Made by a program: the position numbers and the translations under genes. The notes beneath the pieces are model-generated. The model worked only from the letters and a program-made list of their open reading frames with translations, was not told the origin of the DNA and did not search any database. This document shows positions 1 through 64,000 of a DNA stretch of 64,000 nt, piece by piece. How positions within the stretch are numbered: the stretch's first letter is position 1; each line of letters starts with the position of its first letter. Source of the DNA: an uncultured delta proteobacterium (GTDB taxonomy: Bacteria > Desulfobacterota > Desulfuromonadia > Desulfuromonadales > JACZKF01); NCBI GenBank assembly GCA_963816395.1, contig CAWFKQ010000007.1:387738-451737 (forward strand). Reading direction: 5' to 3'.

Positions 1-2306
1 GCAGGCCACTCTGGTTGGTGGTGGTGTTCATGCAACTCTCCCGTAATCTCGATGACCGCCTGGCCGTTGGCGGGGATGTCGATCCCGGTGGCCGTGTCTT
101 CAATAATGAGGTTGGTGGCACTGCCGGCATTGCTCAGGGCCCAGGTGCCGCCGGATACCACGTTGGCACTGACAAAGCGCATGTTGGCTGCGGCGAGGCC
201 CAGATCGTCCAGGATCCGCACATCGTACAGGGGCACGGCGGTGGGGGTCGCGGGCACGGTGATGCGGTACTTGAACTGCTCGCCGATGGTGGCGCTCGCC
301 TGGCTATTCGCCTTCGCCAGCGGGCCGGGAGACTGGATCACCACCCGGGTGGGGTCCGCGGGAGCACCGGGCGGAGCGATGCCGTTGACGTACGGGTCAT
401 CGCTCTCTGCGGTGAGGCCGGCGGCGGTGAGGGTGGCCTGGTTGTCGACCGCGGTGCCGTTGGTGAGGGTCGATTTCAGGGTGATCTCGAACTCGATCAC
501 GAGCTCGCTGCCGACGGCGACGTTCAGAGGGGTGATATCGCCGCTGATTTCCAGCCGGCCACTGGCGGGATCAAAAGTGTATTTGGCGCCCGCCGGGGGA
601 GGCGTAACCATGGCGAACGTGGTCAGATCGAAGCGGTTCGGATCCAGCAGGTCGCTGATCGTGATCCCGTCAATCGTCTGGTCGACGTTGAAGAGGCGCA
701 GCCGGTAGCGCAGCCTGTCACCCGGAGCGGCGGTGACGGCCGGGTTGGCGCCACTGGTCAGGTTCTCGACCGTCTTCTGAAAGTAGTAGCCGGCCAGCGC
801 CGTCGTGATGGTTTCGCTGTCCTGAAAATCCGCTACGCCCGGTGTGCCGTCGGTAAGCGGGCCCTTGTCGTATTGGCGGCGGCTGGTAAGACTGCTGTCG
901 CCACTGAACCAGCGGGTAGCGCCGGCGACATTGGTCAGCGTTATGCCGTCTTTGCTGTCGCCGTCGAGCTGAGACTGGTAATTGATGATCAGGTGCTGAG
1001 AGGGTCCGACCTTGGCCGTGGGCGTATCCAGCAGGGTCAGGCTGAGCTGGCAGGTGGGCGCACCGCTATAGGTGACCGAGTAGTCGGTGCCCTGGGTCAG
1101 GTCCGAGACCAGGGTGCCGTCAGCCGCGGCGATCCGGGCGGTGACCCCGCCCGGCGCCGTGGTGGGGTCGTAGTCGCACATGCCGCCTTGGGGGCCGTCG
1201 GGGAGCTGGTCGAGGATCGTGGCGTTCCAGGCATCGCTGCCGCCGGTGTTCTCGACGTCGATGGTAAAGGCCGCCGGGACCCCCAGGTTCAGGGCCGTCT
1301 CACTGCTCGTCTTGTTGACGACGAGATTGGGCCCGACGATGGTCATCGGTGGCGTGATCCCATCCTGCCCGGGGAGGGGCTCATATTGCGTTCCGTTGAT
1401 GATCCTCCCCAACTCCCAATGGGCGGTGTTGATGAACTGCGTCCCCGGCACGTTCGCCGGGGTGTCATCGAGGACGACCGTAAGCTTGAGCACAACCTGA
1501 GAATTGGCCGGGATCCTGGCAAAGGACGCGTTGTCGACATAGGAGAAGACGAGGTGCTTGTTATCCCCCGAGTTGGCCAGTGAGCCCAGCGCGGTTGTGG
1601 TGCCGTCGCTGTTTTTCAGGTAGGCGGTATTGCTCAGGTAGGTGAGGTTCGCGCCCGTGGCGGTGAGATCGTCGGTGATTTCGATGTTGTACAGGTCGGC
1701 GGTGTCCGGGCTGCCGGAGTAGACGTAACCCGACGGCGTCAGCGTCGCCATGTCTGAAAAGGTGAGCGTGTAGGTGAAGGGCACGCCGATGGTGGCCGTG
1801 GTCCGGCCCGCGGGGTTCTCCTTATGGATTCCATCTACCGGTATAATAAATTCCTGGCAACTCGTGCTGATGTTGTTATATGAGCCGTTACTCCACCACA
1901 TCGAAAAGGTAGATTGAGTGGGGTCGTTACACGACATGTTGCCGTCGTAGAAAACGTTGTCGAAGACAATCAGATACGATGCATGATTGGGGAATTGGAA
2001 GTTAATGAGGGTAAATGGCAGTCCGCCCACAGACTGCGGAAAGTTCTTTATCGTGCAGTCCCGGTCGATCCCGAGCGTGCTGGGAAGCTGCGAAATATTG
2101 AGGGTATTGCCGTCAATCACGCCGCCTGGGTAATCGGAGCACATATCGCCCGCCGCCTGCGCGGAAGAGGCCGCGCCCAGCAACAGGGCGAAGAGGAGCA
2201 GCAACAGGCCACCTAACCTGATGCCGCGGGCTGAAAGGCCAAGAGCACCGCTGGCGGCGCTGGTCAGCAGGTTCCAGGTTTTCGACACGTTTCTCTTCTG
2301 CGGCAT
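1..2306 (-). CDS. Large secreted repeat-domain surface protein (DUF11 / conserved-repeat-domain-like adhesin), first 768 codons; C-terminus beyond left edge
   Basis: Own minus-strand translation from ATG at 2306: MPQKRNVSKTWNLLTSAASGALGLSARGIRLGGLLLLLFALLLGAASSAQAAG (Sec signal peptide). The frame then stays open to position 1, with reiterated N.ATLTA...SDDP...DPT..V repeat signatures. It is absent from the ORF track because it has no in-window stop. The + ORF 15..1583 is its antisense shadow. Confidence 0.75.
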   Translation of the reverse strand, partial: MPQKRNVSKTWNLLTSAASGALGLSARGIRLGGLLLLLFALLLGAASSAQAAGDMCSDYPGGVIDGNTLNISQLPSTLGIDRDCTIKNFPQSVGGLPFTLINFQFPNHASYLIVFDNVFYDGNMSCNDPTQSTFSMWWSNGSYNNISTSCQEFIIPVDGIHKENPAGRTTATIGVPFTYTLTFSDMATLTPSGYVYSGSPDTADLYNIEITDDLTATGANLTYLSNTAYLKNSDGTTTALGSLANSGDNKHLVFSYVDNASFARIPANSQVVLKLTVVLDDTPANVPGTQFINTAHWELGRIINGTQYEPLPGQDGITPPMTIVGPNLVVNKTSSETALNLGVPAAFTIDVENTGGSDAWNATILDQLPDGPQGGMCDYDPTTAPGGVTARIAAADGTLVSDLTQGTDYSVTYSGAPTCQLSLTLLDTPTAKVGPSQHLIINYQSQLDGDSKDGITLTNVAGATRWFSGDSSLTSRRQYDKGPLTDGTPGVADFQDSETITTALAGYYFQKTVENLTSGANPAVTAAPGDRLRYRLRLFNVDQTIDGITISDLLDPNRFDLTTFAMVTPPPAGAKYTFDPASGRLEISGDITPLNVAVGSELVIEFEITLKSTLTNGTAVDNQATLTAAGLTAESDDPYVNGIAPPGAPADPTRVVIQSPGPLAKANSQASATIGEQFKYRITVPATPTAVPLYDVRILDDLGLAAANMRFVSANVVSGGTWALSNAGSATNLIIEDTATGIDIPANGQAVIEITGELHEHHHQPEWP

Positions 2307-2390
2307 ATTCGGCGTTATGGGTTCCCTGCGTCGTTTCAGTAAGTTCTTTGATCCGTTTATTTTTTCTCTCTTAGGCACGGCGAATTTCCC

Positions 2391-2578
2391 TGAAAACAAA
2401 AAACGCCCACTCTTCCGCCGAAGATGAGCGCTCTTGGAATATTCCACGATTGCCGGGGGCCCAAGATACATGACTCATCTCTTCGGCAACCCGGCTGTCC
2501 GCCTTCGCTTGTGGCTTCGGCGGACCCGTGGCTTTGCGTCACCAGATTTCTCTGGTTTTGCCCTTTCGGAGACCCTTT
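2391..2578 (-). promoter_or_regulatory. GEMM-I (c-di-GMP-I class) riboswitch, gene-proximal copy, aptamer plus intrinsic terminator
   Basis: Minus-strand sense: CCGAAAGGGCAAAACCAGAGAAAUCUGGUGACGCAAAGCCACGGGUC...AGCCGGGUUGCCGAAG (GAAA-capped P1 hairpin, ACGCAAAGCC junction). It is followed by GCGCUCAUCUUCGGCGGAAGAGUGGGCGUUUUUUGUUUU (2432-2391). Confidence 0.85.
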
Positions 2579-2616
2579 TGTTCAGTAACGATGGTGTTTA
2601 ATTAGGGTCGAATTCC

Positions 2617-2816
2617 AATAAAAAAGCGCCTTCTTCTGGCCGAAGATGAGCGCTCCTGGAGTACTCCTGAATTGCCGGGGCCCAAGATATGACTCACCTC
2701 TTCGGCAACCCGGCTATCCGTCTCAACCTGTAGCTCCACCTAAGCTTCGGTGGACAAGTCGACGGACCCGTGGCTTTGCGTCACCAGATTTCTCTGGTTT
2801 TGCCCTTTCGGAGATC
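2617..2816 (-). promoter_or_regulatory. GEMM-I (c-di-GMP-I class) riboswitch, distal copy, aptamer plus intrinsic terminator
   Basis: Same 5' aptamer half as the proximal copy (identical GGGCAAAACCAGAGAAAUCUGGUGACGCAAAGCCACGGGUC), a longer P2 arm and the same ...AGCCGGGUUGCCGAAG closing segment. Terminator AGCGCUCAUCUUCGGCCAGAAGAAGGCGCUUUUUUAUU at 2655-2617. Confidence 0.85.
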
Positions 2817-3262
2817 TTCCTTTGCAATGACCTGTGCAAGTCTTGTATGTCCCTCATAGGCACAAACCATTCCAGCAAACGCAGGGTCCTCCTGTTTGAC
2901 CGTAACACATGAGAATATTGCGGTTAAATGCTTTTTTGGAAGATTGCAAATGCGGGGAGCAGCCGCTTTGATCGACAGCAGGGTGACACGATGCGTCATT
3001 GGAAGCGGTTATTTTTCTTTTCTTAAAGAGAGGTGACGCGAATTGTCATCGAATGCAGTCTTTTCATGAAATGGGTATATAGGCAGGGGTTATTTACAGA
3101 GAGAGAAATGTTCAGCAAAAATTTAGCGCCGGGGATAATGGATGCGGAATGGACACGACCTGGCCGGGTAGCTCCGAACGGCAAAAGGAGGAGTGCGCGG
3201 ACAGGCAGCAGAAGGGAGCAGAGAAGGGAAAAGGGGCGAGTTTAGATCCTGCGGCAGCGAAA

Positions 3263-4822
3263 TCAAGTCACTGGCGCCGGGTTGAACAGCACCAGATCAT
3301 TGTGCAGGCCGAGCCGGTCGGCAGCTACCTGCCTGCGTCCGCTCGCCACCTGGAGAATCAACTGGAAAAGCTCCCAGCCCACCTCGGCGATGCTCGCTTC
3401 TCCCGTGGCGATGCGGCCGGCGTCGAGGTCGATGAGATCATGCCAGCGCAGGCTGAGAGCGGTGCGCGTGGCAACCTTGATGACGGGAGCCATCGCCAGC
3501 CCGTAGGGGGTGCCGCGGCCGGTGGTGAACACCTGCAGGTTGATGCCGGCGGCAAGTTGCAGCGTGCCGCAGACAAAATCGCTGGCCGGCGTTGCCGCGA
3601 AGACCAGCCCCTTGCGCCGCAGGCGTTCCCCGGGGCCTAGAACGTCGACGATCGTGGTGCTGCCGGACTTGACGATGGAACCCAGCGCCTTCTCCACGAT
3701 ATTGGCCAGTCCCCCGGCCTTGTTGCCCGGGGTCGGGTTGGCGCTGCGGTCCGCTTCCCCCGCCTGCAGATAGCGATCGTACCAGGCCATTTCCCGCAGC
3801 AGGGCCTGTCCCACCGATTCGTCGGCGGCCCGGGGGGTGAGCAGATAAATGGCATCCCGGACTTCCGTCACCTCCGAGAAGAGCACGGTGCCCCCGGCCC
3901 GGACGATGAGGTCCGCCGCGTAACCGACCGCGGGGTTCGCGGTGACCCCGGAGAAGGCATCGCTGCCGCCGCACTGCAGGCCGACAACCAGGTCGGAGGC
4001 CGGGCAGGTTTCACGGCGGCGCCGATTCAACTTTTCGAGCCGCCGCTCGGCCATCTCCATCATCGCCTCGGCCATGGCGCCAAAACCGTGGAAGGCTTCA
4101 TCCTGCAGGGTGAGGATCGGCGAGTCCGCAATCCCGTGGGCAACGCTTTGCCGGATGGTCGCCGGCACCAGCCGCTCCGGTTCCAGTTTTTCGCACCCCA
4201 GGCCGACGACCATCACCTCGCCACCCAGGTTGGGGTTGAGTGCCAGGTTCTGCAGGGTCCGGATCGGGACGATGGCGGCGGGAGCATTGATCGCCACCCC
4301 ACAGCCATAGGTGTGGTTAAGCGCGACTACGTCGTCGACGTTCGGATAGCGGGGGAGAAGTTCCTGCTTGATACGCCGGACCAGGTAATTCGCCACGCCG
4401 GCGACGCACTGCACGCTGGTGACGATGCCCAGCACGTTTTTGGTGCCGACACTACCGTCGGGGTTGCGATAGCCCTCGAAGGTGTAGCCTTCCAGGGGAG
4501 GAAGATCTGCCGGCTTTCGTGACGCGAGAGGGATGTCCTTGAGGGCCGGCGCCTCGGGCAACCCGACGAGGGATTCTTCCACCCAACTTCCGCGTGCGAT
4601 GGTTTTTACCGCCCGGCCGACAATTTCCCCGTAACGGATGATCGGAGCACCTTGCGGGATATCGCCAAGTGCCACTTTGTGGCCCTGGGGAACGTCCTGG
4701 CGCAAGACGGTATCATCATCCAATTTCGCTCCCGCTTTCAAGCCGTTGGCATTGACGACGATGGCAACGTTATCCAGTTCGTCGACTTTGATTAAAACTG
4801 CCGGTTCGTTAACCGCGTTCAT
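3263..4822 (-). CDS. garD: Galactarate dehydratase (UxaA/GarD family)
   Basis: ORF 3263..4996 trimmed to [24 protein letters not shown] (ATG 4822), which avoids overlap with tctA. Near-colinear by eye with E. coli GarD, including [42 protein letters not shown] and the C-terminal LFNPAPVT. Confidence 0.9.
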
Positions 4823-4905
4823 AGAATTACCTGGTTCTTGGGTCAAACTCCGCCAGCCCTGACTCATTCTTCCGTCATTGAACTGTACACGAAAAACCCC
4901 ACCGG

Positions 4906-6417
4906 TCATCCCTGGGAATCCCCCCGGCCATGGTTTCGGGACGACTTGACCGACGAATAGATTGAATAGCCGATGGAGAGCAGGATCAGCACCCACAGGA
5001 ACACCGCAATCGGGCTTTTCGTAAAGAAGATCGTCAAGGTGCCGAACGATTCAAGGGTTTTCACAAAATAGACCTCGGCCGACTTGCCGAGAATGAAACC
5101 GATGATCAGGGGGGCGATCTCGATGCCGATCTTCTGCGCCGCCCAGCCAAAGACGCCGAAGAGCAGCAAGGTCCAGACGTCGAACATTATGCCGTAATTG
5201 ATCGCATAGGCGCCGACGACGCACATCATGATGATGATCGGGTAGAGGATGTATTTCGGCACGGTGATGACCTTGGCGACGTACTTGATGGCAAAGAACA
5301 TGACCAGGAACATGACCAGGTTGCCGACCAGAAGGGACATCATGATGTGGTGCCAGATATCCAGGTTTTCACCGATAAACAGCGGTCCAACCTGGATCCC
5401 CTGGAGAGTGAAGGCCCCGATCAGCACGGCCGTGGTACTGTCTCCGGGGATGCCCAGAGACAGCAACGGGATGAGGGCGCCGCCGGTCAGACCGTTGTTT
5501 GAAGCTTCTGACGCGATAACCCCTTCGGGAACGCCGGTTCCCATTTTGGCGGGATCCCTGGAGAAGTTTTTGGCCTGGGTGTAGGACAATATCGACGCCG
5601 CGCTCCCGCCGATCCCGGGGAGCAGACCGATGAAGGTGCCGATGAAGCCCGACCGGAAGAGATTGATGATCTGACCCTTGAAGATCCCGAAGGAGAATTT
5701 TGCCCGGGCCGAAAGGTTCACGTCGGCGCATAAAGGCTCCTCCCGAACCCCCTTCTCCGCCTCCTCCAGGATCATCGCCAGACCGAAGAGGCCGATCAGC
5801 ACTGGCAGCAGGGAGAAGCCGTTTTCCAGGTAAGGCACCATGAAATCGAACATCAGCCGCGTCTTGCCGTTGCCGCCCACGGAGATATCGTAAGTGCCGA
5901 CCAGGCTCAGCCAGACCCCGAGCGCCCCGCTGAAAATGCCCATCAGCATATTTTTGGAAAGGGAGGCAATCACGGTCAGGGCGAAAAGGATAATCAGGAA
6001 CTTTTCAACGTAGGAAAACTTGATGGCGAAATCGGCCAGAAGCGGGGCGCAGAAAAGCAAAATGGCTGCACTCAACAGCCCCCCGAACAGGGAGGAGACA
6101 ATGCCGACCTTCAGGGCTTTTTCGCCTTCCCCCTTCTGGGTCATGGGATAGCCGTCGAAGGTGGTGGCAATCGAAGAGGGCGTGCCGGGGATGTTGAGCA
6201 GAATCGCCGGGACCAGGCCGCCGGAGATGCCACCGACGTACAGACCAAGCAGCAGGGCCAGTCCCAGGTTCAGGTCGAGGGAATAGGTCAGCGGCAGGCA
6301 GACGGCCACGGCCATGGTCGCCGTCATCCCGGGAATGGCACCGAAGATGATGCCGATAAGAACCCCGACCGAGACCAGCAGGATGGACATGGGGGAGAGA
6401 AGCGTCAGAAATTCCAT
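4906..6417 (-). CDS. tctA: Tripartite tricarboxylate transporter large permease (TctA family)
   Basis: 503-aa polytopic membrane protein with a TctA-like N-terminus ([14 protein letters not shown]...) and a [13 protein letters not shown] motif. Adjacent to tctB/tctC-like genes. Confidence 0.85.
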
Positions 6418-6437
6418 GGCGAGGCGTCCTTGTCCGG

Positions 6438-6881
6438 TTACGGCAGCGAAATGTTCATCATCTGGGCCAGAACGAACCAGGCCACTGTCGGTGCAATCAA
6501 CGCGTTAAGAGTGAGCGCCAGGAATTTACGACGGTCGAGCCCGTGTACGTACAAAAGGGAAAGAACGAAGATGAAGGGAATCGAGGTAAAGAGAAAACCG
6601 AGTCCCATGTTCGGGAAAAACTCCCCCACGTATTCCATGGACAGAAAATAGGCAATGGTCAGGACGATCGTTCCGCCGAAGCGCAGTTTGTCGATCTGCT
6701 TAACAGAAAATGAGAACGTTCGTTTGCCCCTTCGGAGGTCCCGCAGATAAGGGATCCCTTTGACCAGAAAGATCACCATCAGGAGCAGCAGCAGGACGAT
6801 GGTGACAATCTTCGGAAAAAACAGATGGGATTGGTTAAAGTCTACAGAGACCTTGAACAGAGATGAAAAACCCTCATCCAT
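6438..6881 (-). CDS. tctB: Tripartite tricarboxylate transporter small membrane subunit (TctB family)
   Basis: 147-aa four-helix hydrophobic protein located between the TctC-like and TctA-like genes. Confidence 0.7.
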   Translation of the reverse strand: MDEGFSSLFKVSVDFNQSHLFFPKIVTIVLLLLLMVIFLVKGIPYLRDLRRGKRTFSFSVKQIDKLRFGGTIVLTIAYFLSMEYVGEFFPNMGLGFLFTSIPFIFVLSLLYVHGLDRRKFLALTLNALIAPTVAWFVLAQMMNISLP

Positions 6882-7001
6882 CCGGCAACTCCTCGTTTCC
6901 TTGGGCTGGAACGGTCAGGCAAACTGCCTTTATTTCTGAACGCGATATCAGAAAGCGGCACCGCCCCGAGAGGTCACCAGGAGGCGGTGCCGTCTGCCGG
7001 A

Positions 7002-8047
7002 TCAGCGAATGGCCTCAATGATCTTCTTGTAATCCTCCATCTTTTCCTTCAGATGCGCTTGTGCTTCTTTCGAGGGCCTGAAATCTGGGATGAAAAAGGC
7101 TTTCTTCAGGGGCTTCTGAATATTGCCGGTGGCATAGATTTCGGAGAGAGCCTGGTCGAGATAAGCAACGATTTCCGGGCTCATGTTTTTGTTATAGAGG
7201 AAGAAAAATTCCTTGTCGAAGGTGAAATTGTGCTTGCCGTCCATGGGGACGATGACGTTCGGTTCGACATACTTCAGCAGCTCCTCGCGGTCGGTCTGCC
7301 CCATCCCTTCGGGATTGGCCTGCTCGATCGTCTGCTTGCTGGCGGTCAGCCAGACAAAACGCATCGCCTTCTGGTCGTCTGCCGGAAGCCGGGTGTACTG
7401 CTCATTGGCCTGCACCGAGCCGTTGATCAGGTCCGCCGCCCCCTGGAACAACAGCATGTTCTTTGCCTCCTGAGAACCGGTGGGGACCTCAACCAGGTTG
7501 CTCTCCATGCCCGGGTATTTGATTTTGATGGCATTTTTGAGGGCACTGTAGCCGATTTCGGAGACACCTCCGGGCTGGATGGCCACCCGCACCTTCGTCC
7601 CTTTGCCGCAGGCCTCCATGATGTCTTCGAGGCTCTTATAGGGGGAGTTCTTCGGGACCAGGTAGGCGTTGCCGGGGTTGATGGCAAAAGTGGGGCCGAT
7701 AATGTAGTTTTCGAAGGGGTTGTCGTATCCGGCCACCCCATACAGGTTACCCAGGTAGGCCTGATCGTGGAAAATCATGATGGTGTTGCCTCTCGCACCC
7801 ATTTGTTCCAGAGCCCGATAGGCGCCACTCGCACCTGTTGCATCCACTTTGACATTGATGCCGAGTTTGTTCTCCAGCGCCTGAGCCACGATGCTCGAAG
7901 CCTGATAGGTATCGCCGCCGGTCGACTTGGAGCCGATGACGATACGCAGGTTCCCCTTGATCAGCTTTTCCGCGGCCAGGCCATTGGCCACCGGGAAGAG
8001 CGCAGAGCGAGCAAAACCAGACCCAACTTCATCAGCAATCGGTTCAT
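7002..8047 (-). pseudogene. tctC: TctC-type periplasmic substrate-binding protein, frame broken inside the signal peptide (1-nt deletion relative to intact frame)
   Basis: ORF 7002..7991 starts at GTG without a signal peptide. ATG at 8047, preceded by GAGGAG, encodes MNRLLMKLGLVLLAL... in another frame that stops after 28 codons. Adding one base restores MNRLLMKLGLVLLALxLFPVANGLAAEK. Confidence 0.75.
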
Positions 8048-8110
8048 CTCCCTACTCCTCTCTGCAGAACATTGTTGAAGGACTTCCGGACAACACCAGA
8101 CTAGCCTGCA

Positions 8111-8140
8111 ATGTTAGCGCTACCACATTATCAAAGTCAA
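8111..8140 (-). promoter_or_regulatory. Sigma70-like promoter (TTGACT-18-TAACAT) overlapped by LacI-type operator ATGTTAGCGCTACCAC
   Basis: Minus strand reads cttaTTGACTttgataatgtggtagcgcTAACATtgc. The near-palindrome at 8111-8126 matches the operators at 12534-12549 and 12706-12721. Confidence 0.6.
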
Positions 8141-8280
8141 TAAGATTTAATAACGGTGTTATAGAGTTAAACAGCAACTATGTCTGCTGATTTTCACGCG
8201 AAAGAATTCAGTGCCCCCAGACAAATCCTTATGATAGCGTCACCATTTTTCTCCTGGCGCCGGCGGCGGCACTTACAACT

Positions 8281-9226
8281 TCATGGGGGGCATACCGGGG
8301 TCAACAGCCGGCCACTGCTGAAGAAGCTGCGCAGATTCTCCAGGACGAGATCCTCCATCACCAGCCTTGTTTCGCGGGTGCCGCTGCCGATGTGGGGCAA
8401 CAGGACCACATTCTCCAGAGTCCATAGCGCCTCCGGCACATGAGGCTCATTCTCGTAGACATCCAGGGCCGCGCCGGCGATCTGACCGTTCGCCAGCGCC
8501 CGCACCAGGGCCGGTTCGTCGACCAGCGATCCGCGTGCGATATTGATCAGAAAACCTGCGGGGCCAAGAGCGGTGATGATCTCGGCCGAAATCAGATGAC
8601 GCGTCGCCGCCCCGCCGGGGGCGCAGACCACCAGAAAATCGGCCCAGCGAGCCAGTTCCGGCAGTGAGGTTGCGAAACCGAATGGCAACTCCGGAATCGC
8701 CGTCCGTGAATGGTAGCGGATTTCCATGTCGAAGCCGGCGGCCCGGCGGGCGACGGCGCGGCCGATGCGGCCCATACCGACGATACCCAGCTTCTTGCCG
8801 CTGACCCGCGTCATCAGGGGAAATCTGCCGTGCTCCCACGCCCCGCGCCGCACGAAGCGGTCTGCCGCGCAAAGCCCCCGGGCCACAGCGAGCAGGGCGC
8901 CGAAAGCGAGATCGGCGACGCAGTCGGTCAAGACCCCGGGGGTATAGCTGACTGCGATGCCGCGGCGCCTGGCCGGTTTCCAGATCGATGGTTTCGAAGC
9001 CGACGCCGCGGCTGGCGATGACCCGCAGGGCCGGCAGGGCGTCGAGGAGGGCGGTGTCGGCGCCGACCGGTCCCGAGGTCACCAGACCGACGAATTTTCC
9101 GCCATGCCGCCGCAAAAACCCGCCAGGGTCGGACTGCCGCCACAGGGGGCAGAGGTCGAATTCTGCGGCCAGCCTCGCTTCGAATTTCGGGGTGAGGCGC
9201 CCGTTCTGGAGAATGCAGGCTTTCAT
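8281..9226 (-). pseudogene. D-isomer-specific 2-hydroxyacid dehydrogenase (glyoxylate/hydroxypyruvate/glycerate dehydrogenase-like), +1 frameshift
   Basis: N-terminal part sits in ORF 8447..9226 (MKACILQNGRL...IASRGVGFETIDLET). C-terminal part sits in ORF 8281..8931 (..RRRGIAVSYTPGVLTDCVADLAF...GIVGMGRIGRAVARR...). One extra base near 8966-8976 (ACCGGCCAGG); 945 nt if repaired. Confidence 0.85.
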
Positions 9227-9253
9227 CGCTGTCGCTTTCCCGGCGCTCGGTAC

Positions 9254-10138
9254 TTACCGCTTCACCTCCACCTGGGCGAGCTTCTCATAATAACGCACCA
9301 GGCTGCCGTGATCGAGATCGCCCATGCCGTCCACCTTCAGGGCCTGCATCATTTCCATGACCGCCGCCGTCAGTGGCAGCGGCACCCCGATTTCATGGGA
9401 AGTTTCCAGGACGTTGGCCAGGTCCTTTACATGCAGATTGATACGGAAGCCAGGATTGAACTTGCGATCGAGCACCAGCGGCGCCTTCGCGTCAAGGACC
9501 GTGCTGCCGGCCAGACCACCGCGGATTGCCTGATAGACCAGTTCCGGTTCGACCCCCGCCTTGGTGGCCAGTACCAGGGCCTCGGACATGGCGGCGATGT
9601 TCAGCGCGACAATGATCTGGTTGGCCAGTTTGGTGATGTTGCCGGCCCCGATTTCGCCGGTAAGAACCACCGAGCCGGCCATGGTTTTCATGATGGGGTA
9701 ACATTTTTCGAAGACGTCCTTCTTGCCGCCGACCATCACCGAAAGGGTGCCGTCGATCGCCTTGGGCTCGCCGCCGCTGACCGGCGCGTCAAGCATCTCC
9801 ACCCCCTTTTCCACCAGCTTGGCCGCAATCTCGCGGCTGACCAGCGGGGCGATCGAGCTCATGTCGATGACGATGGCCCCCGGCCTTGCCCCCTCGATCA
9901 CTCCGTTTTCGCCGAGCACGACGGCCTTCACCTGGGGGGAATTGGGCAGCATGGTGATGATGATGTCGGTCTGCTCGGCAACCGCCCTGGGTGTCGCCGC
10001 AACCTCGGCGCCGGCGGCGGCAACCTCATCCAGGACCGCTGAGTTTCTGTCCATGATCACCAGTTGGTAGCCGGCCTTGAGCAGGTTCCTGCTCATCGGC
10101 TTGCCCATGATTCCGAGTCCGATAAATCCGATTTTCAT
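9254..10138 (-). CDS. garR: Tartronate semialdehyde reductase (2-hydroxy-3-oxopropionate reductase)
   Basis: Trimmed to MKIGFIGLGIMGKPMSRNLLKAGY (ATG 10138). Highly similar by eye to E. coli GarR over its whole length (..DAPVSGGEPKAIDGTLSVMVGG.., ..YYEKLAQVEVKR). Confidence 0.9.
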   Translation of the reverse strand: MKIGFIGLGIMGKPMSRNLLKAGYQLVIMDRNSAVLDEVAAAGAEVAATPRAVAEQTDIIITMLPNSPQVKAVVLGENGVIEGARPGAIVIDMSSIAPLVSREIAAKLVEKGVEMLDAPVSGGEPKAIDGTLSVMVGGKKDVFEKCYPIMKTMAGSVVLTGEIGAGNITKLANQIIVALNIAAMSEALVLATKAGVEPELVYQAIRGGLAGSTVLDAKAPLVLDRKFNPGFRINLHVKDLANVLETSHEIGVPLPLTAAVMEMMQALKVDGMGDLDHGSLVRYYEKLAQVEVKR

Positions 10139-10175
10139 CTGTAGGCTCCCTTTCGTTCGGTATCGATTCGCGTCT

Positions 10176-11075
10176 TCACGCCAGTTTCTCGGCCCCGAGA
10201 TTGTCGAGCAGTTTCCGCAGTTTCGCCATGTTCTCCGGTTTGCACCGGGTGTTCGGCCGGATCGGTTCGCCGACCTCAAAACCGAGCAGCCGCATGTAAT
10301 CCTTGGTGACCACCGGGAAACTCCCCAGGTTGTACGCCATGCGCATCGGGGCCAGACGATATTGGGCTTCGCGGGCTCCAGCCAGATCGCCCGCCATGAA
10401 CCGGTCGTAGATCTCGACGACCAGTTTCGGGACGATATTGGCCGAGGAGGCCACGGTGCCGACGCCCCCGTACGCCAGGGTGCTCAAAATCAGGATGTCG
10501 CGACCGGCAATGACTTTGAAGTCCCGGTTCCTGGTGCGGCGGATGAATTCGGCGGTCAATGTCATGTCGCCGCTGCTCTCCTTTACCCCGACGATATTCG
10601 GAATCTCGGCCAGCCGTTCGATCAGGTTTGCCGAAATGCCGCAGCGCATGCGGTCGGGGTTGTTGTAGAGCAGCACCGGCAGCGAGGTGGCCTCGGCAAC
10701 GGTCCTGAAATGCTGGTAGAGTTCCTCGTCATTGGGGCTGAGGAACATCGGGTGCAGAACGGAGACCGCCTGCGCCTGCTGCTGCTCGGCCCAGCGGGCC
10801 CAGCGCACGCATTCCCGGGTGGTGATATCGGCAATGCCGACGTAGACCGGGACCCGCCCTCTGGCCTGGTCGATGGTGATAGCCGCTGCCCGCTCCTGCT
10901 CTTCCCGCTGCAGACCGAAAAATTCACCGTTACTGCCGAGGGACAGGATTCCGTGTACCCCGCCGGCAACGATGTGATCAACGATCTGGCGCAGGGACTT
11001 TTCAATCACCCGCTCTTCGGCATCGACCGGGGTGACGATCGGCGGGATGACGCCGCGCACAAAACTTGTGTCCAT
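10176..11075 (-). CDS. DapA/HBPHA-family class I aldolase or dehydratase (KdgD-like or keto-deoxy-glucarate aldolase candidate)
   Basis: 299 aa with the family pattern IPPIVTP...GVHGILSLGSNGEFFGL...PVLLYNNP...VGVKESSGD. Located between gudD and garR. Confidence 0.75.
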   Translation of the reverse strand: MDTSFVRGVIPPIVTPVDAEERVIEKSLRQIVDHIVAGGVHGILSLGSNGEFFGLQREEQERAAAITIDQARGRVPVYVGIADITTRECVRWARWAEQQQAQAVSVLHPMFLSPNDEELYQHFRTVAEATSLPVLLYNNPDRMRCGISANLIERLAEIPNIVGVKESSGDMTLTAEFIRRTRNRDFKVIAGRDILILSTLAYGGVGTVASSANIVPKLVVEIYDRFMAGDLAGAREAQYRLAPMRMAYNLGSFPVVTKDYMRLLGFEVGEPIRPNTRCKPENMAKLRKLLDNLGAEKLA

Positions 11076-11110
11076 GGGTATTTCCCCTTTCTGCGAGTCC
11101 TCGCCGTCCG

Positions 11111-12461
11111 TCAGCGAACCATGCAGGGGCGCTTGTTGTCGAAGGCCCAGCCTGGAATCAGATACTGCATGGCCGCTGCATCATCGCGTCCCCCCAGCCC
11201 CTTGGACCAGTAGAGGTGGTTGGCCTCTTCAATCGCATCCATGTCGATCTCGACACCCAGGCCGGGCCGCTCGGGAACGGAGATCGGTCCTCCGACGATC
11301 TTGAAGCGGATTCCTGGTCAGGTGCTGTCCGTCCTGCCAGATCCAGTGGGTATCGATGGCGGTGATTTTACCGGGCGCGGCGGCGGCGACATGGGTGTAC
11401 ATGGCCAGGGAAATGTCGAAGTGGTTGTTGGAATGCGACCCCCAGGTCAACCCCCACTCGCGGCACATCTGCGCCACCCGCACCGATCCCTGCATGGTCC
11501 AGAAGTGCGGGTCGGCCAGGGGGATGTCGACGGAATGAAGCTGGATGGCGTGCCCCATCTGGCGCCAATCGGTGGCGATCATGTTGGTCGCGGTCGGCAG
11601 ACCGGTCGCCCGCCGGAATTCGGCCATGACTTCGCGGCCCGAATATCCGTTTTCGGCGCCGCAGGGGTCTTCCGCATATGCCAGTTCCTGGTGCCGCCCC
11701 TTGCACAGCCGGATCGCCTCTGCCAGCGACCAGGCGCCATTGGGGTCGATGGTGATACGCGCCTGGGGAAAACGGCTGGCGAGAGCGATGATCGCTTCAA
11801 TCTCCTCCTCACCTGGCAAAACGCCGCCCTTGAGCTTGAAATCGTTGAAGCCGTAACGCGCATGGGCGGCCTCGGCCAGGCGCACAACGGCTGCCGGGGT
11901 CATCGCCTCCTCGTGGCGCAGCCGCAGCCAGTCATCCTTCGCCTGTGAATCGGCGAGATAGGGCAGATCGGTCTTGTTCCGATTGCCGATGTAAAAAAGG
12001 TAACCGAGGATTTCGACGCTGTCGCGCTGCTGCCCTTCACCCAGCAAAGCAGCCACCGGTACATTGAGGAACTGCCCCAGAAGGTCGAGCAGGGCCGCCT
12101 CCAGGGCGGTCACGGCATGGACCATGACGCGCAGATCGAAGGTCTGCAGCCCGCGCCCGGCTGCATCACGGTCCGCGAACTGCCGGCGCACCGCATTCAG
12201 GGTGTTGTTGTAACGGCCGATTTCCTGATCGATCACCAGCGGGCGCGCCTCTTCGAGGGTCTTGCGGATCGCTTCGCCGCCGGGGACCTCGCCGACTCCG
12301 GTGCGGCCGGAAGAATCCTTCAATATGACGATGTTCCGGGTAAAGAACGGCCCATGGGCGCCGCTGAGGTTGAGCAGCATACTGTCGTGGCCGGCAACCG
12401 GGACGACCAGCATCTCGGTGACGACCGGGGCCCCGGTTATCTTTGCTGAGTGACTCTCCAA
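11111..12461 (-). pseudogene. gudD: Glucarate dehydratase (enolase superfamily), +1 frameshift near the 3' end
   Basis: [38 protein letters not shown] matches E. coli GudD. Likely TTG start at 12461 behind AGGAGG. After ...[15 protein letters not shown] the conserved tail [22 protein letters not shown]...[17 protein letters not shown] continues in the next frame (extra base near 11301-11310), with stop at 11111. Confidence 0.9.
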
Positions 12462-12533
12462 GGGATCCTCCTGCAGAAGTTTTTGCCGCCTGTCCGCACG
12501 CGCCAAAAAGTTGAACGCTAATTATTCTCGGGC

Positions 12534-12562
12534 ATGGTAGCGCTACCATATTTAGCTGTCAA
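12534..12562 (-). promoter_or_regulatory. Sigma70-like promoter (TTGACA-17-TACCAT) overlapped by perfect 16-bp palindrome ATGGTAGCGCTACCAT
   Basis: Minus strand reads ctgTTGACAgctaaatatggtagcgcTACCATgcc. The palindrome at 12534-12549 covers the -10 element and lies about 70 nt upstream of the gudD start. Confidence 0.65.
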
Positions 12563-12691
12563 CAGGATTTTGAACCGCTCTGGACGTTTCTGCAAAAGGC
12601 AGAGGCAATTAGAGGCGGTAGAGAGAACTTCACGTAGAAATTACAGCTAGAAAGGGTATTTTTACCCATCGAAGGGAAGTGCTTAATGCTC

Positions 12692-12721
12692 TTGACTATC
12701 CTATTTGATACCGCTACCATC
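12692..12721 (+). promoter_or_regulatory. Sigma70-like promoter (TTGACT-17-TACCAT) overlapped by operator TGATACCGCTACCATC; probable autoregulation of the LacI-family gene
   Basis: cTTGACTatcctatttgataccgcTACCATcg lies about 50 nt upstream of ATG 12771. The half-site GCTACCAT is identical to the other two operators. Confidence 0.6.
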
Positions 12722-12770
12722 GAAATTGGAAGCCAGCGAAATACTGATTCAGAGAGGATAGATTTTCTCC

Positions 12771-13850
12771 ATGCCCCCAGCAAAAAACGGCAACAACCCC
12801 AAAGGGATCGACTCCGCGCCCGCCAGGCGCCTTGCGGGCAACGGCGGTTCCAGCCGTTCAACCGGCAGCGTCACCCTGGACGATGTCGCCAAGTTGGCCG
12901 GGGTTTCGCCGATTACCGTGTCGCGCGCGCTCAATCACCCCGACAAGGTGGCGCAAAAAACCCTGGACAAAGTCAACCAGGCCATCGCCCGCACCGGTTA
13001 CGTTCCCAACCTGCTGGCCGGCGGCCTGGCCTCCCGGCGCAGCCGGCTGATCGCGGCCATCGTCCCGTCCATCGCCAACTCGGTCTATGCCGAGACGATC
13101 CAGTTCTTCAGCGACAGGCTCAGGGATTCCGGCTACCAGGTGCTGCTGGGCGAGTCCGGATATTCGGAAAACCGGGAGGAATCCCTGATCACCGCCGTTT
13201 TGAGCCGCAGCCCCGATGGGATCTTCCTGACCGGGGTCAACCATTCCATGGCCTGTCGCCGGCTGCTGGCGGCCGCCAACATCCCGGTGGTGGAAACCTG
13301 GGACATCACCCCCACTCCCCTCGATGTCGTCGTCGGCTTTTCCCACGAGCAGCTTGGTCGGGCCGTCGCCGAATACTTGCTGAAAAAAGGCTATCGCCGT
13401 ATAGGCATCGTTTCGGCCGACGATCATCGGGCGCGGATTCGGCAGCAGGCCTTTGTCCAGGCCCTGGCCAAACAGGGAGTCGTCGATGTTGCCATCAGTA
13501 CCGTACCTGTGCCGACCAATTTCAAATTGGGGCGGGACGGGCTGGCCCAGCTGCTGGACGGCGGCTTCGGCGAAGGCGCGGTTTTCTTCAGCTCCGACAC
13601 CCTGGCTCAGGGCGCTCTGGCTGAAGCGCAGTCCCGCGGCCTGGCCATTCCGGACCAGATAGCCATCGTAGGATTCGGCGATCAGCCTTACGCCGCCCAC
13701 ACCTACCCTGCCCTCACCACCGTGCGGTTCGACCGGGCGGCGATCGGTCAGCGCGCCGCCGATGCCTTGCTGACGAGAATCAACGGGGAAACCGTGGAAG
13801 AAAACGTGATCGATGTCGGATTTACCATCGTGGAACGCCAGACGACCTGA
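12771..13850 (+). CDS. LacI-family transcriptional regulator (GntR-of-gluconate type)
   Basis: HTH VTLDDVAKLAGVSPITVSRALNHP followed by a periplasmic-binding-fold effector domain (..IPVVETWD..VGFSHEQ..FFSSDTLAQGAL..). Divergent from gudD. Confidence 0.9.
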   Translation: MPPAKNGNNPKGIDSAPARRLAGNGGSSRSTGSVTLDDVAKLAGVSPITVSRALNHPDKVAQKTLDKVNQAIARTGYVPNLLAGGLASRRSRLIAAIVPSIANSVYAETIQFFSDRLRDSGYQVLLGESGYSENREESLITAVLSRSPDGIFLTGVNHSMACRRLLAAANIPVVETWDITPTPLDVVVGFSHEQLGRAVAEYLLKKGYRRIGIVSADDHRARIRQQAFVQALAKQGVVDVAISTVPVPTNFKLGRDGLAQLLDGGFGEGAVFFSSDTLAQGALAEAQSRGLAIPDQIAIVGFGDQPYAAHTYPALTTVRFDRAAIGQRAADALLTRINGETVEENVIDVGFTIVERQTT

Positions 13851-13966
13851 TATCTCTTTCAGAGCCTGAGCTGCGGCAATTCGCCGGTCATCGCAAGAAA
13901 CCTCCCGGCATTGCCCCGGATCCGCGCCAGCAGTTTTGTTATAAGTGGAGACCTGAGCACTCCTTA

Positions 13967-14092
13967 GTCAACCTTCCTGACGGCATCGCCTACGACCCGG
14001 CAACCGGGCGTCTGCTGGTTACCGGCAAGCGCTGGCCGCGCATTTTCCAGATCGAAATGCCACCTTTGCGAATTCACTTCCAAGGCATTTGA
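13967..14092 (+). pseudogene. C-terminal remnant of a glutamine cyclotransferase (glutaminyl cyclase)-like gene
   Basis: A 42-codon frame VNLPDGIAYDPATGRLLVTGKRWPRIFQIEMPPLRIHFQGI* resembles the conserved C-terminus (NGIAYD...L.VTGK.WP.LFEI) of that family. There is no upstream ORF; stops are present immediately 5'. Confidence 0.45.
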
Positions 14093-14100
14093 TCGGGGGC

Positions 14101-15330
14101 CTATGACTTGAGAGCCTCGGCCAGGAGTTCCACCGGGTGCATGACCTGAATTGACTCGTCGTTCAAATTCCCGCGGATTTGCAGGCGGCATCCGGTGCAT
14201 CCGGAAGTTACTATGCCGGCCCCGGTATTCTTGATTGAGGTAATCTTTTTCGAGGTAATGCCCGAGGATATGTCCGGATGCTGCAGCTGAAAGGAGCCGC
14301 CCCCTCCGCAGCAGGCATCCGCCCCGGCCATCTCCACGAACTCGAGGCCGGGAATCTGCTTTAGGATGGCGCGGGGTTCATCCTTAATACTTTGGCTCCG
14401 CAGAAGATGGCAAGGGTCGTGGTAGGTCACGCGTTCATTGATGGGGCGGAGAAATCCTGCAAGATCAAAATCCTGCAGATATTGCGATATGTCCATCACT
14501 TTTGCCGCCAGGGATCGGGCAGCATCCGCATCTTCTCCCATTTCGTCCAGAATAGGGACGTAATCGTTTTTCAAGGCGGCGCCGCATGTGGCACAATCAA
14601 CGACGACGGCATCGACATCCTCGCGGTTGAGAATCGAAACGTTCCTGCGAATATTGTCGATAGCCAACTCCCTGGCGCCGGACAGAAAAATCGGCAGGCT
14701 GCAGCACATCTGATCTTTGGGAATTATGACGTCCACGTCGATACGGTTCAGGATTTTTATGACAGAATGCCCAACGTTCCCGTACAGATAGTTTGTTGCA
14801 CAGCCGGTGAAATAAAGCACTCTGCCTCTGGGGCCGGCCGCCCGGATAATTTCCGGGAACTGATCCCGCAATGGCTTTGCATTCAAGGTGGGGAGCCTGG
14901 CAAGAGACAGGGTTCCGATTTTTACATTCTGGAGGAACAGAGAACGAAGCGGCGTTTCCAGGACCCGACCGAAGAACATGGACAAAGACAAGAGTCGATT
15001 GCTTGCCAGCAGCCTGAAAAGGCCCTGTTTCTGCCAGCTTAGTCCGAATTTTTCAACCAGTTCAGCCCGCACGGCCTTCATCAGACGATCTATCTTGACG
15101 CCACTCGGGCAGGTTACCGTGCAACTTTCGCACAGCAGACAGGTGAACAGGATTTTGTTGAAGTTCGCCGAGAGCTCCAATTGACCTTCCAGCACTTTCT
15201 TGATCAACTGCACCTTGCCACGGGGAGAGCCCCCCTCATAGTTCAGTTGCTTGTAAACCTGGCAGGAGCTCATGCAGGCACCGCATTTATTGCACTTATG
15301 AACCTCTTCTTTCAGCTCGTCGGCTATCAT
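14101..15330 (-). CDS. (Fe-S)-binding oxidoreductase, GlcF/LldE-like (two 4Fe-4S motifs plus CCG cysteine-rich domains)
   Basis: CNKCGACMSSCQVY and CLLCESCTVTCPSG ferredoxin motifs, then CCG-type motifs (..YFTGCATNY.., ..DACCGGGGSF..). Confidence 0.85.
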   Translation of the reverse strand: MIADELKEEVHKCNKCGACMSSCQVYKQLNYEGGSPRGKVQLIKKVLEGQLELSANFNKILFTCLLCESCTVTCPSGVKIDRLMKAVRAELVEKFGLSWQKQGLFRLLASNRLLSLSMFFGRVLETPLRSLFLQNVKIGTLSLARLPTLNAKPLRDQFPEIIRAAGPRGRVLYFTGCATNYLYGNVGHSVIKILNRIDVDVIIPKDQMCCSLPIFLSGARELAIDNIRRNVSILNREDVDAVVVDCATCGAALKNDYVPILDEMGEDADAARSLAAKVMDISQYLQDFDLAGFLRPINERVTYHDPCHLLRSQSIKDEPRAILKQIPGLEFVEMAGADACCGGGGSFQLQHPDISSGITSKKITSIKNTGAGIVTSGCTGCRLQIRGNLNDESIQVMHPVELLAEALKS

Positions 15331-16712
15331 ACGGCATGCTCCAGGAAACTTCCCGGATTCAAAATCCCCTTGGGATCAAAAGCGTCTTTCAATGATCGCA
15401 TCATCTTCAGGCGGACCTCGCCGAGCTGCTTGGGCAAATACTTCGCTTTATAGATGCCAATCCCATGCTCGCCCGAGACCGTGCCCCCCACGGAAAGGAC
15501 ATAATCCACCAGCTCGTCCTTAGCCATCCCAACTCGCTTCATTTCCTCTTCATCTCGTTGATCGCAGAGAAAAAATGGGTGAAAATTCCCGTCGCCCGCG
15601 TGTGCCAGGACTGCCGTCTGCACGCTGTATCGTTCTCCGACTTCGAGTATTTTCTTTATGGCATCGGTCAGAAAACCCACTGGCACGGTACTGTCTTCAA
15701 CGATGCACGTCGGGCGCACTCTGCCCATGGCGCCCGCAACAGAGCGCCTGGCAGCCCAGAGTTGTTCATTTTCCTTATCGGAACTCGACAGGTGGACCTC
15801 TCTTGCCCCATGCGCCCGGCAGAATTCTGCCACCAGGGCGGACTGCCTTTCTACAGTATCCGGATCGCCGTCCACATCGATGAGCAGGATCGCCTCGGCA
15901 TCCAGGGGAAGTCCCATGTGAGCAAAATCCTCTACGGCCTTTATGACCGTTTTTTCCATGAGCTCGAGCGTCGCCGGTATGATCCCGGCTTCGAAAATCT
16001 TGGCTACCGTGGTCCCGGCGTCGTCGAGACGATCATAGATGGCCTCAAGGGTACGCCTTGCCTTGGGTTTTGGCAGCAGGCGGACCGTTACCCTGGTCAC
16101 CAGCGCCAACGTCCCTTCCGATCCACAGAGCAAGCGGGTAAGATCATAACCAGCCACATCCTTGCAGGTCACGGTTCCTGTTTTCATCACCTCGCCGGAA
16201 GGCAACACCACCTCCAGTCCCAGAAGGTAATCCCTGGTGACTCCATACTTTATTCCCCGCATCCCGCCAGCGTTCGTCATGACGGTGCCGGCAATGGTGG
16301 CAACGGCAACACTGCCTGGATCGGGAGGGTAAAAGAGGTCCAGGCCATCCACGGCTTTCTGGAGTTCGGCAACGACCACCCCCGGCTCCAGGATGGCATA
16401 TCGGTTGGCAGCATTGATTTCAAGAATTCTGTTCATCATGGAAAAACATATTATGATGCCGCCCTCTTTAGCCAACGAACCTGCCGTCATGCATGTTCCG
16501 GAGCCACGGGGGGTAACTGATATGCCGTGTGTGGCGGCTATTGTCATGATCCCTGATACTTCTTCGGTTGTTTTGGGAAAGAGGACTGCTTCCGGAAGAA
16601 ACTCCCGCAGGTATCCATCATAAGAGTAGGTCACGAGATCTTCTGCGGTGGTCTTGCACCGCTCTTCACCGACAACAGAAATAAGCATGTCCAGGATTTC
16701 TTGTGACAGCAT
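15327..16712 (-). CDS. FAD-linked oxidase, GlcD/D-lactate dehydrogenase family
   Basis: 461 aa with FAD-binding-4 and FAD-oxidase C-terminal patterns (..VTPRGSGTCMTAGS.., ..GTVSGEHGIGIYKAKYL.., FDPKGILNPG). 4-nt overlap with the GlcF-like gene. Confidence 0.9.
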   Translation of the reverse strand: MLSQEILDMLISVVGEERCKTTAEDLVTYSYDGYLREFLPEAVLFPKTTEEVSGIMTIAATHGISVTPRGSGTCMTAGSLAKEGGIIICFSMMNRILEINAANRYAILEPGVVVAELQKAVDGLDLFYPPDPGSVAVATIAGTVMTNAGGMRGIKYGVTRDYLLGLEVVLPSGEVMKTGTVTCKDVAGYDLTRLLCGSEGTLALVTRVTVRLLPKPKARRTLEAIYDRLDDAGTTVAKIFEAGIIPATLELMEKTVIKAVEDFAHMGLPLDAEAILLIDVDGDPDTVERQSALVAEFCRAHGAREVHLSSSDKENEQLWAARRSVAGAMGRVRPTCIVEDSTVPVGFLTDAIKKILEVGERYSVQTAVLAHAGDGNFHPFFLCDQRDEEEMKRVGMAKDELVDYVLSVGGTVSGEHGIGIYKAKYLPKQLGEVRLKMMRSLKDAFDPKGILNPGSFLEHAV

Positions 16713-16733
16713 GGGTCGTTACCTCGCTTGAAA

Positions 16734-17799
16734 TTATCCTTGAATACATCCTGCCAACATCTGACGGCTGAGACCCACCGCTGTGCCACACAACATCAGC
16801 TCCTCCAGAGTTGCATCTTCCACCGCAATTCCCCCGTTCCCGACGTTCCGCACTTTTATTTCGCTCCGGGTCGCCTGCCACCATGACATCGAGATCCACC
16901 GGTCTGGATTCTTTCATGTAACGAACGACAGCATCGATTTCCGCTTCCATCCACCGGTGGTCAACAAATCGCTTGGGATCAACCAGAAACGTCAGCATGT
17001 TGTTTATGATGCCCCCCAGCCGGGGGGTTTCGGGCTGGATGGTGCCTCCCCCCGTGAGGACGCCGGCAAGCAGCTCGCAAAAAAACGCCAGGCCATACCC
17101 TTTATGTTCTCCCAGAGGAAGGAAGGCCCCGCGCGGTTCCTGGAAGATGACCCGAGGATCGGTTGTCGGCTCCCCCTGGGAATCCAGAAGCAGCCCGGGC
17201 GCAAGCTGCTCTCCCCGGTTCATGGCTACCCGCGCTTTGCCGAGGGCAATTTTGCTGGTAGCCATGTCCAGGATGACGGCAGGAGTCTCAGCCGTCGCCG
17301 GTAGAGCCATACAAAGCGGGTTGGTAGACAGGCGGGCCTCCCGGCTGCCAAAAGGAGCCACGAGCGGAGCATGGTCAATGACATTGACGAAATGCAACGA
17401 GACCAGACCGGCGGCAGCCGCCTGCTCGCCATATGTGCCGACTCTTCCGATGTGGTGGGCGTTGCGGAGCGCCATGATCGTCAGGCCGGTGTCACGGCAG
17501 CGCTCAATAGCCGCGTTCATGGCCTCCGTGGCAACCCGCTGGCCATAACCCCGTTGACCGTCAAACACGAGTATCGAGCCGTTGTCACTGACCAGGCTGG
17601 CGGAGGTCCCCGGCTTCAGCAAGCCGGCCGTGAGATTTTTGATGTAGGCAGGCAGCATGCCGGCGCCATGGCTGTCATGTCCACTCAGGTTGGCCCGGAC
17701 AAGATGGTCGGCAACCAGCTCGGATTCATATTCGTCGCTACCACTCTGCCGCAGGATAGATAAGAGCAGACGTTTCAGATTCTGTGCCGTAATGATCAT
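16734..17799 (-). pseudogene. Ldh_2 family (malate / L-lactate / sulfolactate / ureidoglycolate) dehydrogenase, +1 frameshift in a G5/C5 run
   Basis: MIITAQNLKRLL...LSGHDSHGAGMLPAYI...NAHHIGRVGTYGEQAA is typical of Ldh_2. After ...AERRERG the frame changes at 16831-16835 (ccccc). The repaired tail is GIAVEDATLEELMLCGTAVGLSRQMLAGCIQG*, with stop at 16734. The ORF-track tail overlapping glcD is an artefact. Confidence 0.75.
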
Positions 17800-17819
17800 C
17801 GACTTTTCTCCTGGGCTCC

Positions 17820-18732
17820 CTATTCGCGATCTGCGGCGCCATTGGAGCCTTCATATAATTGTTTGCTCCTCGTTTCCCGGGCACATAGTTCGGCCCACGA
17901 CCGATCTGCCGCAGCCTGAATCGCTTCGGTATGCGCAGGCATTATATGACTGAAACGCCCCTGAGTCGCGAGATAGCGCTCCACGGGGAGCCTTTGGGGG
18001 CGATAATTAATCTCGTAACGCAGTCCGTCGAAGATCTCGTACAGCGGGAAGATATTGCTCTCCACACTCAGCCTGGCAACGAGTGGCGCCTCATCCGGGG
18101 CGATTTTCCAGCCGGTGTTGCAGGGGGTCAGCAGGTGAATGAAGCGGGTGCCGCGCATCTTTCTTGGCTTTTTCGACCTTGGCCATGAGGTCCTCGGGAA
18201 AAGCGATCGAGGCGGTGGCAGCGTAGGGGATCCGATGGGCGGCCATGATTTCCATGATCTGCTTTTTGTTCCTGGTATTACCGGTGGGGGTGGTGCCGGT
18301 CCAGCTGTATTTGGGCGTGGACGACGACACCTGAACGCCGGTATTCATGTAGGCTTCGTTGTCCAGGCAGACATAGATGAAGTCCTCATTCCGGTCCGCC
18401 GCTCCGGAGAGTGCCTGGAGCCCGATGTCGAAGGTGCCGCCGTCACCGGCAAAGGCCAGCACCGTGACGTCGTCCACACCCTGCCGTTTCAGGGCGGCGG
18501 ATATCCCGGCCGCGGAGGGCGCCGCGGTCTCGAAGGCGGAATGGAAGCTCGGCACCCCCAGAGAGGTATTGGGAAAGGGGCCGGCGATAATCGCCGCGCA
18601 TGAGGGTACCACCACGACCACCGCCTTAAAGCCCAGGGCCTTGAGTACTATCCGCATGCCCATGGCGTAACCGCAGCCGGGACAGGCGGCGTGGCCGGGG
18701 CGAAGCACGTCTTTTGTCGTATCGTTATTCAC
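17820..18732 (-). pseudogene. 2-oxoacid:ferredoxin oxidoreductase beta (TPP-binding) subunit, +1 frameshift
   Basis: ORF 18091..18732 (..ACPGCGYAMG..AFAGDGGTFDIGLQALSGA..CLDNEAYMNTG..) continues as ORF 17820..18158 (MRGTRFIHLLTPCNTGW...). The junction is at AAGAAAGATGCGC (about 18155-18166). Confidence 0.85.
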
Positions 18733-19901
18733 TGGGCGCTCCCTTCTGCCGCGGCGTCGTCAACCCAGATCGGCTGGTCCACGAAAAATTCTCTGGTCAG
18801 CGCGTCCTGCGCCACCCACTCGATCAGCTGCGGGTTCACATCGGTGCCGCCGATGCCGGCCAGGTAGCCCTGGATCTTTGGATGCCCGGGAGAATTTACC
18901 AGGGCTGCCTTGATCTCGGAGCAGAAGATGCCCTCCCGACCGAGGGAGATATTGCGTTCGAGCACGGCGACACGCGGGGCCTTGTCGAGAACCATCCGTA
19001 AGGCCTTGACCGGGAAGGGCCGGAAAAGTCGCAGCTTGCACAGGCCCACCTGCAGCCCCCGGGAGCGGAGGGTGGCCAGCGCCACCCGGGCCGTAGAGGT
19101 AATGGTGGCGGTGGTCACAAGGATCAGGTCGGCACCCTCGCATTCGACCGCTTCCACGATCCCGTAACTCCGGCCGAATGTTTGCCCGTAGTCGCTGTCC
19201 ACCCGTTCCACCACTGCAAGAGCATGTTCCATCGCCTCCGAGGCGAGCCGCCGGAAGTCCCGGTACTGCTTGGCGCTGACCACTGCATTCGAGAATCCGG
19301 GATTGGCAAGGTCAAAACGGCGGGGGAGTCTGGGCGGCTGCAGCCATTCATCGACCTGCACCGGTTCCGGCACCTCGGTCGGCTCCATGAAATGGGAGAT
19401 AAAGTTGGCTTCCAGCACTACCATGACCGGGAGCATGAGCTCCTCCGCGATTTTGAAGGCCTGGACGGTTGTATCCAGGGCTTCCTGGTTGTTCTCGCAG
19501 TAGAGCTGCAGCCAGCCGGTGTCACGCTGAGACAGGGAGTCGGTCTGGTCGCTCCAGAAGGCCCAGGGGGCCGCAAGTGATCGATTCACCACTGCCATGA
19601 CCACCGCAGTGCGGGACCCGGCCGCAAAGTGAAGCATCTCGTGCATGAGCGCCAACCCCTGTGAGGAGGTGGCAGTGAACGTGCGCACCCCGGTCAGCGA
19701 GGCCGACAGGCAGGTGGCCATGGCCGAATGCTCGGATTCGACCTTTACCATGGTACCGCCCAGCTCGCCTCCCGCGTCCCAGTCCGAGAGCTGCTCATAG
19801 ATCGGTGTCTGGGGCGTGATGGGGTAGGCTGCCACGACATCGGGCCGGCAGAGCCTGACCGCTTCGGCCACAGCGTGGTTTCCGCTGATGAATTTTCTCA
19901 T
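18729..19901 (-). CDS. 2-oxoacid:ferredoxin oxidoreductase alpha subunit
   Basis: Trimmed to MRKFISGNHAVAEAVRLCRPDVVAAYPITPQT (ATG 19901), a typical PorA/VorA N-terminus. 4-nt overlaps with both neighbours. Confidence 0.9.
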   Translation of the reverse strand: MRKFISGNHAVAEAVRLCRPDVVAAYPITPQTPIYEQLSDWDAGGELGGTMVKVESEHSAMATCLSASLTGVRTFTATSSQGLALMHEMLHFAAGSRTAVVMAVVNRSLAAPWAFWSDQTDSLSQRDTGWLQLYCENNQEALDTTVQAFKIAEELMLPVMVVLEANFISHFMEPTEVPEPVQVDEWLQPPRLPRRFDLANPGFSNAVVSAKQYRDFRRLASEAMEHALAVVERVDSDYGQTFGRSYGIVEAVECEGADLILVTTATITSTARVALATLRSRGLQVGLCKLRLFRPFPVKALRMVLDKAPRVAVLERNISLGREGIFCSEIKAALVNSPGHPKIQGYLAGIGGTDVNPQLIEWVAQDALTREFFVDQPIWVDDAAAEGSAQ

Positions 19902-21578
19902 GGTTCGTCTCCCATCGTTACAACGCCCCGGACGCAGACTGCCGCACAGGCGCCGCATCCTTTGCAATGATCCGGGTCGCATTCATAGGCGGTCTTCCCG
20001 TTTGTTTGTCCCATGGATACTTCCGGGCAAAAGGTCGCGCAGAGATCGCAGCCGATACACGTTCCACAGTAAAAACATCGTCCGGCTTCCGCTGCCGCTT
20101 CATGCTCAGCCAATCCTCCGACCACCTCCTGAAACCCGCTCACTCGCAGCTCGGCAGGCAGGTTCGGAGGGTTCTGAGGCGAAGTTGCAACAGCGGTGAG
20201 ATAGGAGTAATCATTGATTTCGGCGGTGACACCCGGGGCCCGACTTGGTCCGGGCCGGAACAGTTCATGGATGGAGAAGCTCTCTCCAGCACCAGCAAAA
20301 GCATCGGCGACAGAGTCGGTTCTTCCGGTCAGATCGAGGTGGATCGCCATGGCGGCCCGCTTGCCGGATGCCATGGCGTCAACCACCGTGGCACGCAGCT
20401 GTCCGGCGTCTCCGGCCACGTACAGTCCTCGTCCTGACGGTCCGTCCCTGCCGATCGGCGGCGAGGCGGCCACCTTCCACATCCACTCGGCTGTAAAGCA
20501 ATGATGCTCCCAGGGACTGGCCGATTGCCGTAATCACCACATCACAGGGGAAATCGCCCTTGCTTTCGGATCCCGGTGCAGCCGTGCAACGAACCGCTCC
20601 GACCCTCCCATCCCCCCCCACAAACGCAACCGGGTGCGCTGGGGTCCGGTGCACGCCTTCCTCTTCGGCCTCCAGGACCTCATCATCTGAAGCAGGCAGG
20701 GCTTCCAGATCGGGACGGTAGAGAATAGATACCTTCGCCGCCCCCTTGCGCACGGCCACTCTGGCTGCATCTATGGCGGTGTTGCCTCCCCCGATGACAA
20801 TCACGCGTCGTCCCTTGACCCGTGCCTGCAGGGCGTCATCCAGCAGAAAATCCAGTCCGGGCCAAACGCCTTCCAACTCCTCGCCCGGAATCCCCATGGG
20901 TGTGGGAGCCCAGGTCCCCGTGGCCAGCAATACCGCCCGGTGGGAACCGAGCAGCTGCTCCAACCCGGCCTGATCCACGGGCTGATTAGTGACCGCCTCA
21001 ATATCCAGCGTCAGAATACGCTCGAGGTCCCGATTTAAACTCTCTTCCGGCAGGCGGTAGCCCGGGATCCCCCACCGCAGCAGGCCGCCCAGGCGGTCAC
21101 GAGCCTCAAGGAGGCTCACCGGGTGCCCCATGCGAGCCAGGTGGTAGGCAGCTGCCAAACCGGCCGGACCGGAGCCGATCACCGCCACCGGGAGTCCTCT
21201 GCCGGCAGCGGTCAACATCTCGGGACGAGCGGAGCCGAGATCGGAAACCGCACGCTCCAGGGCGCGAATCTGTACCGAGCCATCATGCTCGGTGCGGTTA
21301 CACTCGCCCTGGCAGGCGTGATTGCAGACGCGACCGCACACGCCCGGCAATGGGCTCTCTTCCAGAAAAGCGGCCAGGGCGCCGTCATAATCCCCTTCCG
21401 CGGCCTTGCACATGGCGGCAGCAATGTTGTTTACCGTCGGGCAGGCAATTCTGCACGGCGAATTCTTCTCTTCGAACACGGGGCGGCGGCGCGACCATGA
21501 ACCGGTCTTGAACGCCTCGGTGGAGAGCCTCGATAGCGGGATGATCGCTTGGGGGTCCAGAAATTTGTGGTAACGCAT
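19898..21578 (-). pseudogene. GltD-like NAD(P)H-dependent FAD oxidoreductase fused to a 2x[4Fe-4S] ferredoxin (OFOR delta-like) domain, +1 frameshift
   Basis: ORF 20379..21578 (CGRVCNHACQGECNR; VAVIGSGPAGLAAAYHLARMGH; VIVIGGGNTAIDAAR) continues in ORF 19898..20482 (GRGLYVAGDAG...AMASGKRAA...CFYCGTCIGCDLCATFCP...CKGCGACAAVC). Extra base near 20435-20441; 1680 nt if repaired. Confidence 0.8.
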
Positions 21579-21579
21579 G

Positions 21580-22128
21580 TTACGCAGCCTCCGTGATTTT
21601 GACCGCGTCGAACGCCTGCCGTGCGGCTTCCCGGTTGCCTTGGCTATTCGCAGGGATCGCCTCGATCAGGGCATCGAGCAGGCAATCCAGTTCGGGCTGC
21701 CCCGCCAGCCTGCAGTACGCCCCCAAAATCGTGGTATTGATGATCTTCCCCAAGCCTGCCCTCTGGCTGACCATTGCGGCGTCTATCAACCCGACTCGGA
21801 AGCCGTGTAAATCTCCCAACTTCTCCAGAGGGCGGACGGTGTTGATCAGCAGCGTGTCTCCTGCCTTGAGCAGATTGCGCGCCTCGCCGGCGTCGAACAG
21901 ACTCTCGTCCAGATAGATCAAGGAATTGGGACGTCTGATCTCGCACTTGAGCAACACCTTCTCCCGGTCAACCCGCAGGAACCCGACCACCGGCGCACCC
22001 CGCCTCTCGCCGCCGTAGACCGAATAGCACTGGGGATACATGCCAGCCTTGAAGAACGAAAGGCCCAGCGTACTTGCCGCAACGACAACCCCCTGCCCGC
22101 CCCGGCCGCTTAGCTTGATTTCAAGCAT
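21580..22128 (-). CDS. 2-oxoacid:ferredoxin oxidoreductase gamma subunit
   Basis: MLEIKLSGRGGQGVVVAASTLG... is a typical PorG/VorC N-terminus; 182 aa. Confidence 0.9.
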   Translation of the reverse strand: MLEIKLSGRGGQGVVVAASTLGLSFFKAGMYPQCYSVYGGERRGAPVVGFLRVDREKVLLKCEIRRPNSLIYLDESLFDAGEARNLLKAGDTLLINTVRPLEKLGDLHGFRVGLIDAAMVSQRAGLGKIINTTILGAYCRLAGQPELDCLLDALIEAIPANSQGNREAARQAFDAVKITEAA

Positions 22129-22167
22129 CTTTCCTCCTCTAGGGTTGCTCTTTACTAAATTGCCAAT

Positions 22168-22193
22168 CTGGGGTACTGTATCCTGTACCCCAG
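22168..22193. promoter_or_regulatory. Inverted repeat CTGGGGTAC-N8-GTACCCCAG in the divergent promoter region (candidate GntR/FadR-type operator)
   Basis: Perfect 9-bp arms seen directly at 22168-22176 and 22185-22193, between the OFOR gamma start (22128) and the regulator start (22270). Confidence 0.5.
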
Positions 22194-22269
22194 AATTATC
22201 ATGCGATTAAAAGCCTTGTCAACAAAAGTTATAACTTTGTTTTATTTGTTGGGGGTCAGTGGTCGGGAG

Positions 22270-22965
22270 ATGAAAATGATAGAAAAAGATCTGGAGTCAG
22301 CCATAGCGCCGCCTCTCTCGATCCGGGAGCAAGTCTACAAGCGCATCAGCGAGCTGATCTTGAGCGGGCGTATCGCTCCGGCCGAACGCCTGATGGAAAA
22401 CAAACTCTCCAAGCAGCTTGGAGTCTCCCGGACGCCTATCAGAGAAGCTCTTCACGTCCTGGAAATGGAGGGGTTTCTTGAGGCAATTCCCCGGGTCGGG
22501 TACCAGGTTAAAGAGATCGTCTGGGAGGAAGTGGTCGATATATGCGAGATCCGGAAGGTTAACGAGACGCTGGCGGCCTGCTGGGCGATGGAGAAAATCA
22601 CCCCGGAAGAACTGAATGCCCTGCAGAATAATCTGGACCAGGCCGAAGCCGATGTGAAGGGGGGACACCCGAAACGCTTTATCGAACGGGACGTGGCTTT
22701 TCACGATATTCTTGTCCGGGCAAGCGGCAGCCGGCGTCTGGTGGAAATCTGCCAGACCTTGCGCCGGCATATGCTTCTCTACCGCATCGAAAGTATTTAC
22801 GAACCGGAGATGGTGTTGAGAGTCATCGAGGACCATCGCCGCATTCTGGACCGCCTCAGGGCGCACGACGCAGCGGGCATCACGCAGGCGATCGGCGATC
22901 ACCTCGACCATGTGAAACGTGAGGTGCTCCATTATGCGTTCGAGAAAAAAGCCGCGGTTCGATGA
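22270..22965 (+). CDS. GntR-family (FadR/FCD subfamily) transcriptional regulator
   Basis: Trimmed to MKMIEKD (ATG 22270). wHTH ..ERLMENKLSKQLGVSRTPIREALHVLEMEGFLEAIPRVGYQV.. followed by an all-helical FCD-like domain. Confidence 0.9.
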   Translation: MKMIEKDLESAIAPPLSIREQVYKRISELILSGRIAPAERLMENKLSKQLGVSRTPIREALHVLEMEGFLEAIPRVGYQVKEIVWEEVVDICEIRKVNETLAACWAMEKITPEELNALQNNLDQAEADVKGGHPKRFIERDVAFHDILVRASGSRRLVEICQTLRRHMLLYRIESIYEPEMVLRVIEDHRRILDRLRAHDAAGITQAIGDHLDHVKREVLHYAFEKKAAVR

Positions 22966-23005
22966 CTTGCGTGCCTACTGAATTCAAGAGAGAGGGAGTT
23001 CGAGA

Positions 23006-23023
23006 CGGGGAAAACGTTCGCGG
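23006..23023 (+). repeat. Left copy of 18-bp identical core CGGGGAAAACGTTCGCGG (within a roughly 50-bp imperfect direct repeat)
   Basis: Exact match to 26498-26515 on the same strand. The flanks are similar but diverged (CCTCTCCA...CT[T/C]GAT... in minus-strand sense). Both copies translate on the minus strand as LS-x6-RERFPRL. Confidence 0.6.
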
Positions 23024-23059
23024 CAGCAAATCGAGTATTTGGAGAGGAAAATACTCGGT

Positions 23060-23326
23060 CTATTCGGCCAGGACTTCCTCAGCTGAAAAACGGAAAGGGC
23101 GCGCTACCGGATTGATGGTCCAGGGAAGAGCAGATAGGTGAGCTGCTCGACGTAGTCGCCGTAGCTCAACTTGGGCATAGATGGACTGTAATAACTGTCG
23201 GTACTCCGCTGTTTTTCCCTGGATTCCCTGCCACCAGCGGACCGTCTCGGTGAAGCCCTGGTTGTCTGCTCCCATCGTACCGATTGGCAATGAAAGCAGG
23301 AGCAGGAGACAAAGATAAACTTTCAT
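23060..23326 (-). CDS. Hypothetical small secreted protein
   Basis: ORF with a signal-peptide-like N-terminus, MKVYLCLLLLLSLPIGTMGA. No recognisable family. Confidence 0.35.
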   Translation of the reverse strand: MKVYLCLLLLLSLPIGTMGADNQGFTETVRWWQGIQGKTAEYRQLLQSIYAQVELRRLRRAAHLSALPWTINPVARPFRFSAEEVLAE

Positions 23327-23497
23327 GCGGCATTTCCCCTCTCAAGCACTTTTCTGCTTCGGCATGTCCTCGGACGAACCACTGGCGATCGAATTACCAA
23401 TTCCTTCGAGCACATTATCGATTTCAGTCCTCAAAGACGTGAGGGGGAGGGGTCCGGGGCCGGTGAGGCGTTTCATGACACGACGGGAACGCCTGAG

Positions 23498-23621
23498 GTA
23501 GGGGCGATTCACGAATCGCCCTGGTTTCTTGATTTTATTCTGGCCACGCCCGGGCAATTCGTGAAGTTGCCCCTACATGGCCGGCTGGTCCGGTCCGGGG
23601 CAATTCGTGAATTGCCCCTAC
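23498..23621. repeat. Three REP-type palindromes 3' of the RAYT gene (23498-23522, 23549-23576, 23595-23621)
   Basis: GTAGGGGCGATTCACGAATCGCCCT; CCCGGGCAATTCGTGAAGTTGCCCCTAC; CCGGGGCAATTCGTGAATTGCCCCTAC. The first is inverted relative to the other two, and the last ends 4 nt from the RAYT stop. Confidence 0.8.
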
Positions 23622-23624
23622 GGT

Positions 23625-24200
23625 TCAATTTGCCGGTGACTGCCGGGATGGGTGGTTTTCGTCTTCTTCCCATTTAGCTGGGTTGTCGACGATGTATTGC
23701 CGGATACCGTTCAGTTCCCGGTCGTCGCGGATGATCCGTTCGTAATAGTTGCGCTGCCAGACCGGCGCGCCCGGGTTGTCGCGGGATTGGTTGATGCGTT
23801 TCGCAGAATTCATCTTGAGATAACCAATGATCTTCGGCAGGGTCATGTTGCGGCGGTTCCGTAGGGGCAATTCATGAATTGCCCCTACACCCTGACCCAA
23901 ACTGGGCGATGCGTGACTCGTCCCGAGGGTATCGTTGATCACAATGATCCCGTGGGTATGGTTCGGCATAACAACGAAAGCATCCATCTCTATGCCCGGG
24001 TACCTCTGCGGCAACGACCGCCAGACCGTATCGACAACCCACCCGGCCTCATTCAACCGCATCGTCCCGTCCACGACATCCCCAAACAGACATTCCCGCC
24101 CGGCCGTGCAGATGGTCACGAAACATGCACCGACGCTGCTGTAATCGTGATTGCGCAACCGGATGGAGCGCCGGTGATGGATGTCCGGGCTGAATGTCAT
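23625..24200 (-). CDS. REP-associated tyrosine transposase (RAYT; IS200/IS605 Y1 HUH family)
   Basis: 191 aa with HUH motif VMPNHTHGIIVI and catalytic-Tyr region PVWQRNYYERIIRDDRE. Flanked by REP palindromes. Confidence 0.85.
   Translation of the reverse strand: MTFSPDIHHRRSIRLRNHDYSSVGACFVTICTAGRECLFGDVVDGTMRLNEAGWVVDTVWRSLPQRYPGIEMDAFVVMPNHTHGIIVINDTLGTSHASPSLGQGVGAIHELPLRNRRNMTLPKIIGYLKMNSAKRINQSRDNPGAPVWQRNYYERIIRDDRELNGIRQYIVDNPAKWEEDENHPSRQSPAN
23861..23888. repeat. Perfect 28-bp palindrome GTAGGGGCAATTCATGAATTGCCCCTAC inside the RAYT coding sequence
   Basis: Verified self-complementary by hand. It encodes VGAIHELPLR in the RAYT frame and belongs to the same sequence family as the flanking REPs. 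Confidence 0.85.
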
Positions 24201-24212
24201 GATTCCCCTCCA

Positions 24213-24240
24213 TAGGGGTACGGCGCGCCATGCCCCCTAC
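24213..24240. repeat. REP-like variant hairpin 5' of the RAYT gene
   Basis: TAGGGGTACGGCGCGCCATGCCCCCTAC has GGGG/CCCC-terminated imperfect palindrome ends with a different core, 13 nt upstream of the RAYT start. Confidence 0.5.
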
Positions 24241-24290
24241 TATGTCGGCGTTTTGCCGCCAGCACCGCATCCCAACAATGATTTTCAACG

Positions 24291-24323
24291 TTCTTCCTTC
24301 TGCATTCTTCCTTCTTCCTTGCC
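24291..24323. repeat. CT-rich tandem heptads (TTCTTCC)n immediately 3' of parE
   Basis: ttcttccttc tgc attcttccttcttccttgcc. Nearly identical to 24978-25011 on the other side of the TA cassette. Confidence 0.7.
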
Positions 24324-24324
24324 T

Positions 24325-24624
24325 TCATGGCATTTTCAACAGCCGCTCGCTGCGCCACACCCGCACAATCGAAATTCGCTCGGTGCCGATGCGGTAGACG
24401 ACCCGAAACGGCGGAAGCAGCAGCTCGCGCACCGCAGACAGCCCGAATTCGGGAACAATGCGGCCGCTTTCCGGGAACTCGGCCAATTGCTCCACCTGGG
24501 CGAAGATCTCCGCAACGAAACGCGCCCCGATTTCGGGCACGTCCTGCTCGACGTACCAGGCACGGAGCGCTTCGAGATCGACCAGAGCCGATTCGGCAAA
24601 CTCGACGGATTTCCTTTTGCCCAT
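24325..24624 (-). CDS. parE: ParE/RelE-superfamily type II toxin
   Basis: 99 aa: ..ALVDLEALRAWYVEQD.....IVPEFGLSAVRELLLPPFRVVYRIGTERISIVRVWRSERLL. Lies 4 nt downstream of a Phd/YefM gene. Confidence 0.8.
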   Translation of the reverse strand: MGKRKSVEFAESALVDLEALRAWYVEQDVPEIGARFVAEIFAQVEQLAEFPESGRIVPEFGLSAVRELLLPPFRVVYRIGTERISIVRVWRSERLLKMP

Positions 24625-24628
24625 GACG

Positions 24629-24907
24629 TCAGTCCAGGCCGAGGCGCTTTTTGGCGTCGGCCAAGCTGAGCGTGCGCCCTTCTTCGACGTCCATCAACCC
24701 CTGCACCACCGCCCGGAGAAACTCCCTCTCCTCGGCCTCGGCCTCGTAGTCCTTGACCGACTGCACCACCGCCACCCCCCGCCCGCGGCTGGTGAGCAGA
24801 ACAGGACGGTGGGTCTTGTCCACCTGGGAAATGACCTTCCCCGGATTGACCTTCAGGTCGGTGACCGGCACGACGTCCTCGGAAAAGACCGGATTCGTTT
24901 TCATCAT
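24629..24907 (-). CDS. Phd/YefM-family type II antitoxin
   Basis: 92 aa: VVPVTDLKVNPGKVISQVDKTHRPVLLTSRGRGVAVVQSVKDYE... is a typical Phd/YefM N-terminal domain. Confidence 0.8.
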   Translation of the reverse strand: MMKTNPVFSEDVVPVTDLKVNPGKVISQVDKTHRPVLLTSRGRGVAVVQSVKDYEAEAEEREFLRAVVQGLMDVEEGRTLSLADAKKRLGLD

Positions 24908-24925
24908 CCACCTCCTCAGGGGCTG

Positions 24926-24941
24926 TTATCTGACCAGATAA
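24926..24941. promoter_or_regulatory. Inverted repeat TTATCTG-AC-CAGATAA upstream of the antitoxin gene (candidate TA autoregulatory operator)
   Basis: 7-bp perfect arms 19 nt upstream of ATG 24907. The minus strand reads gcTATTATctggtcagataacagcccctGAGGAGGtggatgATG. Confidence 0.5.
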
Positions 24942-24977
24942 TAGCACCAATCAAACGACCATTCCAGGGGGCCGTTT

Positions 24978-25011
24978 ATTCTTCCTTCTTCCTTCCGCCT
25001 TCTTCCTTGCC
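24978..25011. repeat. CT-rich tandem heptads (TTCTTCC)n 5' of the TA cassette
   Basis: attcttccttcttcctt ccgcc ttcttccttgcc. Direct repeat of 24291-24323. Confidence 0.7.
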
Positions 25012-25093
25012 CATCAAACGATATCTTCGAAGGTTGATGTTCTTCGACGACGCCTCTCCACTATCCCCCTCCCTGGAAAACAAAGGCTGGTGT

Positions 25094-25732
25094 TTAGCCA
25101 ACAACCACCTGCGGCATATATCCAGCGGCAATCGCGCGCACTATCGAGCGTGGAGTGAGAACGGTCACCTTCTGCCCCTTAAAGAGCGGCACCGGCACGT
25201 CGCCGCCTCCCACTTCAGGCCGCCAGACATGCAGAAATCCGCCCCATTTCAGACAGGCGGTTTCGGGCGCCTCGGGGGAGACAACGAAAACCCCGTCCGG
25301 CAGGTCGTCGATATTCGCCTCGAAGGTCACCTTCTCCCGGCCGCGGGTCACCCGTTCCCGGTGGAGGATACGGTCGATTTCAGCGATGGGTGCGTTTTCC
25401 GGAAGACCGAAATCAGAGTTCCCCTTGTGCCAGGCGGCGACGAACCGCTTGAAATCCTCCCGACGGCATTCGGCGCAGGGCCGATGGCCTGCAGCCAGGG
25501 CGGTGGCCTCGTCACGGAAGAAAAGCTCGGTGTAATTGCCGGGGGTGAACACTTTCCGTTCCAGCTTCCCCGGCACCTCCAGAAGGCAGGTTACCCAGTG
25601 CTGGTGGGTCCAGCGCTTGGCGGTCAGGTTCCCGTCGGAGTCGTGGAGGATGCCGCGGTTTCCCATGAAGGTGCCGCGGGCGGGAGTAGCGATTAGATCG
25701 CCGAAGGGGGTGACGCGGTTTTGGCGGGGCAT
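25094..25732 (-). CDS. Conserved hypothetical protein with central Ada-like Zn-binding motif
   Basis: 212 aa: MPRQNRVTPFGDLIATPARGTFMGNRGILHD... with ELFFRDEATALAAGHRPCAECRR. This resembles the F..eeeA..aGfRPCkrCrP pattern of the Ada N-terminal Zn domain. Function unknown. Confidence 0.6.
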   Translation of the reverse strand: MPRQNRVTPFGDLIATPARGTFMGNRGILHDSDGNLTAKRWTHQHWVTCLLEVPGKLERKVFTPGNYTELFFRDEATALAAGHRPCAECRREDFKRFVAAWHKGNSDFGLPENAPIAEIDRILHRERVTRGREKVTFEANIDDLPDGVFVVSPEAPETACLKWGGFLHVWRPEVGGGDVPVPLFKGQKVTVLTPRSIVRAIAAGYMPQVVVG

Positions 25733-26006
25733 GTGGAGATCTTTCCCTTGCCCATTCCGTCAGAGGTGGCCCCGGTTATTAGGACAGGTCGGCGGCGGGA
25801 ATAAGGTGGGAAGCCTTCATGGTTATGCCGCCAGTTGGAGAGCCGGGCCAGCGTAGCCGGGCCGGGGTTTTTGCCAATATGCCTCATCCGGGGTTCTGTT
25901 GGGGGTTTAATGGGGACGCCCCTTAGTTTATAAGTTTCTGACAGAGGACAAGATACTTATTATCGGGATGGAAATTGTAACTTGGGGAAAGACTAATAAT
26001 TGGAGA

Positions 26007-26231
26007 TCAATCCTCTTTAAGAGTGTCTTCAAGTGTCAAACCATGAGTTGCCTTGTAGCACTGTCGATATAGTTTAAGCCAGTATTCTTTGTTCTTTGAA
26101 TCCCGATCTAGTGAACCGAAGTTATCAATATGTTTCATTAATTCTAGCGCTACTCGGCTCTTTGAATCGGAAACTACCTCAACAGGAGATGAAATTTTTT
26201 GATCAGCCATCTTTAGTTTTCCTTCCGTCAT
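26007..26231 (-). CDS. Hypothetical small protein (ORFan) in a visibly AT-rich segment
   Basis: 74-aa ORF MTEGKLKMADQKISSPVEVV...; the surrounding region (about 25890-26400) has clearly lower GC than the rest of the window. Confidence 0.4.
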   Translation of the reverse strand: MTEGKLKMADQKISSPVEVVSDSKSRVALELMKHIDNFGSLDRDSKNKEYWLKLYRQCYKATHGLTLEDTLKED

Positions 26232-26379
26232 AGATGTTCAGCAATATCAGTCGTTGGTGACCGCCGCGTGAAATCTTCCTAAATTCAATTTGACCTTCCC
26301 AGAATGCCCCCCGGTTTTAGTAACTTGGGAACCGTCCTCCCCTCCTCCTGCGGAATTGTCCATTAATACCCTCTCGGCT

Positions 26380-26741
26380 CTAATGGGCCAACCTATCTCC
26401 AACAGTTGGCAAGAGGGAGAATGCTGAAGATTCCACGAACCGCTCCCCGCCAACCCCGTTCCAAGATATACCATGGCTGGCGACCCGGGGACCAAGGCGG
26501 GGAAAACGTTCGCGGAGAAGATCAAGAATTATGGAGAGGTTGTGGGTTTTGCCGAAGGCGATGCCGGCTTCCTGCAGGTAATTTCGGCGGCCATTCGCAC
26601 CCCCGAGACCTCGCCGGGCATCACCACCAGCAGGTCCAAATCCGATTCCGGCCCGGCGGTTCCTTTAGCGTATGCCCCGAAGAGGATCACTTCCTCCGGC
26701 GCGAACTCACGCACGATTTCGTCGGCAAATTGCTGGAGCAA
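26380..26741 (-). pseudogene. Degenerate MNT (nucleotidyltransferase) / HEPN toxin-antitoxin remnant
   Basis: ORF 26529..26741 encodes the MNT core EVILFGAYAKGTAGPESDLDLLVVMP and then breaks off. The next frame (26583-26380) reads YLQEAGIAFGKTHNLSIILDLLRERFP, which is like the C-terminal half of a HEPN domain. Neither part is full length. Confidence 0.5.
26498..26515 (+). repeat. Right copy of 18-bp identical core CGGGGAAAACGTTCGCGG
   Basis: Exact match to 23006-23023. Lies inside the HEPN-like remnant, 277 nt from the 3' end of tRNA-Leu. Confidence 0.6.
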
Positions 26742-26791
26742 CCGTCCCCATAGCCATTCGCTCTTTCGTATTCCAAAGGCAGGTTTTCAAA

Positions 26792-26879
26792 TGGTGCCCG
26801 GGACGGGGGTTGAACCCGTACGAGGTTACCCATCGAGGGATTTTAAGTCCCTTGCGTCTGCCAGTTCCGCCACCCGGGC
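26792..26879 (-). tRNA. tRNA-Leu (anticodon UAA), class II long variable arm, CCA encoded
   Basis: Minus strand GCCCGGGTGGCGGAACTGGCAGACGCAAGGGACTTAAAATCCCTCGATGGGTAACCTCGTACGGGTTCAACCCCCGTCCCGGGCACCA. It shows a 7-bp acceptor stem, anticodon loop CUUAAAA and a TTCAACC T-loop. Confidence 0.9.
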
Positions 26880-26949
26880 GCGTATGGTGTATTATTGCGA
26901 TTGCGGTCTCGATGTCAACTTTTAATGACCCTCGGCAAAGGAGAATTCC

Positions 26950-27436
26950 ATGGCCGGAAAAACCCTGAACTGCCCCAACTGCGGGGCGCCGGTAAAGACC
27001 TTCCGCAATCCCTTTCCCACCGTAGATATTATCATTCGGGTCGATGACCGGATCGTCCTGATCGAGCGCAGGAACGAGCCGAAGGGGTGGGCGCTGCCGG
27101 GGGGGTTCGTCGATTACGGGGAGAGCCTGGAGACGGCGGCGACTCGGGAGGCGAAGGAGGAGACCGGGCTGGAGACTGGCGAACCTGCGGCAGTTCGGCG
27201 CCTACTCCGATCCCGCCCGCGACCCCCGCCAGCACAACATCTCCGTCGTCTTCACCGCCGACGGTGCCGGCGACCTGCAGGGCGGCGACGACGCCGCCAG
27301 CGCCGCCCTTTTCCCCCTGGACGCCCTCCCCTCCCCGCTCTGCTTCGACCACGCCCGGATTCTGACCGATTACCGGGAGTGGCTTGCCTCACGCCCGGAT
27401 GAAGGGGCGTTCCGCGGGAAGCCATTCCAGAAATAG
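26950..27436 (+). pseudogene. NUDIX hydrolase with N-terminal CxxC zinc-ribbon, +1 frameshift
   Basis: [14 protein letters not shown]...[30 protein letters not shown] (Nudix box) then loses frame at about 27171-27180. The next frame continues [28 protein letters not shown]...[14 protein letters not shown]...FQK*, with stop at 27436. Confidence 0.8.
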
Positions 27437-27440
27437 ATGC

Positions 27441-28262
27441 CTATTCGAAAAAGCTGATTTCAGGAATATCGGCCAGCAGGCCGTACTTGTGGCAGAGAGA
27501 GAAGAAGAGGCGCAAGCCCTGGAGGTGGACCTCGGTGAGATCGAAGGACATGGCCCGCCAGTAGTTGACCAGCCCCGCCTCGCCGAGCCATTCCCGCTCG
27601 GGAGACTCAGCGGCGAGCCGTTCGAGGGAGGCGAAGGCGCGCCGGCGCGACTCGCCGAGCTGGGCGAGCAGGGCACGGACAGCGGCCGGCTGGGCGGCGG
27701 CGGCTGACCGGCGCAGGATCCACAGGGCGAAGACGAAGGGGAGACCTGTGTGCTGCCGCCACAGCGCTCCCAAGTCGTACACCCGCATCCCGGCCGGCGG
27801 GGCGAGGGCGGCCCGCAGGGCCCGGTCGCCAATGAGCAGGGCCGGCCGGCCGGCGGCGAGCAGTTCCTCCACCGGACCGTCGGGAACGGTGGCCTCGAAT
27901 GTCTCGAAACCGTAGAATTCGCGCAGCAGGACGTGCAGCAGGTTGACAGAGGTCGCCGATTCGCCGGTGAGGGCGATCTCTTCCCCGGCCAGTTCCCCGG
28001 GTTCCCGGGGGGAGAAGAGAAGGACGCTGAGCACCGGGCCGCAGGCGCTGATCGACTGTCCGGGCAGCAGCAGATAGTTGCGCCAGTTGCGGGCGTACTC
28101 GAAGGAGGAGGAGGGGCTGACGTCGATCTCCCCCGCCGCCAGTTGGCGATTGAGCTGCGCCGGCACTCCGGGTACGATGCGCCCGCTGAATCCGGCTGCC
28201 GCCAGGTAGTGGAAAAAGGGAGTGCAGTTGGCGTAGGTGATGTGACCGACGGTTAGATTCAT
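27441..28262 (-). CDS. mqnA: Menaquinone (futalosine pathway) biosynthesis protein, MqnA/MqnD family (chorismate dehydratase-like)
   Basis: 273 aa: MNLTVGHITYANCTPFFHYL...IDVSPSSSFEYAR...GESATSVNLLHVLL...PFVFALW, the VitK2_biosynth pattern. Confidence 0.7.
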   Translation of the reverse strand: MNLTVGHITYANCTPFFHYLAAAGFSGRIVPGVPAQLNRQLAAGEIDVSPSSSFEYARNWRNYLLLPGQSISACGPVLSVLLFSPREPGELAGEEIALTGESATSVNLLHVLLREFYGFETFEATVPDGPVEELLAAGRPALLIGDRALRAALAPPAGMRVYDLGALWRQHTGLPFVFALWILRRSAAAAQPAAVRALLAQLGESRRRAFASLERLAAESPEREWLGEAGLVNYWRAMSFDLTEVHLQGLRLFFSLCHKYGLLADIPEISFFE

Positions 28263-29758
28263 TCCGGATTCAGTAGCGGCTTCTGCCCTTCCGGGGAGAC
28301 TTCGCCGACCAGGCGGATTCCCTCGTGGTCGAGAAGCTGGCCGGTGGCCCGCAGGTAGGCCGTTATGGCCTGATTGTAATCGGCCAGGGCGGCGATGTGG
28401 TCGGTGCGGGCGGAGGCCAGGTCCTCTTCCCCCTGAAGCACGTCGCGGGTGGTCGCCAGCCCCACCTCCTGGCGCTTGACCAGGGTATCCAGACGCTCCT
28501 GGGCGAGGCGGCTGGCGAGTTCGGTAACTTCGATCTTCTTACTGTTTACTTCCAGATCGCGAATGGCGGTCCGGATCTCCTGCCCGATCTCCTCCCGCAA
28601 CTGCCCCAGCTGGGACTCCTGACTGCTGAGCAGCAGATTGGTCCGCAGCAGCTCGTTGCGGGCGGCGCGGTTGCCGAGCGGATAGGAGAAAGTGAAGCCG
28701 ACTTCCCAACTGCGTAGATCGGTCGTCCCCAGGTCGCTCACGGTGTCGCCGTAATCCCCCTCCAAGCCGGAATGCGCGTAATTGGCGGTCAGGTTGAGTT
28801 CGGGCAGCAACTGATTTTTGGCGATCTTCCTGGACAGCTCGAGCCTTTCGATTTCCTGCAGGTTACGCATCAGATCGGCCCGCATGGCGAAGGCGGCGCG
28901 CACCCCCTCTTCCTGGCTGACCTCGATCTGGGGGGCAGCGAGTGCCTCCGCGAACACTTCGACCTGATTCGGCAGATTGAGGAGCAGGGTGAGTTGGTCG
29001 AGAGCGTTCTGGTAGGCGCGCTCGCTATCCAGCAAATCGCGCTCGCGCAGTTGTTTGCCGACTTCCGCTTCGAGAATTTCCACCGGCGCCAGGACCCCGG
29101 CCCGCACCCGGGCCCGGTTCTCCTTCAGCACCTGCTCGGCAAGAGCGATGGAAGTGCGCCGGTAAGCGACCTCGTCCCGGTAGCGCAGCACGTCGTAATA
29201 GGCGTTGCGCACGTCCGTCAGCAGCTGAAAGGCCTGCTGGCGCAGATCCTGGACGGCAATGTTGCGGTCATGGACCGCGAAGAGAATTTCCTGTTCGGTG
29301 ACCGTCTTGCCAAAGCCGCGCAGCAGTGGCTGCACCAGGCTGAGCTGGGCGGTGCTGTTGTACTGCGGGTTGAAGAAAGGCTCTGGGTTAATGTCATCGC
29401 GTTGGTTATCGAAGCTGAGGATGATATCGGCGCCGCTGGGGAGCAGTTGGGTCAGGGAAAAATTATAGCGGCGATACCGGGTCTGGAGCGTCTGCATGGT
29501 GGAAACAACGCCACCGAGGGCGAAAGGTCTCTTCGTCTCCCCCGCCGCCAGGTCGGCCTGCAGCACCGGGTCATAGATGCCGAAGCCGCGGCGCACCAGG
29601 GCGGCGGCAGCGCGGGTGGCGTAGGTCTGGGCCTGCAGGTTGAGATTGCGCTCGATGGCCAGGCGCTCGGCATCGCGGAGATCGACGACCTGGGCGGCGC
29701 CGGCCGAAGCAGCGAGCAGGAGTACAAGGGAGCAAAGGACAAAAAATCGCATAAACAT
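28259..29758 (-). CDS. TolC-family outer-membrane efflux protein
   Basis: Trimmed to MFMRFFVLCSLVLLLAASAGAAQV (signal peptide). Two OEP repeats with coiled-coil-rich sequence (..YYDVLRYRDEV.., ..ALADYNQAITAYLRATG..). Confidence 0.85.
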   Translation of the reverse strand: MFMRFFVLCSLVLLLAASAGAAQVVDLRDAERLAIERNLNLQAQTYATRAAAALVRRGFGIYDPVLQADLAAGETKRPFALGGVVSTMQTLQTRYRRYNFSLTQLLPSGADIILSFDNQRDDINPEPFFNPQYNSTAQLSLVQPLLRGFGKTVTEQEILFAVHDRNIAVQDLRQQAFQLLTDVRNAYYDVLRYRDEVAYRRTSIALAEQVLKENRARVRAGVLAPVEILEAEVGKQLRERDLLDSERAYQNALDQLTLLLNLPNQVEVFAEALAAPQIEVSQEEGVRAAFAMRADLMRNLQEIERLELSRKIAKNQLLPELNLTANYAHSGLEGDYGDTVSDLGTTDLRSWEVGFTFSYPLGNRAARNELLRTNLLLSSQESQLGQLREEIGQEIRTAIRDLEVNSKKIEVTELASRLAQERLDTLVKRQEVGLATTRDVLQGEEDLASARTDHIAALADYNQAITAYLRATGQLLDHEGIRLVGEVSPEGQKPLLNPE

Positions 29759-29853
29759 ATCCCTCCTGGGAGGGGCCGCAGGGCGGCCAACAAAACTGGA
29801 TACTTGTAGCATATCAGATGCCATAGCGCAATCCCACGCCCAAACGTTTCCGT

Positions 29854-30783
29854 TTACGCGGCTGGCGCCGATTCTCGCAGAAAAGTCAGCAACGCTTCGA
29901 GGTCGCTGGGGACGGGTGATTCCAGGCTCAGCTCTTCGCCGGTAACCGGATGGCGCAGCTGCAGGCGCCAGGCGTGCAGCATCTGACGGGGAACCTGCCG
30001 ACCTCGCACCGCCAGCGGTCCGCCGTAACGCCGGTCTCCCAACAGCGGGTGGCCCGCTTCGGCCAGGTGCACCCGAATCTGATGCGACCGGCCGGTCGGG
30101 ATCTCAACCTCAAGCAGGGCAGCATCGGCGAATTCCTCAACCGGCCGGAAACGGGTGATCGCTTCCTTGCCGCCTCGCTCTACCGATTTCATCCGATTGC
30201 CGGCCCGGCTGCGTGCCAGTTGCGAGCGGATTTCCCCGGCGCCAGGGTGCCCGGTGGCAAGAGCGAGGTAGGTCTTGCGCAGCCGGCCGCCGGCGACCGC
30301 CTCGGAAAGACCCCGATGGGCACGGGGATGAATGGAAAATATGAGGACACCGGAAGTCTCCCGATCCAGCCTCTGCACCATTCCGAGACTGGGTTGCTGC
30401 TGCGGCCGGAAGGGGTCGTGAAGGAAGGTGAGGAGCGCCTCGTATAAGGTTCCCCGATAGCGGGCCGGAGTCGGCTGAGTCTCGATGCCGGCCGGCTTGC
30501 AGACGGCGAGCAGATAGCGGTCCCGGTAGAGAATATCGCCAGCCGCCAACCGCCAGGGGTCGAGGGACCCGGTGTCGAGATAAATCTCCACCAGTTCGCC
30601 TGCCCGGACGGGGTAGGAGCAGTGGCGCACCCGACGACCGCCGGCGTGCGCACCACCCAGATCGATGACGCGGCGCAGCAGGGTGCGGGAGAGTTCGACC
30701 GTACAGGCTGGGATGAATTGGTCAAGGCGCATCCCCGCCTGGTGTGAAGCCGGAACAAATCGGTAATGCCGCTGTTCAGCCAT
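29854..30783 (-). CDS. RluA-family pseudouridine synthase (RluD/RluC-like) with S4 domain
   Basis: Trimmed to MAEQRHYRF (ATG 30783). Motifs VQRLDRETSGVLIFS and PTGRSHQIRVHLA. Confidence 0.85.
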   Translation of the reverse strand: MAEQRHYRFVPASHQAGMRLDQFIPACTVELSRTLLRRVIDLGGAHAGGRRVRHCSYPVRAGELVEIYLDTGSLDPWRLAAGDILYRDRYLLAVCKPAGIETQPTPARYRGTLYEALLTFLHDPFRPQQQPSLGMVQRLDRETSGVLIFSIHPRAHRGLSEAVAGGRLRKTYLALATGHPGAGEIRSQLARSRAGNRMKSVERGGKEAITRFRPVEEFADAALLEVEIPTGRSHQIRVHLAEAGHPLLGDRRYGGPLAVRGRQVPRQMLHAWRLQLRHPVTGEELSLESPVPSDLEALLTFLRESAPAA

Positions 30784-30797
30784 AAAAAGGTTTCCGC

Positions 30798-30825
30798 TTG
30801 ACAGGTCCGTTCCGAATGCTAACAT
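30798..30825 (+). promoter_or_regulatory. Sigma70-like promoter TTGACA-16-TAACAT pointing into an unassigned 380-nt region
   Basis: cTTGACAggtccgttccgaatgcTAACATt seen directly. Its function is unknown and it could be fortuitous. Confidence 0.3.
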
Positions 30826-31208
30826 TAAAAAAAATTGATGCCACTTAACAATCTCTGGAGTGACGGCCCCCGGGTTTGTCGCGAAGGCCAACAGTCGGAT
30901 CAGGGCTCCTTGGACAAGTCATGGTGAGCCAGCCCGCCGCGCAGCGGGACGCCTGAAGTGACCTGCAAAGGGCAAATACTCTTTCTCAGGCCAGGTGATC
31001 AGATAAACTCCGCCGGCACTCCAGAGCCCCACTTTCAGGAAATTGGCATTACCCGGCCCGGGACGATCGCCCTGCCTGAGGCTCAGTCCTCCCCGAGGTC
31101 GGATCCGAAAGATACGCTGCCGCGTCGGAACCGCCAGGAACTCGACCGGAGCCTTTGAGTAGGGTCGCTCAGGGCATTGTGGATCGCAGCCGTGTGGTGC
31201 CAATTGTA

Positions 31209-31251
31209 ACAAGACAAAGGCCCCGTCGCATGACGGGGCCTTTGTCTTGTT
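31209..31251. terminator. Bidirectional intrinsic terminator hairpin downstream of ihfB
   Basis: AACAAGACAAAGGCCCCGTC-gcat-GACGGGGCCTTTGTCTTGTT, a perfect 20-bp stem. T-rich run follows on the plus strand (ttgtttg). Confidence 0.8.
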
Positions 31252-31280
31252 TGTTTGCCGTTGTGAACAAGCGCCTGGGT

Positions 31281-31565
31281 TCAGACTTCGGTATTGACCC
31301 TTTCCCGCAGCTCTTTACCCGTCTTGAAGAATGGGGTCCGTTTCGGCGGGATTTTGACCACATCGCCGCTTTTCGGGTTCCGCGCTTCGCGGCCGTCGCG
31401 CACGCGGATGCTGAAGGAGCCGAAGCCACGGATTTCAACCCTGCCGCCCTGAATCAGCGTATCACCGATGCTGTCGAAAATGGTGTTGACGATCAGTTCG
31501 GCCTCTTTCTTGTTCAGGGATCCGCTGTGGAATGACAACCGTTCGATCAGTTCACTTTTAGTCAT
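31281..31565 (-). CDS. ihfB: Integration host factor beta subunit
   Basis: MTKSELIERLS...RVEIRGFGSFSIRVRDGREARNPKSGDVVKIPPKRTPFFKTGKELRERVN closely parallels E. coli IHF-beta. Confidence 0.9.
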   Translation of the reverse strand: MTKSELIERLSFHSGSLNKKEAELIVNTIFDSIGDTLIQGGRVEIRGFGSFSIRVRDGREARNPKSGDVVKIPPKRTPFFKTGKELRERVNTEV

Positions 31566-31576
31566 AGCAATTCCTC

Positions 31577-32470
31577 CTATTCAACACCAGACCACAGGAA
31601 CCGCAAGCCGGTGCCGGACTGCTCCCGCAGACCCCGCCGCAACCCGCTTAGCGTCTCATCGACCAGAAAATCCAATAACCCGCCCCTCTCCCGGGGCGGA
31701 TAAACGACATTAGGTTCACCAGAGATGCCGCCCATCTCCGCGGCTATATCAATGGCATCCTGCAGATTCCCGAGTTCATCGACCAGACCGGCTGCCATGG
31801 CCTGCCGGCCGGTGAAAATGCGGCCATCGGCGAGGCTGCGCACCTTCGCCGGATCCAGGTTACGCCCTTCGCTGACGGCGGCGATGAACTGCTCATGCAC
31901 ATCATCGAGCATCTCCTGCAGAATCTTCCTGTCCGCCTCCGACAGAGGGCGGACCGGCGAACCGATATCCTTGTGTTCGCCGCTTTTTACTACCTGGGTG
32001 CGAAGGCCGATTTTTTCCAGCAATCCCTGAACGTTGGGAAACTGCATGATGACGCCGATGCTGCCGGTAATCGTCCCGGGATTGGCCAGAATGCGCCGGG
32101 CAGCCGCCGCTACATAGTAGCCGCCGGAGGCAGCAACCGACCCCATGGAGACGATTAACGGCTTCACCTGCGCCGTTTTCTTGACTTCTTCGTAGATCTC
32201 CTGGGAAGGCCCCACCCCGCCGCCTGGCGAATCGACCCGCAGCACAATCGCCTTGACTGCGGCATCATCACGGAAGCGGATCAGGTCATCAATGGTATCC
32301 TTGGAGGAATCGATGATCCCTGTAATTTCAACAACTCCCACCTTATCGCCGAATGCGAATTCATGGCCGCTAAGGCGGGTGAGAACCAGCACGATCCCCA
32401 GAAAAAAAAGGAAAATAACAGCGAGGATCACCAGAGCCAGCAGAATGGGATTTTTTTTCATTGGGGGCAC
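31577..32470 (-). CDS. sppA: Signal peptide peptidase SppA (36K type)
   Basis: N-terminal TM helix, then ..KAIVLRVDSPGGGVGPSQEI..MGSVAASGGYYVA..GSIGV.. Confidence 0.9.
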   Translation of the reverse strand: MPPMKKNPILLALVILAVIFLFFLGIVLVLTRLSGHEFAFGDKVGVVEITGIIDSSKDTIDDLIRFRDDAAVKAIVLRVDSPGGGVGPSQEIYEEVKKTAQVKPLIVSMGSVAASGGYYVAAAARRILANPGTITGSIGVIMQFPNVQGLLEKIGLRTQVVKSGEHKDIGSPVRPLSEADRKILQEMLDDVHEQFIAAVSEGRNLDPAKVRSLADGRIFTGRQAMAAGLVDELGNLQDAIDIAAEMGGISGEPNVVYPPRERGGLLDFLVDETLSGLRRGLREQSGTGLRFLWSGVE

Positions 32471-32523
32471 AGGTAATCGAGGAGGCCCCCGCCCGAGGGC
32501 GGGGGCTCGCTAGAACTGGAGAA

Positions 32524-34257
32524 TTATTCCTCGTCCTTATCGTTGCCGGCTTTCCCCATGGCACCCTGAAGCAGGTCCCCGAGATTGGAAGTGGCTTTTT
32601 TCTGTGCCCCCAGATAGGCGTCCACCTCGGCCTTTTCTTTCTGGTCGGCAAGGTGCTTGATTGACAGTGCGATCTTGCGCTCAGCGGTATCGACATGCAG
32701 AACCACCGCTTCCAGCTCGTCCCCGAGCTTGGCAAAGCTCTTGGGCGAATCGACCTTCTCCTTGCTGATCTCGGAAACGTGGATCAGCCCTTCGATACCC
32801 TCCTCAACCTCAAGGAATATACCGAAGTCGGTGACCGAGGTCACTTTGCCGTGAATGATGGTGCCGGGAGTGTAGCGCTGCGGGATGGACTGCCAGGGAT
32901 CCTGCTGGAACTGCTTGATCCCGAGGGAGAAGCGCTCGTTTTCGCGGTCGATATTAAGTACGACCGCCTTGACGATGTCCCCCTTCTTGTACAGTTCGGA
33001 GGGATGCTTGATCCGTTTGGTCCAGGAAAGATCGGAGATGTGCACCAAGCCGTCGATCCCTTCATCAACCCCGACAAAGATACCGAAGTCAGTGATGTTT
33101 TTGACCTGCCCCTCGATGATGGTGCCGATCGGGAACTTCTCCCCGATCACTTCCCAGGGATTGGTCTCCGCCTGTTTCAGGCCGAGGGAGATGCGGCGAT
33201 TGGGGATATCCAGGGCGAGCACCACCGAATCGACTTCATCGCCGATATTGAGGATCTTATTGGGATGCTTGACGCGCTTGGTCCAGCTCATTTCGGAGAC
33301 ATGGATCAGACCTTCGACCCCTTCCTCCAGTTCGACGAAAGCGCCGTAGTCGGTGAGGCTGACCACCTTGCCGCGCACCCTGGATCCGACCGGGTATTTC
33401 TCCTCGACGTCGTGCCAGGGGTCGGGCGTGATCTGCTTCAGACCAAGAGAGACCCGTTCCCGCTCGCGGTCGAACTTCAGGACTTTGACCTTGATCTTGT
33501 CGCCCACCCCGAGAATGTCCGAGGGATGATTTACGCGGCCCCAGGACATATCGGTGATATGCAGCAGACCATCGATCCCGCCGAGGTCGATGAAGCAGCC
33601 GTAATCGGTAAGGTTCTTGACCACCCCTTCGACTTCCTGTCCCTCGGAAAGGGTCTTGAGGGTATCTGACCGCAGGCTCTCCCGCTGCTCCTCCAGGAGC
33701 ACCCGCCGGGAAAGAACGATATTGCCGCGCCGCTTGTTGAGCTTGATAATTTTGAATTGGAAGGTTTCGCCGAGCAGTTTGTCCAGATTGCGGACCGGCC
33801 GCAGGTCGACCTGGGAGCCGGGGAGGAAAGCATTGACGCCGATATCGACGGACAGGCCGCCCTTGATCCGGCTGACAATGCGCCCTTCAACCACTGCGTC
33901 CTCTTCCAGAGCGTTCCAGATTTTCTGCCGGTCCGCCTTCTCCTTGGAGAGGCCGATCAGACCATTTTCATTTTCGCGGCGTTCGAAAAGGACATCGACC
34001 CGGTCGCCGACCTTAACCTCTGCCTTGCCGGTTTCACCGGCGAATTCGCTGAGAGGGATCAGCCCCTCAGATTTATAACCGACATCGACAATGACCGAAT
34101 CCGGGTTGACCTGGACGATCGTCCCCTCGACCACATCGCCGACGTTCAACTCGCGGATGCTCTTCTCGAAAAGCTCGCTGAAGCTCTGCTCGTTTTCGCC
34201 GAACTCCGTTTCTTCAAGCTCGGGATCGTGTTGGATAGTTCCTTTGTCTTCAACCAT
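32524..34257 (-). CDS. rpsA: 30S ribosomal protein S1
   Basis: Trimmed to MVEDKGTIQHD (ATG 34257). Six S1 repeats (..G.V..VT.FG.FV.L..GIDGL.HISD/E.SW..). GC hairpin GGCCCCCGCCC-gag-GGCGGGGGC at 32484-32507 downstream. Confidence 0.95.
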   Translation of the reverse strand: MVEDKGTIQHDPELEETEFGENEQSFSELFEKSIRELNVGDVVEGTIVQVNPDSVIVDVGYKSEGLIPLSEFAGETGKAEVKVGDRVDVLFERRENENGLIGLSKEKADRQKIWNALEEDAVVEGRIVSRIKGGLSVDIGVNAFLPGSQVDLRPVRNLDKLLGETFQFKIIKLNKRRGNIVLSRRVLLEEQRESLRSDTLKTLSEGQEVEGVVKNLTDYGCFIDLGGIDGLLHITDMSWGRVNHPSDILGVGDKIKVKVLKFDRERERVSLGLKQITPDPWHDVEEKYPVGSRVRGKVVSLTDYGAFVELEEGVEGLIHVSEMSWTKRVKHPNKILNIGDEVDSVVLALDIPNRRISLGLKQAETNPWEVIGEKFPIGTIIEGQVKNITDFGIFVGVDEGIDGLVHISDLSWTKRIKHPSELYKKGDIVKAVVLNIDRENERFSLGIKQFQQDPWQSIPQRYTPGTIIHGKVTSVTDFGIFLEVEEGIEGLIHVSEISKEKVDSPKSFAKLGDELEAVVLHVDTAERKIALSIKHLADQKEKAEVDAYLGAQKKATSNLGDLLQGAMGKAGNDKDEE

Positions 34258-34357
34258 TAAGATGTTACCCCCTAGCGATTTTCTGTCGCCTGTCGACAGC
34301 ATGGCGCCATGGCCATGAAGAAGGACCATAACATAAAGACTCTAAAAAAACAAACTC

Positions 34358-35197
34358 TTATTTGCCGATTTCGGTCAACTTCTCCACCACTTCCTCGATG
34401 ATCCAGCGGGGCGTTGAGGCACCGGCGGTGACCCCTACGGTGGAGACGCCGCTGAACCAGGCGGGGTCGATCTGCCCGGCAGTTTCCACATGATGGGTGC
34501 GCGGCTGGATGTCGGTGCATATCTGCGCCAGACGGGTGGTGTTGGCGCTGTTATAGCCGCCGACCACCAGCATCAGGTCGGCCTGGCGAGCGATCGTCCG
34601 CGCCTCGTTCTGGCGCACCATGGTAGCATCGCAGATAGTGTTGAAGACGCGCATCTCCTTGCTCTTGCCAAGGCATATCTCGACCACCTCGCGCAGGTTC
34701 TCCAGCGACTGGGTGGTCTGGGCCACTACCCCCATCCGCCGGCGGCGCGGGAGTCGTTCCGCCTGCCGGCGGTCGGCCACCACGAATACCTCGCCATCCT
34801 TGGCATAGGAGATGATGCCCTGCACTTCCGGGTGGTCTTTCTCCCCGACCAGGACCACCGCATACCCCTCTTGCCGCAGCAGGGCCGCGTATTCCTGGGC
34901 CTTCTTGACGAAAGGGCAGGTGGCATCGACGATCTCCAGTTCGCGGGCGAAGATGGCCTCCAACTCCCCGGCGGTCACCCCGTGCGAGCGGATGATCACC
35001 GCCCCGCCCGAGATATCTTCGACATTGCGGATTACCTCCACCCCTTTCTCTGCCAGTTTCTCCACCAACTGTGGGGAATGGATGATCGGCCCGAGGGAGC
35101 AGAGACGGGAATTCTGGTCGGCTGCCTCGAAGGCCATCTGGGTGGCCCGCTTAACGCCGAAGCAGAAGCCGGCGCTCTGAGCAAGTATGATTTTCAT
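34358..35197 (-). CDS. ispH: 4-hydroxy-3-methylbut-2-enyl diphosphate reductase
   Basis: MKIILAQSAGFCFGVKRA...GPIIHSPQ...ATCPFVKK...VVGGYNSANT, IspH/LytB hallmarks. Confidence 0.95.
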   Translation of the reverse strand: MKIILAQSAGFCFGVKRATQMAFEAADQNSRLCSLGPIIHSPQLVEKLAEKGVEVIRNVEDISGGAVIIRSHGVTAGELEAIFARELEIVDATCPFVKKAQEYAALLRQEGYAVVLVGEKDHPEVQGIISYAKDGEVFVVADRRQAERLPRRRRMGVVAQTTQSLENLREVVEICLGKSKEMRVFNTICDATMVRQNEARTIARQADLMLVVGGYNSANTTRLAQICTDIQPRTHHVETAGQIDPAWFSGVSTVGVTAGASTPRWIIEEVVEKLTEIGK

Positions 35198-35201
35198 ATT
35201 T

Positions 35202-35292
35202 CCAGGCTAGAGGCAAGGGGCAAGAGGGGATTATTCCGAGGTTCACGGGTTTGAGGCTTTTTCCTCTAGCCTCTGGCCTCTTGCCTCCTGCC
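35202..35292. repeat. Inverted pair of tandem heptad arrays, unit AGGCNAG (family A)
   Basis: Left arm CCAGGC|TAGAGGC|AAGGGGC|AAGAGGG (35202-35229). Right arm 35263-35292, whose reverse complement is GGCAGG|AGGCAAG|AGGCCAG|AGGCTAG|AGG. The right arm encodes the last 9 codons and stop of cmk. Confidence 0.85.
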
Positions 35293-35946
35293 TTCTACTA
35301 TACGCAACATCTCGGTTAAAACTTCTTCAATCGACATCTTCGTCGAATCAATGACCACGGCGTCGGAGGCCTGGAGCAGGGGGGCATGCTCGCGGGCACT
35401 GTCGGCGGCATCACGTGCCTCGACTTCGGCAATGGTCTGTTCCAGGTCGACAGCCAGACCTTTCGCCCGCAGTTCCTCGTAGCGCCGCCGCCCCCGTTCC
35501 CGGGCGCTGGCGCGGAGAAAAAATTTCACTTCCGCCTGCGGAAAAACAACGGTGCCGATATCCCGGCCTTCGAGAACCACGCCGCCGCCCTCTCCCATCT
35601 GCCGCTGCCGGCGAACCATATCCTGCCGCACCGCCGGGCAGGCGGAGATGCGGGAGGTGAGCAGGCTGTTTTCCGGAGTACGGACGGCGGCGGAGACATC
35701 CTCGCCGTTCAGCAGAACCTGCTCGCCCTGACGGCCGCCGAAGGCGATGTCGAGATTCCGGCAGAGCCGCTCCAAGCCAACGGTATCCGCCGGGTCTATC
35801 CCCTCCCGGCTGGCGGCCAGGGCCACCGCCCGGTACATGGCGCCGGTATCGAGGTTGAGATATCCCAGCCGCTGGGCCAGCAGCTTGCTCAAAGTACTTT
35901 TACCGGCGCCCGAGGGGCCGTCGATGGCAATGATCAATTCGCGCAT
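35266..35946 (-). CDS. cmk: Cytidylate kinase
   Basis: Trimmed to MRELIIAIDGPSGAGKSTLSKLLAQRLGYLNLDTGAMYRAV (ATG 35946). The 10-codon N-terminal extension in the ORF track is a translation of the GGTTCAA repeat. Confidence 0.9.
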   Translation of the reverse strand: MRELIIAIDGPSGAGKSTLSKLLAQRLGYLNLDTGAMYRAVALAASREGIDPADTVGLERLCRNLDIAFGGRQGEQVLLNGEDVSAAVRTPENSLLTSRISACPAVRQDMVRRQRQMGEGGGVVLEGRDIGTVVFPQAEVKFFLRASARERGRRRYEELRAKGLAVDLEQTIAEVEARDAADSAREHAPLLQASDAVVIDSTKMSIEEVLTEMLRIVEGRRQEARG

Positions 35947-35954
35947 GGTAAGTG

Positions 35955-35990
35955 CAGGTTCAAGGTTCAAGTCCAAGGTTCAAGGTAGGG
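35955..35990. repeat. Tandem heptads GGTTCAA (family C) between aroA and cmk
   Basis: caGGTTCAAGGTTCAAGTCCAAGGTTCAAGGTAGGGGG seen directly. Confidence 0.8.
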
Positions 35991-35992
35991 GG

Positions 35993-37282
35993 TCAATGAC
36001 TTATTTTTTCGAGCAGTTCCCAGAAATTGGGAAAGGAAGTGGCGGTGCAGGCGGTGTCCTCAATTTCCACCGAGGCGGCAGCGCGCAGGGCGGCCACGGC
36101 CAGGCTCATGGCAATCCGGTGATCGCCGCCGGAGCTGACGCGGCCGCCGGTGAGGCCATCGACGCCGTTGATAACCATGCCGTCCTCGCGGGCCTCCACC
36201 TGCGCCCCGAGACAGGTGAGACCGGTCGTCACGGCGGCGATCCGGTCGGTCTCCTTGACCCGCAGCTCGCGGGCATCGCGGATGACCGTCGTGCCTTCGG
36301 CGAAAGCGGCGGCGATGCCGATTACCGGCAACTCGTCAATGGCCCGCGGCACCACCGCGCCGCCGATCTCGGTCCCCTTCAGCGAACTGCTCTTCACCAG
36401 GATGTCGGCCACCGGTTCGCCAGCGATCTCCCGCTGATTCAACAGCTCGAGCGAGCCGCCCATCGCCTGGAGGATATCGATAATGCCGCTGCGCGTAGGA
36501 TTCACTCCGACGTTGCGGACCAGCAACTCGGAACCGGGAACGATCAGGGCGGCCACCAGGAAAAAGGCGGCCGAGGAAATATCCCCGGGGACAAAGACAT
36601 CCCGACCCTGCAGGCGCGGGCGCCCGGAAACCGAGACCCCTCCGGCGAAAGGACGGACGTCGGCACCAAACCAGGCCAACATCCGCTCGCTGTGATCGCG
36701 CGACAGATGCGGCTCGCGTACGGTGGTCAGGCCGTCGGCGTAGAGGCCGGCCAGCAGAACGGCAGATTTGACCTGGGCGCTGGCGATCGGCGAGGTGTAA
36801 TCGATGGGACGCAGCGCTCCCCCCTGAATAGCCAGTGGGGCCAGATCTCCCCCTCCCCGGCCGAGAATGCGTGCCCCCATGGCGGTCAGGGGATCGACCA
36901 CCCGCTTCATCGGCCGGCGGCGCAGGTACTGATCCCCGGTAAGAACGGAGAAGAAGGACTGGCCGGCGAGCAGGCCGGTCATCAGGCGGATGGTCGTTCC
37001 CGAATTGCCGCAATCGAGCACATCATCCGGCTCCGCCAGGCCGTTCAGCCCCCGCCCCTGAATCTTCAGCACTCCCCCCGCCAGATCCTCGATGGCGACC
37101 CCCATGGCCCGAAAAGCCTTGAGCGTGGCGTGGTTGTCTTCCCCGTGCAGGAAACCGTGCACCACCGTCGTCCCTTCGGCCAGGGAGCCGAGCATGATCG
37201 AGCGGTGGGAAATCGATTTGTCGCCGGGGACAGCCACCTCCCCGCGCAGAGCACGGACGGGCCGGACGGTACGGGTTTCCAT
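35993..37282 (-). CDS. aroA: 3-phosphoshikimate 1-carboxyvinyltransferase (EPSP synthase)
   Basis: Trimmed to METRTVRPVRALRGEVAVPGDKSISHRSIMLGSLAEG (ATG 37282); LDCGNSGTTIRLMTG motif. Confidence 0.95.
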   Translation of the reverse strand: METRTVRPVRALRGEVAVPGDKSISHRSIMLGSLAEGTTVVHGFLHGEDNHATLKAFRAMGVAIEDLAGGVLKIQGRGLNGLAEPDDVLDCGNSGTTIRLMTGLLAGQSFFSVLTGDQYLRRRPMKRVVDPLTAMGARILGRGGGDLAPLAIQGGALRPIDYTSPIASAQVKSAVLLAGLYADGLTTVREPHLSRDHSERMLAWFGADVRPFAGGVSVSGRPRLQGRDVFVPGDISSAAFFLVAALIVPGSELLVRNVGVNPTRSGIIDILQAMGGSLELLNQREIAGEPVADILVKSSSLKGTEIGGAVVPRAIDELPVIGIAAAFAEGTTVIRDARELRVKETDRIAAVTTGLTCLGAQVEAREDGMVINGVDGLTGGRVSSGGDHRIAMSLAVAALRAAASVEIEDTACTATSFPNFWELLEKISH

Positions 37283-37322
37283 ACAGACCTCGTGAAGACT
37301 CGCTTCACCTCCTGCACCTGTC

Positions 37323-38186
37323 TCACAGGATAGCGTCCCGGCTCTCCTTGGAGCGCAGGAAAAATTCGAACAGGCGCCCGCCGTCGCCGCAGCGGATATC
37401 TTCTTTGAGTTCGCCGAAGAAAGTTTCAAAGCGCTCCATCATCTCCAGCAGGGCGTCACGGTTGGTGGCGGCGATGTCGCGCCACATGGTCGGATCGGAG
37501 GAGGCGATGCGCGTGAAATCGCGGAAACCGCCGGCCGAGTATTCGAGAATATTTTCCTCGTAGCGGTCATACGAGCCAACGGCGTTGACCAGTGAATAGG
37601 CAACCATATGGGGCAGATGACTGATTGCCGCCAAAATGCGATCGTGCTTCTCCACCTTCATCAGCACCACCTCGCTGCCGACGGTCTCCCACATGCGCCG
37701 CACCAGGTCAAGGGCGCTCCCAGCAGTGTGATCGGTGGGGGTGAGGATGCAGCGACGATCCCGGTAAAGGCTGGCAAAGGCAGCCTCGGCGCCGCTTTTC
37801 TCGGTGCCGGCGATGGGATGGCCCGGAACGAAATGGATATCCTGGCGCAGCAGCGGCTCGATGGCACGCACCACCGCCCCCTTGACGCTGCCGCCGTCGG
37901 TAAGGATCGCCCCCGGCTTGAGATGGGGAATGATCGTGGCCGCCACCTCCGCCAGGGACAGCACCGGCGTGGCGAGAAAAATCAGGTCGGCCTCCCGGCA
38001 TCCGGCGACGGCATCGAGGGAGATGCGGTCGATGACCCCCAGCTCGAGGGCTTTTTCCAGATTCGCCCGGCCTCGACCGACGCCGATTACTTCCCCCACC
38101 GCCCCCACTTCTTTCAGGGCCAGGGCCAGGGAGCCGCCAATCAGGCCGACACCGATAATTGCCAGTTTCGGAATATAAAAGCTCAT
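37323..38186 (-). CDS. tyrA: Prephenate dehydrogenase
   Basis: Trimmed to MSFYIPKLAIIGVGLIGGSLALAL (ATG 38186); ..HFVPGHPIAGTEKSG.. Confidence 0.9.
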   Translation of the reverse strand: MSFYIPKLAIIGVGLIGGSLALALKEVGAVGEVIGVGRGRANLEKALELGVIDRISLDAVAGCREADLIFLATPVLSLAEVAATIIPHLKPGAILTDGGSVKGAVVRAIEPLLRQDIHFVPGHPIAGTEKSGAEAAFASLYRDRRCILTPTDHTAGSALDLVRRMWETVGSEVVLMKVEKHDRILAAISHLPHMVAYSLVNAVGSYDRYEENILEYSAGGFRDFTRIASSDPTMWRDIAATNRDALLEMMERFETFFGELKEDIRCGDGGRLFEFFLRSKESRDAIL

Positions 38187-38208
38187 GAATTTTAAATTCT
38201 GAATCCCT

Positions 38209-39285
38209 TCACCTTGCCTTCGGATACGAACCCAGCACCTTGACAAACTGGCAGTAATCCTTCAACTCGGTGATAGCGGTGCGAACGTTTTCTTCTTCAA
38301 TATGCCCGTCCATATCGAGAAAGAAGATATATTCCCAGGCCTTGGTTTTCATCGGCCGGCTCTCGATTTTGGACAGGTTGATGCCGCGTTTGCTGAACGG
38401 TTCCAGCATGCGATAGAGAATGCCCGGCTCGTCGTGGACGCTGAACATCACGGAGGTCTTGTCCCGGCCACTGGGCGCCGGGGAGCGGCGGCCGATGACC
38501 AGAAAACGGGTGAAGTTGCTGGGGTTGTCCTCGATTTTCTCCTTCACCGTCTTCAGGCCGTAGAGGGAGGCTGCCATTTCGCTGGCGATGGCGGCCGCGG
38601 TATCGTCCTCGGCGGCCATCTGCGCCGCCTGGGCGGTGCTGGCGACATCGACCAGGGGAACCTCCGGGAGGTTTTCTTCCAGCCAGTGACGGCATTGAGC
38701 CAGCGGCTGGGGGTGGGAAAGGATCTTTTTCACATCTTCCAGAGAACCGCTGCGGGAGAGGAGGAAATGGGAGATCTGCAGCAGGATTTCGGCGCTGATC
38801 TGCAGGTCGGACTCCATGAACATGTCCAGGGTGTGGGAAACCACCCCTTCCGTGGAGTTCTCCACCGGCACCACGCCGTAATGTACCCGCCCACGTCGGA
38901 CCTCGTCAAAAATTCCGGGGATGCTCTTCTGCGGCACAAGTTGGGCGGAGAAGCCGAACTGCTGCATGGCGGCGACGTGAGTGAAGGTTCCCTGCGGTCC
39001 GAGAAAAGCCACCTTCATGGGCTGTTCGAGGGAGAGGGAGGCGGAGATGATCTCGCGGAAAACCCGGCGGATCGCCTCGGTGGGAAAGGGGCCGGGATTG
39101 CTTTCGGCAAGCCGCTGATAAATCGCCTGCTCCCGGCTGGGAACGTAGAAATCCTGGTTCTTGCCGGCCTTGGCCCGGCCCACCTCGAGGACTACCCGGG
39201 CTCGCCGATTGAGCAGTTCCAAAATCTGGTCGTCGATGGCATCGATCTGCTGCCGCAGTCCGCCGAGCTCTTCTTTTCCGCTCAT
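38209..39285 (-). CDS. pheA: Bifunctional chorismate mutase / prephenate dehydratase (P-protein) with ACT domain
   Basis: Trimmed to MSGKEELGGLRQQIDAIDDQILELLNRRA (ATG 39285). PDT domain (VAFLGPQGTFTH..VPVENSTEGVV) and ACT domain (..TSVMFSVHDEPGILYRML..ESRP). Confidence 0.9.
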   Translation of the reverse strand: MSGKEELGGLRQQIDAIDDQILELLNRRARVVLEVGRAKAGKNQDFYVPSREQAIYQRLAESNPGPFPTEAIRRVFREIISASLSLEQPMKVAFLGPQGTFTHVAAMQQFGFSAQLVPQKSIPGIFDEVRRGRVHYGVVPVENSTEGVVSHTLDMFMESDLQISAEILLQISHFLLSRSGSLEDVKKILSHPQPLAQCRHWLEENLPEVPLVDVASTAQAAQMAAEDDTAAAIASEMAASLYGLKTVKEKIEDNPSNFTRFLVIGRRSPAPSGRDKTSVMFSVHDEPGILYRMLEPFSKRGINLSKIESRPMKTKAWEYIFFLDMDGHIEEENVRTAITELKDYCQFVKVLGSYPKAR

Positions 39286-39478
39286 GGCACTATCCCTTCC
39301 CGCCCCGTTGGAACGGGCAATGTAGCCCAAACCGGCGGAAAAAGCAAGGCGTTCAGGGAGGTAGCGGCACCCTCGGCAAGGCTGTTGCCAGGGGTTTTGG
39401 GAGCGGGAAAAATGGAAATTGCCTTTCCCCGGCTTCCCCGCTAAACTGCATTCCTCATTTCATTTGAAGGAGTGTGGC

Positions 39479-40693
39479 ATGGCGATAGCAGACAAGGTGA
39501 AGGAGTGCATCGAGCGCTCGTCTTGGATTCGTAAGATGTTCGAGGAAGGGGCGCGGCTGCGCCAGTTGCATGGCGAAGAGAACGTCTTCGACTTCACCCT
39601 GGGGAATCCCTCGGTAGAACCGCCGGAGGCGTTTCGCCGCGAGTTGCGGCACTTGGCCGAGCATCCCGTGCCGGGCATGCACCGTTATATGAACAACGCC
39701 GGCTACGAGGAGACGCGCGCGGCGGTCGCAGCGGTTCTGGCCGAGAATTCTGGATGCCCAGTGGCGAGCCGCCATGTGCTCATGACCTGCGGCGCCGGGG
39801 GAGCGCTCAACGTCGCCCTGAAAACGATCCTCAATCCGGGGGAAGAGGTGATCATCCTCGCCCCCTATTTCGTCGAGTATAAATTCTACATCGATAATCA
39901 CGGCGGCGTCAGCCGGGAGGCGTGGACCGACCGGGAGAGCTTCCAGCTCGACATTGCCGCCATCGAGCGGGCGATCGGCCCATCAACTCGAGCTGTCATT
40001 GTCAATTCCCCCAACAACCCGACCGGGGTGATCTACCCGGAGGAGAGCCTGCGGGCCCTAGGAGAGATGCTGGAACGGAAGGGCCGTGAACTCGGCCGGC
40101 AGATTTATGTCATCTCCGACGAACCCTACGCCCGCCTCTCCTACGACGGCCAGCGCGTGCCGGCGGTTTTCTCCTGCATCCGCAACGCAATCGTCGTCAC
40201 TTCCCATTCCAAGGACCTCGCCCTGCCCGGGGAGCGCATCGGCTATGTGGCGGCCAATCCCGCTATGGAGGAGGTCGACCTGTTCCTGGAGGGAGCGGTC
40301 TTCTGCAACCGGGTCCTCGGCTTCGTCAATGCCCCGGCGCTGATGCAGCGCCTGGTGGCCAAGCTCCAGCGGGAGAGCGTCGATATCGGCGAATACCAGC
40401 GCAAACGGGACCTGCTTTACGAACACTTGACCGGCCTCGGTTTCCGCATAGTGAAACCCGGCGGCGGCTTTTATCTCTTCCCGCAATCTCCCCTGCCCGA
40501 CGATATCGCCTTCGTCCGCCTGGCCCAGAAACACAATATTCTGCTGGTGCCGGGGGCGGGTTTCGGCGCCCCGGGATATTTCCGCATTGCCTATTGCGTC
40601 GACGAGGCGACGATCCGCCGCAGTCTGCCGGCATGGGACCGGCTGGCGGCCGAACTCGACCGGGATGGCTTGGAAGGGGAAAGGGCGCGGTGA
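39479..40693 (+). CDS. Class I/II PLP-dependent aminotransferase (aspartate/aromatic type)
   Basis: Start ATG 39479 behind GAAGGAG. ..FTLGNPSVEPP..YMNNAGY..SPNNPTG..VTSHSKDLALPGERIGY..GYFRIAY. Divergent from pheA. Confidence 0.85.
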   Translation: MAIADKVKECIERSSWIRKMFEEGARLRQLHGEENVFDFTLGNPSVEPPEAFRRELRHLAEHPVPGMHRYMNNAGYEETRAAVAAVLAENSGCPVASRHVLMTCGAGGALNVALKTILNPGEEVIILAPYFVEYKFYIDNHGGVSREAWTDRESFQLDIAAIERAIGPSTRAVIVNSPNNPTGVIYPEESLRALGEMLERKGRELGRQIYVISDEPYARLSYDGQRVPAVFSCIRNAIVVTSHSKDLALPGERIGYVAANPAMEEVDLFLEGAVFCNRVLGFVNAPALMQRLVAKLQRESVDIGEYQRKRDLLYEHLTGLGFRIVKPGGGFYLFPQSPLPDDIAFVRLAQKHNILLVPGAGFGAPGYFRIAYCVDEATIRRSLPAWDRLAAELDRDGLEGERAR

Positions 40694-40813
40694 GCCTTGA
40701 TTTTCGCTGATGGCCCGGGCGACAGGACCTGCGGTTCGGGCGCAGAATGCAGCCTCATGCGCCCGGGGTCGGGATTCCCCGCTGTTGAGCGTAGCCAGGG
40801 TCGGAAGGGGATG

Positions 40814-42536
40814 TTATTGATCGGCTGACCGGCAGTCCCGGATCCTCAATTGTACCGATCGAGTACCGCGCCAGTCATTGAAGGCCGGGGTGAAAAGAAT
40901 ATCGATATTTCCCCGCAATTCGGGCGCCCGGTCGGCCATGCCGAAAGCGATGCAGGGGAAACTGCAGCCGCCCTGGCGGGCGGTGAAGCGCAGATGATTT
41001 TCACCGACCGGGCATACCTGGCGCGCCTGCACTCCCAGGGCGATGAAGGACGGTTCCGGGTTGCCGGCGCCGAAGGGCGCAAGACCGGAGATTTCCCGCA
41101 CCACCTCCGGAGTTATTTCTTCGAACAGCACCTCTCCATCGTGCAGCAGCCGCGGGAGCAGATCCTCCTCCCTGAGCACCTCCCGGGCCACTTGTTCGAA
41201 GGCGGCGGCAAAGACGCTGAGATTTCTTTCGGCGATGGTCAGGCCGGCGGCGCATTCGTGGCCGCCGAAGCCCTCCAGGTGCCCGCCACAACGCTGCAGG
41301 GCATGAAAGAGGTGGAGGCCGGCGATGGAACGTGCCGATCCCTTGCCAATGCCGTTCTGCAGGGCAATGAGAATGGTCGGCCGATGGTAACGTTCCACCA
41401 GGCGGCTGGCGACGATGCCGATGACGCCGGGATGCCAGCGGGAGTCGGCAAGAACGATGGCATACTCTCCCCCCTCTCCCTGTTCCAGTCGCTCCACGGC
41501 CTGTCTCAGAGTCTCCTCCTCGAACCGCTGCCGCTGCCGGTTAAAAAGATCGAGCTGCTCGGCAATGGCCTGCGCCGGGGCGGCTTCGCCGGCGAGCATA
41601 AGTTCCACCCCCAGCGCGGCATCTTCCAACCGGCCGGCGGCATTGAGACGAGGGGCAAGGCGAAAGGCTACGGCGCCGCAGTTGACCTCCTTTACTGCCG
41701 CCACCTTTTTCAGCGCCTCCAGGCCGGGTCTTTCCGAACGGGCGATGACCTTCAGCCCGACCCGAGTCAGTAAACGGTTGACCCCGGTCAGAGGCACCAC
41801 ATCGGCAATCGTGCCCAGGGCGACCAGGTCGAGGGAACGGCGCAGGTCCGGCTCGTCCCTCCCACCGAAGGCGCCCTTCTCCCGCAAGACCTTGCGCAGG
41901 GCGACCAGGAGAAAAAAGGCCACTCCCACCCCTGCCAGACTCCTGTAGGGAAAGGCGCTCCCCGCTAGACGCGGGGTGCACGATGGCGCAGGCCGGCGGC
42001 AGGCGATCAGGAGGCTCATGGTGGTCGGTGATGATGAGGTCGAGGTCCAGGGAAGCGGCCAGGCTGGCTTCGGCAGCGGCGGAGATACCGCAATCGACGG
42101 AGAGGATAACCCGGGCTCCGGCCGCCGCAGCCTGCTTCAGGGCAGCGGCGGAAAGGCCGTAGCCGTCGCGTAGCCGCAGGGGAATATGATATTCGACACG
42201 GGCGCCAAAAGCCCGCAGGTTTTCCACCAGGAGGGCCGCGCCGGTGATGCCGTCGACGTCATAGTCGCCGTGCACCGAGATCAATTCACCATTGGCAATG
42301 GCGTCGGCCAGGCGGTTGGCAGCCGGGGCGGCTCCCGGCAGGAGGAAGGGATCAGGGAGAGCCGCCAGCCGCCCGTCAAGAAAGGCAAGCCCCTCGGCAA
42401 CGGAACGGATGCCGCGGAAAAGAAGCGTCCGCCCGGTCAGGGCGGACAGCCCCAGACCGGCGCAGAGGGGAGCGAGCTGTTGCAGAACCGCCGCATCCCC
42501 CCGCCACAGCCAGTGCCGGCCGCTTACCGGCTGCAT
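40814..42536 (-). pseudogene. recJ: Single-stranded-DNA-specific exonuclease RecJ, +1 frameshift in a C4 run
   Basis: Starts MQPVSGRHWLW (ATG 42536). ..VHGDYDVDGITGAALL..VDCGISA..ITDHHEPPDRLPPACAIVHP then the frame shifts at 41973-41976 into ORF 40814..42019 (RLAGSAFPYRSLAGVGVAFFLLVAL...). 1722 nt if repaired. Confidence 0.85.
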
Positions 42537-42576
42537 ATGTTTTCCGCCCCGGCGGCCGGCCGCTGCGGGCAGCCGG

Positions 42577-43172
42577 TCATTTTGCCGGCTGGGCGGCCGG
42601 GGCAGGCGCCGACGAGCTCGCTGGGTCGGGTGGGTGCGGATGAATTCGAGCTCAGCGCGAATCTGATCGGCGCCGGGACCGCTCGGGTTCAACTGCAGAA
42701 AGCGGGTCCAGACCTCGGCCGCCTTGGGAAAGTCGTTCAGATCATACCGGTAGACCACTCCCAGGTTGAACAGGCTCTGCAGATGGGCGGGATTGATCTT
42801 GCCGGCCTTGGTGAAATTGGCGATCGCCCGATCGAACCAGCCGAGACGGCGGAACATGATCCCCTGATCGGTGAGCAGGTCCGGATCATTGGGGTCCATC
42901 TCCAGCGCCTTGCCGTAAGCCTCGACCGCTTTCGCCGCCTGATCCGAATCGAAATAGCTGTTCCCCAACTGGACCCAGGCATTGCGGTTACCGGGATCCT
43001 TAGCCACAATCCCCTCCAGGATGCGGATCTTATCCTGGTAATTGACCGCCGGCGCCGCCGTTCCGGCGGGCGCCGCACTTTCCTTCCCCCGGTCCCCCTT
43101 GCTGACCAGAATACCGATCAGCAGGCCGACGACCAAGGCGATGCCGACGATCAGAACCGTCTCTTTTTTCAT
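42577..43172 (-). pseudogene. Membrane-anchored TPR-repeat protein, apparent 1-nt deletion near the 3' end
   Basis: MKKETVLIVGIALVVGLLIGILV, then TPR repeats. As given it reads through into recJ (ORF 41541..43172). The adjacent frame gives the tail ...IRTHP(D)PASSSAPAPAAQPAK*, with stop at 42577, if one C is restored near 42625-42635. Confidence 0.6.
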
Positions 43173-43173
43173 C

Positions 43174-44118
43174 TCAGGTATTCCTTTGACTGATTACCCC
43201 TTTGGCCGGTACTGCGGACTTCCCGTCCTTGTGTTTCTCCCAGAGGAGCAGGACCGGGCTGGCCACGTAGATGGAAGAATAGGTTCCGACGATGATCCCG
43301 ACGAGCATGGCAAAAGCGAAGCTGTTAATGACGGTCCCGCCGAAGAAAAACAGGGCAAGTACCGCCAGCATGGTCATCCCGGAGGTCATGACTGTTCGAG
43401 AAAGAGTTTCATTGATGCTGCGATTGATAATCGATGACAGATTATCCTTGGGATGCTTCCCCATATTTTCGCGAATCCGGTCGCAGACAATGACCGTGTC
43501 GTTGACGGAATAACCGATGATGGTGAGAAAGGCGGCAATAATGGTCAGGTCGATCTCCCTGTTGAGCAGGGAAAAGAACGTGAGAGTGATGAGCACATCA
43601 TGGACCAGGGCGATGACGGCCCCGACCCCGAAGCGGAATTCAAACCGCCAGGTGATGTAGATGAGCATGCCGGCAATGGCAAAAAGAACCGCCATCAATC
43701 CTTTATTGCGCAAGTTCTTGCTGACCTTGGGCCCGACCATTTCGGTACGGCGGATTTCCACCTTCCCCTCCCCGTAGGTCTTCTCCAGGGTGGTCTTGAT
43801 CCTGGCGGCCAGACTCTCCAACTCTGTGCTCGATTCCTGCGCCCGCACGAGAAATTCGTCCGGCTGAGTTCCGAACTGCTGGATGGTCATGCTGCGCAGT
43901 CCCAAATCCTTCAGGGCATCCCGAACCTTCGCTGCTGAGGTGCTCTCGCCGAAACGAACCTGCACCAGGGTGCCGCCGGCGAAATCGATCCCGTAAGAAG
44001 GGCCGCCCTTGACCACCAGGGAAACGATCCCTATCAGAATAAGGACCAGGGAAAAAGCGAAGGCAATCTTACGCTTGCCGACAAAATCAATATTGGTATT
44101 GGGTTTGATTATTTCCAT
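43174..44118 (-). CDS. secF: Protein translocase subunit SecF
   Basis: 314 aa, typical SecF (..IDFAGGT..; C-terminal six-TM bundle). Confidence 0.95.
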   Translation of the reverse strand: MEIIKPNTNIDFVGKRKIAFAFSLVLILIGIVSLVVKGGPSYGIDFAGGTLVQVRFGESTSAAKVRDALKDLGLRSMTIQQFGTQPDEFLVRAQESSTELESLAARIKTTLEKTYGEGKVEIRRTEMVGPKVSKNLRNKGLMAVLFAIAGMLIYITWRFEFRFGVGAVIALVHDVLITLTFFSLLNREIDLTIIAAFLTIIGYSVNDTVIVCDRIRENMGKHPKDNLSSIINRSINETLSRTVMTSGMTMLAVLALFFFGGTVINSFAFAMLVGIIVGTYSSIYVASPVLLLWEKHKDGKSAVPAKGVISQRNT

Positions 44119-44128
44119 CGGCCTTTCC

Positions 44129-45727
44129 TCAAATGCTCAGCCGCTTGATCGTGCGGCGTTCCAGGAAGAAGTGGTAAATGAGCCGGGTGATGAACAAGGC
44201 GGAGAACAGGGTGGTGAGGATGCCAGCCGAAAGAGTGACAGCGAATCCCTTGACCGGACCGGTGCCGAACTGGAACAGAATCAGCCCGGCGAGCAAAGTG
44301 GTAAGGTTGGAGTCCATGACGGTCCAGAAGGCCTTGGCATAGCCGGCTTCCAGGCTGGCCCGGGCGGTTTTCCCCAAGCGCAGTTCCTCGCGTATGCGCT
44401 CGTTGATCAGCACGTTGGCATCGACCGCCATGCCGAGGGTCAGGGCGATACCGGCGATGCCGGGCAGGGTCAGAGTCGCTTTGAAAAGGCTGAGAATGGC
44501 CAGAATGAAGAGCAGGTTCATGCCCAGGGCGATATTGGCGACTATGCCAGCCCACTTGTAGTAAATCACCATGGCCACAACCACCAGAATTCCCGCCAGA
44601 AGAACGGCGATAATCCCCTGATGGATGGAATCCCGGCCGAGGGAAGGTCCGACGGTGCGGTTTTCCAGGATCTTCACCGGCGCCGGCAGGGAGCCGGCCC
44701 GCAGGACGATGGCCAGGTCGGTGGCCTCCTGGGAGGTGAAGGAGCCGCTGATCTGGGCGCTCCCTCCGGAAATCCGCTCGCGGATCACCGGGGCGGAATA
44801 GACGGTGTTATCCAGAACGATGGCCATCCGTTTACCGACGTTGGCGGCGGTAATCTGGTCGAACCGTTTGGCCCCGAGTGAATTGAAATCAATGGAGACA
44901 TAAGGCTCATTGAAGCGGGAATCGATCCGGACCTGGGCGTCGGACAACAGATCGCCAGTCAGGACAGTCTTGTCCTTGACCACGATGGGGATCTCGGTCA
45001 CCGTTCCATTTTGTGGATCTACCTTGCGCTCATACAGGATTTCGTCACCCGGGGGAAGCTTCCCCTTGAGGGCCTCCTGTGCGTTGACATCCTCGTCGAC
45101 CATCTTGAAATCGAGACGGGCGGTTTTACCCAGCAGGGCGATGGCGCGCTGCGGATCCTTGACCCCGGGAAGCTGGATCAGGATGTCGTTATCCCCCTGG
45201 CGCTGAATGGTCGGTTCACTGACCCCGAACTGGTCCACACGGTTGCGCAGAGTTTCCAGTGCCTGGCGGATGGCGTAGTCCTTGATGCGGGCGATTTCAT
45301 TTTCGCTGAGGCGGTAGTCCTTCTGGATATAGCCCCCCTCTTCCTTGAGCGTCAGCGGCTCCAGGGTGGGGAAATTATCCTTCATCAGGGCATCGACCTT
45401 GGCACCGGCGGTCTGGTCATAGACCGTCACTCCCACCAGGTCGCCGGGCAGGCGGGTCACCCGTTTGAAGACGACATCCTTTTCCCGCAGGAGGGAATCG
45501 GTCTGGTCGACGATGCTGTCGACCCGGCTCTCGACCGCCTTATCCACGTCGACCCCCAACACCAGGTGCATCCCCCCCTGCAGGTCGAGGCCGAGATGAA
45601 TCGGATCGAAGGCCTTTTTCCACCAATCGGGAAGACTCTGCGAAAAAAACGTAGGGGCTAGGGATACCAGTGCGAGGACCAGGAGAAGCAGGACCAGCAG
45701 TCCTCGCCATTGGATACTTTTGGACAT
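44129..45727 (-). CDS. secD: Protein translocase subunit SecD
   Basis: 532 aa, typical SecD (..LGLDLQGGMHLVL..; C-terminal six-TM bundle). Confidence 0.95.
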   Translation of the reverse strand: MSKSIQWRGLLVLLLLVLALVSLAPTFFSQSLPDWWKKAFDPIHLGLDLQGGMHLVLGVDVDKAVESRVDSIVDQTDSLLREKDVVFKRVTRLPGDLVGVTVYDQTAGAKVDALMKDNFPTLEPLTLKEEGGYIQKDYRLSENEIARIKDYAIRQALETLRNRVDQFGVSEPTIQRQGDNDILIQLPGVKDPQRAIALLGKTARLDFKMVDEDVNAQEALKGKLPPGDEILYERKVDPQNGTVTEIPIVVKDKTVLTGDLLSDAQVRIDSRFNEPYVSIDFNSLGAKRFDQITAANVGKRMAIVLDNTVYSAPVIRERISGGSAQISGSFTSQEATDLAIVLRAGSLPAPVKILENRTVGPSLGRDSIHQGIIAVLLAGILVVVAMVIYYKWAGIVANIALGMNLLFILAILSLFKATLTLPGIAGIALTLGMAVDANVLINERIREELRLGKTARASLEAGYAKAFWTVMDSNLTTLLAGLILFQFGTGPVKGFAVTLSAGILTTLFSALFITRLIYHFFLERRTIKRLSI

Positions 45728-45803
45728 GGCTGAATGAACTCCTTTCGGGAATTTCCGGGCGGCCGGCGCTTACCGGCAGCCGAAAACGGACGCCTGGCGG
45801 CGG

Positions 45804-46133
45804 TCAGCCTTCCTGCTTGGCGCCGATAACGGAAGAGCGGTTGACTTTGACTTTGACACCCGTCGCCACTTCGAGAACCACAAGGGTTTCCTGCAATGCC
45901 GAGACTTTTCCATGCAGCCCGCCGGCGGTAACCACCTGATCTCCCACCTTAAGGTTTTCGATGAGTTGCTTGTGCTGCTTGGCGCGCTTCTGCTGCGGGC
46001 GAATCAGCAGAAAATAGAAAATGGCGAACATGATCACCAGCATGATGATCCCCTCGTACCCTGGACGCTGCTGGCCTGCGCCCGTGCCGTTGCCGGCCAT
46101 GGCAAAGGCTTCGGAAATGCCGAACAAATTCAT
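45804..46133 (-). CDS. yajC: Preprotein translocase subunit YajC
   Basis: 109 aa: ..FYFLLIRPQQKRAKQHKQLIENLKVGDQVVTAGGLHGKV.. Confidence 0.9.
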   Translation of the reverse strand: MNLFGISEAFAMAGNGTGAGQQRPGYEGIIMLVIMFAIFYFLLIRPQQKRAKQHKQLIENLKVGDQVVTAGGLHGKVSALQETLVVLEVATGVKVKVNRSSVIGAKQEG

Positions 46134-46225
46134 TGGTGACCTCCTTCAGGTGGTGAATACTTCCGATGCTGTAAATAGCAGGCGACAGGCAAACATGTCA
46201 TTATATCCCATCTTCCCGGCCGTTG

Positions 46226-47410
<1,185 letters not shown>

Positions 47411-47414
<4 letters not shown>

Positions 47415-48442
47415 ACAATCAACATGCAATCGCCGTAGCTGAAGAAGCGGAATCCTTCGCGAACGGCACGCTGATAAGCCTGGAGAATGAATTCCCGGCC
47501 GGCAAAGGCTGCCGTGAGCATCAACAGGGTCGAACAGGGCAGGTGAAAATTGGTGATCAGGGCATCAATCACACGGAAACGAAACCCCGGATAGATGAAA
47601 AGATCGGTCATCCCCCCACCGGCCAGCACTCGTCCGTCATCGTCGACGGCGAACTCCAGGGTGCGGGTGACGGTAGTCCCCATGGCGAATACCCGCCGCC
47701 CCTCGGCCTTGGCCCGGTTGACTGCGGCGGCAGTTGTCTCCGGGATGTCGAAAATCTCGCCGTGCATCCGGTGCTGGCGCACATCGTCCACCCGCACCGG
47801 CAGAAAAGTGCCGAGCCCCACATGCAGGGTCAGGGGCCGGATCTCCACTCCCCGTTCACCCAGTCCGGCCAGGACCGCCTCGGTGAAATGCAGGCCGGCT
47901 GTTGGCGCCGCCACCGCCCCAGGAACTCGGGCGAATATCGTCTGATACCGTTCGCGATCGAGGGGTCCGTCCTCGCGCCGGATATAGGGCGGCAGCGGGA
48001 TACGCCCGGTCCGCTCCAGTGCGCGGTGGAAATCGTCGGCGCAGGTGAAGCGGATCAGCCGGTGGGGGGGCTCGCCGCCGGCCAGTACCAGCCCTTCGAT
48101 CTCTTCCCCCAGGCGCAGGCGACAGCCGGGCCGCGGAGGTTTCGAGCAGCGGGTCAGACAGACCCAGTCCTCTTCCTCGCCCGGGAGCCGCCGTACCAGA
48201 AAGACCTCGATTTTGCCGCCGGTATCCTTCTGCCCCCGCAGGCGGGCCGGGATGACCCGCGTATCGTTGATCACCAGCAGATCCCCGGGAACGAAATAAT
48301 CGGCGATTTCCGGGAAGTTCCGGGAATAAACCGTCTGTTCACTACGGTGCAGAACCATCAACCGGGAATCTTCGCGGGCGGGCGCTGGGTGCTGGGCAAT
48401 CAGCCCAGGAGAAAGATCAAAATTATATTCGTCCAGGCGCAT
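47411..48442 (-). CDS. queA: S-adenosylmethionine:tRNA ribosyltransferase-isomerase
   Basis: Trimmed to MRLDEYNFDLSPGLIAQHPA (ATG 48442); ..GRIPLPPYI..APTAGLHFT.. Confidence 0.95.
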
Positions 48443-48522
48443 AGGGCCGCCGGCAGTTGCCGGCCTCGAAAACAGCGTATAAATCAATCATAGTTGAGGG
48501 GCAAAGTCAAATTTTTTCGCCC

Positions 48523-48711
48523 CTAGCTACGCGCCAGGTAAATCACCAGCAGGCCGCCACCCATCGCCGCCAGTCCGGCAAAACGCAGCATGGGATCGGG
48601 TGCCGCAGTCAGCTGCCGCAGCAGCTTCCGCATCATCCGGGGAGACAGGAACCAGGGGATTCCCTCCACTACCAGCAGCAGGCCGCATGCCGTCGCCAGA
48701 AGCTCTGTCAT
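48523..48711 (-). CDS. Small two-TM membrane protein (DUF2065-like)
   Basis: 62 aa: MTELLATACGLLLVVEGIPWFLSPRMMRKLLRQL...GLAAMGGGLLVIYL. Confidence 0.6.
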   Translation of the reverse strand: MTELLATACGLLLVVEGIPWFLSPRMMRKLLRQLTAAPDPMLRFAGLAAMGGGLLVIYLARS

Positions 48712-48745
48712 TCTCCCGGGTCTCCTGAATTTTCATTAGTTTTTC

Positions 48746-48761
48746 TGGCAGACATATTGCA
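48746..48761 (+). promoter_or_regulatory. Sigma54 (-24/-12) promoter TGGCAG-N5-TTGCA
   Basis: tTGGCAGacataTTGCAc has exact consensus spacing (GG and GC 10 nt apart). Lies 176 nt upstream of the HD-GYP gene start. Confidence 0.6.
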
Positions 48762-48936
48762 CAAAATCTGCTATCTCTGTGGAGCAGCGCATCTTAAAGC
48801 ATGGTGCTCCACCTGTCAAGAACGGCCCGCCCTCTTCTGGGCGGGGAATCGCCCGGATCGGCGCTCCGGACGAGCTTCTCGCGCCCGGTGATTTCCAGAT
48901 GGATGCCGGCTTTTCACGGACAAAACGGTCTGGGTA

Positions 48937-50994
48937 GTGAATTCGCTTAAAATCAAAATCCTCGGGTTGACCATTCTCATCTTCGGTTCTGCCGTCGGCC
49001 TGACCACCTGGCAGAACCTGCGGACACAGCACGCCATCATTTCCCAGGTAGCCTCCCAGAAGGCCCAGATACTCGGCGATACCATTCGCAACACCATCGT
49101 CATCAATATGGCCAACGGCCAGAACTCAGAAGTGGCCAACATTCTCGAGCGGATCAAAAAAGAACCAAGCATCGAATCGATCCGTATCTTCGACGAAACC
49201 GGACGCATCCTCGTTTCCGCCGATGCCGAGGAAATCGGCGACTTGATTCCCGCCGCCGATCTTCTGGCCTACCGCTCCGGCCAAAGCTTCTATCTCGGCA
49301 GCCGCCAGACGGAGGGCTATCACTGTGCCCTGGTCCCCATCGACAATGCCCCTCTCTGCCACCGCTGCCACGCGCAGGAAAAGCTTGTGCTGGGCATTCT
49401 CAACATTCATTTTTCCCAACATGAACTGCAGGCCCTGCAGAACCGCGGGCGGGAGGCAACCCTGCTTTCTTCGGCTGGTGTGCTGATTCTCCTCGTTCTG
49501 ACCGTCACCGGGTTCATCCTCTATTACGTTGACACCCCCATCCGCAAGGTGGTCGCCGCCATGAACCTGGTCGAGCAGGGCGATTTCAATCAGGCGCGGA
49601 TCGGGATCATCAGCTCGAATGAAATGGCACTGCTCGCTACCAAATTCAATCTCATGGTGGAACGCCTGCGCAACCTGATGAGGTCGACCGTATTGCACGA
49701 ACGGGAGATGGCAATCGCCCAGGAAAAGCTGGCCCACCACGACGAAATCCGCTGCATGAACGCCACCCTGGAGGAACGTCTCAGGGAAATCGAATTTCTC
49801 AATGTCACCCTCGAAGAAAGGATTGAGGAAATCGAAGAGGCGAATTTCAAGATAGCCGATCTGGCCAGCGATCTGGAGGCGAAAAACACCACTCTTGCTC
49901 AGGCGGTCAGCCGCCTGTCGGCTCTCTACAAGATGGGGCTGGCGCTCAATTCCACCATGGACATCGACCGATTGTTCGATCTGCTGCTGCGCAAGGCTAC
50001 GGAGACCCTGAACGCTCAGGTCGGCCATATCCTCCTACTCGACCGCGACAGCTGGAGCCTGAAGGTAGGTTCCCTGATCGGCTGGGCGGAAAGCACCGAT
50101 CCCACCAAACGCATCCCACTGCGCCCCGGCGGGGTTTCCCACTGGGTAATCGAAAACCGGGAGCCCCTGCTGATCAAAAAGATCGAGGAGGCGAAAGCGT
50201 TCAGTCGGCTCAGCCGCCTGGGGTATACCCGAGAGACGATCATCTGCGCGCCGCTGATGATTAAAGAAGAAGTCATCGGCACCCTGACCATGGCCAACCG
50301 GCGGGATGGCCTCTGCTTTACCAGTGATGATCTTGAACTCCTTACGACCATTGCCGCCCAGGCCAGTATCGCCATGAGAAATGTCCGCCTCTATGAAGAT
50401 CAGCAGTCCACCTATCTGAGCACGGTCCAGGCGCTGGTTTCCACCATTGAGGCAAGCGATGCCTATACGCGGGGTCATTCGGAGAGGGTGACCCGCTACA
50501 GCCTGGCCCTGGCCCGACACCTGGGGCTGGCTCCGGAATCGGTGAAAACGCTCGAGGAGGCTGCGGTCCTTCACGACATCGGCAAAATCGGTATCGAAAC
50601 GAGTCTTCTGCACAAGGAGGGGCGACTTTCGGACGACGATATCGACGTGCTGCATCAGCATCCTTCGATCGGCGTACACATTCTCGAACCGATCCACTTT
50701 CTGAAGGACGTGCGGAAAATCATCGAACAGCATCACGAGCGCTATGACGGCAAGGGTTACCCGCATGGCCTGGCCGGGGAAGTGATTCTGCCCGAGGCGA
50801 GAATTCTGGCGGTCGCCGATGCCTATGACGCAATGACCTCCGATCGCCCTTACCGCTCGGCGCTCACGCAATATACAGCGATGCAGGAGATCCGGGAGAA
50901 TGCCGGCAGTCAGTTCGACCCGCAGGTGGCCCAGGCCCTCTTTGACATGTGGCAGATGGGCACCCTGGACGAGGTCAGGAAGATGGAGGGATGA
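48937..50994 (+). CDS. Membrane sensor with periplasmic CXXCH-containing domain, HAMP, coiled coil, GAF and HD-GYP (c-di-GMP phosphodiesterase) domains
   Basis: Two TM helices flank a ~150-aa periplasmic region containing PLCHRCH (nt 49357-49371). C-terminus has ..GHSERV..LHDIGKIGI..HHERYDGKGYPHGL.. (HD-GYP). GTG start. Confidence 0.85.
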   Translation: MNSLKIKILGLTILIFGSAVGLTTWQNLRTQHAIISQVASQKAQILGDTIRNTIVINMANGQNSEVANILERIKKEPSIESIRIFDETGRILVSADAEEIGDLIPAADLLAYRSGQSFYLGSRQTEGYHCALVPIDNAPLCHRCHAQEKLVLGILNIHFSQHELQALQNRGREATLLSSAGVLILLVLTVTGFILYYVDTPIRKVVAAMNLVEQGDFNQARIGIISSNEMALLATKFNLMVERLRNLMRSTVLHEREMAIAQEKLAHHDEIRCMNATLEERLREIEFLNVTLEERIEEIEEANFKIADLASDLEAKNTTLAQAVSRLSALYKMGLALNSTMDIDRLFDLLLRKATETLNAQVGHILLLDRDSWSLKVGSLIGWAESTDPTKRIPLRPGGVSHWVIENREPLLIKKIEEAKAFSRLSRLGYTRETIICAPLMIKEEVIGTLTMANRRDGLCFTSDDLELLTTIAAQASIAMRNVRLYEDQQSTYLSTVQALVSTIEASDAYTRGHSERVTRYSLALARHLGLAPESVKTLEEAAVLHDIGKIGIETSLLHKEGRLSDDDIDVLHQHPSIGVHILEPIHFLKDVRKIIEQHHERYDGKGYPHGLAGEVILPEARILAVADAYDAMTSDRPYRSALTQYTAMQEIRENAGSQFDPQVAQALFDMWQMGTLDEVRKMEG

Positions 50995-53159
50995 AAAGAC
51001 CGCGGCTGCCGGATCTGCAGCGGATGTCTCTGCTCCGTCGGATTCTCCTTCCCTTTTTCCTCATTCTGATCCTGGTCGGCACGGTTGCCACAATCGGCAC
51101 CGTTTCCTATATGACCAGCTTTCTGGCCCGGGATGTCAATGAACGCCTGGAAGCTTTCCAACAGATCGCCTACCGGGATATAAAAAAACAGGAAATCCTC
51201 CTCGTCACCTATAGCAGCCTGCTGGAGTACATGCAGGCACTCGCCGGACCTCATATCGACGACCAGACCGCGGGCGCGCTACAGGACCAGATGGTCAATT
51301 CACTGCGTGAATCGCGGATTTCGGCAATCTATTATTCTCCTGCCAGCTTCGACAATATCCCTTATGAATCTCTGCATAGCCTGCTTGAGCAGGCGGATCG
51401 CAGCGGCCGCCCCAGGTTCCGCCTGCTCGACGACATGGGATCAACCCCCATTCTGGCCGTTGCCGCCCCGGCCGGCCGGAATCCGGCAGCCAGGGGGATA
51501 GTTGTCCTGCAGACGCCGTTTGACGGCAATTTCCTGCGGCACCTGACCGGCGGCCTCAGAGTGGTCCCGCATCTGCTCACCATGGAAGGGAAACCGTTGG
51601 AGGTCGGCGAGGACTATGTTCCACCGCCCGCCCTCAACCAGGCGGAGCTCTCTTCCGTAATTTCCGGACACCGCCTGTTCAAGATGGCCGGGTTTCCCCT
51701 GCCCCATAAATTTCTGTATCAGGCCGTTCCCCTGGGAACCACCGACATGGTGATCGCCGTGGCGGAGGCACCGATGACCGATCTCGGTGGCACCACCGAA
51801 GCCATAATCCTGTATTCGCTGCTGATCTTTTTCTTCGCCCTGCTCCTCGGCAGCTTTCTCTATTACCGCCTGATACGGCAGATCACCGCCCCGATGGAAG
51901 AGATCCTGCAGGCTACCCGGGCGATCAGCGGGGGGGATCTCGATTACCGCCTGCCGGATATTGCCGATGCAGAGATGGGACGAATCGCCGCTTCCTTCAA
52001 CGCCATGATGGAGCGGCTGAAATTAGTTCACGAGGAAAATCTGGCCCAGGAAACAGCTCTCGCTCTAGCCCGGGAGGAGGTCAGACATAAGAAAATTCTT
52101 GAACAGAAAAACAGCGAGGTCGAGGCGGCCAACAAGGAACTGAAAGCGAACCTGTCTGAACTTTCGGCTCTTTTTCAGCTTAATGAGGCGACTATCTCGA
52201 CCCTGGATATCAATCTGCTCCTGGAGCGGATGATAGAGATGCTGCAGAAGATGCTGCCGCACTGCAACCTGGCTCTGCTCCTGTACCAACCAGGAGCCGA
52301 GGAGTTGGAGGTGCAAAGAACGGCGGGACTTGCCCCGGCGCTGCTGAAGGAAATGGATTTACGGCTGGACCGCGGTTTGCTCGGTCAGGCGGCGAGAAAG
52401 CAGGAAATGATTTACCTCAGCGACTTGCAGGTGGATAACCCTCGTTTCGATTATCAAGGCAAATCGCTTCCCGATGGTTCCCTGGTATGCACACCAATGG
52501 TGGTCAAGAAAAAACTCGCCGGACTTCTCCTGCTGAGCAGGGAGAAACCCCACGCCTTTACCAGCGGCGAGCTGAGGCTGATACAGGCGGTCGGCAATCA
52601 GGCCGCGATCGGCATTGAAAACGCCCGTTTATATGAACAAACCCGCAGTCTTTCCAATACCGACGAGTTGACCAGCCTCGCCAATCGCCGCTTCTTCCTT
52701 GAGGTTCTCAAGCGGGAATTGGCGCAGGCCCAGCGTTTCAGCTCCCAGTTCAGCCTGATCATGATCGATATTGATCATTTCAAGCGTTATAACGACTGCC
52801 ACGGCCATCTCTGCGGCGACATGGCATTGAAGACCGTGGCCGACCTTCTGCTGCAGAATACCCGCGGCATCGACCTGGTTGCCCGCTTCGGCGGCGAGGA
52901 ATTCGTCATCCTGCTTCCCAAGACCAGCAAGAGTGGGGCGGTGCTGGCAGCCGAGAAACTGCGGCAGCGCATTGCCGAGACCGTTTTCCCGGGCGCCGAC
53001 CGCAGTCAGCCGGGGGGAGGACTGACCATCTCCCTGGGAGTGGCGGCCTTTCCCGTCGATAGCCGCGAAGAGTACGAGCTGATGGATCTGGCCGACCGCG
53101 CCCTCTACGAGGCCAAGGAAGAGGGTCGTGACCGCACGGTGGCCTGGAAATCGCTCTAA
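50991..53159 (+). CDS. Membrane sensor diguanylate cyclase (periplasmic domain, HAMP, GAF, GGDEF with I-site)
   Basis: Trimmed to MKRPRLPDLQ (ATG 50991, ATGA overlap with the upstream stop). ..RGIDLVARFGGEEFVILLP.. (RxxD I-site five residues before GGEEF). Confidence 0.9.
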   Translation: MKRPRLPDLQRMSLLRRILLPFFLILILVGTVATIGTVSYMTSFLARDVNERLEAFQQIAYRDIKKQEILLVTYSSLLEYMQALAGPHIDDQTAGALQDQMVNSLRESRISAIYYSPASFDNIPYESLHSLLEQADRSGRPRFRLLDDMGSTPILAVAAPAGRNPAARGIVVLQTPFDGNFLRHLTGGLRVVPHLLTMEGKPLEVGEDYVPPPALNQAELSSVISGHRLFKMAGFPLPHKFLYQAVPLGTTDMVIAVAEAPMTDLGGTTEAIILYSLLIFFFALLLGSFLYYRLIRQITAPMEEILQATRAISGGDLDYRLPDIADAEMGRIAASFNAMMERLKLVHEENLAQETALALAREEVRHKKILEQKNSEVEAANKELKANLSELSALFQLNEATISTLDINLLLERMIEMLQKMLPHCNLALLLYQPGAEELEVQRTAGLAPALLKEMDLRLDRGLLGQAARKQEMIYLSDLQVDNPRFDYQGKSLPDGSLVCTPMVVKKKLAGLLLLSREKPHAFTSGELRLIQAVGNQAAIGIENARLYEQTRSLSNTDELTSLANRRFFLEVLKRELAQAQRFSSQFSLIMIDIDHFKRYNDCHGHLCGDMALKTVADLLLQNTRGIDLVARFGGEEFVILLPKTSKSGAVLAAEKLRQRIAETVFPGADRSQPGGGLTISLGVAAFPVDSREEYELMDLADRALYEAKEEGRDRTVAWKSL

Positions 53160-53178
53160 TCCCGGGCCCTCCGGTTCT

Positions 53179-55020
53179 TTACCGTCTCGCCGGCCCTCCT
53201 CCCCTCCCCCGCTCGCCGTCTTTCCCCGCCCGATAGCCCAGCAGCAAAGACGCTGCAGCTTCCCGTCCGCAGGCGCGAAGGGCCGCCAGAACATCCTGCC
53301 GATGCTCGGGGAGATGCCAGAGCAGGAGGGCCTTCTGCAGGCGCCGCTCCCGTGGCGAGCGGGGCACGTGCAGTGCTTCACCGGTCATTGGATCGCGGCC
53401 GGTGAAATAGATGCAGGTGGCAAGGGTACCGGGAGTGGGAGTGAATTCCTGTACCTGTTCCACCCGCAGGCCATGCCTGCGGAGGAACAGGGCCGTCTCC
53501 ACCATATCGCCCAGAGTGCTGCCGGGGTGGGCGGCGATCAGGTAAGGGACGACCGCCTGCCGCCGCCCCAGGCGCTGGCTGCGTTCCCTGAACCATTGCA
53601 GAAAAGTTTCGAAGACAGGAGCACCTGGCTTGCGCATGATCTTCGTCACTCCCTCGCAGAGCGCCTCCGGCGCCACCTTGAGCAGACCGCCGACATGGCT
53701 CTCGAGCAGATCCTCGAAATACTCCTGCTGATGCTCGAACAGATCGAAACGAACCCCCGAGGCGACGAAAACATGGCGCACGCCCTGCCGCTGGCGGATC
53801 TTTCGCAGCAGGCGCACCGCCCGGCGATCAGCGGTCAGCAGATGCCGGCAGGGCCTGGGGAAAAGGCAGCCGCTGCGCCGGCAACGGTCGCGGGCGGCCG
53901 GACGACCACAGGCAAGACCGTACATATTGGCAGTCGGACCGCCGACATCGCTGATAGTGCCGCGAAAGCCGGGCTGCCGGGCCATCCGATCGACCTCGGC
54001 GAGAACCGATCCCTCCGAGCGGGACTGCACGAATTTCCCCTGGTGATGGGTGATTGCGCAGAAGGCGCAGCCGCCGAAACAACCCCGGTGGGTGGTGACG
54101 GAGAAGCGGATCTGTTCAAAGGCAGGAATCGGCTCACGGTAGGCGGGATGCGGCAAGCGGGTGAATGGGAGGTGATAAATACGGTCCATTTCCGTCTCGC
54201 CGAGCGGCAGCTGAGGCGGGTTGACCACCACCTGGCGGGTGCCGTGCATCTGGACCAGCGGCCGCCCGCAGAAGGGGTTGGCTTCGGCGGCGGCGAGACG
54301 GAAGGCAGCATTGAAGGCCTCGGGGTCGGCTGCCGCTTCCTCATAGCCGGGAAGCCGCACCGCTCCCGCCGGCGCCTGGGCCGCCAGGTGGGCGGTGCCC
54401 CGGATTCCGCGCATCGCCGCTGGGGCCTCGCCGCCGGCAGCACGCCGGGCAACCTCCAGCAGGGGCGCCTCTCCCATGCCGAAAACGAGGAGGTCGGCCT
54501 TGCTGTCGACCAGCACCGAGCGGCGCACCGCATCATCCCAGAAATCGTAGTGGGCCAGACGCCGCAGACTCGCCTCGATGCCCCCGATGATCACCGGCAG
54601 CCCCTTGAAGGCCCCCTTGAGAGCCGCGGTATAGGCGATCACCGCCCGGTTCGGCCGGGCGCCGGCGCGGCCGCCAGGGGTATAGGCGTCGTCACGGCGC
54701 ACCTTGCGGGCGGCGGTGTAATGATTGACCATGGAATCCATGGCCCCGGCGGAAAGGGCGGCGAACAGCCGCGGGCGCCCCATGACCCGCAGCGCCTCGG
54801 GATCGCGCCAGTCGGGTTGGGCCAGGATTCCCACCCGATAGCCCTCTGCTTCCAGCAGCCGCGCCAGCAGAGGAACGCCGAAGGCGGGATGGTCGATATA
54901 GGCATCCCCGGAGAGAAAGAGGATATCGAGTTCTTCCCAGCCGCGGCGCACCATTTCTGCGCGGGTGGTAGGGAGAAATAAAATCTGTCTCTCCTCGTTC
55001 AGCGGCTGCGATCCCGGCAC
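53179..55020 (-). CDS. ygiQ: YgiQ-family (UPF0313) radical SAM protein
   Basis: 613 aa: ..[39 protein letters not shown].. parallels E. coli YgiQ. CxxxCxxC region [14 protein letters not shown] start. Confidence 0.85.
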
Positions 55021-55193
55021 AGGTGGGCAATTGAGCGGTCGTAGGTCCGCTCCCCTTCAGGAGTAAAGAAACAGCCGGGGATCTCCCCCCGGTTCCGATG
55101 GTAAGTCACGCACTTGCAGCAGCTCCCCCGCTTGTCGCACGACAGCTGGGTGCAGGTACAGTGCTCCTTGGTGGTCGCTGAGATACATTCCAT
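54999..55193 (-). CDS. Small cysteine-rich protein (C-x-C...CC-x-C motif family)
   Basis: [43 protein letters not shown]... ATG 55193 lies behind GAGG. Overlaps the ygiQ start by 22 nt. Confidence 0.55.
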
Positions 55194-55210
55194 TGGCAAA
55201 CCTCAAAAGG

Positions 55211-55270
55211 CGGTGAGATAGTGAGATGGCGAGATAGAGTTACTACTTACTACCTCACTGTCTCACTACA
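55211..55270. repeat. Inverted heptad arrays, unit GTGAGAT / TTACTAC (family B)
   Basis: cGGTGAGATAGTGAGATGGCGAGATAGAG | TTACTACTTACTACCTCACTGTCTCACTAC. The outer GTGAGA[T/C]AGTGAG segments are complementary. Confidence 0.8.
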
Positions 55271-55277
55271 TACTGCA

Positions 55278-56315
55278 TTACGGAAATACCGGCAGTGCTT
55301 CCAGCCCCGTTGTCTCCGGCAGCCCGAGAAGGATATTGAGATTCTGCACCGCCTGCCCCGCCGCCCCCTTGACCAGGTTATCGATGGCGGCGACCACAAT
55401 TACCCGGCCGGTACGCGGGTCGCTGACCACCCCCAGATCACAGTAATTGCTTCCCCGCACGCAGGCCACGTTGGGCAGCTTTCCCTGCGGAAGGACACGG
55501 ACGAAGGGTTCCTGCCGGTAATATTCCCGGTAGAGCTGAAGCAGCTCGGCAGTGTCCTTCGGCGCCTGCAAACCGGCATAGCAGGTGGAAAGAATCCCCC
55601 GATTGACCGGCAGCAGGTGCGGGGTGAAGCTGACCACCACCGGCTCCCCGGCGAGAGTGGAGAGCGTCTGCTCGATTTCCGGAGTATGCCGGTGGCTGCC
55701 GACTCCGTAGGCCTTGAAGCCCTCGTTCACCTCGCAGAACAGGCTATCCACCTTGGCGGAACGGCCGGCTCCGCTGGTCCCCGATTTGCTGTCGATGACC
55801 AGGGAGGCTAGCTCGACCTGCCGGTGGCTGAGCAAGGGGGCGAGGGCGAGGGCGACGCTGGTCGGGTAGCAGCCGGGATTGGCCACCAGCCGGGCACCCC
55901 GGAGCCGCTCCCGGAAAAGCTCCGGCAGTCCGTAAACAGCCTCAGGGAGCAATTCGGGGCTGCCGTGCGGACCATACCAGGCGGCATAGACCTCGGGGTC
56001 GCGCAGCCGGTAATCGGCCGAGAGGTCGATCACCCGGCGCCCGGCCTGCAGCAAGGGGGGAACGACCTGCATGGCGGCCTGATGAGGCAGAGCGGTGAAG
56101 ATCACCTCGGCGCGTTCGGCGATCGCCGCCGGTTCGGCGGCTTCGCAGACCAGATCGATCCGCCCGAAAAGGGAGGGGAAGAGCGCGGCGACCGGCTCGC
56201 CGGCGTTCTGCCGGGCGGTTACGCAGGTAACCTCGACCTGCGGGTGACCCGCCAGCAGGCGGAGCAATTCGGCGCCGGTGTAGCCGCTGGCGCCCATGAC
56301 GGCGACTCTGACCAT
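55278..56315 (-). CDS. argC: N-acetyl-gamma-glutamyl-phosphate reductase
   Basis: Trimmed to [21 protein letters not shown] (ATG 56315); ..NPGCYPTS.. active-site Cys. Confidence 0.95.
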
Positions 56316-56335
56316 GTATTTCCTCCTCATAGCAG

Positions 56336-56364
56336 AAAAGGGAAACCCGAGGGTTTCCCTTTTC
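56336..56364 (-). terminator. Intrinsic terminator after rpsI
   Basis: Minus strand GAAAAGGGAAACCC-ucg-GGGUUUCCCUUUUCUGCU. Confidence 0.8.
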
Positions 56365-56405
56365 CTTGCTGACTTTCGCTGCCGGGATCCGGCGGCCCGG
56401 AGCGA

Positions 56406-56798
56406 TTAACGCTTGGAGAACTGGAAGCTCCGACGGGCGGCGGCCCGGCCGTACTTCTTGCGTTCCTTGGCCCGGCTGTCGCGGGTAATGAACCCGGCCT
56501 TTTTCAGAAGCCCCCGCAACTGAACGTCCACCTCCAGCAGGGCCTTGGTGATGCCGTGCTTGATCGCCCCCGCCTGCCCGGAAGGGCCGCCACCGGCAAC
56601 ATTGACGATAATATCGAATTTGCCGATATTCTGCGTCAGTTCCAGAGGCTGGCGGATGACCATTTTGGAGGTTTCCCGCCCGAAATACTCGTCGATGGAA
56701 CGCTTGTTGACGGTGATGTTCCCCGCCCCCGGTTTCAGCCATACCCGAGCCACCGACGTTTTCCTTCTTCCGGTCGCGTAAAATTTCTCTTCGGCCAT
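56406..56798 (-). CDS. rpsI: 30S ribosomal protein S9
   Basis: 130 aa: ..[15 protein letters not shown].. and C-terminal ..[17 protein letters not shown]. Confidence 0.95.
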
Positions 56799-56821
56799 CT
56801 CTTGTTTGTCTCCTGATTACT

Positions 56822-57250
56822 TTAGAAGGTCAGCGGCTTGGGCTGCTGGGCGGCATGCGGATGCTCGGGCCCGGCATAGACCTTGAGTTTACTGAACATC
56901 TGGCGGCCCAGTTTGTTCTTGGGCAGCATGCCCTTGACCGCCTTCTGGATCAACTGCTCCGGCTTCTTCTCCAGAAGCTTGCCGGCGGTAATCGACTTGA
57001 GACCGCCCGGGAATCCGGAATGGTGATGATACATCTTATCCGCCAGTTTGTTCCCGGTCAGCTTCACCTTGGCGGCATTCAGAACGATGACGAAATCCCC
57101 GGCATCGACGCTGGGGGTGTAAATGGGCTTGTGCTTGCCCCGCAGAACATGCGCAATCTGAGCGGCGGCCCGGCCGAGGACCTGCCCTTCCAGATCGACA
57201 ATGTACCAGTTTTTCTTGATATTTGACGGTTTGGCAACTTGGGTGCTCAT
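56822..57250 (-). CDS. rplM: 50S ribosomal protein L13
   Basis: Trimmed to [29 protein letters not shown] (ATG 57250); 142 aa. Confidence 0.95.
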
Positions 57251-57330
57251 GAATTTCCTCTCTGGTTCATAATCTGCGATTGCAACGGGGCTCACAGAAG
57301 CTGAGAAATTAGCCGAAGGCAGTCGGGATG

Positions 57331-57810
57331 TCAAGAATTTTTTTGAATGAGACCGGTTTCAGCCCGGCCTGGTTTCAGGCTGAGGACCGGGCAGGGAGCA
57401 TGCTGGACGACCCGCTCCGCCGTGCTGCCGATCAGCAGGTGGGAAAGCCCGGTCCGACCATGGGTGCCGATAACGATGAGCTGGAAATGCTCCTCTTCGG
57501 CCAGGCGGCAGATTTCACGGAAAGGGATCCCGGCCACCGCCCGTCCCTCCAGGTGCAGCCCGGGGATCGCCTGCCGCCGGCGCTCAACCTCCTCCGCCAA
57601 TTCCGCCGCCGCCTCCCGCAGCCGCCCGTCGAGCGCCTCGGTCGGCTCGCCGCCGAGGGTAGCAAAAGTCTCCACTTCCCCGCTGGGGACCACGTGCAGC
57701 AGGCAATAACTCGCTTCGAACCACTCCCGCAAGCCAAAGGCGAATTCCAGCGTCTCCCGGCTGGCGGCAGAAAAATCGGTGGGGACCAGGATCTTCAGGG
57801 GTTTTCTCAT
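57331..57810 (-). CDS. Universal stress protein (UspA family)
   Basis: [17 protein letters not shown]...[33 protein letters not shown]. Confidence 0.9.
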
Positions 57811-57913
57811 TATCGCCTCCGCCGCTCTCCATTATGGCGCGAACGGCGGCGGATGCAAGGCGGGGAAACAAACGGAGGAACCCGTGAGGTGCTTCTGTCC
57901 TACCTCACTACCT

Positions 57914-58658
57914 TCAGCTGCCTTCGTACCAGACCTCCATCAGGCACAGCCCCTGCGGCGGCGCGGTGATGCCGGCCGCTTCCCGCCGCCCGCCCTGCAG
58001 CAGTTCGGGGATATCGGTCCAGGGGCGTTTCCCCAGGCCGATCTCGACCAGGGTCCCGACCATTACCCGCACCATGTGGCGCAGGAAACCGTCCCCTTTG
58101 ACATCCAGGTGCAGCAGTTCCCCTTCCCGATTGCAGGTCGACCGAGAATATCTCCCGCACCGTCTCGCGGGCATCGCAGCCGGCGGCGCGAAAGGCGGCG
58201 AAATCGTGACGGCCGGCAAAAGCCGCCGCCCCCTGCATCATCGCCGGCAGGTCGAGGGGGGCGCGCAGGTGCCAGGAGGTGCGCGCCGCCAGCGGTGAGC
58301 GTACCGCTGCGTTGTAGATCGTGTAGCGGTACCATTTCCCCCGGGCACTGAAGCGGGCATGAAAGCCAGGGGGCGCTTCGGCCGCCTCGCGCACCGCCAC
58401 CTCCGCCGGCAGCAGGCGGTTGATCCCCTCACGAAAGGCCGCCAGGGGGAGGGCGCCGGCGGTGCGGAAATGCACCGTCATGCCCCGGGCATGCACCCCG
58501 GCGTCGGTTCGGCCGGAAGAAGCCAACCGGATTTTTTCCCCGGTCAGTCGGGCCAGTGCTTCTTCCACCACCTCCTGCACGGAAAGGCCATTGGCCTGCA
58601 GCTGCCAGCCGGCGAAACGGGTACCGTCGAATTCCACGACCAGCCGAATGGTTCTCAT
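57914..58658 (-). pseudogene. truA: tRNA pseudouridine(38-40) synthase TruA, +1 frameshift
   Basis: MRTIRLVVEFDGTRFAGWQLQ...SGRTDAGVHA...REIFSVDLQ then continues in ORF 57914..58219 (REGELLHLDVKGDGFLRHMVRVMVGTLVEIG...). Extra base near 58128-58133; 744 nt if repaired. The 445-aa ORF 57900..59237 is an artefact. Confidence 0.9.
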
Positions 58659-59440
58659 CGCAGCACGCCGAAAAGCAGCAGCAGACCGACCAGGCCGACG
58701 ACGCTGAGCAGACGGTCGGTCCGCCGCGCTCGCAGAACCGGCAGTTCCCCCTCCCCCCAGACGTCCTCGCCGCGCGCCGCGGCCTGCGCCAGGGCATCGG
58801 CGCGGTCGACCAGCCGCAGCAGCAGCGGCGTGATCATCACCGCCAGCGCCCGGGCTCTGGCCGGCAGCGGCCCGCTGCCCGGATCGTTCCCAGCCTTCCG
58901 GGCGGCCGCCAGCTGGCCGGCGGCCTCCTCGCGAAAAATGGGGATGAACTGCAGCACCAGCAGGAACAGGAGCACCGTCTCGCGCACCGGCAGGCAGCGG
59001 CGCAGGGGCGCCAGCAGCACCGACAGGGCGGCGGCAAGCTCCCGTGGGGCGGTGGTCAGGGTGAGCAGGGAGGAGAAGGTGACCGCCAGCACCAGCTGCC
59101 CGTCCACCAGCAGACCCTGCGTCAATCCGTCCCGGGAGAGCCAGATCTGGCCGAAGAGGGTGCGGCCGGGAGAGAAGAGCAGGTGCAGCAGCAGGGTAAA
59201 GAGGAGCAGCCAGCGCAAGGCCCGCAGGCCCCGCCACCAGAGACGAGCGGGGATCTGGCCGAGGAGCAGGAGCAGGCCGGCGAACAGGGCCAGCACCGCC
59301 AGGCGGAGCGGGGCGGCGCCAGCAAAGGCGGCGATCACCAGCAGCGGCAGGCCGGCCAGCTTCAGCCGCGGATCGAGCCGGTGCAGGAAGGAATCCGCCG
59401 GGTGGTAGCGCCCGAGAGTAAGATCGTCGAGAAAGGACAT
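58655..59440 (-). CDS. ecfT: ECF-transporter transmembrane (T) component, EcfT/CbiQ family
   Basis: 261 aa: MSFLDDLTLGRYHPADSFLHRLDPRLKL... and the ARGxxxxxG-type signature (..AQAAARGEDV..). ATGA overlap with truA. Confidence 0.8.
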   Translation of the reverse strand: MSFLDDLTLGRYHPADSFLHRLDPRLKLAGLPLLVIAAFAGAAPLRLAVLALFAGLLLLLGQIPARLWWRGLRALRWLLLFTLLLHLLFSPGRTLFGQIWLSRDGLTQGLLVDGQLVLAVTFSSLLTLTTAPRELAAALSVLLAPLRRCLPVRETVLLFLLVLQFIPIFREEAAGQLAAARKAGNDPGSGPLPARARALAVMITPLLLRLVDRADALAQAAARGEDVWGEGELPVLRARRTDRLLSVVGLVGLLLLFGVLR

Positions 59441-59448
59441 GGGGAGAT

Positions 59449-59579
59449 TAGGCCAGAGGCTAGAGGCAAGGGAATCGGGGACTAGAGGCCAGAGGCTGGA
59501 GGCAAGAGGTTACAAGCAGAACCATCGGCCAGGATTTATGGCTTTCCTCTAGCCTCTAGCCCCTTGCCTCTTGCCTGCC
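59449..59579. repeat. Inverted pair of heptad arrays, family A (AGGCNAG), between asd and ecfT
   Basis: Left arm GGCCAG|AGGCTAG|AGGCAAG|GGAATCG|GGGACTAG|AGGCCAG|AGGCTGG|AGGCAAG|AGGTTAC|AAGC (59451-59514). Right arm 59546-59579, whose reverse complement is GGCAGGC|AAGAGGC|AAGGGGC|TAGAGGC|TAGAGG. Confidence 0.85.
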
Positions 59580-59581
59580 GT

Positions 59582-60601
59582 TTACAAATACTTTTCCGCG
59601 AGAATTTCGGCGATCTGCACGGCGTTGGTGGCGGCGCCCTTGCGCAGGTTGTCGGCACAGATCCACAAGTTGAGACCGTTGGCAATCGTCCCATCCTCGC
59701 GGACCCGGCCGACCAGAACCTGGTCCTGGCCGGCGGCATCGACCGGCATCGGGTAGAGCCCGTTCGCCGGATCATCGACCAGGTTGACGCCGGCAGCGCC
59801 GTCAAGCAGCTCGCGCGCCCTGGCGGCGGTAATCTTCGTCACCGTTTCGACATTGACCGATTCGCTGTGGCCATAGAAGACCGGCACGCGAACGGTGGTG
59901 GCGGTCACCCCGATGTTGTCGTCCGCCAGGATCTTGCGGGTCTCATTGACCATTTTCATCTCTTCCCCGGTGTAGCCGTTTTCCAGGAAGGAGTCGATCT
60001 GCGGCAGGCAGTTGAAGGCGATCTGATGCGGGTAGACCTTTGGCGCGGAAGGCCGGCCGTTGAGTAGTTCACCGGCCTGGATGCGCAACTCATCGATGGC
60101 TTTCTGCCCGGTTCCGGAAACCGCCTGGTAGGTAGAGACCACGATGCGCCGGATGCCGCCGAAGTCGTGGAGGGGTTTGAGCGCCACCACCAGCTGGATG
60201 GTTGAGCAGTTGGGATTGGCGATAATTCCCCGGTTGACATAGCGGGCGATTTCCTGGGGGTTGACCTCGGGGACGACCAGTGGAACATCCGGATCCAGGC
60301 GCCAGGCGCTCGAGTTGTCAATGCACACCGCCCCGGCAGCGGCGGCGATCGGGCAGAATTCCCGGCTGCGCTCGCCGCCGGCGGAGAAAAGGGCGATATC
60401 GATCCCCTGAAAGGAGTCCCTGGCGAGAGTCTGCACCAGGATATCCTCTCCGCGGAACTCCAGGGAATTCCCCTCGGAGCGCTCGGAGGCGAGCAGACGC
60501 AGTTCCTTGACCGGGAACTCCCGTTCCTCCAGCACCCGCAGCATTTCGTTGCCAACAGCGCCGGTGGCGCCGACCACGGCGATGTTCCACTGTTTGCTCA
60601 T
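59582..60601 (-). CDS. asd: Aspartate-semialdehyde dehydrogenase, short (Gram-positive/archaeal-like) type
   Basis: Trimmed to MSKQWNIAVVGATGAVGNEMLRVL (ATG 60601); ..IIANPNCSTIQLVVAL.. active site; 339 aa. Confidence 0.9.
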   Translation of the reverse strand: MSKQWNIAVVGATGAVGNEMLRVLEEREFPVKELRLLASERSEGNSLEFRGEDILVQTLARDSFQGIDIALFSAGGERSREFCPIAAAAGAVCIDNSSAWRLDPDVPLVVPEVNPQEIARYVNRGIIANPNCSTIQLVVALKPLHDFGGIRRIVVSTYQAVSGTGQKAIDELRIQAGELLNGRPSAPKVYPHQIAFNCLPQIDSFLENGYTGEEMKMVNETRKILADDNIGVTATTVRVPVFYGHSESVNVETVTKITAARARELLDGAAGVNLVDDPANGLYPMPVDAAGQDQVLVGRVREDGTIANGLNLWICADNLRKGAATNAVQIAEILAEKYL

Positions 60602-60735
60602 ACCTTGAACCCCTTTAACGCAAAGACGCAGAGTAACAGGCAAGGCGCAAAGCAAACCGAAGCCAGCCTGATCCTTTGCGCCTTTCTTTTTACCTTAGCG
60701 CCTTTGCGTTGAAACAAGGTCACTTAAGGTCACTT
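60602..60735. repeat. Composite inverted/direct repeat filling the spacer between the two asd genes
   Basis: AACGCAAAG..GGCGCAAAG (60617-60652) faces CTTTGCGCC..CTTTGCGTT (60674-60710). Tandem AAGGTCACTT x2 at 60715-60734, and ACCTTGAAC at 60602 matches the family C unit. Confidence 0.7.
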
Positions 60736-61827
60736 CTCCAGCAGGATGCGCAGCATCCGCCGCAGCGGTTCGGCGGCTCCCCAGAGCAACTGATCGCCGC
60801 AGGTGAAGGCGGAGAGGTACTGAGGCCCCATTTTCATCTTGCGCACCCGGCCGACGGGCACGTCCAGGGCGCCGGAGACGGCGGCCGGGGTGAGCCGGGC
60901 GAGGGAATCGGCCTTGGTATTGGGGACCAGACTGACCCACGGGTTGTCATTGGCGATCAGGTCTTCCAGGTCGGCGATCGGCACGTCCCGCTTCAGCTTG
61001 ATAGTCAACGCCTGGCTGTGACAGCGCATGGCGCCGACCCGCACGCAGATGCCGTCGACAGGAATCGGGGCCGCGGTACCGAGGATCTTGTTGGTTTCGG
61101 CGTATCCCTTCCACTCCTCACGGCTCTGGCCGTCCTCGACCTCGCGGTCAATCCAGGGAAGGACGCTGCCGGCGAGGGGAAAACCGAACTCCTTCTGCGG
61201 CAGGGTCTCGCCGCGCAGAGTGGCGGTGACCTGCCGGTCGATTTCGAGGATAGCCGAACCCGGATCCCTGAGCAGGCCGGCCACCGAACCGTGCAGCACC
61301 CCCATCTGGGCGAGCAGTTCGCGCATATTGGGAGCACCGGCGCCGCTGGCAGCCTGGTAGGTCATGGAGGTGAGCCACTCGACCAGACCGGCGCGGAACA
61401 GGCCGCCGAGCCCCATGAGCATCAGGCTGACGGTGCAGTTGCCGCCGATGAAATCTTTCTGCCCTCTGGCGAGGGCGGCATCGATGACATTGCGGTTGAC
61501 CGGATCGAGGATGATGACGGCATCCTTCTCCATGCGCAGAGTGCTGGCCGCGTCTATCCAGTACCCCCGCCAGCCGGCCCGGCGCAGTTCCGGATGGACG
61601 GCCTTGGTGTAGTCGCCCCCCTGGCAGGTGATGATCACGTCCAGTTTCTTGAGTTCCGCGAGGTCGGAAGCATCCTTCAGGGTCCCGGCGTTCATGGGGG
61701 CTGGCGCCCCGGCCTGGGAAGTGGAAAAGAAGACCGGCTCGACCCCGGCCAGATCGTTCTCCTCCTGCATGCGCTGCAGGAGAACCGAGCCGACCATACC
61801 CCGCCAACCGACAAGTCCGACTTTCAT
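60730..61827 (-). CDS. asd: Aspartate-semialdehyde dehydrogenase, long (E. coli) type
   Basis: [23 protein letters not shown]...[17 protein letters not shown]...[17 protein letters not shown] is colinear by eye with E. coli Asd. Confidence 0.9.
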
Positions 61828-61847
61828 ACGAGGTTCCCTTTAAATAA

Positions 61848-61900
61848 GGTAGTGAGATAGGGAGGTAGTGAGATAGAAAGGGCTTTTAACTACCTACACC
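61848..61900. repeat. Family B repeat: GGTAGTGAGATAG x2 plus partial inverted copy
   Basis: GGTAGTGAGATAGggaGGTAGTGAGATAGaaagggcttttaaCTACCTACac. A related GGTAGTGAGGTAGG (minus-strand sense) occurs at 57899-57912, overlapping the truA stop. Confidence 0.8.
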
Positions 61901-61917
61901 GCATCTGCCCCTGAATT

Positions 61918-63120
<1,203 letters not shown>

Positions 63121-63236
63121 TCATTTTTGTGGTCAAACGGCTGGAAGCGGCTACTATTGAGCCACATGTGGCACACTGCCTGTGCCATAGCATACACACG
63201 TGCGCGACTGGAGTCAAAGTGAGGCGGGCGGAAGAA

Positions 63237-63273
63237 CAGCAGACAAGCCGGGTTTTCCCAGGCTTGTCTGCTG
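63237..63273 (-). terminator. Stem-loop terminator candidate downstream of the small ORF
   Basis: CAGCAGACAAGCC-(loop)-GGCTTGTCTGCTG, a 13-bp perfect stem. The minus strand is followed by UUCUUCC. Confidence 0.6.
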
Positions 63274-63311
63274 CGGATGCGACAACTGAGGGTGTTGAGA
63301 GGTCCGAACGG

Positions 63312-63515
63312 CTAATGCCAGCGGCGTTCGCCGGCAACATCTTCCAGGCGGGTTTCCACCTCCCGGGAAGCCAGTTCCTTCATGCGCTCGTTGGCATTGA
63401 AACTGGCCTCGGCGGCGCCGAGGATATCGAGCTGCTGGTCGAGCGGCAATCCCCGAAAGTAGTTCAGCAGTTCCTTCTCCTCCCGGCTCAGCGGTTCTCC
63501 GGAAAACTCAGACAT
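63312..63515 (-). CDS. Hypothetical small protein (67 aa)
   Basis: MSEFSGEPLSREEKELLNYFRGLPLDQQLDILGAAEASFNANERMKELASREVETRLEDVAGERRWH. ATG 63515 lies behind AGGAGAAGGGTG. It forms the C-terminal third of ORF 63312..63950. Confidence 0.5.
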   Translation of the reverse strand: MSEFSGEPLSREEKELLNYFRGLPLDQQLDILGAAEASFNANERMKELASREVETRLEDVAGERRWH

Positions 63516-63601
63516 CACCCTTCTCCTCTGGCCACGCAAACATGGACGGAAAACCTTGTCCATCCTTAAGTCTAGCAGGGACAGAAGGAAGGTGCACCCG
63601 T

Positions 63602-64000
63602 TCAAGGGGAAATTTCTTCCAGGGCGCCGGCGAGAACGGTAAAGGGGTGGTAGTTGCCCGGCGCGGCTTCCCGCAGGGATGCTCAGCAGATTGCGGAAGA
63701 ACTTCACCCTCGCCCGGCGCCGGGAGAAAAACGCCTCCAGATTTCCCTCGTTCTCCTCCCATACCGCCTGGGTAAGGCGGAAAAGAACGGCGGCAAAGCG
63801 CCGCTGCAGGGCCTGCAGCGCCAGGCGGCCCCAGTAATCGTGCGCCCGCACCTCCAGCATCCGCCGCTGGATCTGCCGAAGCTGCAGAAATTCCCGGATC
63901 TCGCCGTAGGTGCTGGCAATCGAATGGAAATCGCCGCCGGTGCGGGTCACCAGCGCCGCAACCGGCAGGAAGTCCTCCAGGTGCGGCAGGATGGCCAGGT
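63602..64000 (-). CDS. Hypothetical protein, 3' part (start beyond right edge); possibly another indel near 63672-63678
   Basis: The open frame enters from the right edge (...LAILPHLEDFLPVAALVTRTGGDFHSIASTYGEIREFLQLRQ...AVWEENEGNLEAFF...). After ..NLLSIPA the listed frame becomes Arg-rich junk. The adjacent frame gives EAAPGNYHPFTVLAGALEEISP*, with stop at 63602. No family recognised. Confidence 0.35.

Follow-up and report, generated by a model that had tools for sequence, protein, structure and literature searches.

The locus

The window, by which we mean the whole 64-kb stretch of DNA analysed here, contains a minus-strand leader that carries two complete class I c-di-GMP (GEMM-I) riboswitches in series. 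The leader stands before the 5' part of a gene that runs off the window. The features, in the order in which they would be transcribed, are as follows.

2860-2874, minus strand: candidate sigma-54-type promoter (putative -24 element TGGAAT, -12 element GTGC)
2700-2813, minus strand: riboswitch 1 aptamer; P1 extends to about 2816/2696; fold -49 kcal/mol, z -4.1
2691-2706, minus strand: riboswitch 1 switching strand A3' (GCCGAAGAGGUGAGUC), made up of the P1 3' strand and the C92 equivalent
2654-2688, minus strand: riboswitch 1 B-C element; B5' AUCUUGG 2688-2682, B3' GCCCCGGC 2681-2674, C3' CCAGGA 2659-2654
2620-2653, minus strand: riboswitch 1 terminator; D arm 2653-2639, E arm 2638-2626, U6 2625-2620
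2481-2571, minus strand: riboswitch 2 aptamer; P1 extends to about 2574/2477; fold -40.5 kcal/mol, z -3.2, with P1 in the minimum-free-energy (MFE) structure
2472-2487, minus strand: riboswitch 2 switching strand A3' (GCCGAAGAGAUGAGUC)
2432-2467, minus strand: riboswitch 2 B-C element; B5' 2467-2461, B3' 2460-2452, C3' CCAAGA 2437-2432
2393-2431, minus strand: riboswitch 2 terminator; D arm 2431-2417, E arm 2416-2404, U6 2403-2398, then G and U4
1-2306, minus strand: regulated gene, 5' part (768 codons, running off the window); start at ATG 2306 or GTG 2288

The two tandem units span 2816-2620 and 2574-2393, with no gene between them; the open reading frames on the riboswitch strand in 2306-2999 reach only 61-72 aa and overlap the RNA structures. 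The gene product begins with a signal peptide, followed by DUF11 repeat and isopeptide-forming (RrgB-like) domains. This agrees with a preliminary description of the locus, in which the gene was called a giant secreted adhesin-like gene, as far as secretion is concerned; its size, by contrast, is read from homologues only, among which that of locus L048 reaches at least 2276 aa (with nine DUF11 repeats) and that of L046 at least 1570 aa. The same description had placed the start at ATG 2306. This ATG does open the 768-codon frame, but the start may instead be GTG 2288, because in the closest homologues a GAGAGGAAA-type ribosome-binding site precedes the GTG in the alignment.

The window also encodes the HD-GYP/GGDEF pair reported before (HD-GYP at 48937-50994 and GGDEF at 50949-53159, both on the plus strand). 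These genes lie 46 kb from the leader, and nothing links them specifically to it.

Two GEMM-I aptamers in tandem

When the whole 64 kb was scanned with Rfam cmscan, two GEMM-I aptamers were found on the minus strand, each aligned over the full model length (1-80). Aptamer 1 (2813-2700) scores 66.0 bits (E 2.2e-13) and aptamer 2 (2571-2481) scores 68.6 bits (E 4.1e-14), in both cases with the family RF03167. The sole other Rfam match in the window is a tRNA. Given these scores and E values, and the lack of any other such match in the window, the two GEMM-I-clan matches are far beyond chance. A permissive Rfam scan of 2300-2900 added nothing credible.

Both copies fold into the GEMM-I architecture: P1, a GNRA-capped hairpin closed by a G-C/C-G pair, the ACGCAAAGCC junction, a second long hairpin and the closing GC-CG..G 3' strand. 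The sequences from which two tandem GEMM-I aptamers had originally been recognized (CCAGA-GAAA-UCUGG, GACGCAAAGCC and AGCCGGGUUGCCGAAG) are present in both copies on the minus strand, and the centroid folds include P1. Pairwise alignment of 2830-2600 with 2590-2375 gives a mean column identity of 83%, in keeping with tandem copies of one unit, and the two agree letter for letter over some 55 nt in the 5' half of the aptamer, a stretch that takes in P1, the first hairpin and the junction. The difference in P2 arm length that had been remarked upon is a 23-nt insertion in the distal arm of P2, the second hairpin, of copy 1; it cleanly extends the distal hairpin, at a place where GEMM-I tolerates length variation.

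Binding pocket and family label

In the model alignment, with Vc2 numbering, the pocket of copy 1 is formed by G2804 (G20 equivalent), A2777 (A47) and C2705 (C92), and that of copy 2 by G2562, A2535 and C2486, respectively. As the three equivalents are G, A and C, the pocket is the canonical c-di-GMP triplet, and the G that the preliminary description had read at the position-20 equivalent is confirmed in both copies; the A that marks the cGAMP-binding GEMM-Ib subclass at this position occurs in neither. G20, A47 and C92 are established ligand contacts, and Vc2 with G20 binds c-di-GMP with pM affinity and cGAMP at about 10 uM (PMC6140456). Similarly, in Desulfobacca aptamers a G here strongly favours c-di-GMP, while an A shifts binding towards c-AMP-GMP (PMC9481103).

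The family label is at first sight at odds with this picture, as the top Rfam family for both copies is RF03167 (c-di-GMP-I-GGC; gathering score 59, passed by both) and not RF01051. We take the 'GGC' variant (name: Weinberg et al. 2017) to have an altered pocket, with G at the A47 equivalent, as in the model consensus ACGCGAAgCc. This G stands at consensus position 37 of RF03167, where both copies have A; the copies therefore lack the pocket of the variant, and they depart from RF03167 exactly where its consensus differs from canonical GEMM-I. The scan reports only the best member of clan CL00126, so that the copies' own RF01051 score is hidden by clan competition; three further same-clan matches lie above their own gathering scores within 2300-2900. 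RF03167 is also the best model for 18 of the 19 related aptamers with A47 that come from the Geobacter/Desulfuromonas group and the metagenome loci, and for some A47-bearing Firmicutes aptamers (L061 and L026). Since aptamers with A47 from both sources score best there, we regard the RF03167 assignment as a scoring effect that is not diagnostic. As an annotation pitfall this goes beyond the present locus: clan competition in Rfam labels GEMM-I RNAs with a canonical pocket as 'GGC', which could mislead ligand predictions. A covariance model of our own, R1, was built from 20 aptamers of other phyla that score best on RF01051; with this training set, which had been fetched with a pattern derived from the present aptamer, copy 1 scores 61.8 bits and copy 2 scores 69.6 bits. 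R1 matches exactly these two sites in the 64 kb and nothing else.

Could the aptamers nevertheless sense another ligand, either as true members of the 'GGC' class or as promiscuous or cGAMP-responsive aptamers like other GEMM-I of the Geobacter lineage? The better score of RF03167 over RF01051, in the copies and in all but one of the relatives, speaks for this, as does a lineage known for cGAMP signalling (PMC6456294). However, the label loses its force once A47-bearing aptamers such as L061 and L026 are seen to share it, and at position 20 the copies carry G where the cGAMP subclass has A. Moreover, the A47 equivalent is A in both copies, and a regex search of the window and the fetched loci for G47-type variants found none: A is present in 149 of 149 matched related aptamers, although the retrieval pattern behind most of these already required it. 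We thus consider a different ligand quite unlikely. Nothing here points away from c-di-GMP as the probable ligand, although sequence cannot prove specificity.

A terminator behind each aptamer

An interrupted G+C-rich hairpin followed by a U-tract lies 82-85 nt after the 3' strand of each aptamer. Terminator 1 (GCGCUCAUCUUC-GGCCA-GAAGAAGGCGC, then U6 at 2625-2620) has a folding energy of -12 kcal/mol (z -2.6), and terminator 2 (GCGCUCAUCUUC-GGCG-GAAGAGUGGGCG, then U6GU4, with the U6 at 2403-2398) one of -13.6 kcal/mol (z -3.2). Both are stable G+C-rich hairpins directly before a U-tract, as intrinsic terminators are. A strict consensus scan for terminators found none, because the stems are interrupted by internal loops; both were confirmed by folding instead. 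The separate terminator that had been proposed for each aptamer is hence present, and with both terminators lying before the gene, the leader is predicted to impose two serial termination decisions, again as proposed.

A conserved putative antiterminator

Both the C92 equivalent and the 3' half of P1 lie in the switching strand A3' (GCCGAAGAG(G/A)UGAG). This strand is complementary to D, the 5' arm and loop of the terminator (CUCAUCUUCGGC). Inside this A3':D helix nests a short helix between B5' (AUCUUGG) and C3' (CCAGGA or CCAAGA), the inner hairpin of the antiterminator, in which a U.G pair of copy 1 is replaced by U-A in copy 2. The complete antiterminator hairpins have energies of -26.8 kcal/mol (2706-2639) and -26.7 kcal/mol (2487-2417), which is about twice the stability of the terminators. 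For the A3':D duplex by itself, the values are -19.0 kcal/mol in unit 1, against -8.7 +/- 2.6 for shuffled sequences, and -20.1 kcal/mol in unit 2, against -7.2 +/- 2.6.

This complementarity is conserved. The window and seven genome loci together supply 15 units, and in all 15 the energy of the A3':D duplex lies between -13 and -20.6 kcal/mol, with z values of -2.9 to -6.3 against shuffled D. Seven more units from metagenome loci have identical sequences at the A3' and D positions, and the platform design is kept in all 22 related units examined. We also folded transcripts that end just before the 3' arm of the terminator, i.e., at the decision point. The antiterminator is the MFE structure there in nine of ten close units, with the aptamer hairpins intact and P1 open; in unit 1 of the window it lies 1.6 kcal/mol above the MFE.

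In an alignment of the ten close units, the antiterminator pairs are 97% formed, against at most 54% in slid registers, and the terminator is 95% paired. All of the variation in the terminator is on the E side, where five of its 12 pairs vary one-sidedly, and D is invariant; this is the pattern expected of a strand that has two partners. Pair counts in the same alignment show no two-sided covariation for either the antiterminator or the terminator. For the antiterminator, this follows from the fact that 11 of the 12 A3':D pairs never vary. The case for the antiterminator is thus made by conserved complementarity and energy models, which argue for it as a predicted structure.

When the aptamer is folded with P1 forced, or when the tail is folded alone, the terminator still forms, so that aptamer and terminator are, qualitatively, compatible. 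By computation, both units accordingly have the arrangement of a Cd1-type OFF switch, namely a terminator that can coexist with the aptamer and an antiterminator composed of the aptamer 3' strand and the terminator 5' arm. A pairing of GAAGAU, from the 5' flank of unit 1, with D appears in the MFE structure of that unit; as it is absent from unit 2, it was set aside as coincidental.

Homologous loci and a candidate promoter

A permissive pattern search of a genome collection, which matched GEMM-I of many phyla, returned at least 13 related units from the Geobacter/Desulfuromonas group and from deltaproteobacterial MAGs. In five of five loci with a homologue of the regulated gene, a GEMM-I unit lies directly upstream of that gene.

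L048: Geomonas MAG; 48.6% protein identity; tandem pair (the closest named homologous locus among the matches listed)
L046: Desulfuromonadales MAG; 41% identity; single unit
L121, L122 and L123: metagenome loci; 82%, 84% and 72% protein identity, respectively

L121, L122 and L123 share the same order: a riboswitch (a tandem pair in L121), a gene for an OmpA/Pal-like lipoprotein, a second riboswitch and the DUF11 gene. No OmpA/Pal-like lipoprotein gene was found in the 64-kb window. Because this gene sits between the riboswitches in the metagenome loci and is absent here, the tandem arrangement may reflect loss of a gene between two copies.

About 45 nt upstream of the first riboswitch, the window and the same three metagenome loci share the motif TGGAAY-N5-GTGC, while the surrounding sequence is not conserved; the internal riboswitches have no such motif in front of them. 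The window contains a single match (2874-2860) where 0.13 would be expected, a comparison to be read in the light of the motif having been defined after the alignment was seen. A consensus scan for sigma-70 promoters on the minus strand found none, and the GAFTGA motif of enhancer-binding proteins was not found in the 64-kb window. Judged from sequence, a sigma-54 promoter is likely to drive the leader. With the sigma-54-like motif at 2874-2860, the transcription start would therefore be near 2848, upstream of both units.

Sign of regulation

On the evidence of the aptamer-compatible terminators and the antiterminators, we read both units as OFF switches. We think it probable, from the folding models above, that the leader contains two independently acting GEMM-I riboswitches with a canonical pocket, each of which switches transcription off when ligand is bound. 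Without ligand, P1 would be weak, and A3' (GCCGAAGAG.UGAG, including the C92 equivalent) would pair with the 5' arm of the terminator (CUCAUCUUCGGC). The A3':D helix would stack on the inner hairpin (AUCUUGG:CCARGA) to form one long antiterminator, and RNA polymerase would read through. Binding of c-di-GMP would lock P1 and the C92 equivalent in the aptamer, D would be free to pair with E, and transcription would stop at the U-tract. Since both checkpoints would have to be passed, read-through would be the product of the two unliganded probabilities, and the tandem would be expected to give a tighter and steeper ('pseudo-cooperative') repression at high c-di-GMP.

The preliminary description had left the sign of regulation open; the anatomy of the platform indicates OFF.

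An element able to pair with the aptamer

One part of the platform does not fit easily into this scheme. The entire 3' half of the aptamer, which we call A (GCCGGGUUGCCGAAGAG), finds its complement in element B (AUCUUGG-GCCCCGGC), with GCCGGG.. facing ..CCCGGC. A hairpin of A with B, together with the terminator, is the MFE structure of the full-length RNA in both units. It appears in stepwise folds once B has been transcribed, and in unit 1 of the window it is the MFE conformer at the decision point. The CCGGC of B is invariant in ten of ten close units, which suggests that the A:B pairing is itself selected. More distant relatives (e.g., L089 and L058) have a different anti-aptamer segment in the same place, GCUUUUGCC, which is complementary to GGCAAAA. 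If the A:B hairpin were to form first in the absence of ligand, it could free D and lead to ligand-free termination. Alternatively, it may form only after the decision has been made and then insulate identical neighbouring units from each other. Pairing of B with the 3' arm of the terminator, as an ON-type antitermination, was also considered; it is weak and is not conserved between the two copies, and it was ruled out.

Alternative readings of the platform

The A:B hairpin is the starting point for the opposite sign, in which it is the default unliganded fold that allows the terminator to form, and ligand prevents termination, as in the cGAMP riboswitches of Geobacter pilM and pgcA. Its place in the full-length MFE of both units, from the transcription of B onward, and the invariance of its CCGGC would both be accounted for; it also resembles the pilM-type terminator in sequestering the C92 equivalent (PMC9262584), and the GEMM-Ib riboswitches of Geobacter are ON switches (PMC6456294). 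Nevertheless, the A:B hairpin has no U-tract, the folded aptamer leaves the terminator forming with no blocking structure found, and the only read-through conformer that we found needs a free aptamer 3' strand, i.e., the unliganded state. An ON switch is hence unlikely in our judgement. It is mainly because the role of the A:B hairpin does not fit that we call the OFF reading probable and nothing stronger, and that we leave the ON reading a small chance.

It is also conceivable that one unit only is functional and that the other, e.g., copy 1, is a decaying duplicate or a by-product of rearrangement. In copy 1, P2 is extended in an atypical way and the terminator is the weaker of the two (-12 kcal/mol); copy 1 is also the one unit among the ten whose MFE structure at the decision point is not the antiterminator. 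L122 and L123, moreover, have a single unit before the gene. On the other hand, neither copy has lost any pocket or junction nucleotide, and each retains an intact P1, D arm and U-tract; the insertion extends the distal P2 hairpin cleanly where length variation is tolerated, and tandem pairs are also present in L121, L048, L008 and L058. We therefore regard a single working unit as very unlikely and keep to two OFF switches acting in series as our preferred reading.

Implications

c-di-GMP is usually expected to promote adhesion; an adhesin-like gene that it represses, as predicted here, runs counter to this expectation. On the OFF reading, rising c-di-GMP would turn off a very large DUF11/isopeptide surface protein, and the two checkpoints in series would make the threshold sharp; this hints that this 'adhesin' belongs to a low-c-di-GMP lifestyle. 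If the switches are indeed OFF, their presence in a lineage with cGAMP ON switches would also make the two types usable as a simple pair of reporters that discriminate between the two signals.

These elements can be combined into a wider proposal, which we put forward as possible but doubtful. Throughout the Geobacter/Desulfuromonas group, the conserved platform would define c-di-GMP OFF switches as the counterpart of the GEMM-Ib riboswitches, which cGAMP turns ON, so that one fold would serve two dinucleotides in the control of surface proteins with opposite sign. The operon would be sigma-54-driven and would consist of riboswitch, pal-like gene, riboswitch and DUF11 gene; losing the pal-like gene from between two riboswitch copies, and not local duplication, would have produced the tandem in the window. 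The invariant B would possibly be a built-in insulator that takes up the reactive strands again after the decision and so keeps identical neighbouring units from cross-pairing.

Comparison with known systems

The pair in the window is correctly identified and is an ordinary case of the tandem riboswitch type that occurs most often; it leaves the understanding of how riboswitches work unchanged. The Bc3-5 triplet of Bacillus thuringiensis is another example of tandem c-di-GMP-I riboswitches. No class of tandem riboswitch is more numerous than the c-di-GMP-I doublets: the catalogue of Sherlock et al. 2022 (PMC9481103) lists 347 of them, along with 12 triplets. Geobacter also has tandem GEMM-I (PMC6456294), and tandem c-di-GMP riboswitches are enriched in Thermodesulfobacteriota (PMC12452182). 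The known c-di-GMP-I tandems likewise have two units of aptamer and terminator per leader, from which a steeper, more digital response to one ligand is expected; the units in the window differ in being predicted OFF switches, in a Geobacter-like lineage, before the gene of a DUF11 surface protein. Our literature search found no paper linking GEMM-I with DUF11. What the locus adds is modest: a predicted OFF polarity, a conserved three-part platform with an anti-aptamer element, a likely sigma-54 promoter, a scenario of gene loss, and the pitfall in Rfam labelling, where RF03167 is the best model for both copies and yet has a consensus G at the A47 equivalent against the A in the window.

A close mechanistic parallel to the predicted switch is offered by Cd1 of Clostridioides difficile, an OFF riboswitch whose antiterminator captures the ligand-pairing nucleotide (PMC9262584). 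As predicted for the window, the terminator of Cd1 can coexist with the folded aptamer, its antiterminator is made of the aptamer 3' strand and the terminator 5' arm, and a long platform precedes the decision point. Unlike the pair described here, Cd1 is a single unit from a different phylum, with an unrelated platform sequence; the window, in turn, has the extra conserved element B that is able to pair with the aptamer.

The GEMM-Ib cGAMP riboswitches of Geobacter, known as a tandem pair before omcAHG/GSU2885 (PMC6456294) and from pilM (PMC9262584), probably belong to the same lineage as the window, judging from the 48.6% protein identity to the Geomonas locus L048. They share with it the aptamer fold, the tandem arrangement, intrinsic terminators and the control of extracellular or surface proteins. 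In contrast, they have A20, bind cGAMP and act as ON switches with a terminator that overlaps the aptamer, whereas the units in the window have G20 and a terminator that is separate from the aptamer.

Origin of the tandem arrangement

In the three nearest homologous loci (L121, L122 and L123, all metagenomic), the riboswitch copies are separated by an OmpA/Pal-like lipoprotein gene:
L121, 2072-2608, OmpA/Pal-like lipoprotein gene between riboswitch copies
L122, 504-1031, the same
L123, 2128-2676, the same

Such a gene likewise adjoins the GEMM-I units of L080 and of L046, a Desulfuromonadales MAG locus. No OmpA/Pal-like lipoprotein gene was found in the window; hence, the tandem seen here may be derived through loss of this gene from between the riboswitch copies.

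Leader, promoter and start codon

In both units of the window, the entire 3' half of the aptamer is complementary to element B, the platform segment between aptamer and terminator:
2674-2688, minus strand, element B of unit 1, pairing with 2714-2691
2452-2467, minus strand, element B of unit 2, pairing with 2495-2472

The CCGGC of element B is unchanged in all ten close units of the alignment, and the full-length MFE structure contains the hairpin formed by element B and the aptamer 3' half.

About 45 nt 5' of the first riboswitch, the window and its three nearest homologous loci share a candidate sigma-54 type motif, TGGAAY-N5-GTGC, with -24/-12 spacing (alignment A2):
window, 2860-2874, minus strand
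L121, about 1490-1505; L122 and L123, corresponding positions

The motif was not found 5' of the internal riboswitches, and the window encodes no GAFTGA activator motif.

The start of the regulated gene is ambiguous within 2286-2306 (minus strand), being either ATG 2306, which has no obvious ribosome-binding site, or GTG 2288, with which the apparent GTG start of the nearest homologues aligns, a purine-rich site preceding it. The genes upstream of the leader lack synteny with the homologous loci; in L121, the upstream neighbour is an HTH/ImmA-like gene.
3263-6417, minus strand, altronate/galactarate dehydratase-like and TctA tricarboxylate-transporter subunit genes

Elsewhere in the window, at 26792-26879 on the minus strand, lies a tRNA-Leu (anticodon UAA).

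Cyclic di-GMP genes and family assignment

Two further genes, adjacent and overlapping, encode one protein predicted to break down c-di-GMP and one predicted to make it, and the sensor modules of the two match:
48937-50994, plus strand, HAMP-GAF-HD-GYP protein
50949-53159, plus strand, HAMP-GAF-GGDEF (GGEEF) protein

Under Rfam clan competition, GEMM-I aptamers with A47 and a canonical pocket are assigned to the variant family RF03167 with scores above its gathering threshold of 59. These include the window aptamers (2481-2813), those of L046, L008, L058, L089, L080, L092 and L121-L123, and also those of the Firmicutes loci L061 and L026. Automatic annotation would give canonical-pocket aptamers the wrong, variant label.

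Comparison with other tandem aptamers

RF01051 aptamers lie end to end in two MAGs:
L044 (Peptococcaceae), 4948-5220, three aptamers
L012 (Anaerolinea), 1437-1622, two aptamers

These aptamers abut, the space between them being too short for an expression platform. Theirs is a tandem architecture unlike that of the window, where a platform follows each aptamer.

Follow-up and report, generated by a model that had tools for sequence, protein, structure and literature searches.

Positions 14,101 to 22,965 of the window (the whole 64,000-nucleotide stretch of DNA analysed) carry seven co-directional genes and a divergent GntR/FCD regulator, and all of them were found with the expected domains in Pfam searches (Table 1). 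The preliminary description had placed these eight genes, with the same domains, in this interval, and all motifs quoted there were seen in the translations.

Table 1. Genes and regulatory features of the locus, in order from the regulator
Feature	Position	Strand	Evidence or remark
GntR + FCD regulator	22270..22965	+	Pfam GntR + FCD
Operon promoter, sigma-70-type	22195..22222	-	TTGACA, 16 nt spacer, GATAAT
Perfect inverted repeat TCTGGGGTAC-N8-GTACCCCAGA	22167..22194	unassigned (.)	Candidate operator of GntR/FCD repressor
OFOR gamma (PorC-like), 182 aa	21580..22128	-	Pfam POR; NCBIfam TIGR02175
GltD/NfnB-like Fe-S flavoprotein::PorD-like ferredoxin, repaired 559 aa	19898..21578	-	Pfam Fer4_20, Pyr_redox_2, Fer4 dicluster
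OFOR alpha (PorA/VorA-like), 390 aa	18729..19901	-	Pfam POR_N + PFOR_II
OFOR beta (TPP-binding, PorB/VorB-like), repaired 304 aa	17820..18732	-	Pfam TPP_enzyme_C on upstream ORF
Ldh_2-family NAD(P)-dependent 2-hydroxyacid dehydrogenase (YbiC-like), repaired 354 aa	16734..17799	-	Pfam Ldh_2
GlcD-like FAD-linked D-2-hydroxyacid dehydrogenase, 461 aa	15327..16712	-	Pfam FAD_binding_4 + FAD-oxidase_C
GlcF-like Fe-S protein, 2x[4Fe-4S] domain + two CCG, 409 aa	14101..15330	-	Pfam CCG (two stretches) + Fer4_8

Gene order and control region

The gene junctions are tight, with ATGA overlaps or gaps of 1-25 nt. The alpha gene starts at ATG 19901, not at 19982 as in the ORF call (18729-19982), and this ATG forms an ATGA overlap with the stop codon of the fusion gene. 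No separate porD-like (delta) gene was found within the cluster, and permease, pta and ack genes are not present in it. A transposase-like gene, a toxin-antitoxin pair and a tRNA adjoin the cluster. The survey of relatives proposed earlier bore out the conservation of gene order: L001-L003 and L085, the relatives whose context was read, have the same eight-gene order, with intact genes and 77-90% protein identity. The locus is a real operon, encoding two 2-hydroxyacid dehydrogenases and an OFOR whose ferredoxin subunit is fused to a flavoprotein.

The regulator most likely starts at the ATG at 22270, which follows GGGAG, and not at 22201, which probably lies too far upstream and is spanned by the operon promoter. 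The regulators of relatives are 229-232 aa long, and that of L001 is 83% identical; GntR/FCD homologues also flank the module in L004, L005, L006 and L084. With 11 of 12 consensus matches, the promoter ranked first among the four promoter-like sites of 13800-22400, and its block TTGTTGACA is kept in L001 and L085. Directly downstream of the -10 box lies the perfect inverted repeat, both arms of which are invariant in L001 and L085 despite divergence of the remaining intergenic region. We predict it to be the operator bound by the GntR/FCD repressor.

Frameshifts and the flavoprotein-ferredoxin fusion

The fusion region comprises 1681 nt, which is no multiple of 3, and is read in two frames, with a 399-aa ORF for the flavoprotein at 20379-21578 and a 194-aa ORF for the ferredoxin at 19898-20482 that overlap by 104 nt. 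Alignment to the intact relative L001 located the break at a single extra base near 20429. By the same comparison, OFOR beta is split into 18091-18732 and 17820-18158 by an extra base near 18159, and the Ldh_2 ORF (16666-17799) lost its true C-terminus through an extra G in a G5 run near 16835, the corrected stop being 16734-16736. Compared with L001, each of the three breaks is the insertion of one base. The indel in the fusion gene had been mentioned earlier, but the breaks in beta and Ldh_2 had been missed. Two further genes elsewhere in the window, GudD and RecJ, are also frameshifted, so that three of the five frameshifts of the window fall within the 8-kb cluster. In another long-contig MAG (L007), GlcD/GlcF are split in the same manner.

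Relatives with 75-81% identity encode a single uninterrupted protein of 552-572 aa that can be aligned with the repaired fusion over its entire length, and in dozens of listed relatives at 44-81% identity a single protein, 552-605 aa long, covers 96-100% of the repaired query. Because the protein is single and intact in the close relatives, we judge the fusion to be genuine for the family, although it is broken in this assembly. The 559-aa protein of the preliminary description therefore stands for the relatives, but not for the deposited window with its two ORFs. Taken literally, those ORFs would be separate genes, one for a free-standing GltD-like NAD(P)H oxidoreductase and the next for a normal PorD, and the fusion would be only apparent. 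This is hardly credible, as the ORFs overlap in different frames, the second has no start context of its own, their joining restores the conserved GLYVAGDA flavin motif, and the listed relatives encode one protein; for the family, two separate genes were rejected on the intact single proteins. A decaying operon, in which genuine mutations caused the three frameshifts and the cluster has lost its function here but not in relatives, has more in its favour. Frameshifts hit three of the seven genes, and their concentration in 8 kb keeps genuine decay conceivable; the transposase-like gene, toxin-antitoxin pair and tRNA also lie beside the cluster. In addition, P0010, recorded with NCBI and ENA as sources, is identical to the truncated 399-aa ORF, so the break sits in the deposited assembly. 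Nevertheless, we consider decay unlikely: the cluster shows no stop codons, deletions or other damage beyond the three insertions, protein identity to L001 remains 77-90%, and the split GlcD/GlcF of L007 and the frameshifts in the unrelated GudD and RecJ point to assembly error. Since these two genes lie outside the cluster, assembly indels are the most likely cause of all three cluster frameshifts.

In the repaired protein, a linker of about 90 aa joins the GltD/NfnB-like flavoprotein to the PorD-like domain, which carries CxxCxxCxxxCP and CxxCxxCxxxCV motifs. The NADP-determining YRR motif is not kept, and the loop reads YRPD. The match to NCBIfam NF009410 spans profile positions 25-565 of 566 but reaches 426 bits, under the 516-bit cut-off, and for this reason the fusion belongs to a sister group of this curated family. 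PorD_Arch matched residues 506-557 with 42.5 bits, below its 120-bit cut-off. An AlphaFold2 model of P0003, which is 78% identical to the fusion (pLDDT 84, pTM 0.86), matched GltD-like modules wired into Fe-S chains (NfnABC, StnC, NfnB, DPD).

The preliminary description had implied that the fusion was rare, which proved incorrect. A search at E<=1e-30 gave 2,913 matches among 50%-identity cluster representatives, a full-length NCBIfam model exists, and the DsrL literature mentions OFOR-linked look-alike genes and sets them aside (PMC7596348). OFOR gamma, alpha and beta genes adjoin the fusion gene in 81 of 83 loci tested by tblastn, in many phyla and in two gene orders, the remaining 2 being cut at a contig end. 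The order gamma-fusion-alpha-beta is shared by the window and Desulfobacterota-type relatives, whose proteins score 426-480 bits to NF009410, below its cut-off; the counterparts linked to OFORs in Proteobacteria and Actinomycetes exceed it (L026, 766 bits). Natural single polypeptides also join POR-gamma to the flavoprotein-ferredoxin, or IOR-type catalytic domains to the same module. Together with the OFOR adjacency, these fusions lend strong comparative support to the earlier proposal that the protein takes the place of PorD and links 2-oxoacid oxidation to NAD(P)+. Because the fusion is common across bacteria, the operon represents a little-studied enzyme type without being an exceptional case; our literature search brought up no biochemical work on members of precisely this fusion architecture.

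Predicted reaction and electron path

Among the catalytic subunits, gamma scored 123.8 bits to TIGR02175, above the 81.1 cut-off. Alpha scored 403 bits to PorA_Arch, below the 550 cut-off, and its closest solved chain is 9bt4_B of a four-subunit PFOR (E 3.9e-83). It has a YPITP motif and an unusual pocket loop, NRSLAAPWAFWSDQTD. Since this loop reads PWAFW and not PINIW, as in true pyruvate enzymes, a 2-oxoacid other than pyruvate seems at least as likely to be the substrate. Repaired beta gave 352 bits to VorB-type NF008818 and 331 bits to PorB, both below cut-offs, and on direct reading has the CxxC-24-C...C cluster ligands and the GDG...N TPP motif.

Repaired Ldh_2 scored 411 bits to NF007504, above the 336 cut-off, with 2g8y_A as closest solved chain (E 1.2e-82). 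The GlcD-like protein reached 475 bits to TIGR00387 glcD, below the 567.9 cut-off; its closest solved chains are glycolate oxidase 9qgz_A (E 1.6e-97) and 7qh2_C (E 3.6e-87), the LctD of a lactate dehydrogenase/Etf complex. Among NCBIfam models, the GlcF-like protein matched LdhH best, over the C-terminal half of this large subunit of a quinone-dependent L-lactate dehydrogenase; GlcF and GlpC also match, and the protein is presumably the electron-transfer partner of the GlcD-like enzyme. Relatives support the earlier suggestion that the dehydrogenases feed the OFOR. In L084, whose OFOR is closely related (alpha 69% identity, same pocket loop), an LDH/MDH-family dehydrogenase follows beta; such a dehydrogenase lies upstream of the module in L009, and GlcD/GlcF directly upstream in L007. 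TRAP organic-acid transporters and an ADP-forming acyl-CoA synthetase occur in other relatives.

With moderate confidence, we propose a repressor-controlled catabolic operon that converts a 2-hydroxyacid via the 2-oxoacid to acyl-CoA and CO2, with electrons passing through Fe-S clusters and FAD to NAD(P)+. The first step would be taken by the NAD(P)-dependent Ldh_2 and the GlcD-like flavoenzyme with its GlcF-like partner, probably on opposite enantiomers; stereo-complementarity with D via GlcD/GlcF and L via Ldh_2 is plausible. The four-part Por/Vor-type OFOR (gamma, alpha, beta and the fused delta domain) would then oxidatively decarboxylate the 2-oxoacid. We infer that the two electrons, rather than being released on free ferredoxin, run from TPP over the beta [4Fe-4S] cluster, the two delta-domain clusters and the two N-terminal GltD-like clusters to FAD and NAD(P)+. 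With NAD(P)+ as its end point, this path would make the enzyme a non-bifurcating 2-oxoacid:NAD(P)+ oxidoreductase. Handing electrons of about -500 mV over to NAD(P)+ gives away energy, an unexpected trait for an anaerobe-like lineage. Stand-alone Fer4_20 + Pyr_redox_2 proteins carry out plain ferredoxin:NADP+ oxidoreduction without bifurcation (PMC12221290), and DsrL, whose domains follow one another as in the fusion, works as an NAD(P)H:acceptor oxidoreductase (PMC7596348). The divergent GntR/FCD protein would repress at the conserved palindrome overlapping the promoter, and binding of the acid would release it from DNA.

A more complex routing is conceivable, because the FAD of the GltD-like module is homologous to the one at which NfnB bifurcates. 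This FAD could merge low-potential electrons from the 2-oxoacid and high-potential ones from GlcD/GlcF onto NAD(P)+, or do the reverse. In structure the module best resembles subunits of the bifurcating NfnABC and StnABC complexes, and the closest solved GlcD relatives include LctD, which belongs to a confurcating lactate dehydrogenase/Etf complex; on general thermodynamic grounds, the mean of the two half-reaction potentials would be suitable for NAD(P)+ reduction. We nevertheless hold such a complex to be very improbable. Pfam and NCBIfam searches detected no NfnA-, Etf- or HydB-like partner in the cluster, and homologous modules without a partner are plain ferredoxin:NADP+ oxidoreductases (PMC12221290). 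There is no sign of contact between GlcF and the fusion, and GlcD/GlcF adjoin the module in the clade of the window and L007 but were not found beside it at the other 79 scanned loci. The bifurcating or confurcating site of the preliminary description thus finds no support, with the NfnA-like partner missing and most loci devoid of any second electron input. Reversal of the whole pathway, with an NAD(P)H-driven 2-oxoacid synthase acting on acyl-CoA and CO2 and the dehydrogenases turning its product into a 2-hydroxyacid for fermentation or storage, is also quite unlikely. OFORs are reversible in principle, and E. coli YbiC, the closest characterised Ldh_2 relative, reportedly works as a 2-oxoacid reductase. 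However, reductive carboxylation requires electrons at about -500 mV, out of reach for NAD(P)H (about -320 mV) unless energy is supplied, and the locus encodes no such input. GlcD-type enzymes are oxidative, and the GntR/FCD repressor and the relatives' TRAP transporters and acyl-CoA synthetase are typical of catabolic uptake systems.

Comparison with known systems

The fusion has the domain order of DsrL, namely two N-terminal [4Fe-4S] clusters, FAD and NAD(P) Rossmann domains, a linker of about 100 aa and a C-terminal 2x[4Fe-4S] domain (PMC7596348). The partner of DsrL is the sulfite reductase DsrAB, whereas the fusion gene adjoins OFOR genes; look-alikes adjacent to genes for pyruvate/ketoisovalerate:ferredoxin oxidoreductase subunits, of which the window is a case, were excluded by the DsrL authors (PMC7596348). 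The same architecture is described by NF009410 (PRK12771, 'NAD(P)-binding protein'), a full-length model of 566 positions, but proteins passing it have the gene order gamma-alpha-beta-fusion. The Fer4_20 + Pyr_redox_2 module is shared with NfnB, GltD and the stand-alone ferredoxin:NADP+ oxidoreductases of the Cac_0764 type, and the fusion sequence matched 4ylf_B, 5jca_L and 6s6s_G at E 1e-44 to 1e-53, with fold matches over about 430 columns. In contrast to NfnB and GltD, it has no NfnA or GltB partner, has a built-in ferredoxin domain and reads YRPD for YRR.

The alpha, beta and gamma subunits are Por/Vor-like, as in four-subunit pyruvate/2-ketoisovalerate:ferredoxin oxidoreductases. The delta domain occupies the same slot as PorD of such enzymes (e.g. 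PDB 9bt4), in the order gamma-delta-alpha-beta, but PorD is a free protein of 85-100 aa and the delta domain here is the C-terminus of a 559-aa flavoprotein. The 2-oxoglutarate:NADP+ oxidoreductase of Azoarcus evansii reportedly contains an additional flavoprotein subunit. Its specificity is for 2-oxoglutarate, and the window enzyme differs in being of the Por/Vor type; direct NADP+ reduction is given in the title of its description (Ebenau-Jehle, Boll, Fuchs 2003). Phenylglyoxylate:NAD+ oxidoreductase, PadEFGHI, is an NAD+-reducing five-subunit OFOR (Hirsch et al. 1998) in which PadF (about 100 aa) sits between gamma and alpha, as the fusion does here. Its delta protein is separate, and window gamma, alpha and beta scored 91, 270 and 225 bits to NCBIfam PadE, PadG and PadI, far below the Pad cut-offs of 300-700 bits. 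Two-subunit GlcD-like/Fe-S D-lactate dehydrogenases also combine a GlcD-like flavoenzyme with a GlcF-like CCG partner, which in the window are clustered with an OFOR. The lactate-utilisation operon of Desulfovibrio likewise encodes a pyruvate:ferredoxin oxidoreductase; compared with it, the cluster lacks permease, pta and ack, and its OFOR is predicted to be NAD(P)-linked.

Anatomy of the operon and its frameshifts

Pfam and NCBIfam searches placed seven co-directional genes on the minus strand at 14101-22128, with a gene for a GntR/FCD regulator diverging from them. This is the module anatomy of the preliminary description, and every sequence motif quoted there was found in the translations. 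Gene junctions were tight along the whole operon, which is consistent with a single transcript, and an Rfam scan of the cluster was negative for riboswitches and all other RNA elements. A separate porD-type gene was absent from the cluster; the delta-type domain occurred only as the C-terminus of the flavoprotein.

Genes of the operon and the divergent regulator, with strand and domain assignment
Gene	Position	Strand	Assignment
gamma	21580-22128	-	OFOR gamma, POR domain
flavoprotein ORF	20379-21578	-	Fer4_20 + Pyr_redox_2
ferredoxin ORF	19898-20482	-	2x[4Fe-4S]
alpha	18729-19901	-	OFOR alpha, POR_N + PFOR_II
beta	18091-18732 + 17820-18158	-	OFOR beta, TPP_enzyme_C, two ORFs
Ldh_2	16666-17799	-	Ldh_2 dehydrogenase
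GlcD-like	15327-16712	-	FAD-linked oxidase
GlcF-like	14101-15330	-	Fer4 + two CCG domains
GntR + FCD regulator		+	divergent from operon

The fusion spans 1681 nt (19898-21578) in two reading frames, and no single 559-aa ORF was present in the window. As a reference for indel placement, we aligned the cluster DNA to the locus of a relative, L001 (82% DNA identity). The alignment revealed three single-base insertions in the window's cluster: one near 20429 in the flavoprotein, immediately ahead of the conserved GLYVAGDA motif, one near 18159 in beta, and one near 16835 in Ldh_2, in a run of five G. Removal of one base per site gave proteins of 559, 304 and 354 aa, which aligned end-to-end with intact relatives. 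The preliminary description was right in substance about the cluster, but it had missed two of the three frameshifts, those in beta and Ldh_2. Outside the cluster, the C-terminus of a glucarate dehydratase lay in another frame near 11290, and RecJ was frameshifted near 41960. The 64-kb window thus held five frameshifted genes, every one otherwise well conserved, which indicates indel errors of the assembly rather than decay of the operon, and suggests that the window assembly is indel-prone. Real pseudogenisation of the operon is, in our judgement, quite improbable. In a long-contig metagenome-assembled genome (L007, 5775-8374), GlcD (75% identity to the window's) and GlcF were each split among several frames, damage of the same kind as in the window.

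Among the subunits of the 2-oxoacid oxidoreductase (OFOR), alpha carried the YPITP motif (YPITPQT in the sequence) and had 9bt4_B of a four-subunit PFOR as its closest solved chain (E 3.9e-83), and in the repaired beta a TPP-binding domain was accompanied by a GDG...N motif and by the four cysteines that one [4Fe-4S] cluster requires. Gamma passed TIGR02175 (123.8 bits, cut-off 81.1). Alpha reached 403 bits against PorA_Arch (cut-off 550) and beta 331 bits against PorB (cut-off 405); both were Por/Vor-like, yet under every curated NCBIfam cut-off. The OFOR is neither a curated PFOR nor a curated VOR. The repaired Ldh_2 passed NF007504, the model of YbiC-type malate/lactate/ureidoglycolate dehydrogenases (411 bits, cut-off 336), with 2g8y_A as closest solved chain (E 1.2e-82). 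The GlcD-like protein did not reach TIGR00387 (475 bits, cut-off 567.9), and its closest solved relatives were glycolate oxidase and LctD of the lactate dehydrogenase/Etf complex. The GlcF-like protein gave better NCBIfam matches to LdhH, TfrB and GlpC than to GlcF. Because GlcD scored under its cut-off and no GlcE gene was found in the cluster, the pair is not a GlcDEF glycolate oxidase.

Upstream of gamma we found a near-consensus promoter, TTGACA-16-GATAAT (22222 to 22195), followed directly by a perfect 10-bp inverted repeat, TCTGGGGTAC-N8-GTACCCCAGA (22167-22194). Both repeat arms and the -35 block were kept in two relatives, L001 and L085, while the remaining intergenic region had diverged. 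Such a layout is classical where a repressor acts by obstructing the start of transcription, and we infer that the repeat is a candidate operator of the GntR/FCD protein. Since the promoter falls inside the regulator ORF as first drawn, the regulator most likely starts at ATG 22270, which is preceded by GGGAG and gives a protein of 231 aa.

The whole eight-gene arrangement, regulator included, recurred with intact genes in four relatives (L001-L003 and L085) at 77-90% protein identity, so that the gene order, whose conservation the preliminary description had proposed to survey, is kept. Directly left of the operon lies a glucarate/galactarate utilisation cluster (3263-13850) with galactarate dehydratase, a TctA transporter, a GarR-like reductase, a DHDPS-family enzyme, glucarate dehydratase and a LacI regulator. 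This cluster was not beside the operon in L001, the relative used for neighbour comparison because both flanks are visible. We therefore rejected a functional tie to these genes, as the four relatives keep the eight genes and the neighbours differ in L001. Further left, tandem c-di-GMP-I-GGC riboswitch aptamers (2481-2571 and 2700-2813, minus strand; 68.6 and 66 bits, gathering score 59) lie upstream of ORF 3-2474, which encodes more than 820 aa with a DUF11 repeat and runs past the window edge. Right of the regulator, 23625-26879 holds an IS200/Y1-transposase-like ORF, a Phd/ParE toxin-antitoxin pair and tRNA-Leu(taa). Outside 14-16 kb and 22-24 kb the G+C of the window was about 0.61; within these two stretches it was about 0.54-0.55. 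The 23625-26879 region and the low G+C may mark the edge of an acquired region.

Spread of the fusion and its linkage to OFOR genes

With the repaired fusion as query, 6,959 proteins were retrieved at E<=1e-10. The best full-length matches were 552-605 aa long with 96-100% query coverage, nine of them at 75-81% identity. When representatives of 50%-identity clusters were searched exhaustively, 2,913 matches reached E<=1e-30; the best 150 were mostly 540-610 aa and aligned end-to-end. The fusion of flavoprotein and ferredoxin, proposed earlier as one protein, has intact end-to-end relatives at this 75-81% identity, and is genuine in the family and common. NCBIfam covers the architecture with a full-length model, NF009410/PRK12771, which bears just the name "NAD(P)-binding protein". 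A homologue from Sulfurisoma passed it with 766 bits; the window fusion matched profile positions 25-565 of 566 with 426 bits, under the cut-off of 516, and hence belongs to a group that is sister to the curated family. Names for such fusion proteins already stand in some JGI records. The architecture is thus widespread and had been noticed before. Neither enzymology nor a solved structure was found for it, and reviews of Nfn, Fe-S flavoenzymes and flavin-based bifurcation do not mention OFOR-linked GltD-like proteins.

We tested 83 loci with the window's proteins, 80 from named organisms and three contigs of a close relative. In 81 of them the fusion gene was the immediate neighbour of OFOR gamma, alpha and beta genes, and in the other two it lay at a contig end; on two more relatives' contigs, read from gene tables, it likewise adjoined OFOR genes. 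The window's order, gamma-fusion-alpha-beta, was found in Desulfobacterota, Syntrophales, Gemmatimonadota, Planctomycetota and others, and the order gamma-alpha-beta-fusion in Proteobacteria, Actinomycetes (Gleimia, Varibaculum) and a Pelagibacteraceae MAG. Natural single polypeptides joined the flavoprotein::ferredoxin pair either to POR-gamma (about 755 aa) or to an IOR-type catalytic subunit, POR_N + TPP_C (1,100-1,190 aa); the proteins P0165, P0176, P0198, P0232 and P0245 are such larger fusions. Taken together, the adjacency and the larger fusions argue strongly, on comparative grounds, that the enzyme physically includes the flavoprotein. The OFORs in which a built-in NAD(P)H flavoprotein replaces PorD form a very large set of broad phylogenetic range, with examples in Desulfobacterota, Planctomycetota, Gemmatimonadota, Proteobacteria, Actinomycetes and a Pelagibacteraceae MAG.

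In Sulfurisoma sediminicola (L026, 4229-6913), the gamma-alpha-beta-fusion genes diverge from aceE (pyruvate dehydrogenase E1, 1528 bits), an arrangement consistent with pyruvate specificity of the NAD(P)-linked enzyme in this clade. We did not equate the gamma-alpha-beta-fusion loci with KorABC, as this locus has four separate Por-like genes next to aceE. Downstream of the OFOR module, at a distance of a few kb, two other loci (L011, 14208-16983; L013, 15586-16827) carry a second GltD-like gene, which could bear on electron routing in these organisms. In L011 a PyrK/NfnA-like Fe-S gene stands just ahead of it, and the pair looks like NfnAB.

Proposed electron path and candidate substrates

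The flavoprotein module had Fer4_20, the FAD GxGxxG and the NAD(P) GGGNxAxD motifs, all present. An AlphaFold2 model of P0003, a relative with 78% identity to the repaired fusion (pLDDT 84, pTM 0.86), matched best the GltD-like subunits of NfnABC (9bov, 9n5u) and StnABC (8oh5) over about 615 columns, and next NfnB, Xfn, GltD and DPD over about 430 columns. By way of this model, the predicted GltD/NfnB-like fold of the module was confirmed. All of these matched structures connect their FAD/NAD(P)H site to a relay of Fe-S clusters. No OFOR was among the solved structures that matched the flavoprotein in these searches. Alignments of the N-terminal domain revealed six invariant cysteines and one glutamate, as expected for two clusters, and the fused C-terminal domain would give two delta-type clusters. 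Given these four and the beta cluster, the simplest path would lead electrons from TPP through five clusters to FAD and NAD(P)+.

Direct coupling of the OFOR to NAD(P)+, as first suggested for this cluster, is well supported by the comparative data, that is, by the linkage in 81 of 83 loci and the natural fusions. From gene linkage and domain fusions alone, we infer a probable 2-oxoacid:NAD(P)+ oxidoreductase activity. The same first reading had also raised bifurcation or confurcation. In a confurcating enzyme, the FAD would receive and merge electrons of low potential, released by 2-oxoacid oxidation, and electrons of high potential, supplied by a GlcD/GlcF-type dehydrogenase, and the flavoprotein FAD is indeed homologous to the bifurcating FAD of NfnB. 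If true, this would be a soluble machine from 2-hydroxyacid to acyl-CoA with NAD(P)H as sole reduced product, and a new solution to the uphill oxidation of the 2-hydroxyacid. However, no nfnA gene (for a PyrK-like [2Fe-2S] flavoprotein) was found in or beside the cluster, and with no NfnA-like partner encoded the idea is unsupported; we regard confurcation as very improbable and favour a non-bifurcating 2-oxoacid:NAD(P)+ oxidoreductase. Plain ferredoxin:NADP+ oxidoreduction is known from stand-alone proteins that share the N-terminal module of the fusion (PMC12221290). As for the coenzyme, the YRR loop with which NfnB binds the 2'-phosphate of NADP(H) was kept in most of the fusion family, read YRPD in the window's clade, and was Leu/Pro-Glu in five loci (L004, L005, L008, L018 and L081).

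Neighbouring genes in relatives support a route from 2-hydroxyacid through 2-oxoacid to acyl-CoA. L007 has GlcD/GlcF immediately upstream of the OFOR module, and L009 an LDH/MDH-family gene upstream. In L084, whose alpha and beta share 69% and 74% identity with the window subunits and whose alpha has the window's pocket loop, GntR/FCD and gamma-fusion-alpha-beta are followed by an LDH/MDH-family dehydrogenase replacing Ldh_2 and GlcD/GlcF. Other relatives have TRAP transporters, an ADP-forming acyl-CoA synthetase or an aldehyde dehydrogenase.

The alpha pocket loop (about 19540-19590) reads AAPWAFWSDQ in the window, compared with APINIWNDH in 9bt4_B, a true PFOR. A PINIW loop was found in the true four-subunit PFOR and in all gamma-alpha-beta-fusion loci but one (PANIW), (P/G)WNIW in most gamma-fusion-alpha-beta loci, and PW(A/S)F(W/G) in the window, L001-L006, L008, L018, L081 and L084; these classes may mark different substrates. 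The L084 dehydrogenase (13853-14779) passed neither curated model, and had Trp at the substrate-specificity position, where lactate dehydrogenases have Gln and malate dehydrogenases Arg. IOR, ApbA/PanE-like, CoA-transferase-like and DctP genes lie in the vicinity of the L001 operon. Together, the sub-cut-off scores, the loop classes, the Trp of L084 and the neighbours in L001 suggest tentatively that the substrate is not pyruvate but a larger hydrophobic 2-oxoacid of branched-chain or aromatic type. We give other aliphatic or aromatic 2-hydroxyacids an even chance of being the substrate, hold lactate/pyruvate to be a tentative candidate, and consider glycolate/glyoxylate or others rather unlikely.

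Comparison with known systems

DsrL has the same domain order as the window fusion. Look-alikes beside pyruvate/ketoisovalerate:ferredoxin oxidoreductase subunits were found in the DsrL study and left out; DsrL was defined there by the lack of such linkage and by dsrAB in the organism (PMC7596348). The window fusion falls outside this definition, with its gene between OFOR gamma and alpha, and no dsrAB was found among the annotated window ORFs. The enzyme is also not an Nfn, because NfnA is lacking. The NAD+-dependent phenylglyoxylate dehydrogenase PadEFGHI is a functional precedent for an NAD(P)-reducing OFOR, and its alpha, beta and gamma models matched the window weakly; PadF was rejected as a flavoprotein, its ~100 aa being the size of a delta subunit. 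AadN of Rhodopseudomonas was likewise rejected as an example of the fusion architecture, being a fused NfnAB instead. The 2-oxoglutarate:NADP+ oxidoreductase of Azoarcus evansii is reportedly another precedent, an NADP+-reducing OFOR, and its extra subunit may be a member of the fusion family.

In summary, the locus adds little beyond a clear example with 2-hydroxyacid dehydrogenases and a well-defined promoter/operator. OFORs are usually regarded as ferredoxin-dependent enzymes, and if those with a built-in flavoprotein reduce NAD(P)+ directly, metabolic models that give reduced ferredoxin to every "por/vor" set are wrong for the organisms concerned. The window enzyme lacks the pocket loop of the pyruvate-specific PFOR and scores under the PorA/PorB cut-offs. 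It shares the alpha, beta and gamma features of the four-subunit Por/Vor-type OFORs, but not their free 2x[4Fe-4S] delta subunit, which feeds an external ferredoxin.

Follow-up and report, generated by a model that had tools for sequence, protein, structure and literature searches.

What are the short tandem repeats of about 7 nt that occupy spacers separating core genes of the Desulfuromonadales genome studied here, and do they act on the genes that adjoin them? The question arises from eight spacers in the window (by which we mean the whole stretch of 64,000 nucleotides analyzed here), whose flanking genes all lie on the minus strand and have housekeeping roles. We consider it probable that the arrays are heptanucleotide LSSRs (STRR in cyanobacteria), driven by slippage, accommodated in permissive spacers and giving rise to REP-like RNA hairpins. 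They are not a new kind of element; heptamer repeats, inverted pairs included, have already been documented in bacteria.

Arrays in the window and their genomic setting

The eight spacers, together with one further pair of arrays, are the following:

35204..35293, cmk-ispH spacer: inverted pair of family A (AGGCNAG), with arms at 35204-35227 and 35263-35293 that are 83% complementary
35955..35990, aroA-cmk spacer: direct array of family C, GGTTCAA x4.6 on the plus strand and CCUUGAA in the mRNA (TRF, 35956-35986)
47352..47413, queA-tgt spacer: direct arrays of family A filling the whole spacer, purine-rich in the mRNA sense
55211..55270, argC-DUF6485 spacer: inverted pair of family B (GTGAGAT), hairpin at 55218-55269; DUF6485 gene at 54999-55199
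57872..57912, truA-usp spacer: not tandem; one family B unit, GGTAGTGAGGTAG (57900-57912, minus strand), plus small hairpins (fold z −1.57)
59449..59579, asd-ecfT spacer: multi-array element of family A, purine-rich at 59450-59470 and 59478-59506, complement at 59546-59576, junction AGAGGTTACAAGC at 59505-59517
60602..60735, asd2-asd spacer: composite hairpin of nested inverted units of the GCGCAAAG/CTTTGCGC type, with AAGGTCACTT x2 at 60716-60735
61848..61900, leuB-asd2 spacer: family B, GGTAGTGAGATAG at 61848-61860 and 61864-61876, whose complement, CTACCTAC at 61890-61897, is only partial
24291-24323 and 24979-25011: two TTCTTCC-type heptamer arrays of 33 nt each, 88% identical, in direct orientation

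A sequence-only reading of this DNA had described these spacers as related, nonrandom tandem units of about 7 nt, grouped in families with longer shared strings, which description the statistics bear out. The arrays were found where that reading had placed them, and TRF returned seven period-7 arrays of at least three copies in the window, against 0.17 expected from 100 dinucleotide shuffles (maximum, 2). The family A dimer AGGCNAGRGGCNAG had 16 matches with at most one mismatch where 1.2 were expected, 15 of them inside the three spacers at 35.2, 47.4, and 59.5 kb; the strings GGTAGTGAGRTAG and AGAGGTTACAAGC occurred three times and twice versus expectations of 0.04 and 0.02, the copies of AGAGGTTACAAGC falling at 47361-47373 on the minus and 59505-59517 on the plus strand. 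Two items of the description had to be withdrawn: the stretch 57897-57915, listed as a family B array, holds a single unit, and the family C "echo" at 60602-60610 is one 9-mer, at chance level.

At least four unit families (AGGCNAG, GTGAGAT, GGTTCAA, and GCGCAAAG) coexist in 30 kb of sequence inside the window, next to core genes whose synteny is kept across genera. Array sequence also reaches into genes: the 5' arm of the cmk-ispH pair lies within cmk, whose final ~9 codons and TAG stop (35266-35268) are array sequence; the TAG stop of queA (47411-47413) forms part of a family A unit; and the GGTAGTGAGGTAG unit overlaps the truA stop. Across 1.3 Mb comprising 83 sequences, period 7 was the commonest, with 70 rows versus 24, 26, and 12 for periods 6, 8, and 9, respectively, and versus 2 period-7 rows in the same set after shuffling. 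Of the 67 period-7 arrays across loci, 41 fell outside any stop-free stretch 120 aa or more in length, compared with 11% of random positions. Being head-to-tail tandem units that exceed the expectation from composition and are enriched in noncoding DNA, the arrays have these two properties in common with LSSRs.

The TTCTTCC-type arrays, which fall beyond the range covered by the sequence-only reading (35202-61900), bracket a Phd/ParE toxin-antitoxin pair (24325-24907, minus strand). Genuine GTAG REPs occur at 23498-23621 and 23861-23888, with a RAYT (Y1_Tnp) gene in the region 23.5-24.2 kb.

CRISPRs consist of repeats of 23-50 nt with unique spacers of similar length between them; the array units, contiguous and of 7-8 nt, do not belong to that class, nor, as had also been recognized, to the GTAG REPs of 23.5 kb. 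REPs are single palindromes, imperfect and 20-40 nt long, that carry a conserved GTAG at the 5' end and go with a RAYT, whereas the arrays are tandem units that contain no GTAG palindrome, though true REPs and the Y1_Tnp gene are present at 23.5-24.2 kb. What the arrays have in common with REP/BIME elements is that both are dispersed, genome-specific palindromic repeats, intercistronic or in 3'-UTRs, with RNA hairpins. An integron attC site has GTTRRRY/RYYYAAC cores in an imperfect inverted repeat and lies where a promoterless mobile cassette adjacent to intI has its 3' end; that identity was rejected as well, the surroundings being core genes in conserved synteny and inspection of the asd2-asd element having revealed no core-site match.

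Predicted hairpins and the polarity of inverted pairs

Four of the eight spacers folded better than their shuffles (−28 to −66 kcal/mol; z −3.3 to −5.7), in agreement with the earlier expectation of strong hairpins without a U-tract in four spacers with inverted arrays. In the predicted folds, the cmk-ispH hairpin (−42.8 kcal/mol, z −4.44) stops 6 nt short of the ispH ATG (35197); the asd-ecfT element (−66.3 kcal/mol, z −4.84), in which several alternative pairing registers are possible, has a hairpin that spans the interval from 5 nt past the asd stop to 10 nt short of the ecfT ATG; and in asd2-asd (−58.3 kcal/mol, z −5.74) pairing begins at the asd2 stop codon and reaches the last base before the asd ATG, so that the ribosome-binding region of asd would be sequestered. 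With the argC-DUF6485 hairpin (−27.7 kcal/mol, z −3.30) included, the predicted bases of all four lie 0-11 nt from the stop codon and 0-18 nt from the start codon, from which geometry a hairpin-mediated coupling or stabilization would be plausible. Folding was no better than that of shuffles in aroA-cmk, whose array has no inverted partner and no structure (z +0.71), in queA-tgt, whose arrays include the minus-strand junction AGAGGTTACAAGC (z −0.37), in leuB-asd2 (z +0.13), or in truA-usp (z −1.6).

A scan of the spacers for promoter and terminator consensus gave no match; at the array hairpins, whose tails are GGAAAU, AAUCUCCCC, and AUG with no U-tract, there was no sign of an intrinsic terminator, in which a U-tract directly follows a GC-rich hairpin. 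No spacer matched Rfam 15 at the gathering threshold, the only sub-threshold matches being to eukaryotic miRNA-precursor hairpin models, on both strands. Regarding the proposal that the hairpins occlude SD-like GAGG repeats, it fits family A alone, since SD-like units are missing from the other families.

The arrangement of a purine-rich array, a loop, and then the complement had been presented as a feature of the mRNA sense; it is not mRNA-specific, because an inverted repeat reads identically on either strand. Folding energy was alike on the two strands of the spacers, and single arrays had no bias in orientation to transcription (28 vs. 21). The inverted pairs do have a polarity of their own: the G/purine-rich array came first, on both strands, in 54 TRF-defined pairs versus 10, and exact-seed inverted repeats overlapping arrays had the same polarity (36 vs. 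5), while the count for ordinary inverted repeats was 84 versus 62. The rule spans unrelated units and phyla.

Turnover among relatives and described counterparts

In relatives at 82-83% Asd identity, the same spacers hold other array units, REP elements, or plain hairpins, and copy number and unit both differ. In L203, the argC-DUF6485 spacer carries (GGTGAAC)x11 versus GTGAGAT x3 in the window, the asd-ecfT spacer carries direct GGCGAGC/GGCAAGA arrays versus the inverted AGGCNAG arrays of the window, and GTAG REPs occupy leuB-asd2 and asd2-asd, the spacers on either side of asd2. In place of arrays, L205 and L001 have terminators, plain hairpins, or a spacer of 20 nt; this last, the asd-ecfT spacer of L205, indicates that the hairpin is dispensable there. 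The arrays of L081 are of GTGAGGC, GACACGGA, GGGGGATTT, and GGCTCCT, and many further unit families occur in L007, L048, and L073, which multiplicity within single genomes argues against a single cognate binding factor. Units of the CTCCTGA/ATTCTGA type recur across genera (Geobacter metallireducens, L073, L059, and L081), and the metagenome contigs L084, L101, L196, and L200 have several different heptamer arrays side by side.

Assembly pairs at 99.4%, 99.9%, and 100% identity had neither array indels nor copy-number changes in the few arrays covered, so that slippage would be slow at best. A 34-nt arm is 91% identical at 35260 and 59543, and the 13-mer junction AGAGGTTACAAGC is common to 47.36 and 59.5 kb in opposite orientations to transcription; such shared non-unit junctions suggest copying and pasting between loci, slippage alone being insufficient.

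The sequence-only reading had implied that no counterpart was described, yet heptamers of the LSSR/STRR type, inverted pairs among them, are documented (PMC2700814, PMC4692102, PMC4679880). Heptanucleotide LSSRs are reported as the commonest class of repeats of 5-11 nt in prokaryotes, and polymerase slippage was proposed as their origin (Mrazek, Guo and Shah 2007, as cited in PMC4679880 and PMC4692102). As portrayed in those citing papers, LSSRs are like the window arrays in being tandem 7-nt repeats of an over-represented period, mostly intergenic and scattered across phyla; the 2007 survey, as relayed there, treated arrays singly and apparently left aside inverted pairing, arm polarity, and hairpins running from stop to start.

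For G. metallireducens, Aklujkar et al. (2009; PMC2700814) listed classes 1-3 of "predicted global regulator binding sites" and a GGACCGG x4 family, the paired inverted sites having 3-5 tandem units of 7-9 nt at a variable distance. These sites, from the same order, resemble the window arrays in being paired on opposite strands, lying between housekeeping genes (e.g., proB-proA), and being multicopy and genome-specific; their units differ from AGGCNAG, GTGAGAT, GGTTCAA, and GCGCAAAG. Four spacers of the window hold paired sites of this type, and family A is found at three loci. G. metallireducens, which has the same architecture, is a genetically tractable relative.

The GGGAATC repeats of Xanthomonas and the GGGGA(T/C)T repeats of Nostoc (Rehm et al. 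2015, PMC4692102) are likewise intergenic heptamers, some in convergent inverted pairs that could fold into stem-loops; those of Xanthomonas have the same gene neighbors in two species while varying in length and sequence. Their units are G-tracts with G-quadruplex potential, whereas most window units cannot form a G4; L081 has GGGGGATTT units, unlike that G4-incapable majority. The TAACTGA repeats of Beggiatoaceae and cyanobacteria (MacGregor 2015, PMC4679880) are nearly all direct, with a strong forward orientation. Along with STRR, they share with the window arrays the form of intergenic tandem heptamers, often just upstream of start codons with no evident SD, and they share with the four metagenome contigs the placement of different heptamer arrays side by side; taxon and unit sequences differ from those of the window. 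STRR heptamers were reportedly described in cyanobacteria by Mazel et al. in 1990. The window arrays are not STRR in the strict sense, which denotes tandem heptamers of the STRR unit sequences in heterocystous cyanobacteria, the host being a Desulfuromonadales relative and the units different, although the architecture is alike.

Origin and role of the arrays

The identity of the arrays, their statistics, the geometry of the predicted folds, the turnover, and the wide distribution are results of the analysis. Beyond these, we infer that the arrays originate and are remodeled in situ through replication slippage or unequal exchange, with whole arms occasionally copied from spacer to spacer, and that what keeps them in intergenic spacers is a unit length of 7, not divisible by 3, together with the stop codons that the units contain. 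Where an array and its complement share a spacer, the transcript would form a long, imperfect, multi-register hairpin from stop codon to next start codon, which structure would most likely be REP-like, a generic intercistronic punctuation that would block 3' exonucleases and mask the downstream start region until opened by a terminating ribosome. A role of the hairpin as a sequence-specific regulatory site is unlikely, and the evidence speaks against reading the arrays as a MITE, a contingency locus, or a switch that depends on specific sequence.

An explanation that we consider unlikely holds that the arrays are sites for an abundant nucleic-acid-binding protein in a global regulatory network. 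IHF/HU binding was put forward, as a hypothesis, for the G. metallireducens sites (PMC2700814), and binding of the transcript by S1, a cold-shock protein, or CsrA for the TAACTGA repeats (PMC4679880). Binding of a multimeric or cooperative kind would be favored by periodic units, the arrays adjoin start codons (those of ecfT and cmk with no obvious Shine-Dalgarno sequence), the CTCCTGA/ATTCTGA types recur across genera, and the fixed pair polarity might reflect an oriented complex; against this stand the four or more unrelated families in 30 kb (far more in other genomes), the swapping of units within one spacer at 82-83% identity and their substitution by REPs or plain hairpins, the unbiased orientation of single arrays, and the want of any candidate protein linked to them. 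Somewhat less probable still are non-autonomous MITE-like or REP/BIME-like elements, whose tandem subterminal units would serve as terminal inverted repeats for a transposase elsewhere in the genome. The arm order and non-unit junctions common to dispersed copies would agree with mobility, as would the inverted arms around a variable core, the RAYT gene and REPs at 23.5-24.2 kb, the two Y1_Tnp genes of L081, the REPs in the same spacers of L203, and the toxin-antitoxin cassette between direct array copies; fixed ends would, moreover, account for the R..Y rule inside any one family. Nevertheless, the rule spans unrelated units and phyla, which could not result from the descent of all pairs from one element; inspection of the ends of the four hairpin elements revealed no target-site duplication; the arms are irregular in length and register; the GTAG palindrome recognized by RAYTs is missing from the arrays; half of the spacers have direct arrays only, inverted arms being present in four of eight; and in relatives the orthologous spacers are occupied by other elements and are not clean empty sites.

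The hairpins might instead be dedicated devices of translational coupling or attenuation, which would hide the downstream RBS (or, in family A, its SD-like GAGG units) until opened by a ribosome, and only by one, that finishes translating the upstream gene, thereby setting operon stoichiometry. The stop-to-ATG pairing predicted for asd2-asd, the closeness of the hairpin base to both codons in all four cases, and the location of the cmk-ispH 5' arm within cmk, where translation must melt it, would speak for such devices; we regard them as improbable, however, in that a hairpin is missing from four of the eight spacers, relatives get by with REPs, terminators, or a spacer of 20 nt, the structures are predictions, and a stop-to-start geometry comes about automatically when a short spacer is filled by any element. 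Slippage-prone contingency tracts that switch neighboring genes by phase variation, a role entertained in the sequence-only reading, are very improbable: short tandem units do lie next to start codons and vary in copy number at 82-83% identity, but the covered arrays had no indels at 99.4-100% identity, the neighbors are essential housekeeping genes, and the degeneracy of the units slows slippage.

Under the LSSR reading, the window is an ordinary instance, one more lineage, represented by a Desulfuromonadales MAG, with heptanucleotide repeats filling its intergenic spacers, and is not to be presented as a new element class. The hairpins that join stop and start codons within essential operons would be clean test cases for coupling or stabilization. 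The polarity of the inverted pairs is the one point that is possibly new; we did not find it stated in the papers on heptamer repeats consulted here. The 54:10 ratio is predicted by neither neutral slippage, hairpin thermodynamics, nor Rho avoidance, and would accordingly point to a dedicated mechanism. We doubt that inverted pairs of heptamer arrays constitute a class of intergenic element in its own right, spanning phyla and fixed in polarity; if they did, directional fold-back synthesis or the overgrowth of bidirectional-terminator seeds would be a candidate mechanism, and an oriented function, such as U-tract-independent bidirectional pausing/attenuation or stop-to-start translational coupling, the alternative. 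The rule is in any event a simple and testable regularity, which the class-3 pairs of G. metallireducens follow in 8 of 8 cases.

Heptameric arrays in the window and their gene context

Inspection of the sequence confirmed the array positions of the sequence-only reading, which had nevertheless over-read two places: a single unit of family B (GTGAGAT) is present at 57897-57915, and the "echo" of family C (GGTTCAA) at 60602-60610 is a 9-mer at chance level. The rows returned by TRF included the following.

35204-35227, period-7 array
35263-35287, period-7 array
35956-35986, period-7 array
59450-59509, period-7 array
59546-59576, period-7 array
55213-55237, period-8 array
60716-60735, 10-nt direct repeat

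Period-7 arrays of at least three copies numbered seven in the window; 100 dinucleotide-preserving shuffles of it averaged 0.17, and none had more than 2. With at most one mismatch, AGGCNAGRGGCNAG had 16 matches in the window (1.2 expected), 15 of which lay inside three spacers. GGTAGTGAGRTAG had three matches (0.04 expected). The junction AGAGGTTACAAGC, which is not part of a unit, was seen at 47361-47373 (-) and 59505-59517 (+), two copies where 0.02 were expected, and 35260-35293 and 59543-59576 had a 34-nt arm in common at 91% identity. As judged from the sequence, this excess of matches, together with the common junction and arm, shows that the array families are real and related by copying, more than mere low complexity. 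The asd-ecfT element contains in addition a 36-nt internal direct repeat (59432-59503; copies 75% identical), whose first copy seems to take in the ecfT start-codon region and which may be the relic of a tandem duplication; as support for growth in place we considered that repeat too weak, the match being poor beyond the heptamer units.

The genes flanking the arrays are all core genes on the minus strand, grouped in three runs.

Run 1 (-): pheA-tyrA-aroA-cmk-ispH-rpsA
Run 2 (-): queA-tgt-yajC-secD
Run 3 (-): leuB-asd2-asd-ecfT-truA-usp-rplM-rpsI-argC-DUF6485-radical SAM

The arrays occupy whole spacers and even reach into the genes: the last ~9 codons of cmk and its TAG stop (35266-35268) are array sequence, and the TAG of queA (47411-47413) belongs to a repeat unit. 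Other spacers of the same operons hold ordinary features, such as the terminator-like hairpin of rpsI-argC (GGAAAAGGGAAACCC...GGGTTTCCCTTTTC; 56335-56375 in the window, 6750-6790 in L203 and 13600-13630 in L205, two loci from related genomes), whose sequence, unlike that of the array spacers, is kept in relatives at 82-83% identity. The gene asd2 (60730-61827), flanked on both sides by array elements, encodes a gamma-type aspartate-semialdehyde dehydrogenase and has leuB on one side and asd, of the asd_B type, on the other; this order is common to the clade of the window (L081, L203, L205), whereas leuB directly adjoins asd in L001, and asd2 was looked for and not detected in L002-L005.

Spacers of relatives and heptamers of other genomes

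Asd homologues placed the lineage of the window in the Desulfuromonadales; the closest relative, the Asd record P0002, is at 85%, and the comparison of spacers covers L081, L203 and L205 (82-83%) as well as L001-L005 (71-78%). In the syntenic contigs L081 and L203 the corresponding spacers also contain elements of tandem units, though of different ones: GTGAGGC, GACACGGA, GGGGGATTT and GGCTCCT in L081; and, in L203, (GGTGAAC)x11 plus its complement in argC-DUF6485, direct arrays of GGCGAGC/GGCAAGA and CCCGGGA in asd-ecfT, and TTTTGAG/CTCAAAA in truA-usp. The leuB-asd2 and asd2-asd spacers of L203 hold GTAG REPs with the sequence of those at 23.5 kb in the window. In L205 (82%) and L001-L005 the spacers contain plain hairpins or terminators instead, or measure 20 nt. 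Between pairs of assemblies 99.4%, 99.9% and 100% identical, no indels were found in the few arrays that they covered. From these comparisons of sequence, the arrays appear heritable and not hypervariable, being remodelled over genus-level divergence, and appear dispensable, with REPs and simple hairpins able to take their place.

Across the asd neighbourhoods of 80 diverse genomes (1.3 Mb in all), period 7 stood out sharply among the TRF rows with at least three copies (70 rows, as against 24, 26 and 12 at periods 6, 8 and 9; 2 period-7 rows in shuffles). Outside long stop-free stretches lay 41 of 67 period-7 arrays versus 11% of random positions, an inverted partner stood within 200 nt for one third of the 67, and single genomes had many distinct units (L007, L048, L073). 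Array spacers were co-directional, divergent and convergent in 96, 29 and 27 instances, roughly proportionally, and single arrays were purine-rich in the mRNA sense in 28 and pyrimidine-rich in 21, which indicates no orientation bias to transcription, both sets of counts being approximate because crude ORF heuristics served as gene calls.

A metagenome scan for GGCNAGAGGCNAGAGGC returned at least 120 stretches; among the matches listed, the contigs ranged from 32% to 73% G+C, the majority of the stretches were extended arrays, and these often adjoined other heptamer arrays (CCACTAA, AATTCAA, CAGTTAT = TAACTGA). Cyanobacterial STRRs are repeats of the same kind, and the side-by-side arrays in those contigs resemble the cyanobacterial arrangement. 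The CTCCTGA/ATTCTGA type with its complement (L081 11160-11185; L073 10989-11067; L059 1055-1138; class 3 of G. metallireducens) appears repeatedly in Desulfuromonadales-like bacteria of several genera, which, together with AGAGGCN arrays in contigs of 32% to 73% G+C among the matches listed, indicates that units recur far beyond one genome.

Among simple repeats of 5-11 nt, heptanucleotides are the most abundant class, and polymerase slippage has been proposed as the origin of such repeats (Mrazek et al. 2007, as cited in PMC4679880, PMC4692102). In G. metallireducens, paired opposite-strand sites were annotated, each with 3-5 tandem units of 7-9 nt (GTTGCTYN, TCTCCGTS, MTYCTGA), along with a family of GGACCGG x4, the binding of those sites by IHF or HU being the authors' speculation (Aklujkar et al. 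2009, PMC2700814). Xanthomonas GGGAATC arrays include convergent inverted pairs and have the same gene neighbours in two species with differing length and sequence (Rehm et al. 2015, PMC4692102), and TAACTGA arrays abut start codons (MacGregor 2015, PMC4679880). In view of these precedents the arrays of the window are an additional case of a known kind of repeat, and ordinary in kind. The interpretation in the sequence-only reading is partly supported.

Predicted folds and the polarity of inverted pairs

Folding of the eight spacers, a check which that reading had proposed, gave a strong predicted hairpin, clearly better than shuffles, in half of them.

cmk-ispH: MFE -42.8 kcal/mol, z -4.4
argC-DUF6485: MFE -27.7 kcal/mol, z -3.3
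asd-ecfT: MFE -66.3 kcal/mol, z -4.8
asd2-asd: MFE -58.3 kcal/mol, z -5.7

The other four ranged from z +0.7 to -1.6: aroA-cmk, queA-tgt and leuB-asd2 folded no better than shuffles (z +0.7 to -0.4), and truA-usp not far better (z -1.6). In the four folding spacers, 0-11 nt separate the base of the predicted hairpin from the stop codon of the preceding gene (the 5' arm being inside cmk in cmk-ispH), and the 3' arm ends 0-18 nt upstream of the next ATG; the predicted asd2-asd fold pairs the entire initiation region, and the asd-ecfT element allows several pairing registers. Folding energies were similar on both strands, which speaks against an RNA-specific selection through G-U asymmetry and leaves the mRNA strand in no way singled out.

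An inverted repeat reads the same on either strand, so that an order with the G/purine-rich array first (R..Y) does not depend on the strand read. Across the loci L001-L206, 54 of the 64 pairs of period 7-9 defined by TRF were R..Y and 10 Y..R (p = 2e-8), with 28 versus 9 when family A (AGGCNAG) was left out. Exact-seed inverted repeats overlapping arrays were R..Y in 36 of 41 (5 Y..R), against 84 versus 62 for those not overlapping arrays, and the class-3 pairs of G. metallireducens were R..Y in 8/8 (PMC2700814, Additional file 9). Avoidance of Rho/rut as the cause is disfavoured because single arrays have no orientation bias. This polarity rule is the single feature that deserves further work.

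Readings of the arrays and other elements of the window

The best-supported reading is that of simple repeats generated and remodelled by slippage, with REP-type RNA hairpins where paired. The identity and dynamics of the arrays are matters of observation. Such repeats would arise and be remodelled by slippage, their arms now and then being copied between loci, and would be tolerated in spacers. From the predicted stop/start geometry we infer that paired arrays, as RNA, could form REP-type intercistronic hairpins, which might be a barrier to exonucleases and might keep the following start masked for as long as no terminating ribosome had opened the base.

That the arrays bind a protein is unlikely, in view of the numerous unit families and their rapid turnover, and a MITE-like mobility ranks below it, since inspection of the four hairpin elements showed no target-site duplication at their ends, many arrays are direct-only, and unrelated units have a common polarity. 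Lower again stands a dedicated translational coupling, the hairpin being absent from half of the spacers and relatives doing without it. The contingency tracts that the sequence-only reading had entertained are scarcely credible, given the lack of indels in the few arrays covered by near-identical assemblies and the housekeeping genes as neighbours. The exclusion of CRISPR holds, the unit size being wrong and spacers between units absent; an integron attC is set aside because the flanking genes are core and syntenic. A consensus scan found no sigma-70 promoter or intrinsic terminator on the arrays, and the array spacers matched no Rfam family, which dismisses those two roles as well as a riboswitch or known sRNA.

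Elsewhere in the window we noted the following elements.

23498-23524, 23552-23572 and 23595-23621, GTAG-type REP palindromes
23625-24200 (-), Y1_Tnp (RAYT-like) gene adjoining the palindromes
24325-24907 (-), Phd/ParE toxin-antitoxin pair
2481-2571 and 2700-2813 (-), tandem c-di-GMP-I-GGC riboswitch aptamers

The Y1_Tnp gene contains a perfect REP palindrome (23861-23888) and matches the C-terminal half of the Pfam model only, which suggests that it may be disrupted. The Phd/ParE pair lies between two direct 33-nt TTCTTCC heptamer arrays (24291-25011; 88% identical), so placed that the cassette may either have been inserted into an array or have been mobilised by inter-array recombination. 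The two aptamers, upstream of a long minus-strand ORF, exceeded the gathering score, at 68.6 and 66 bits.
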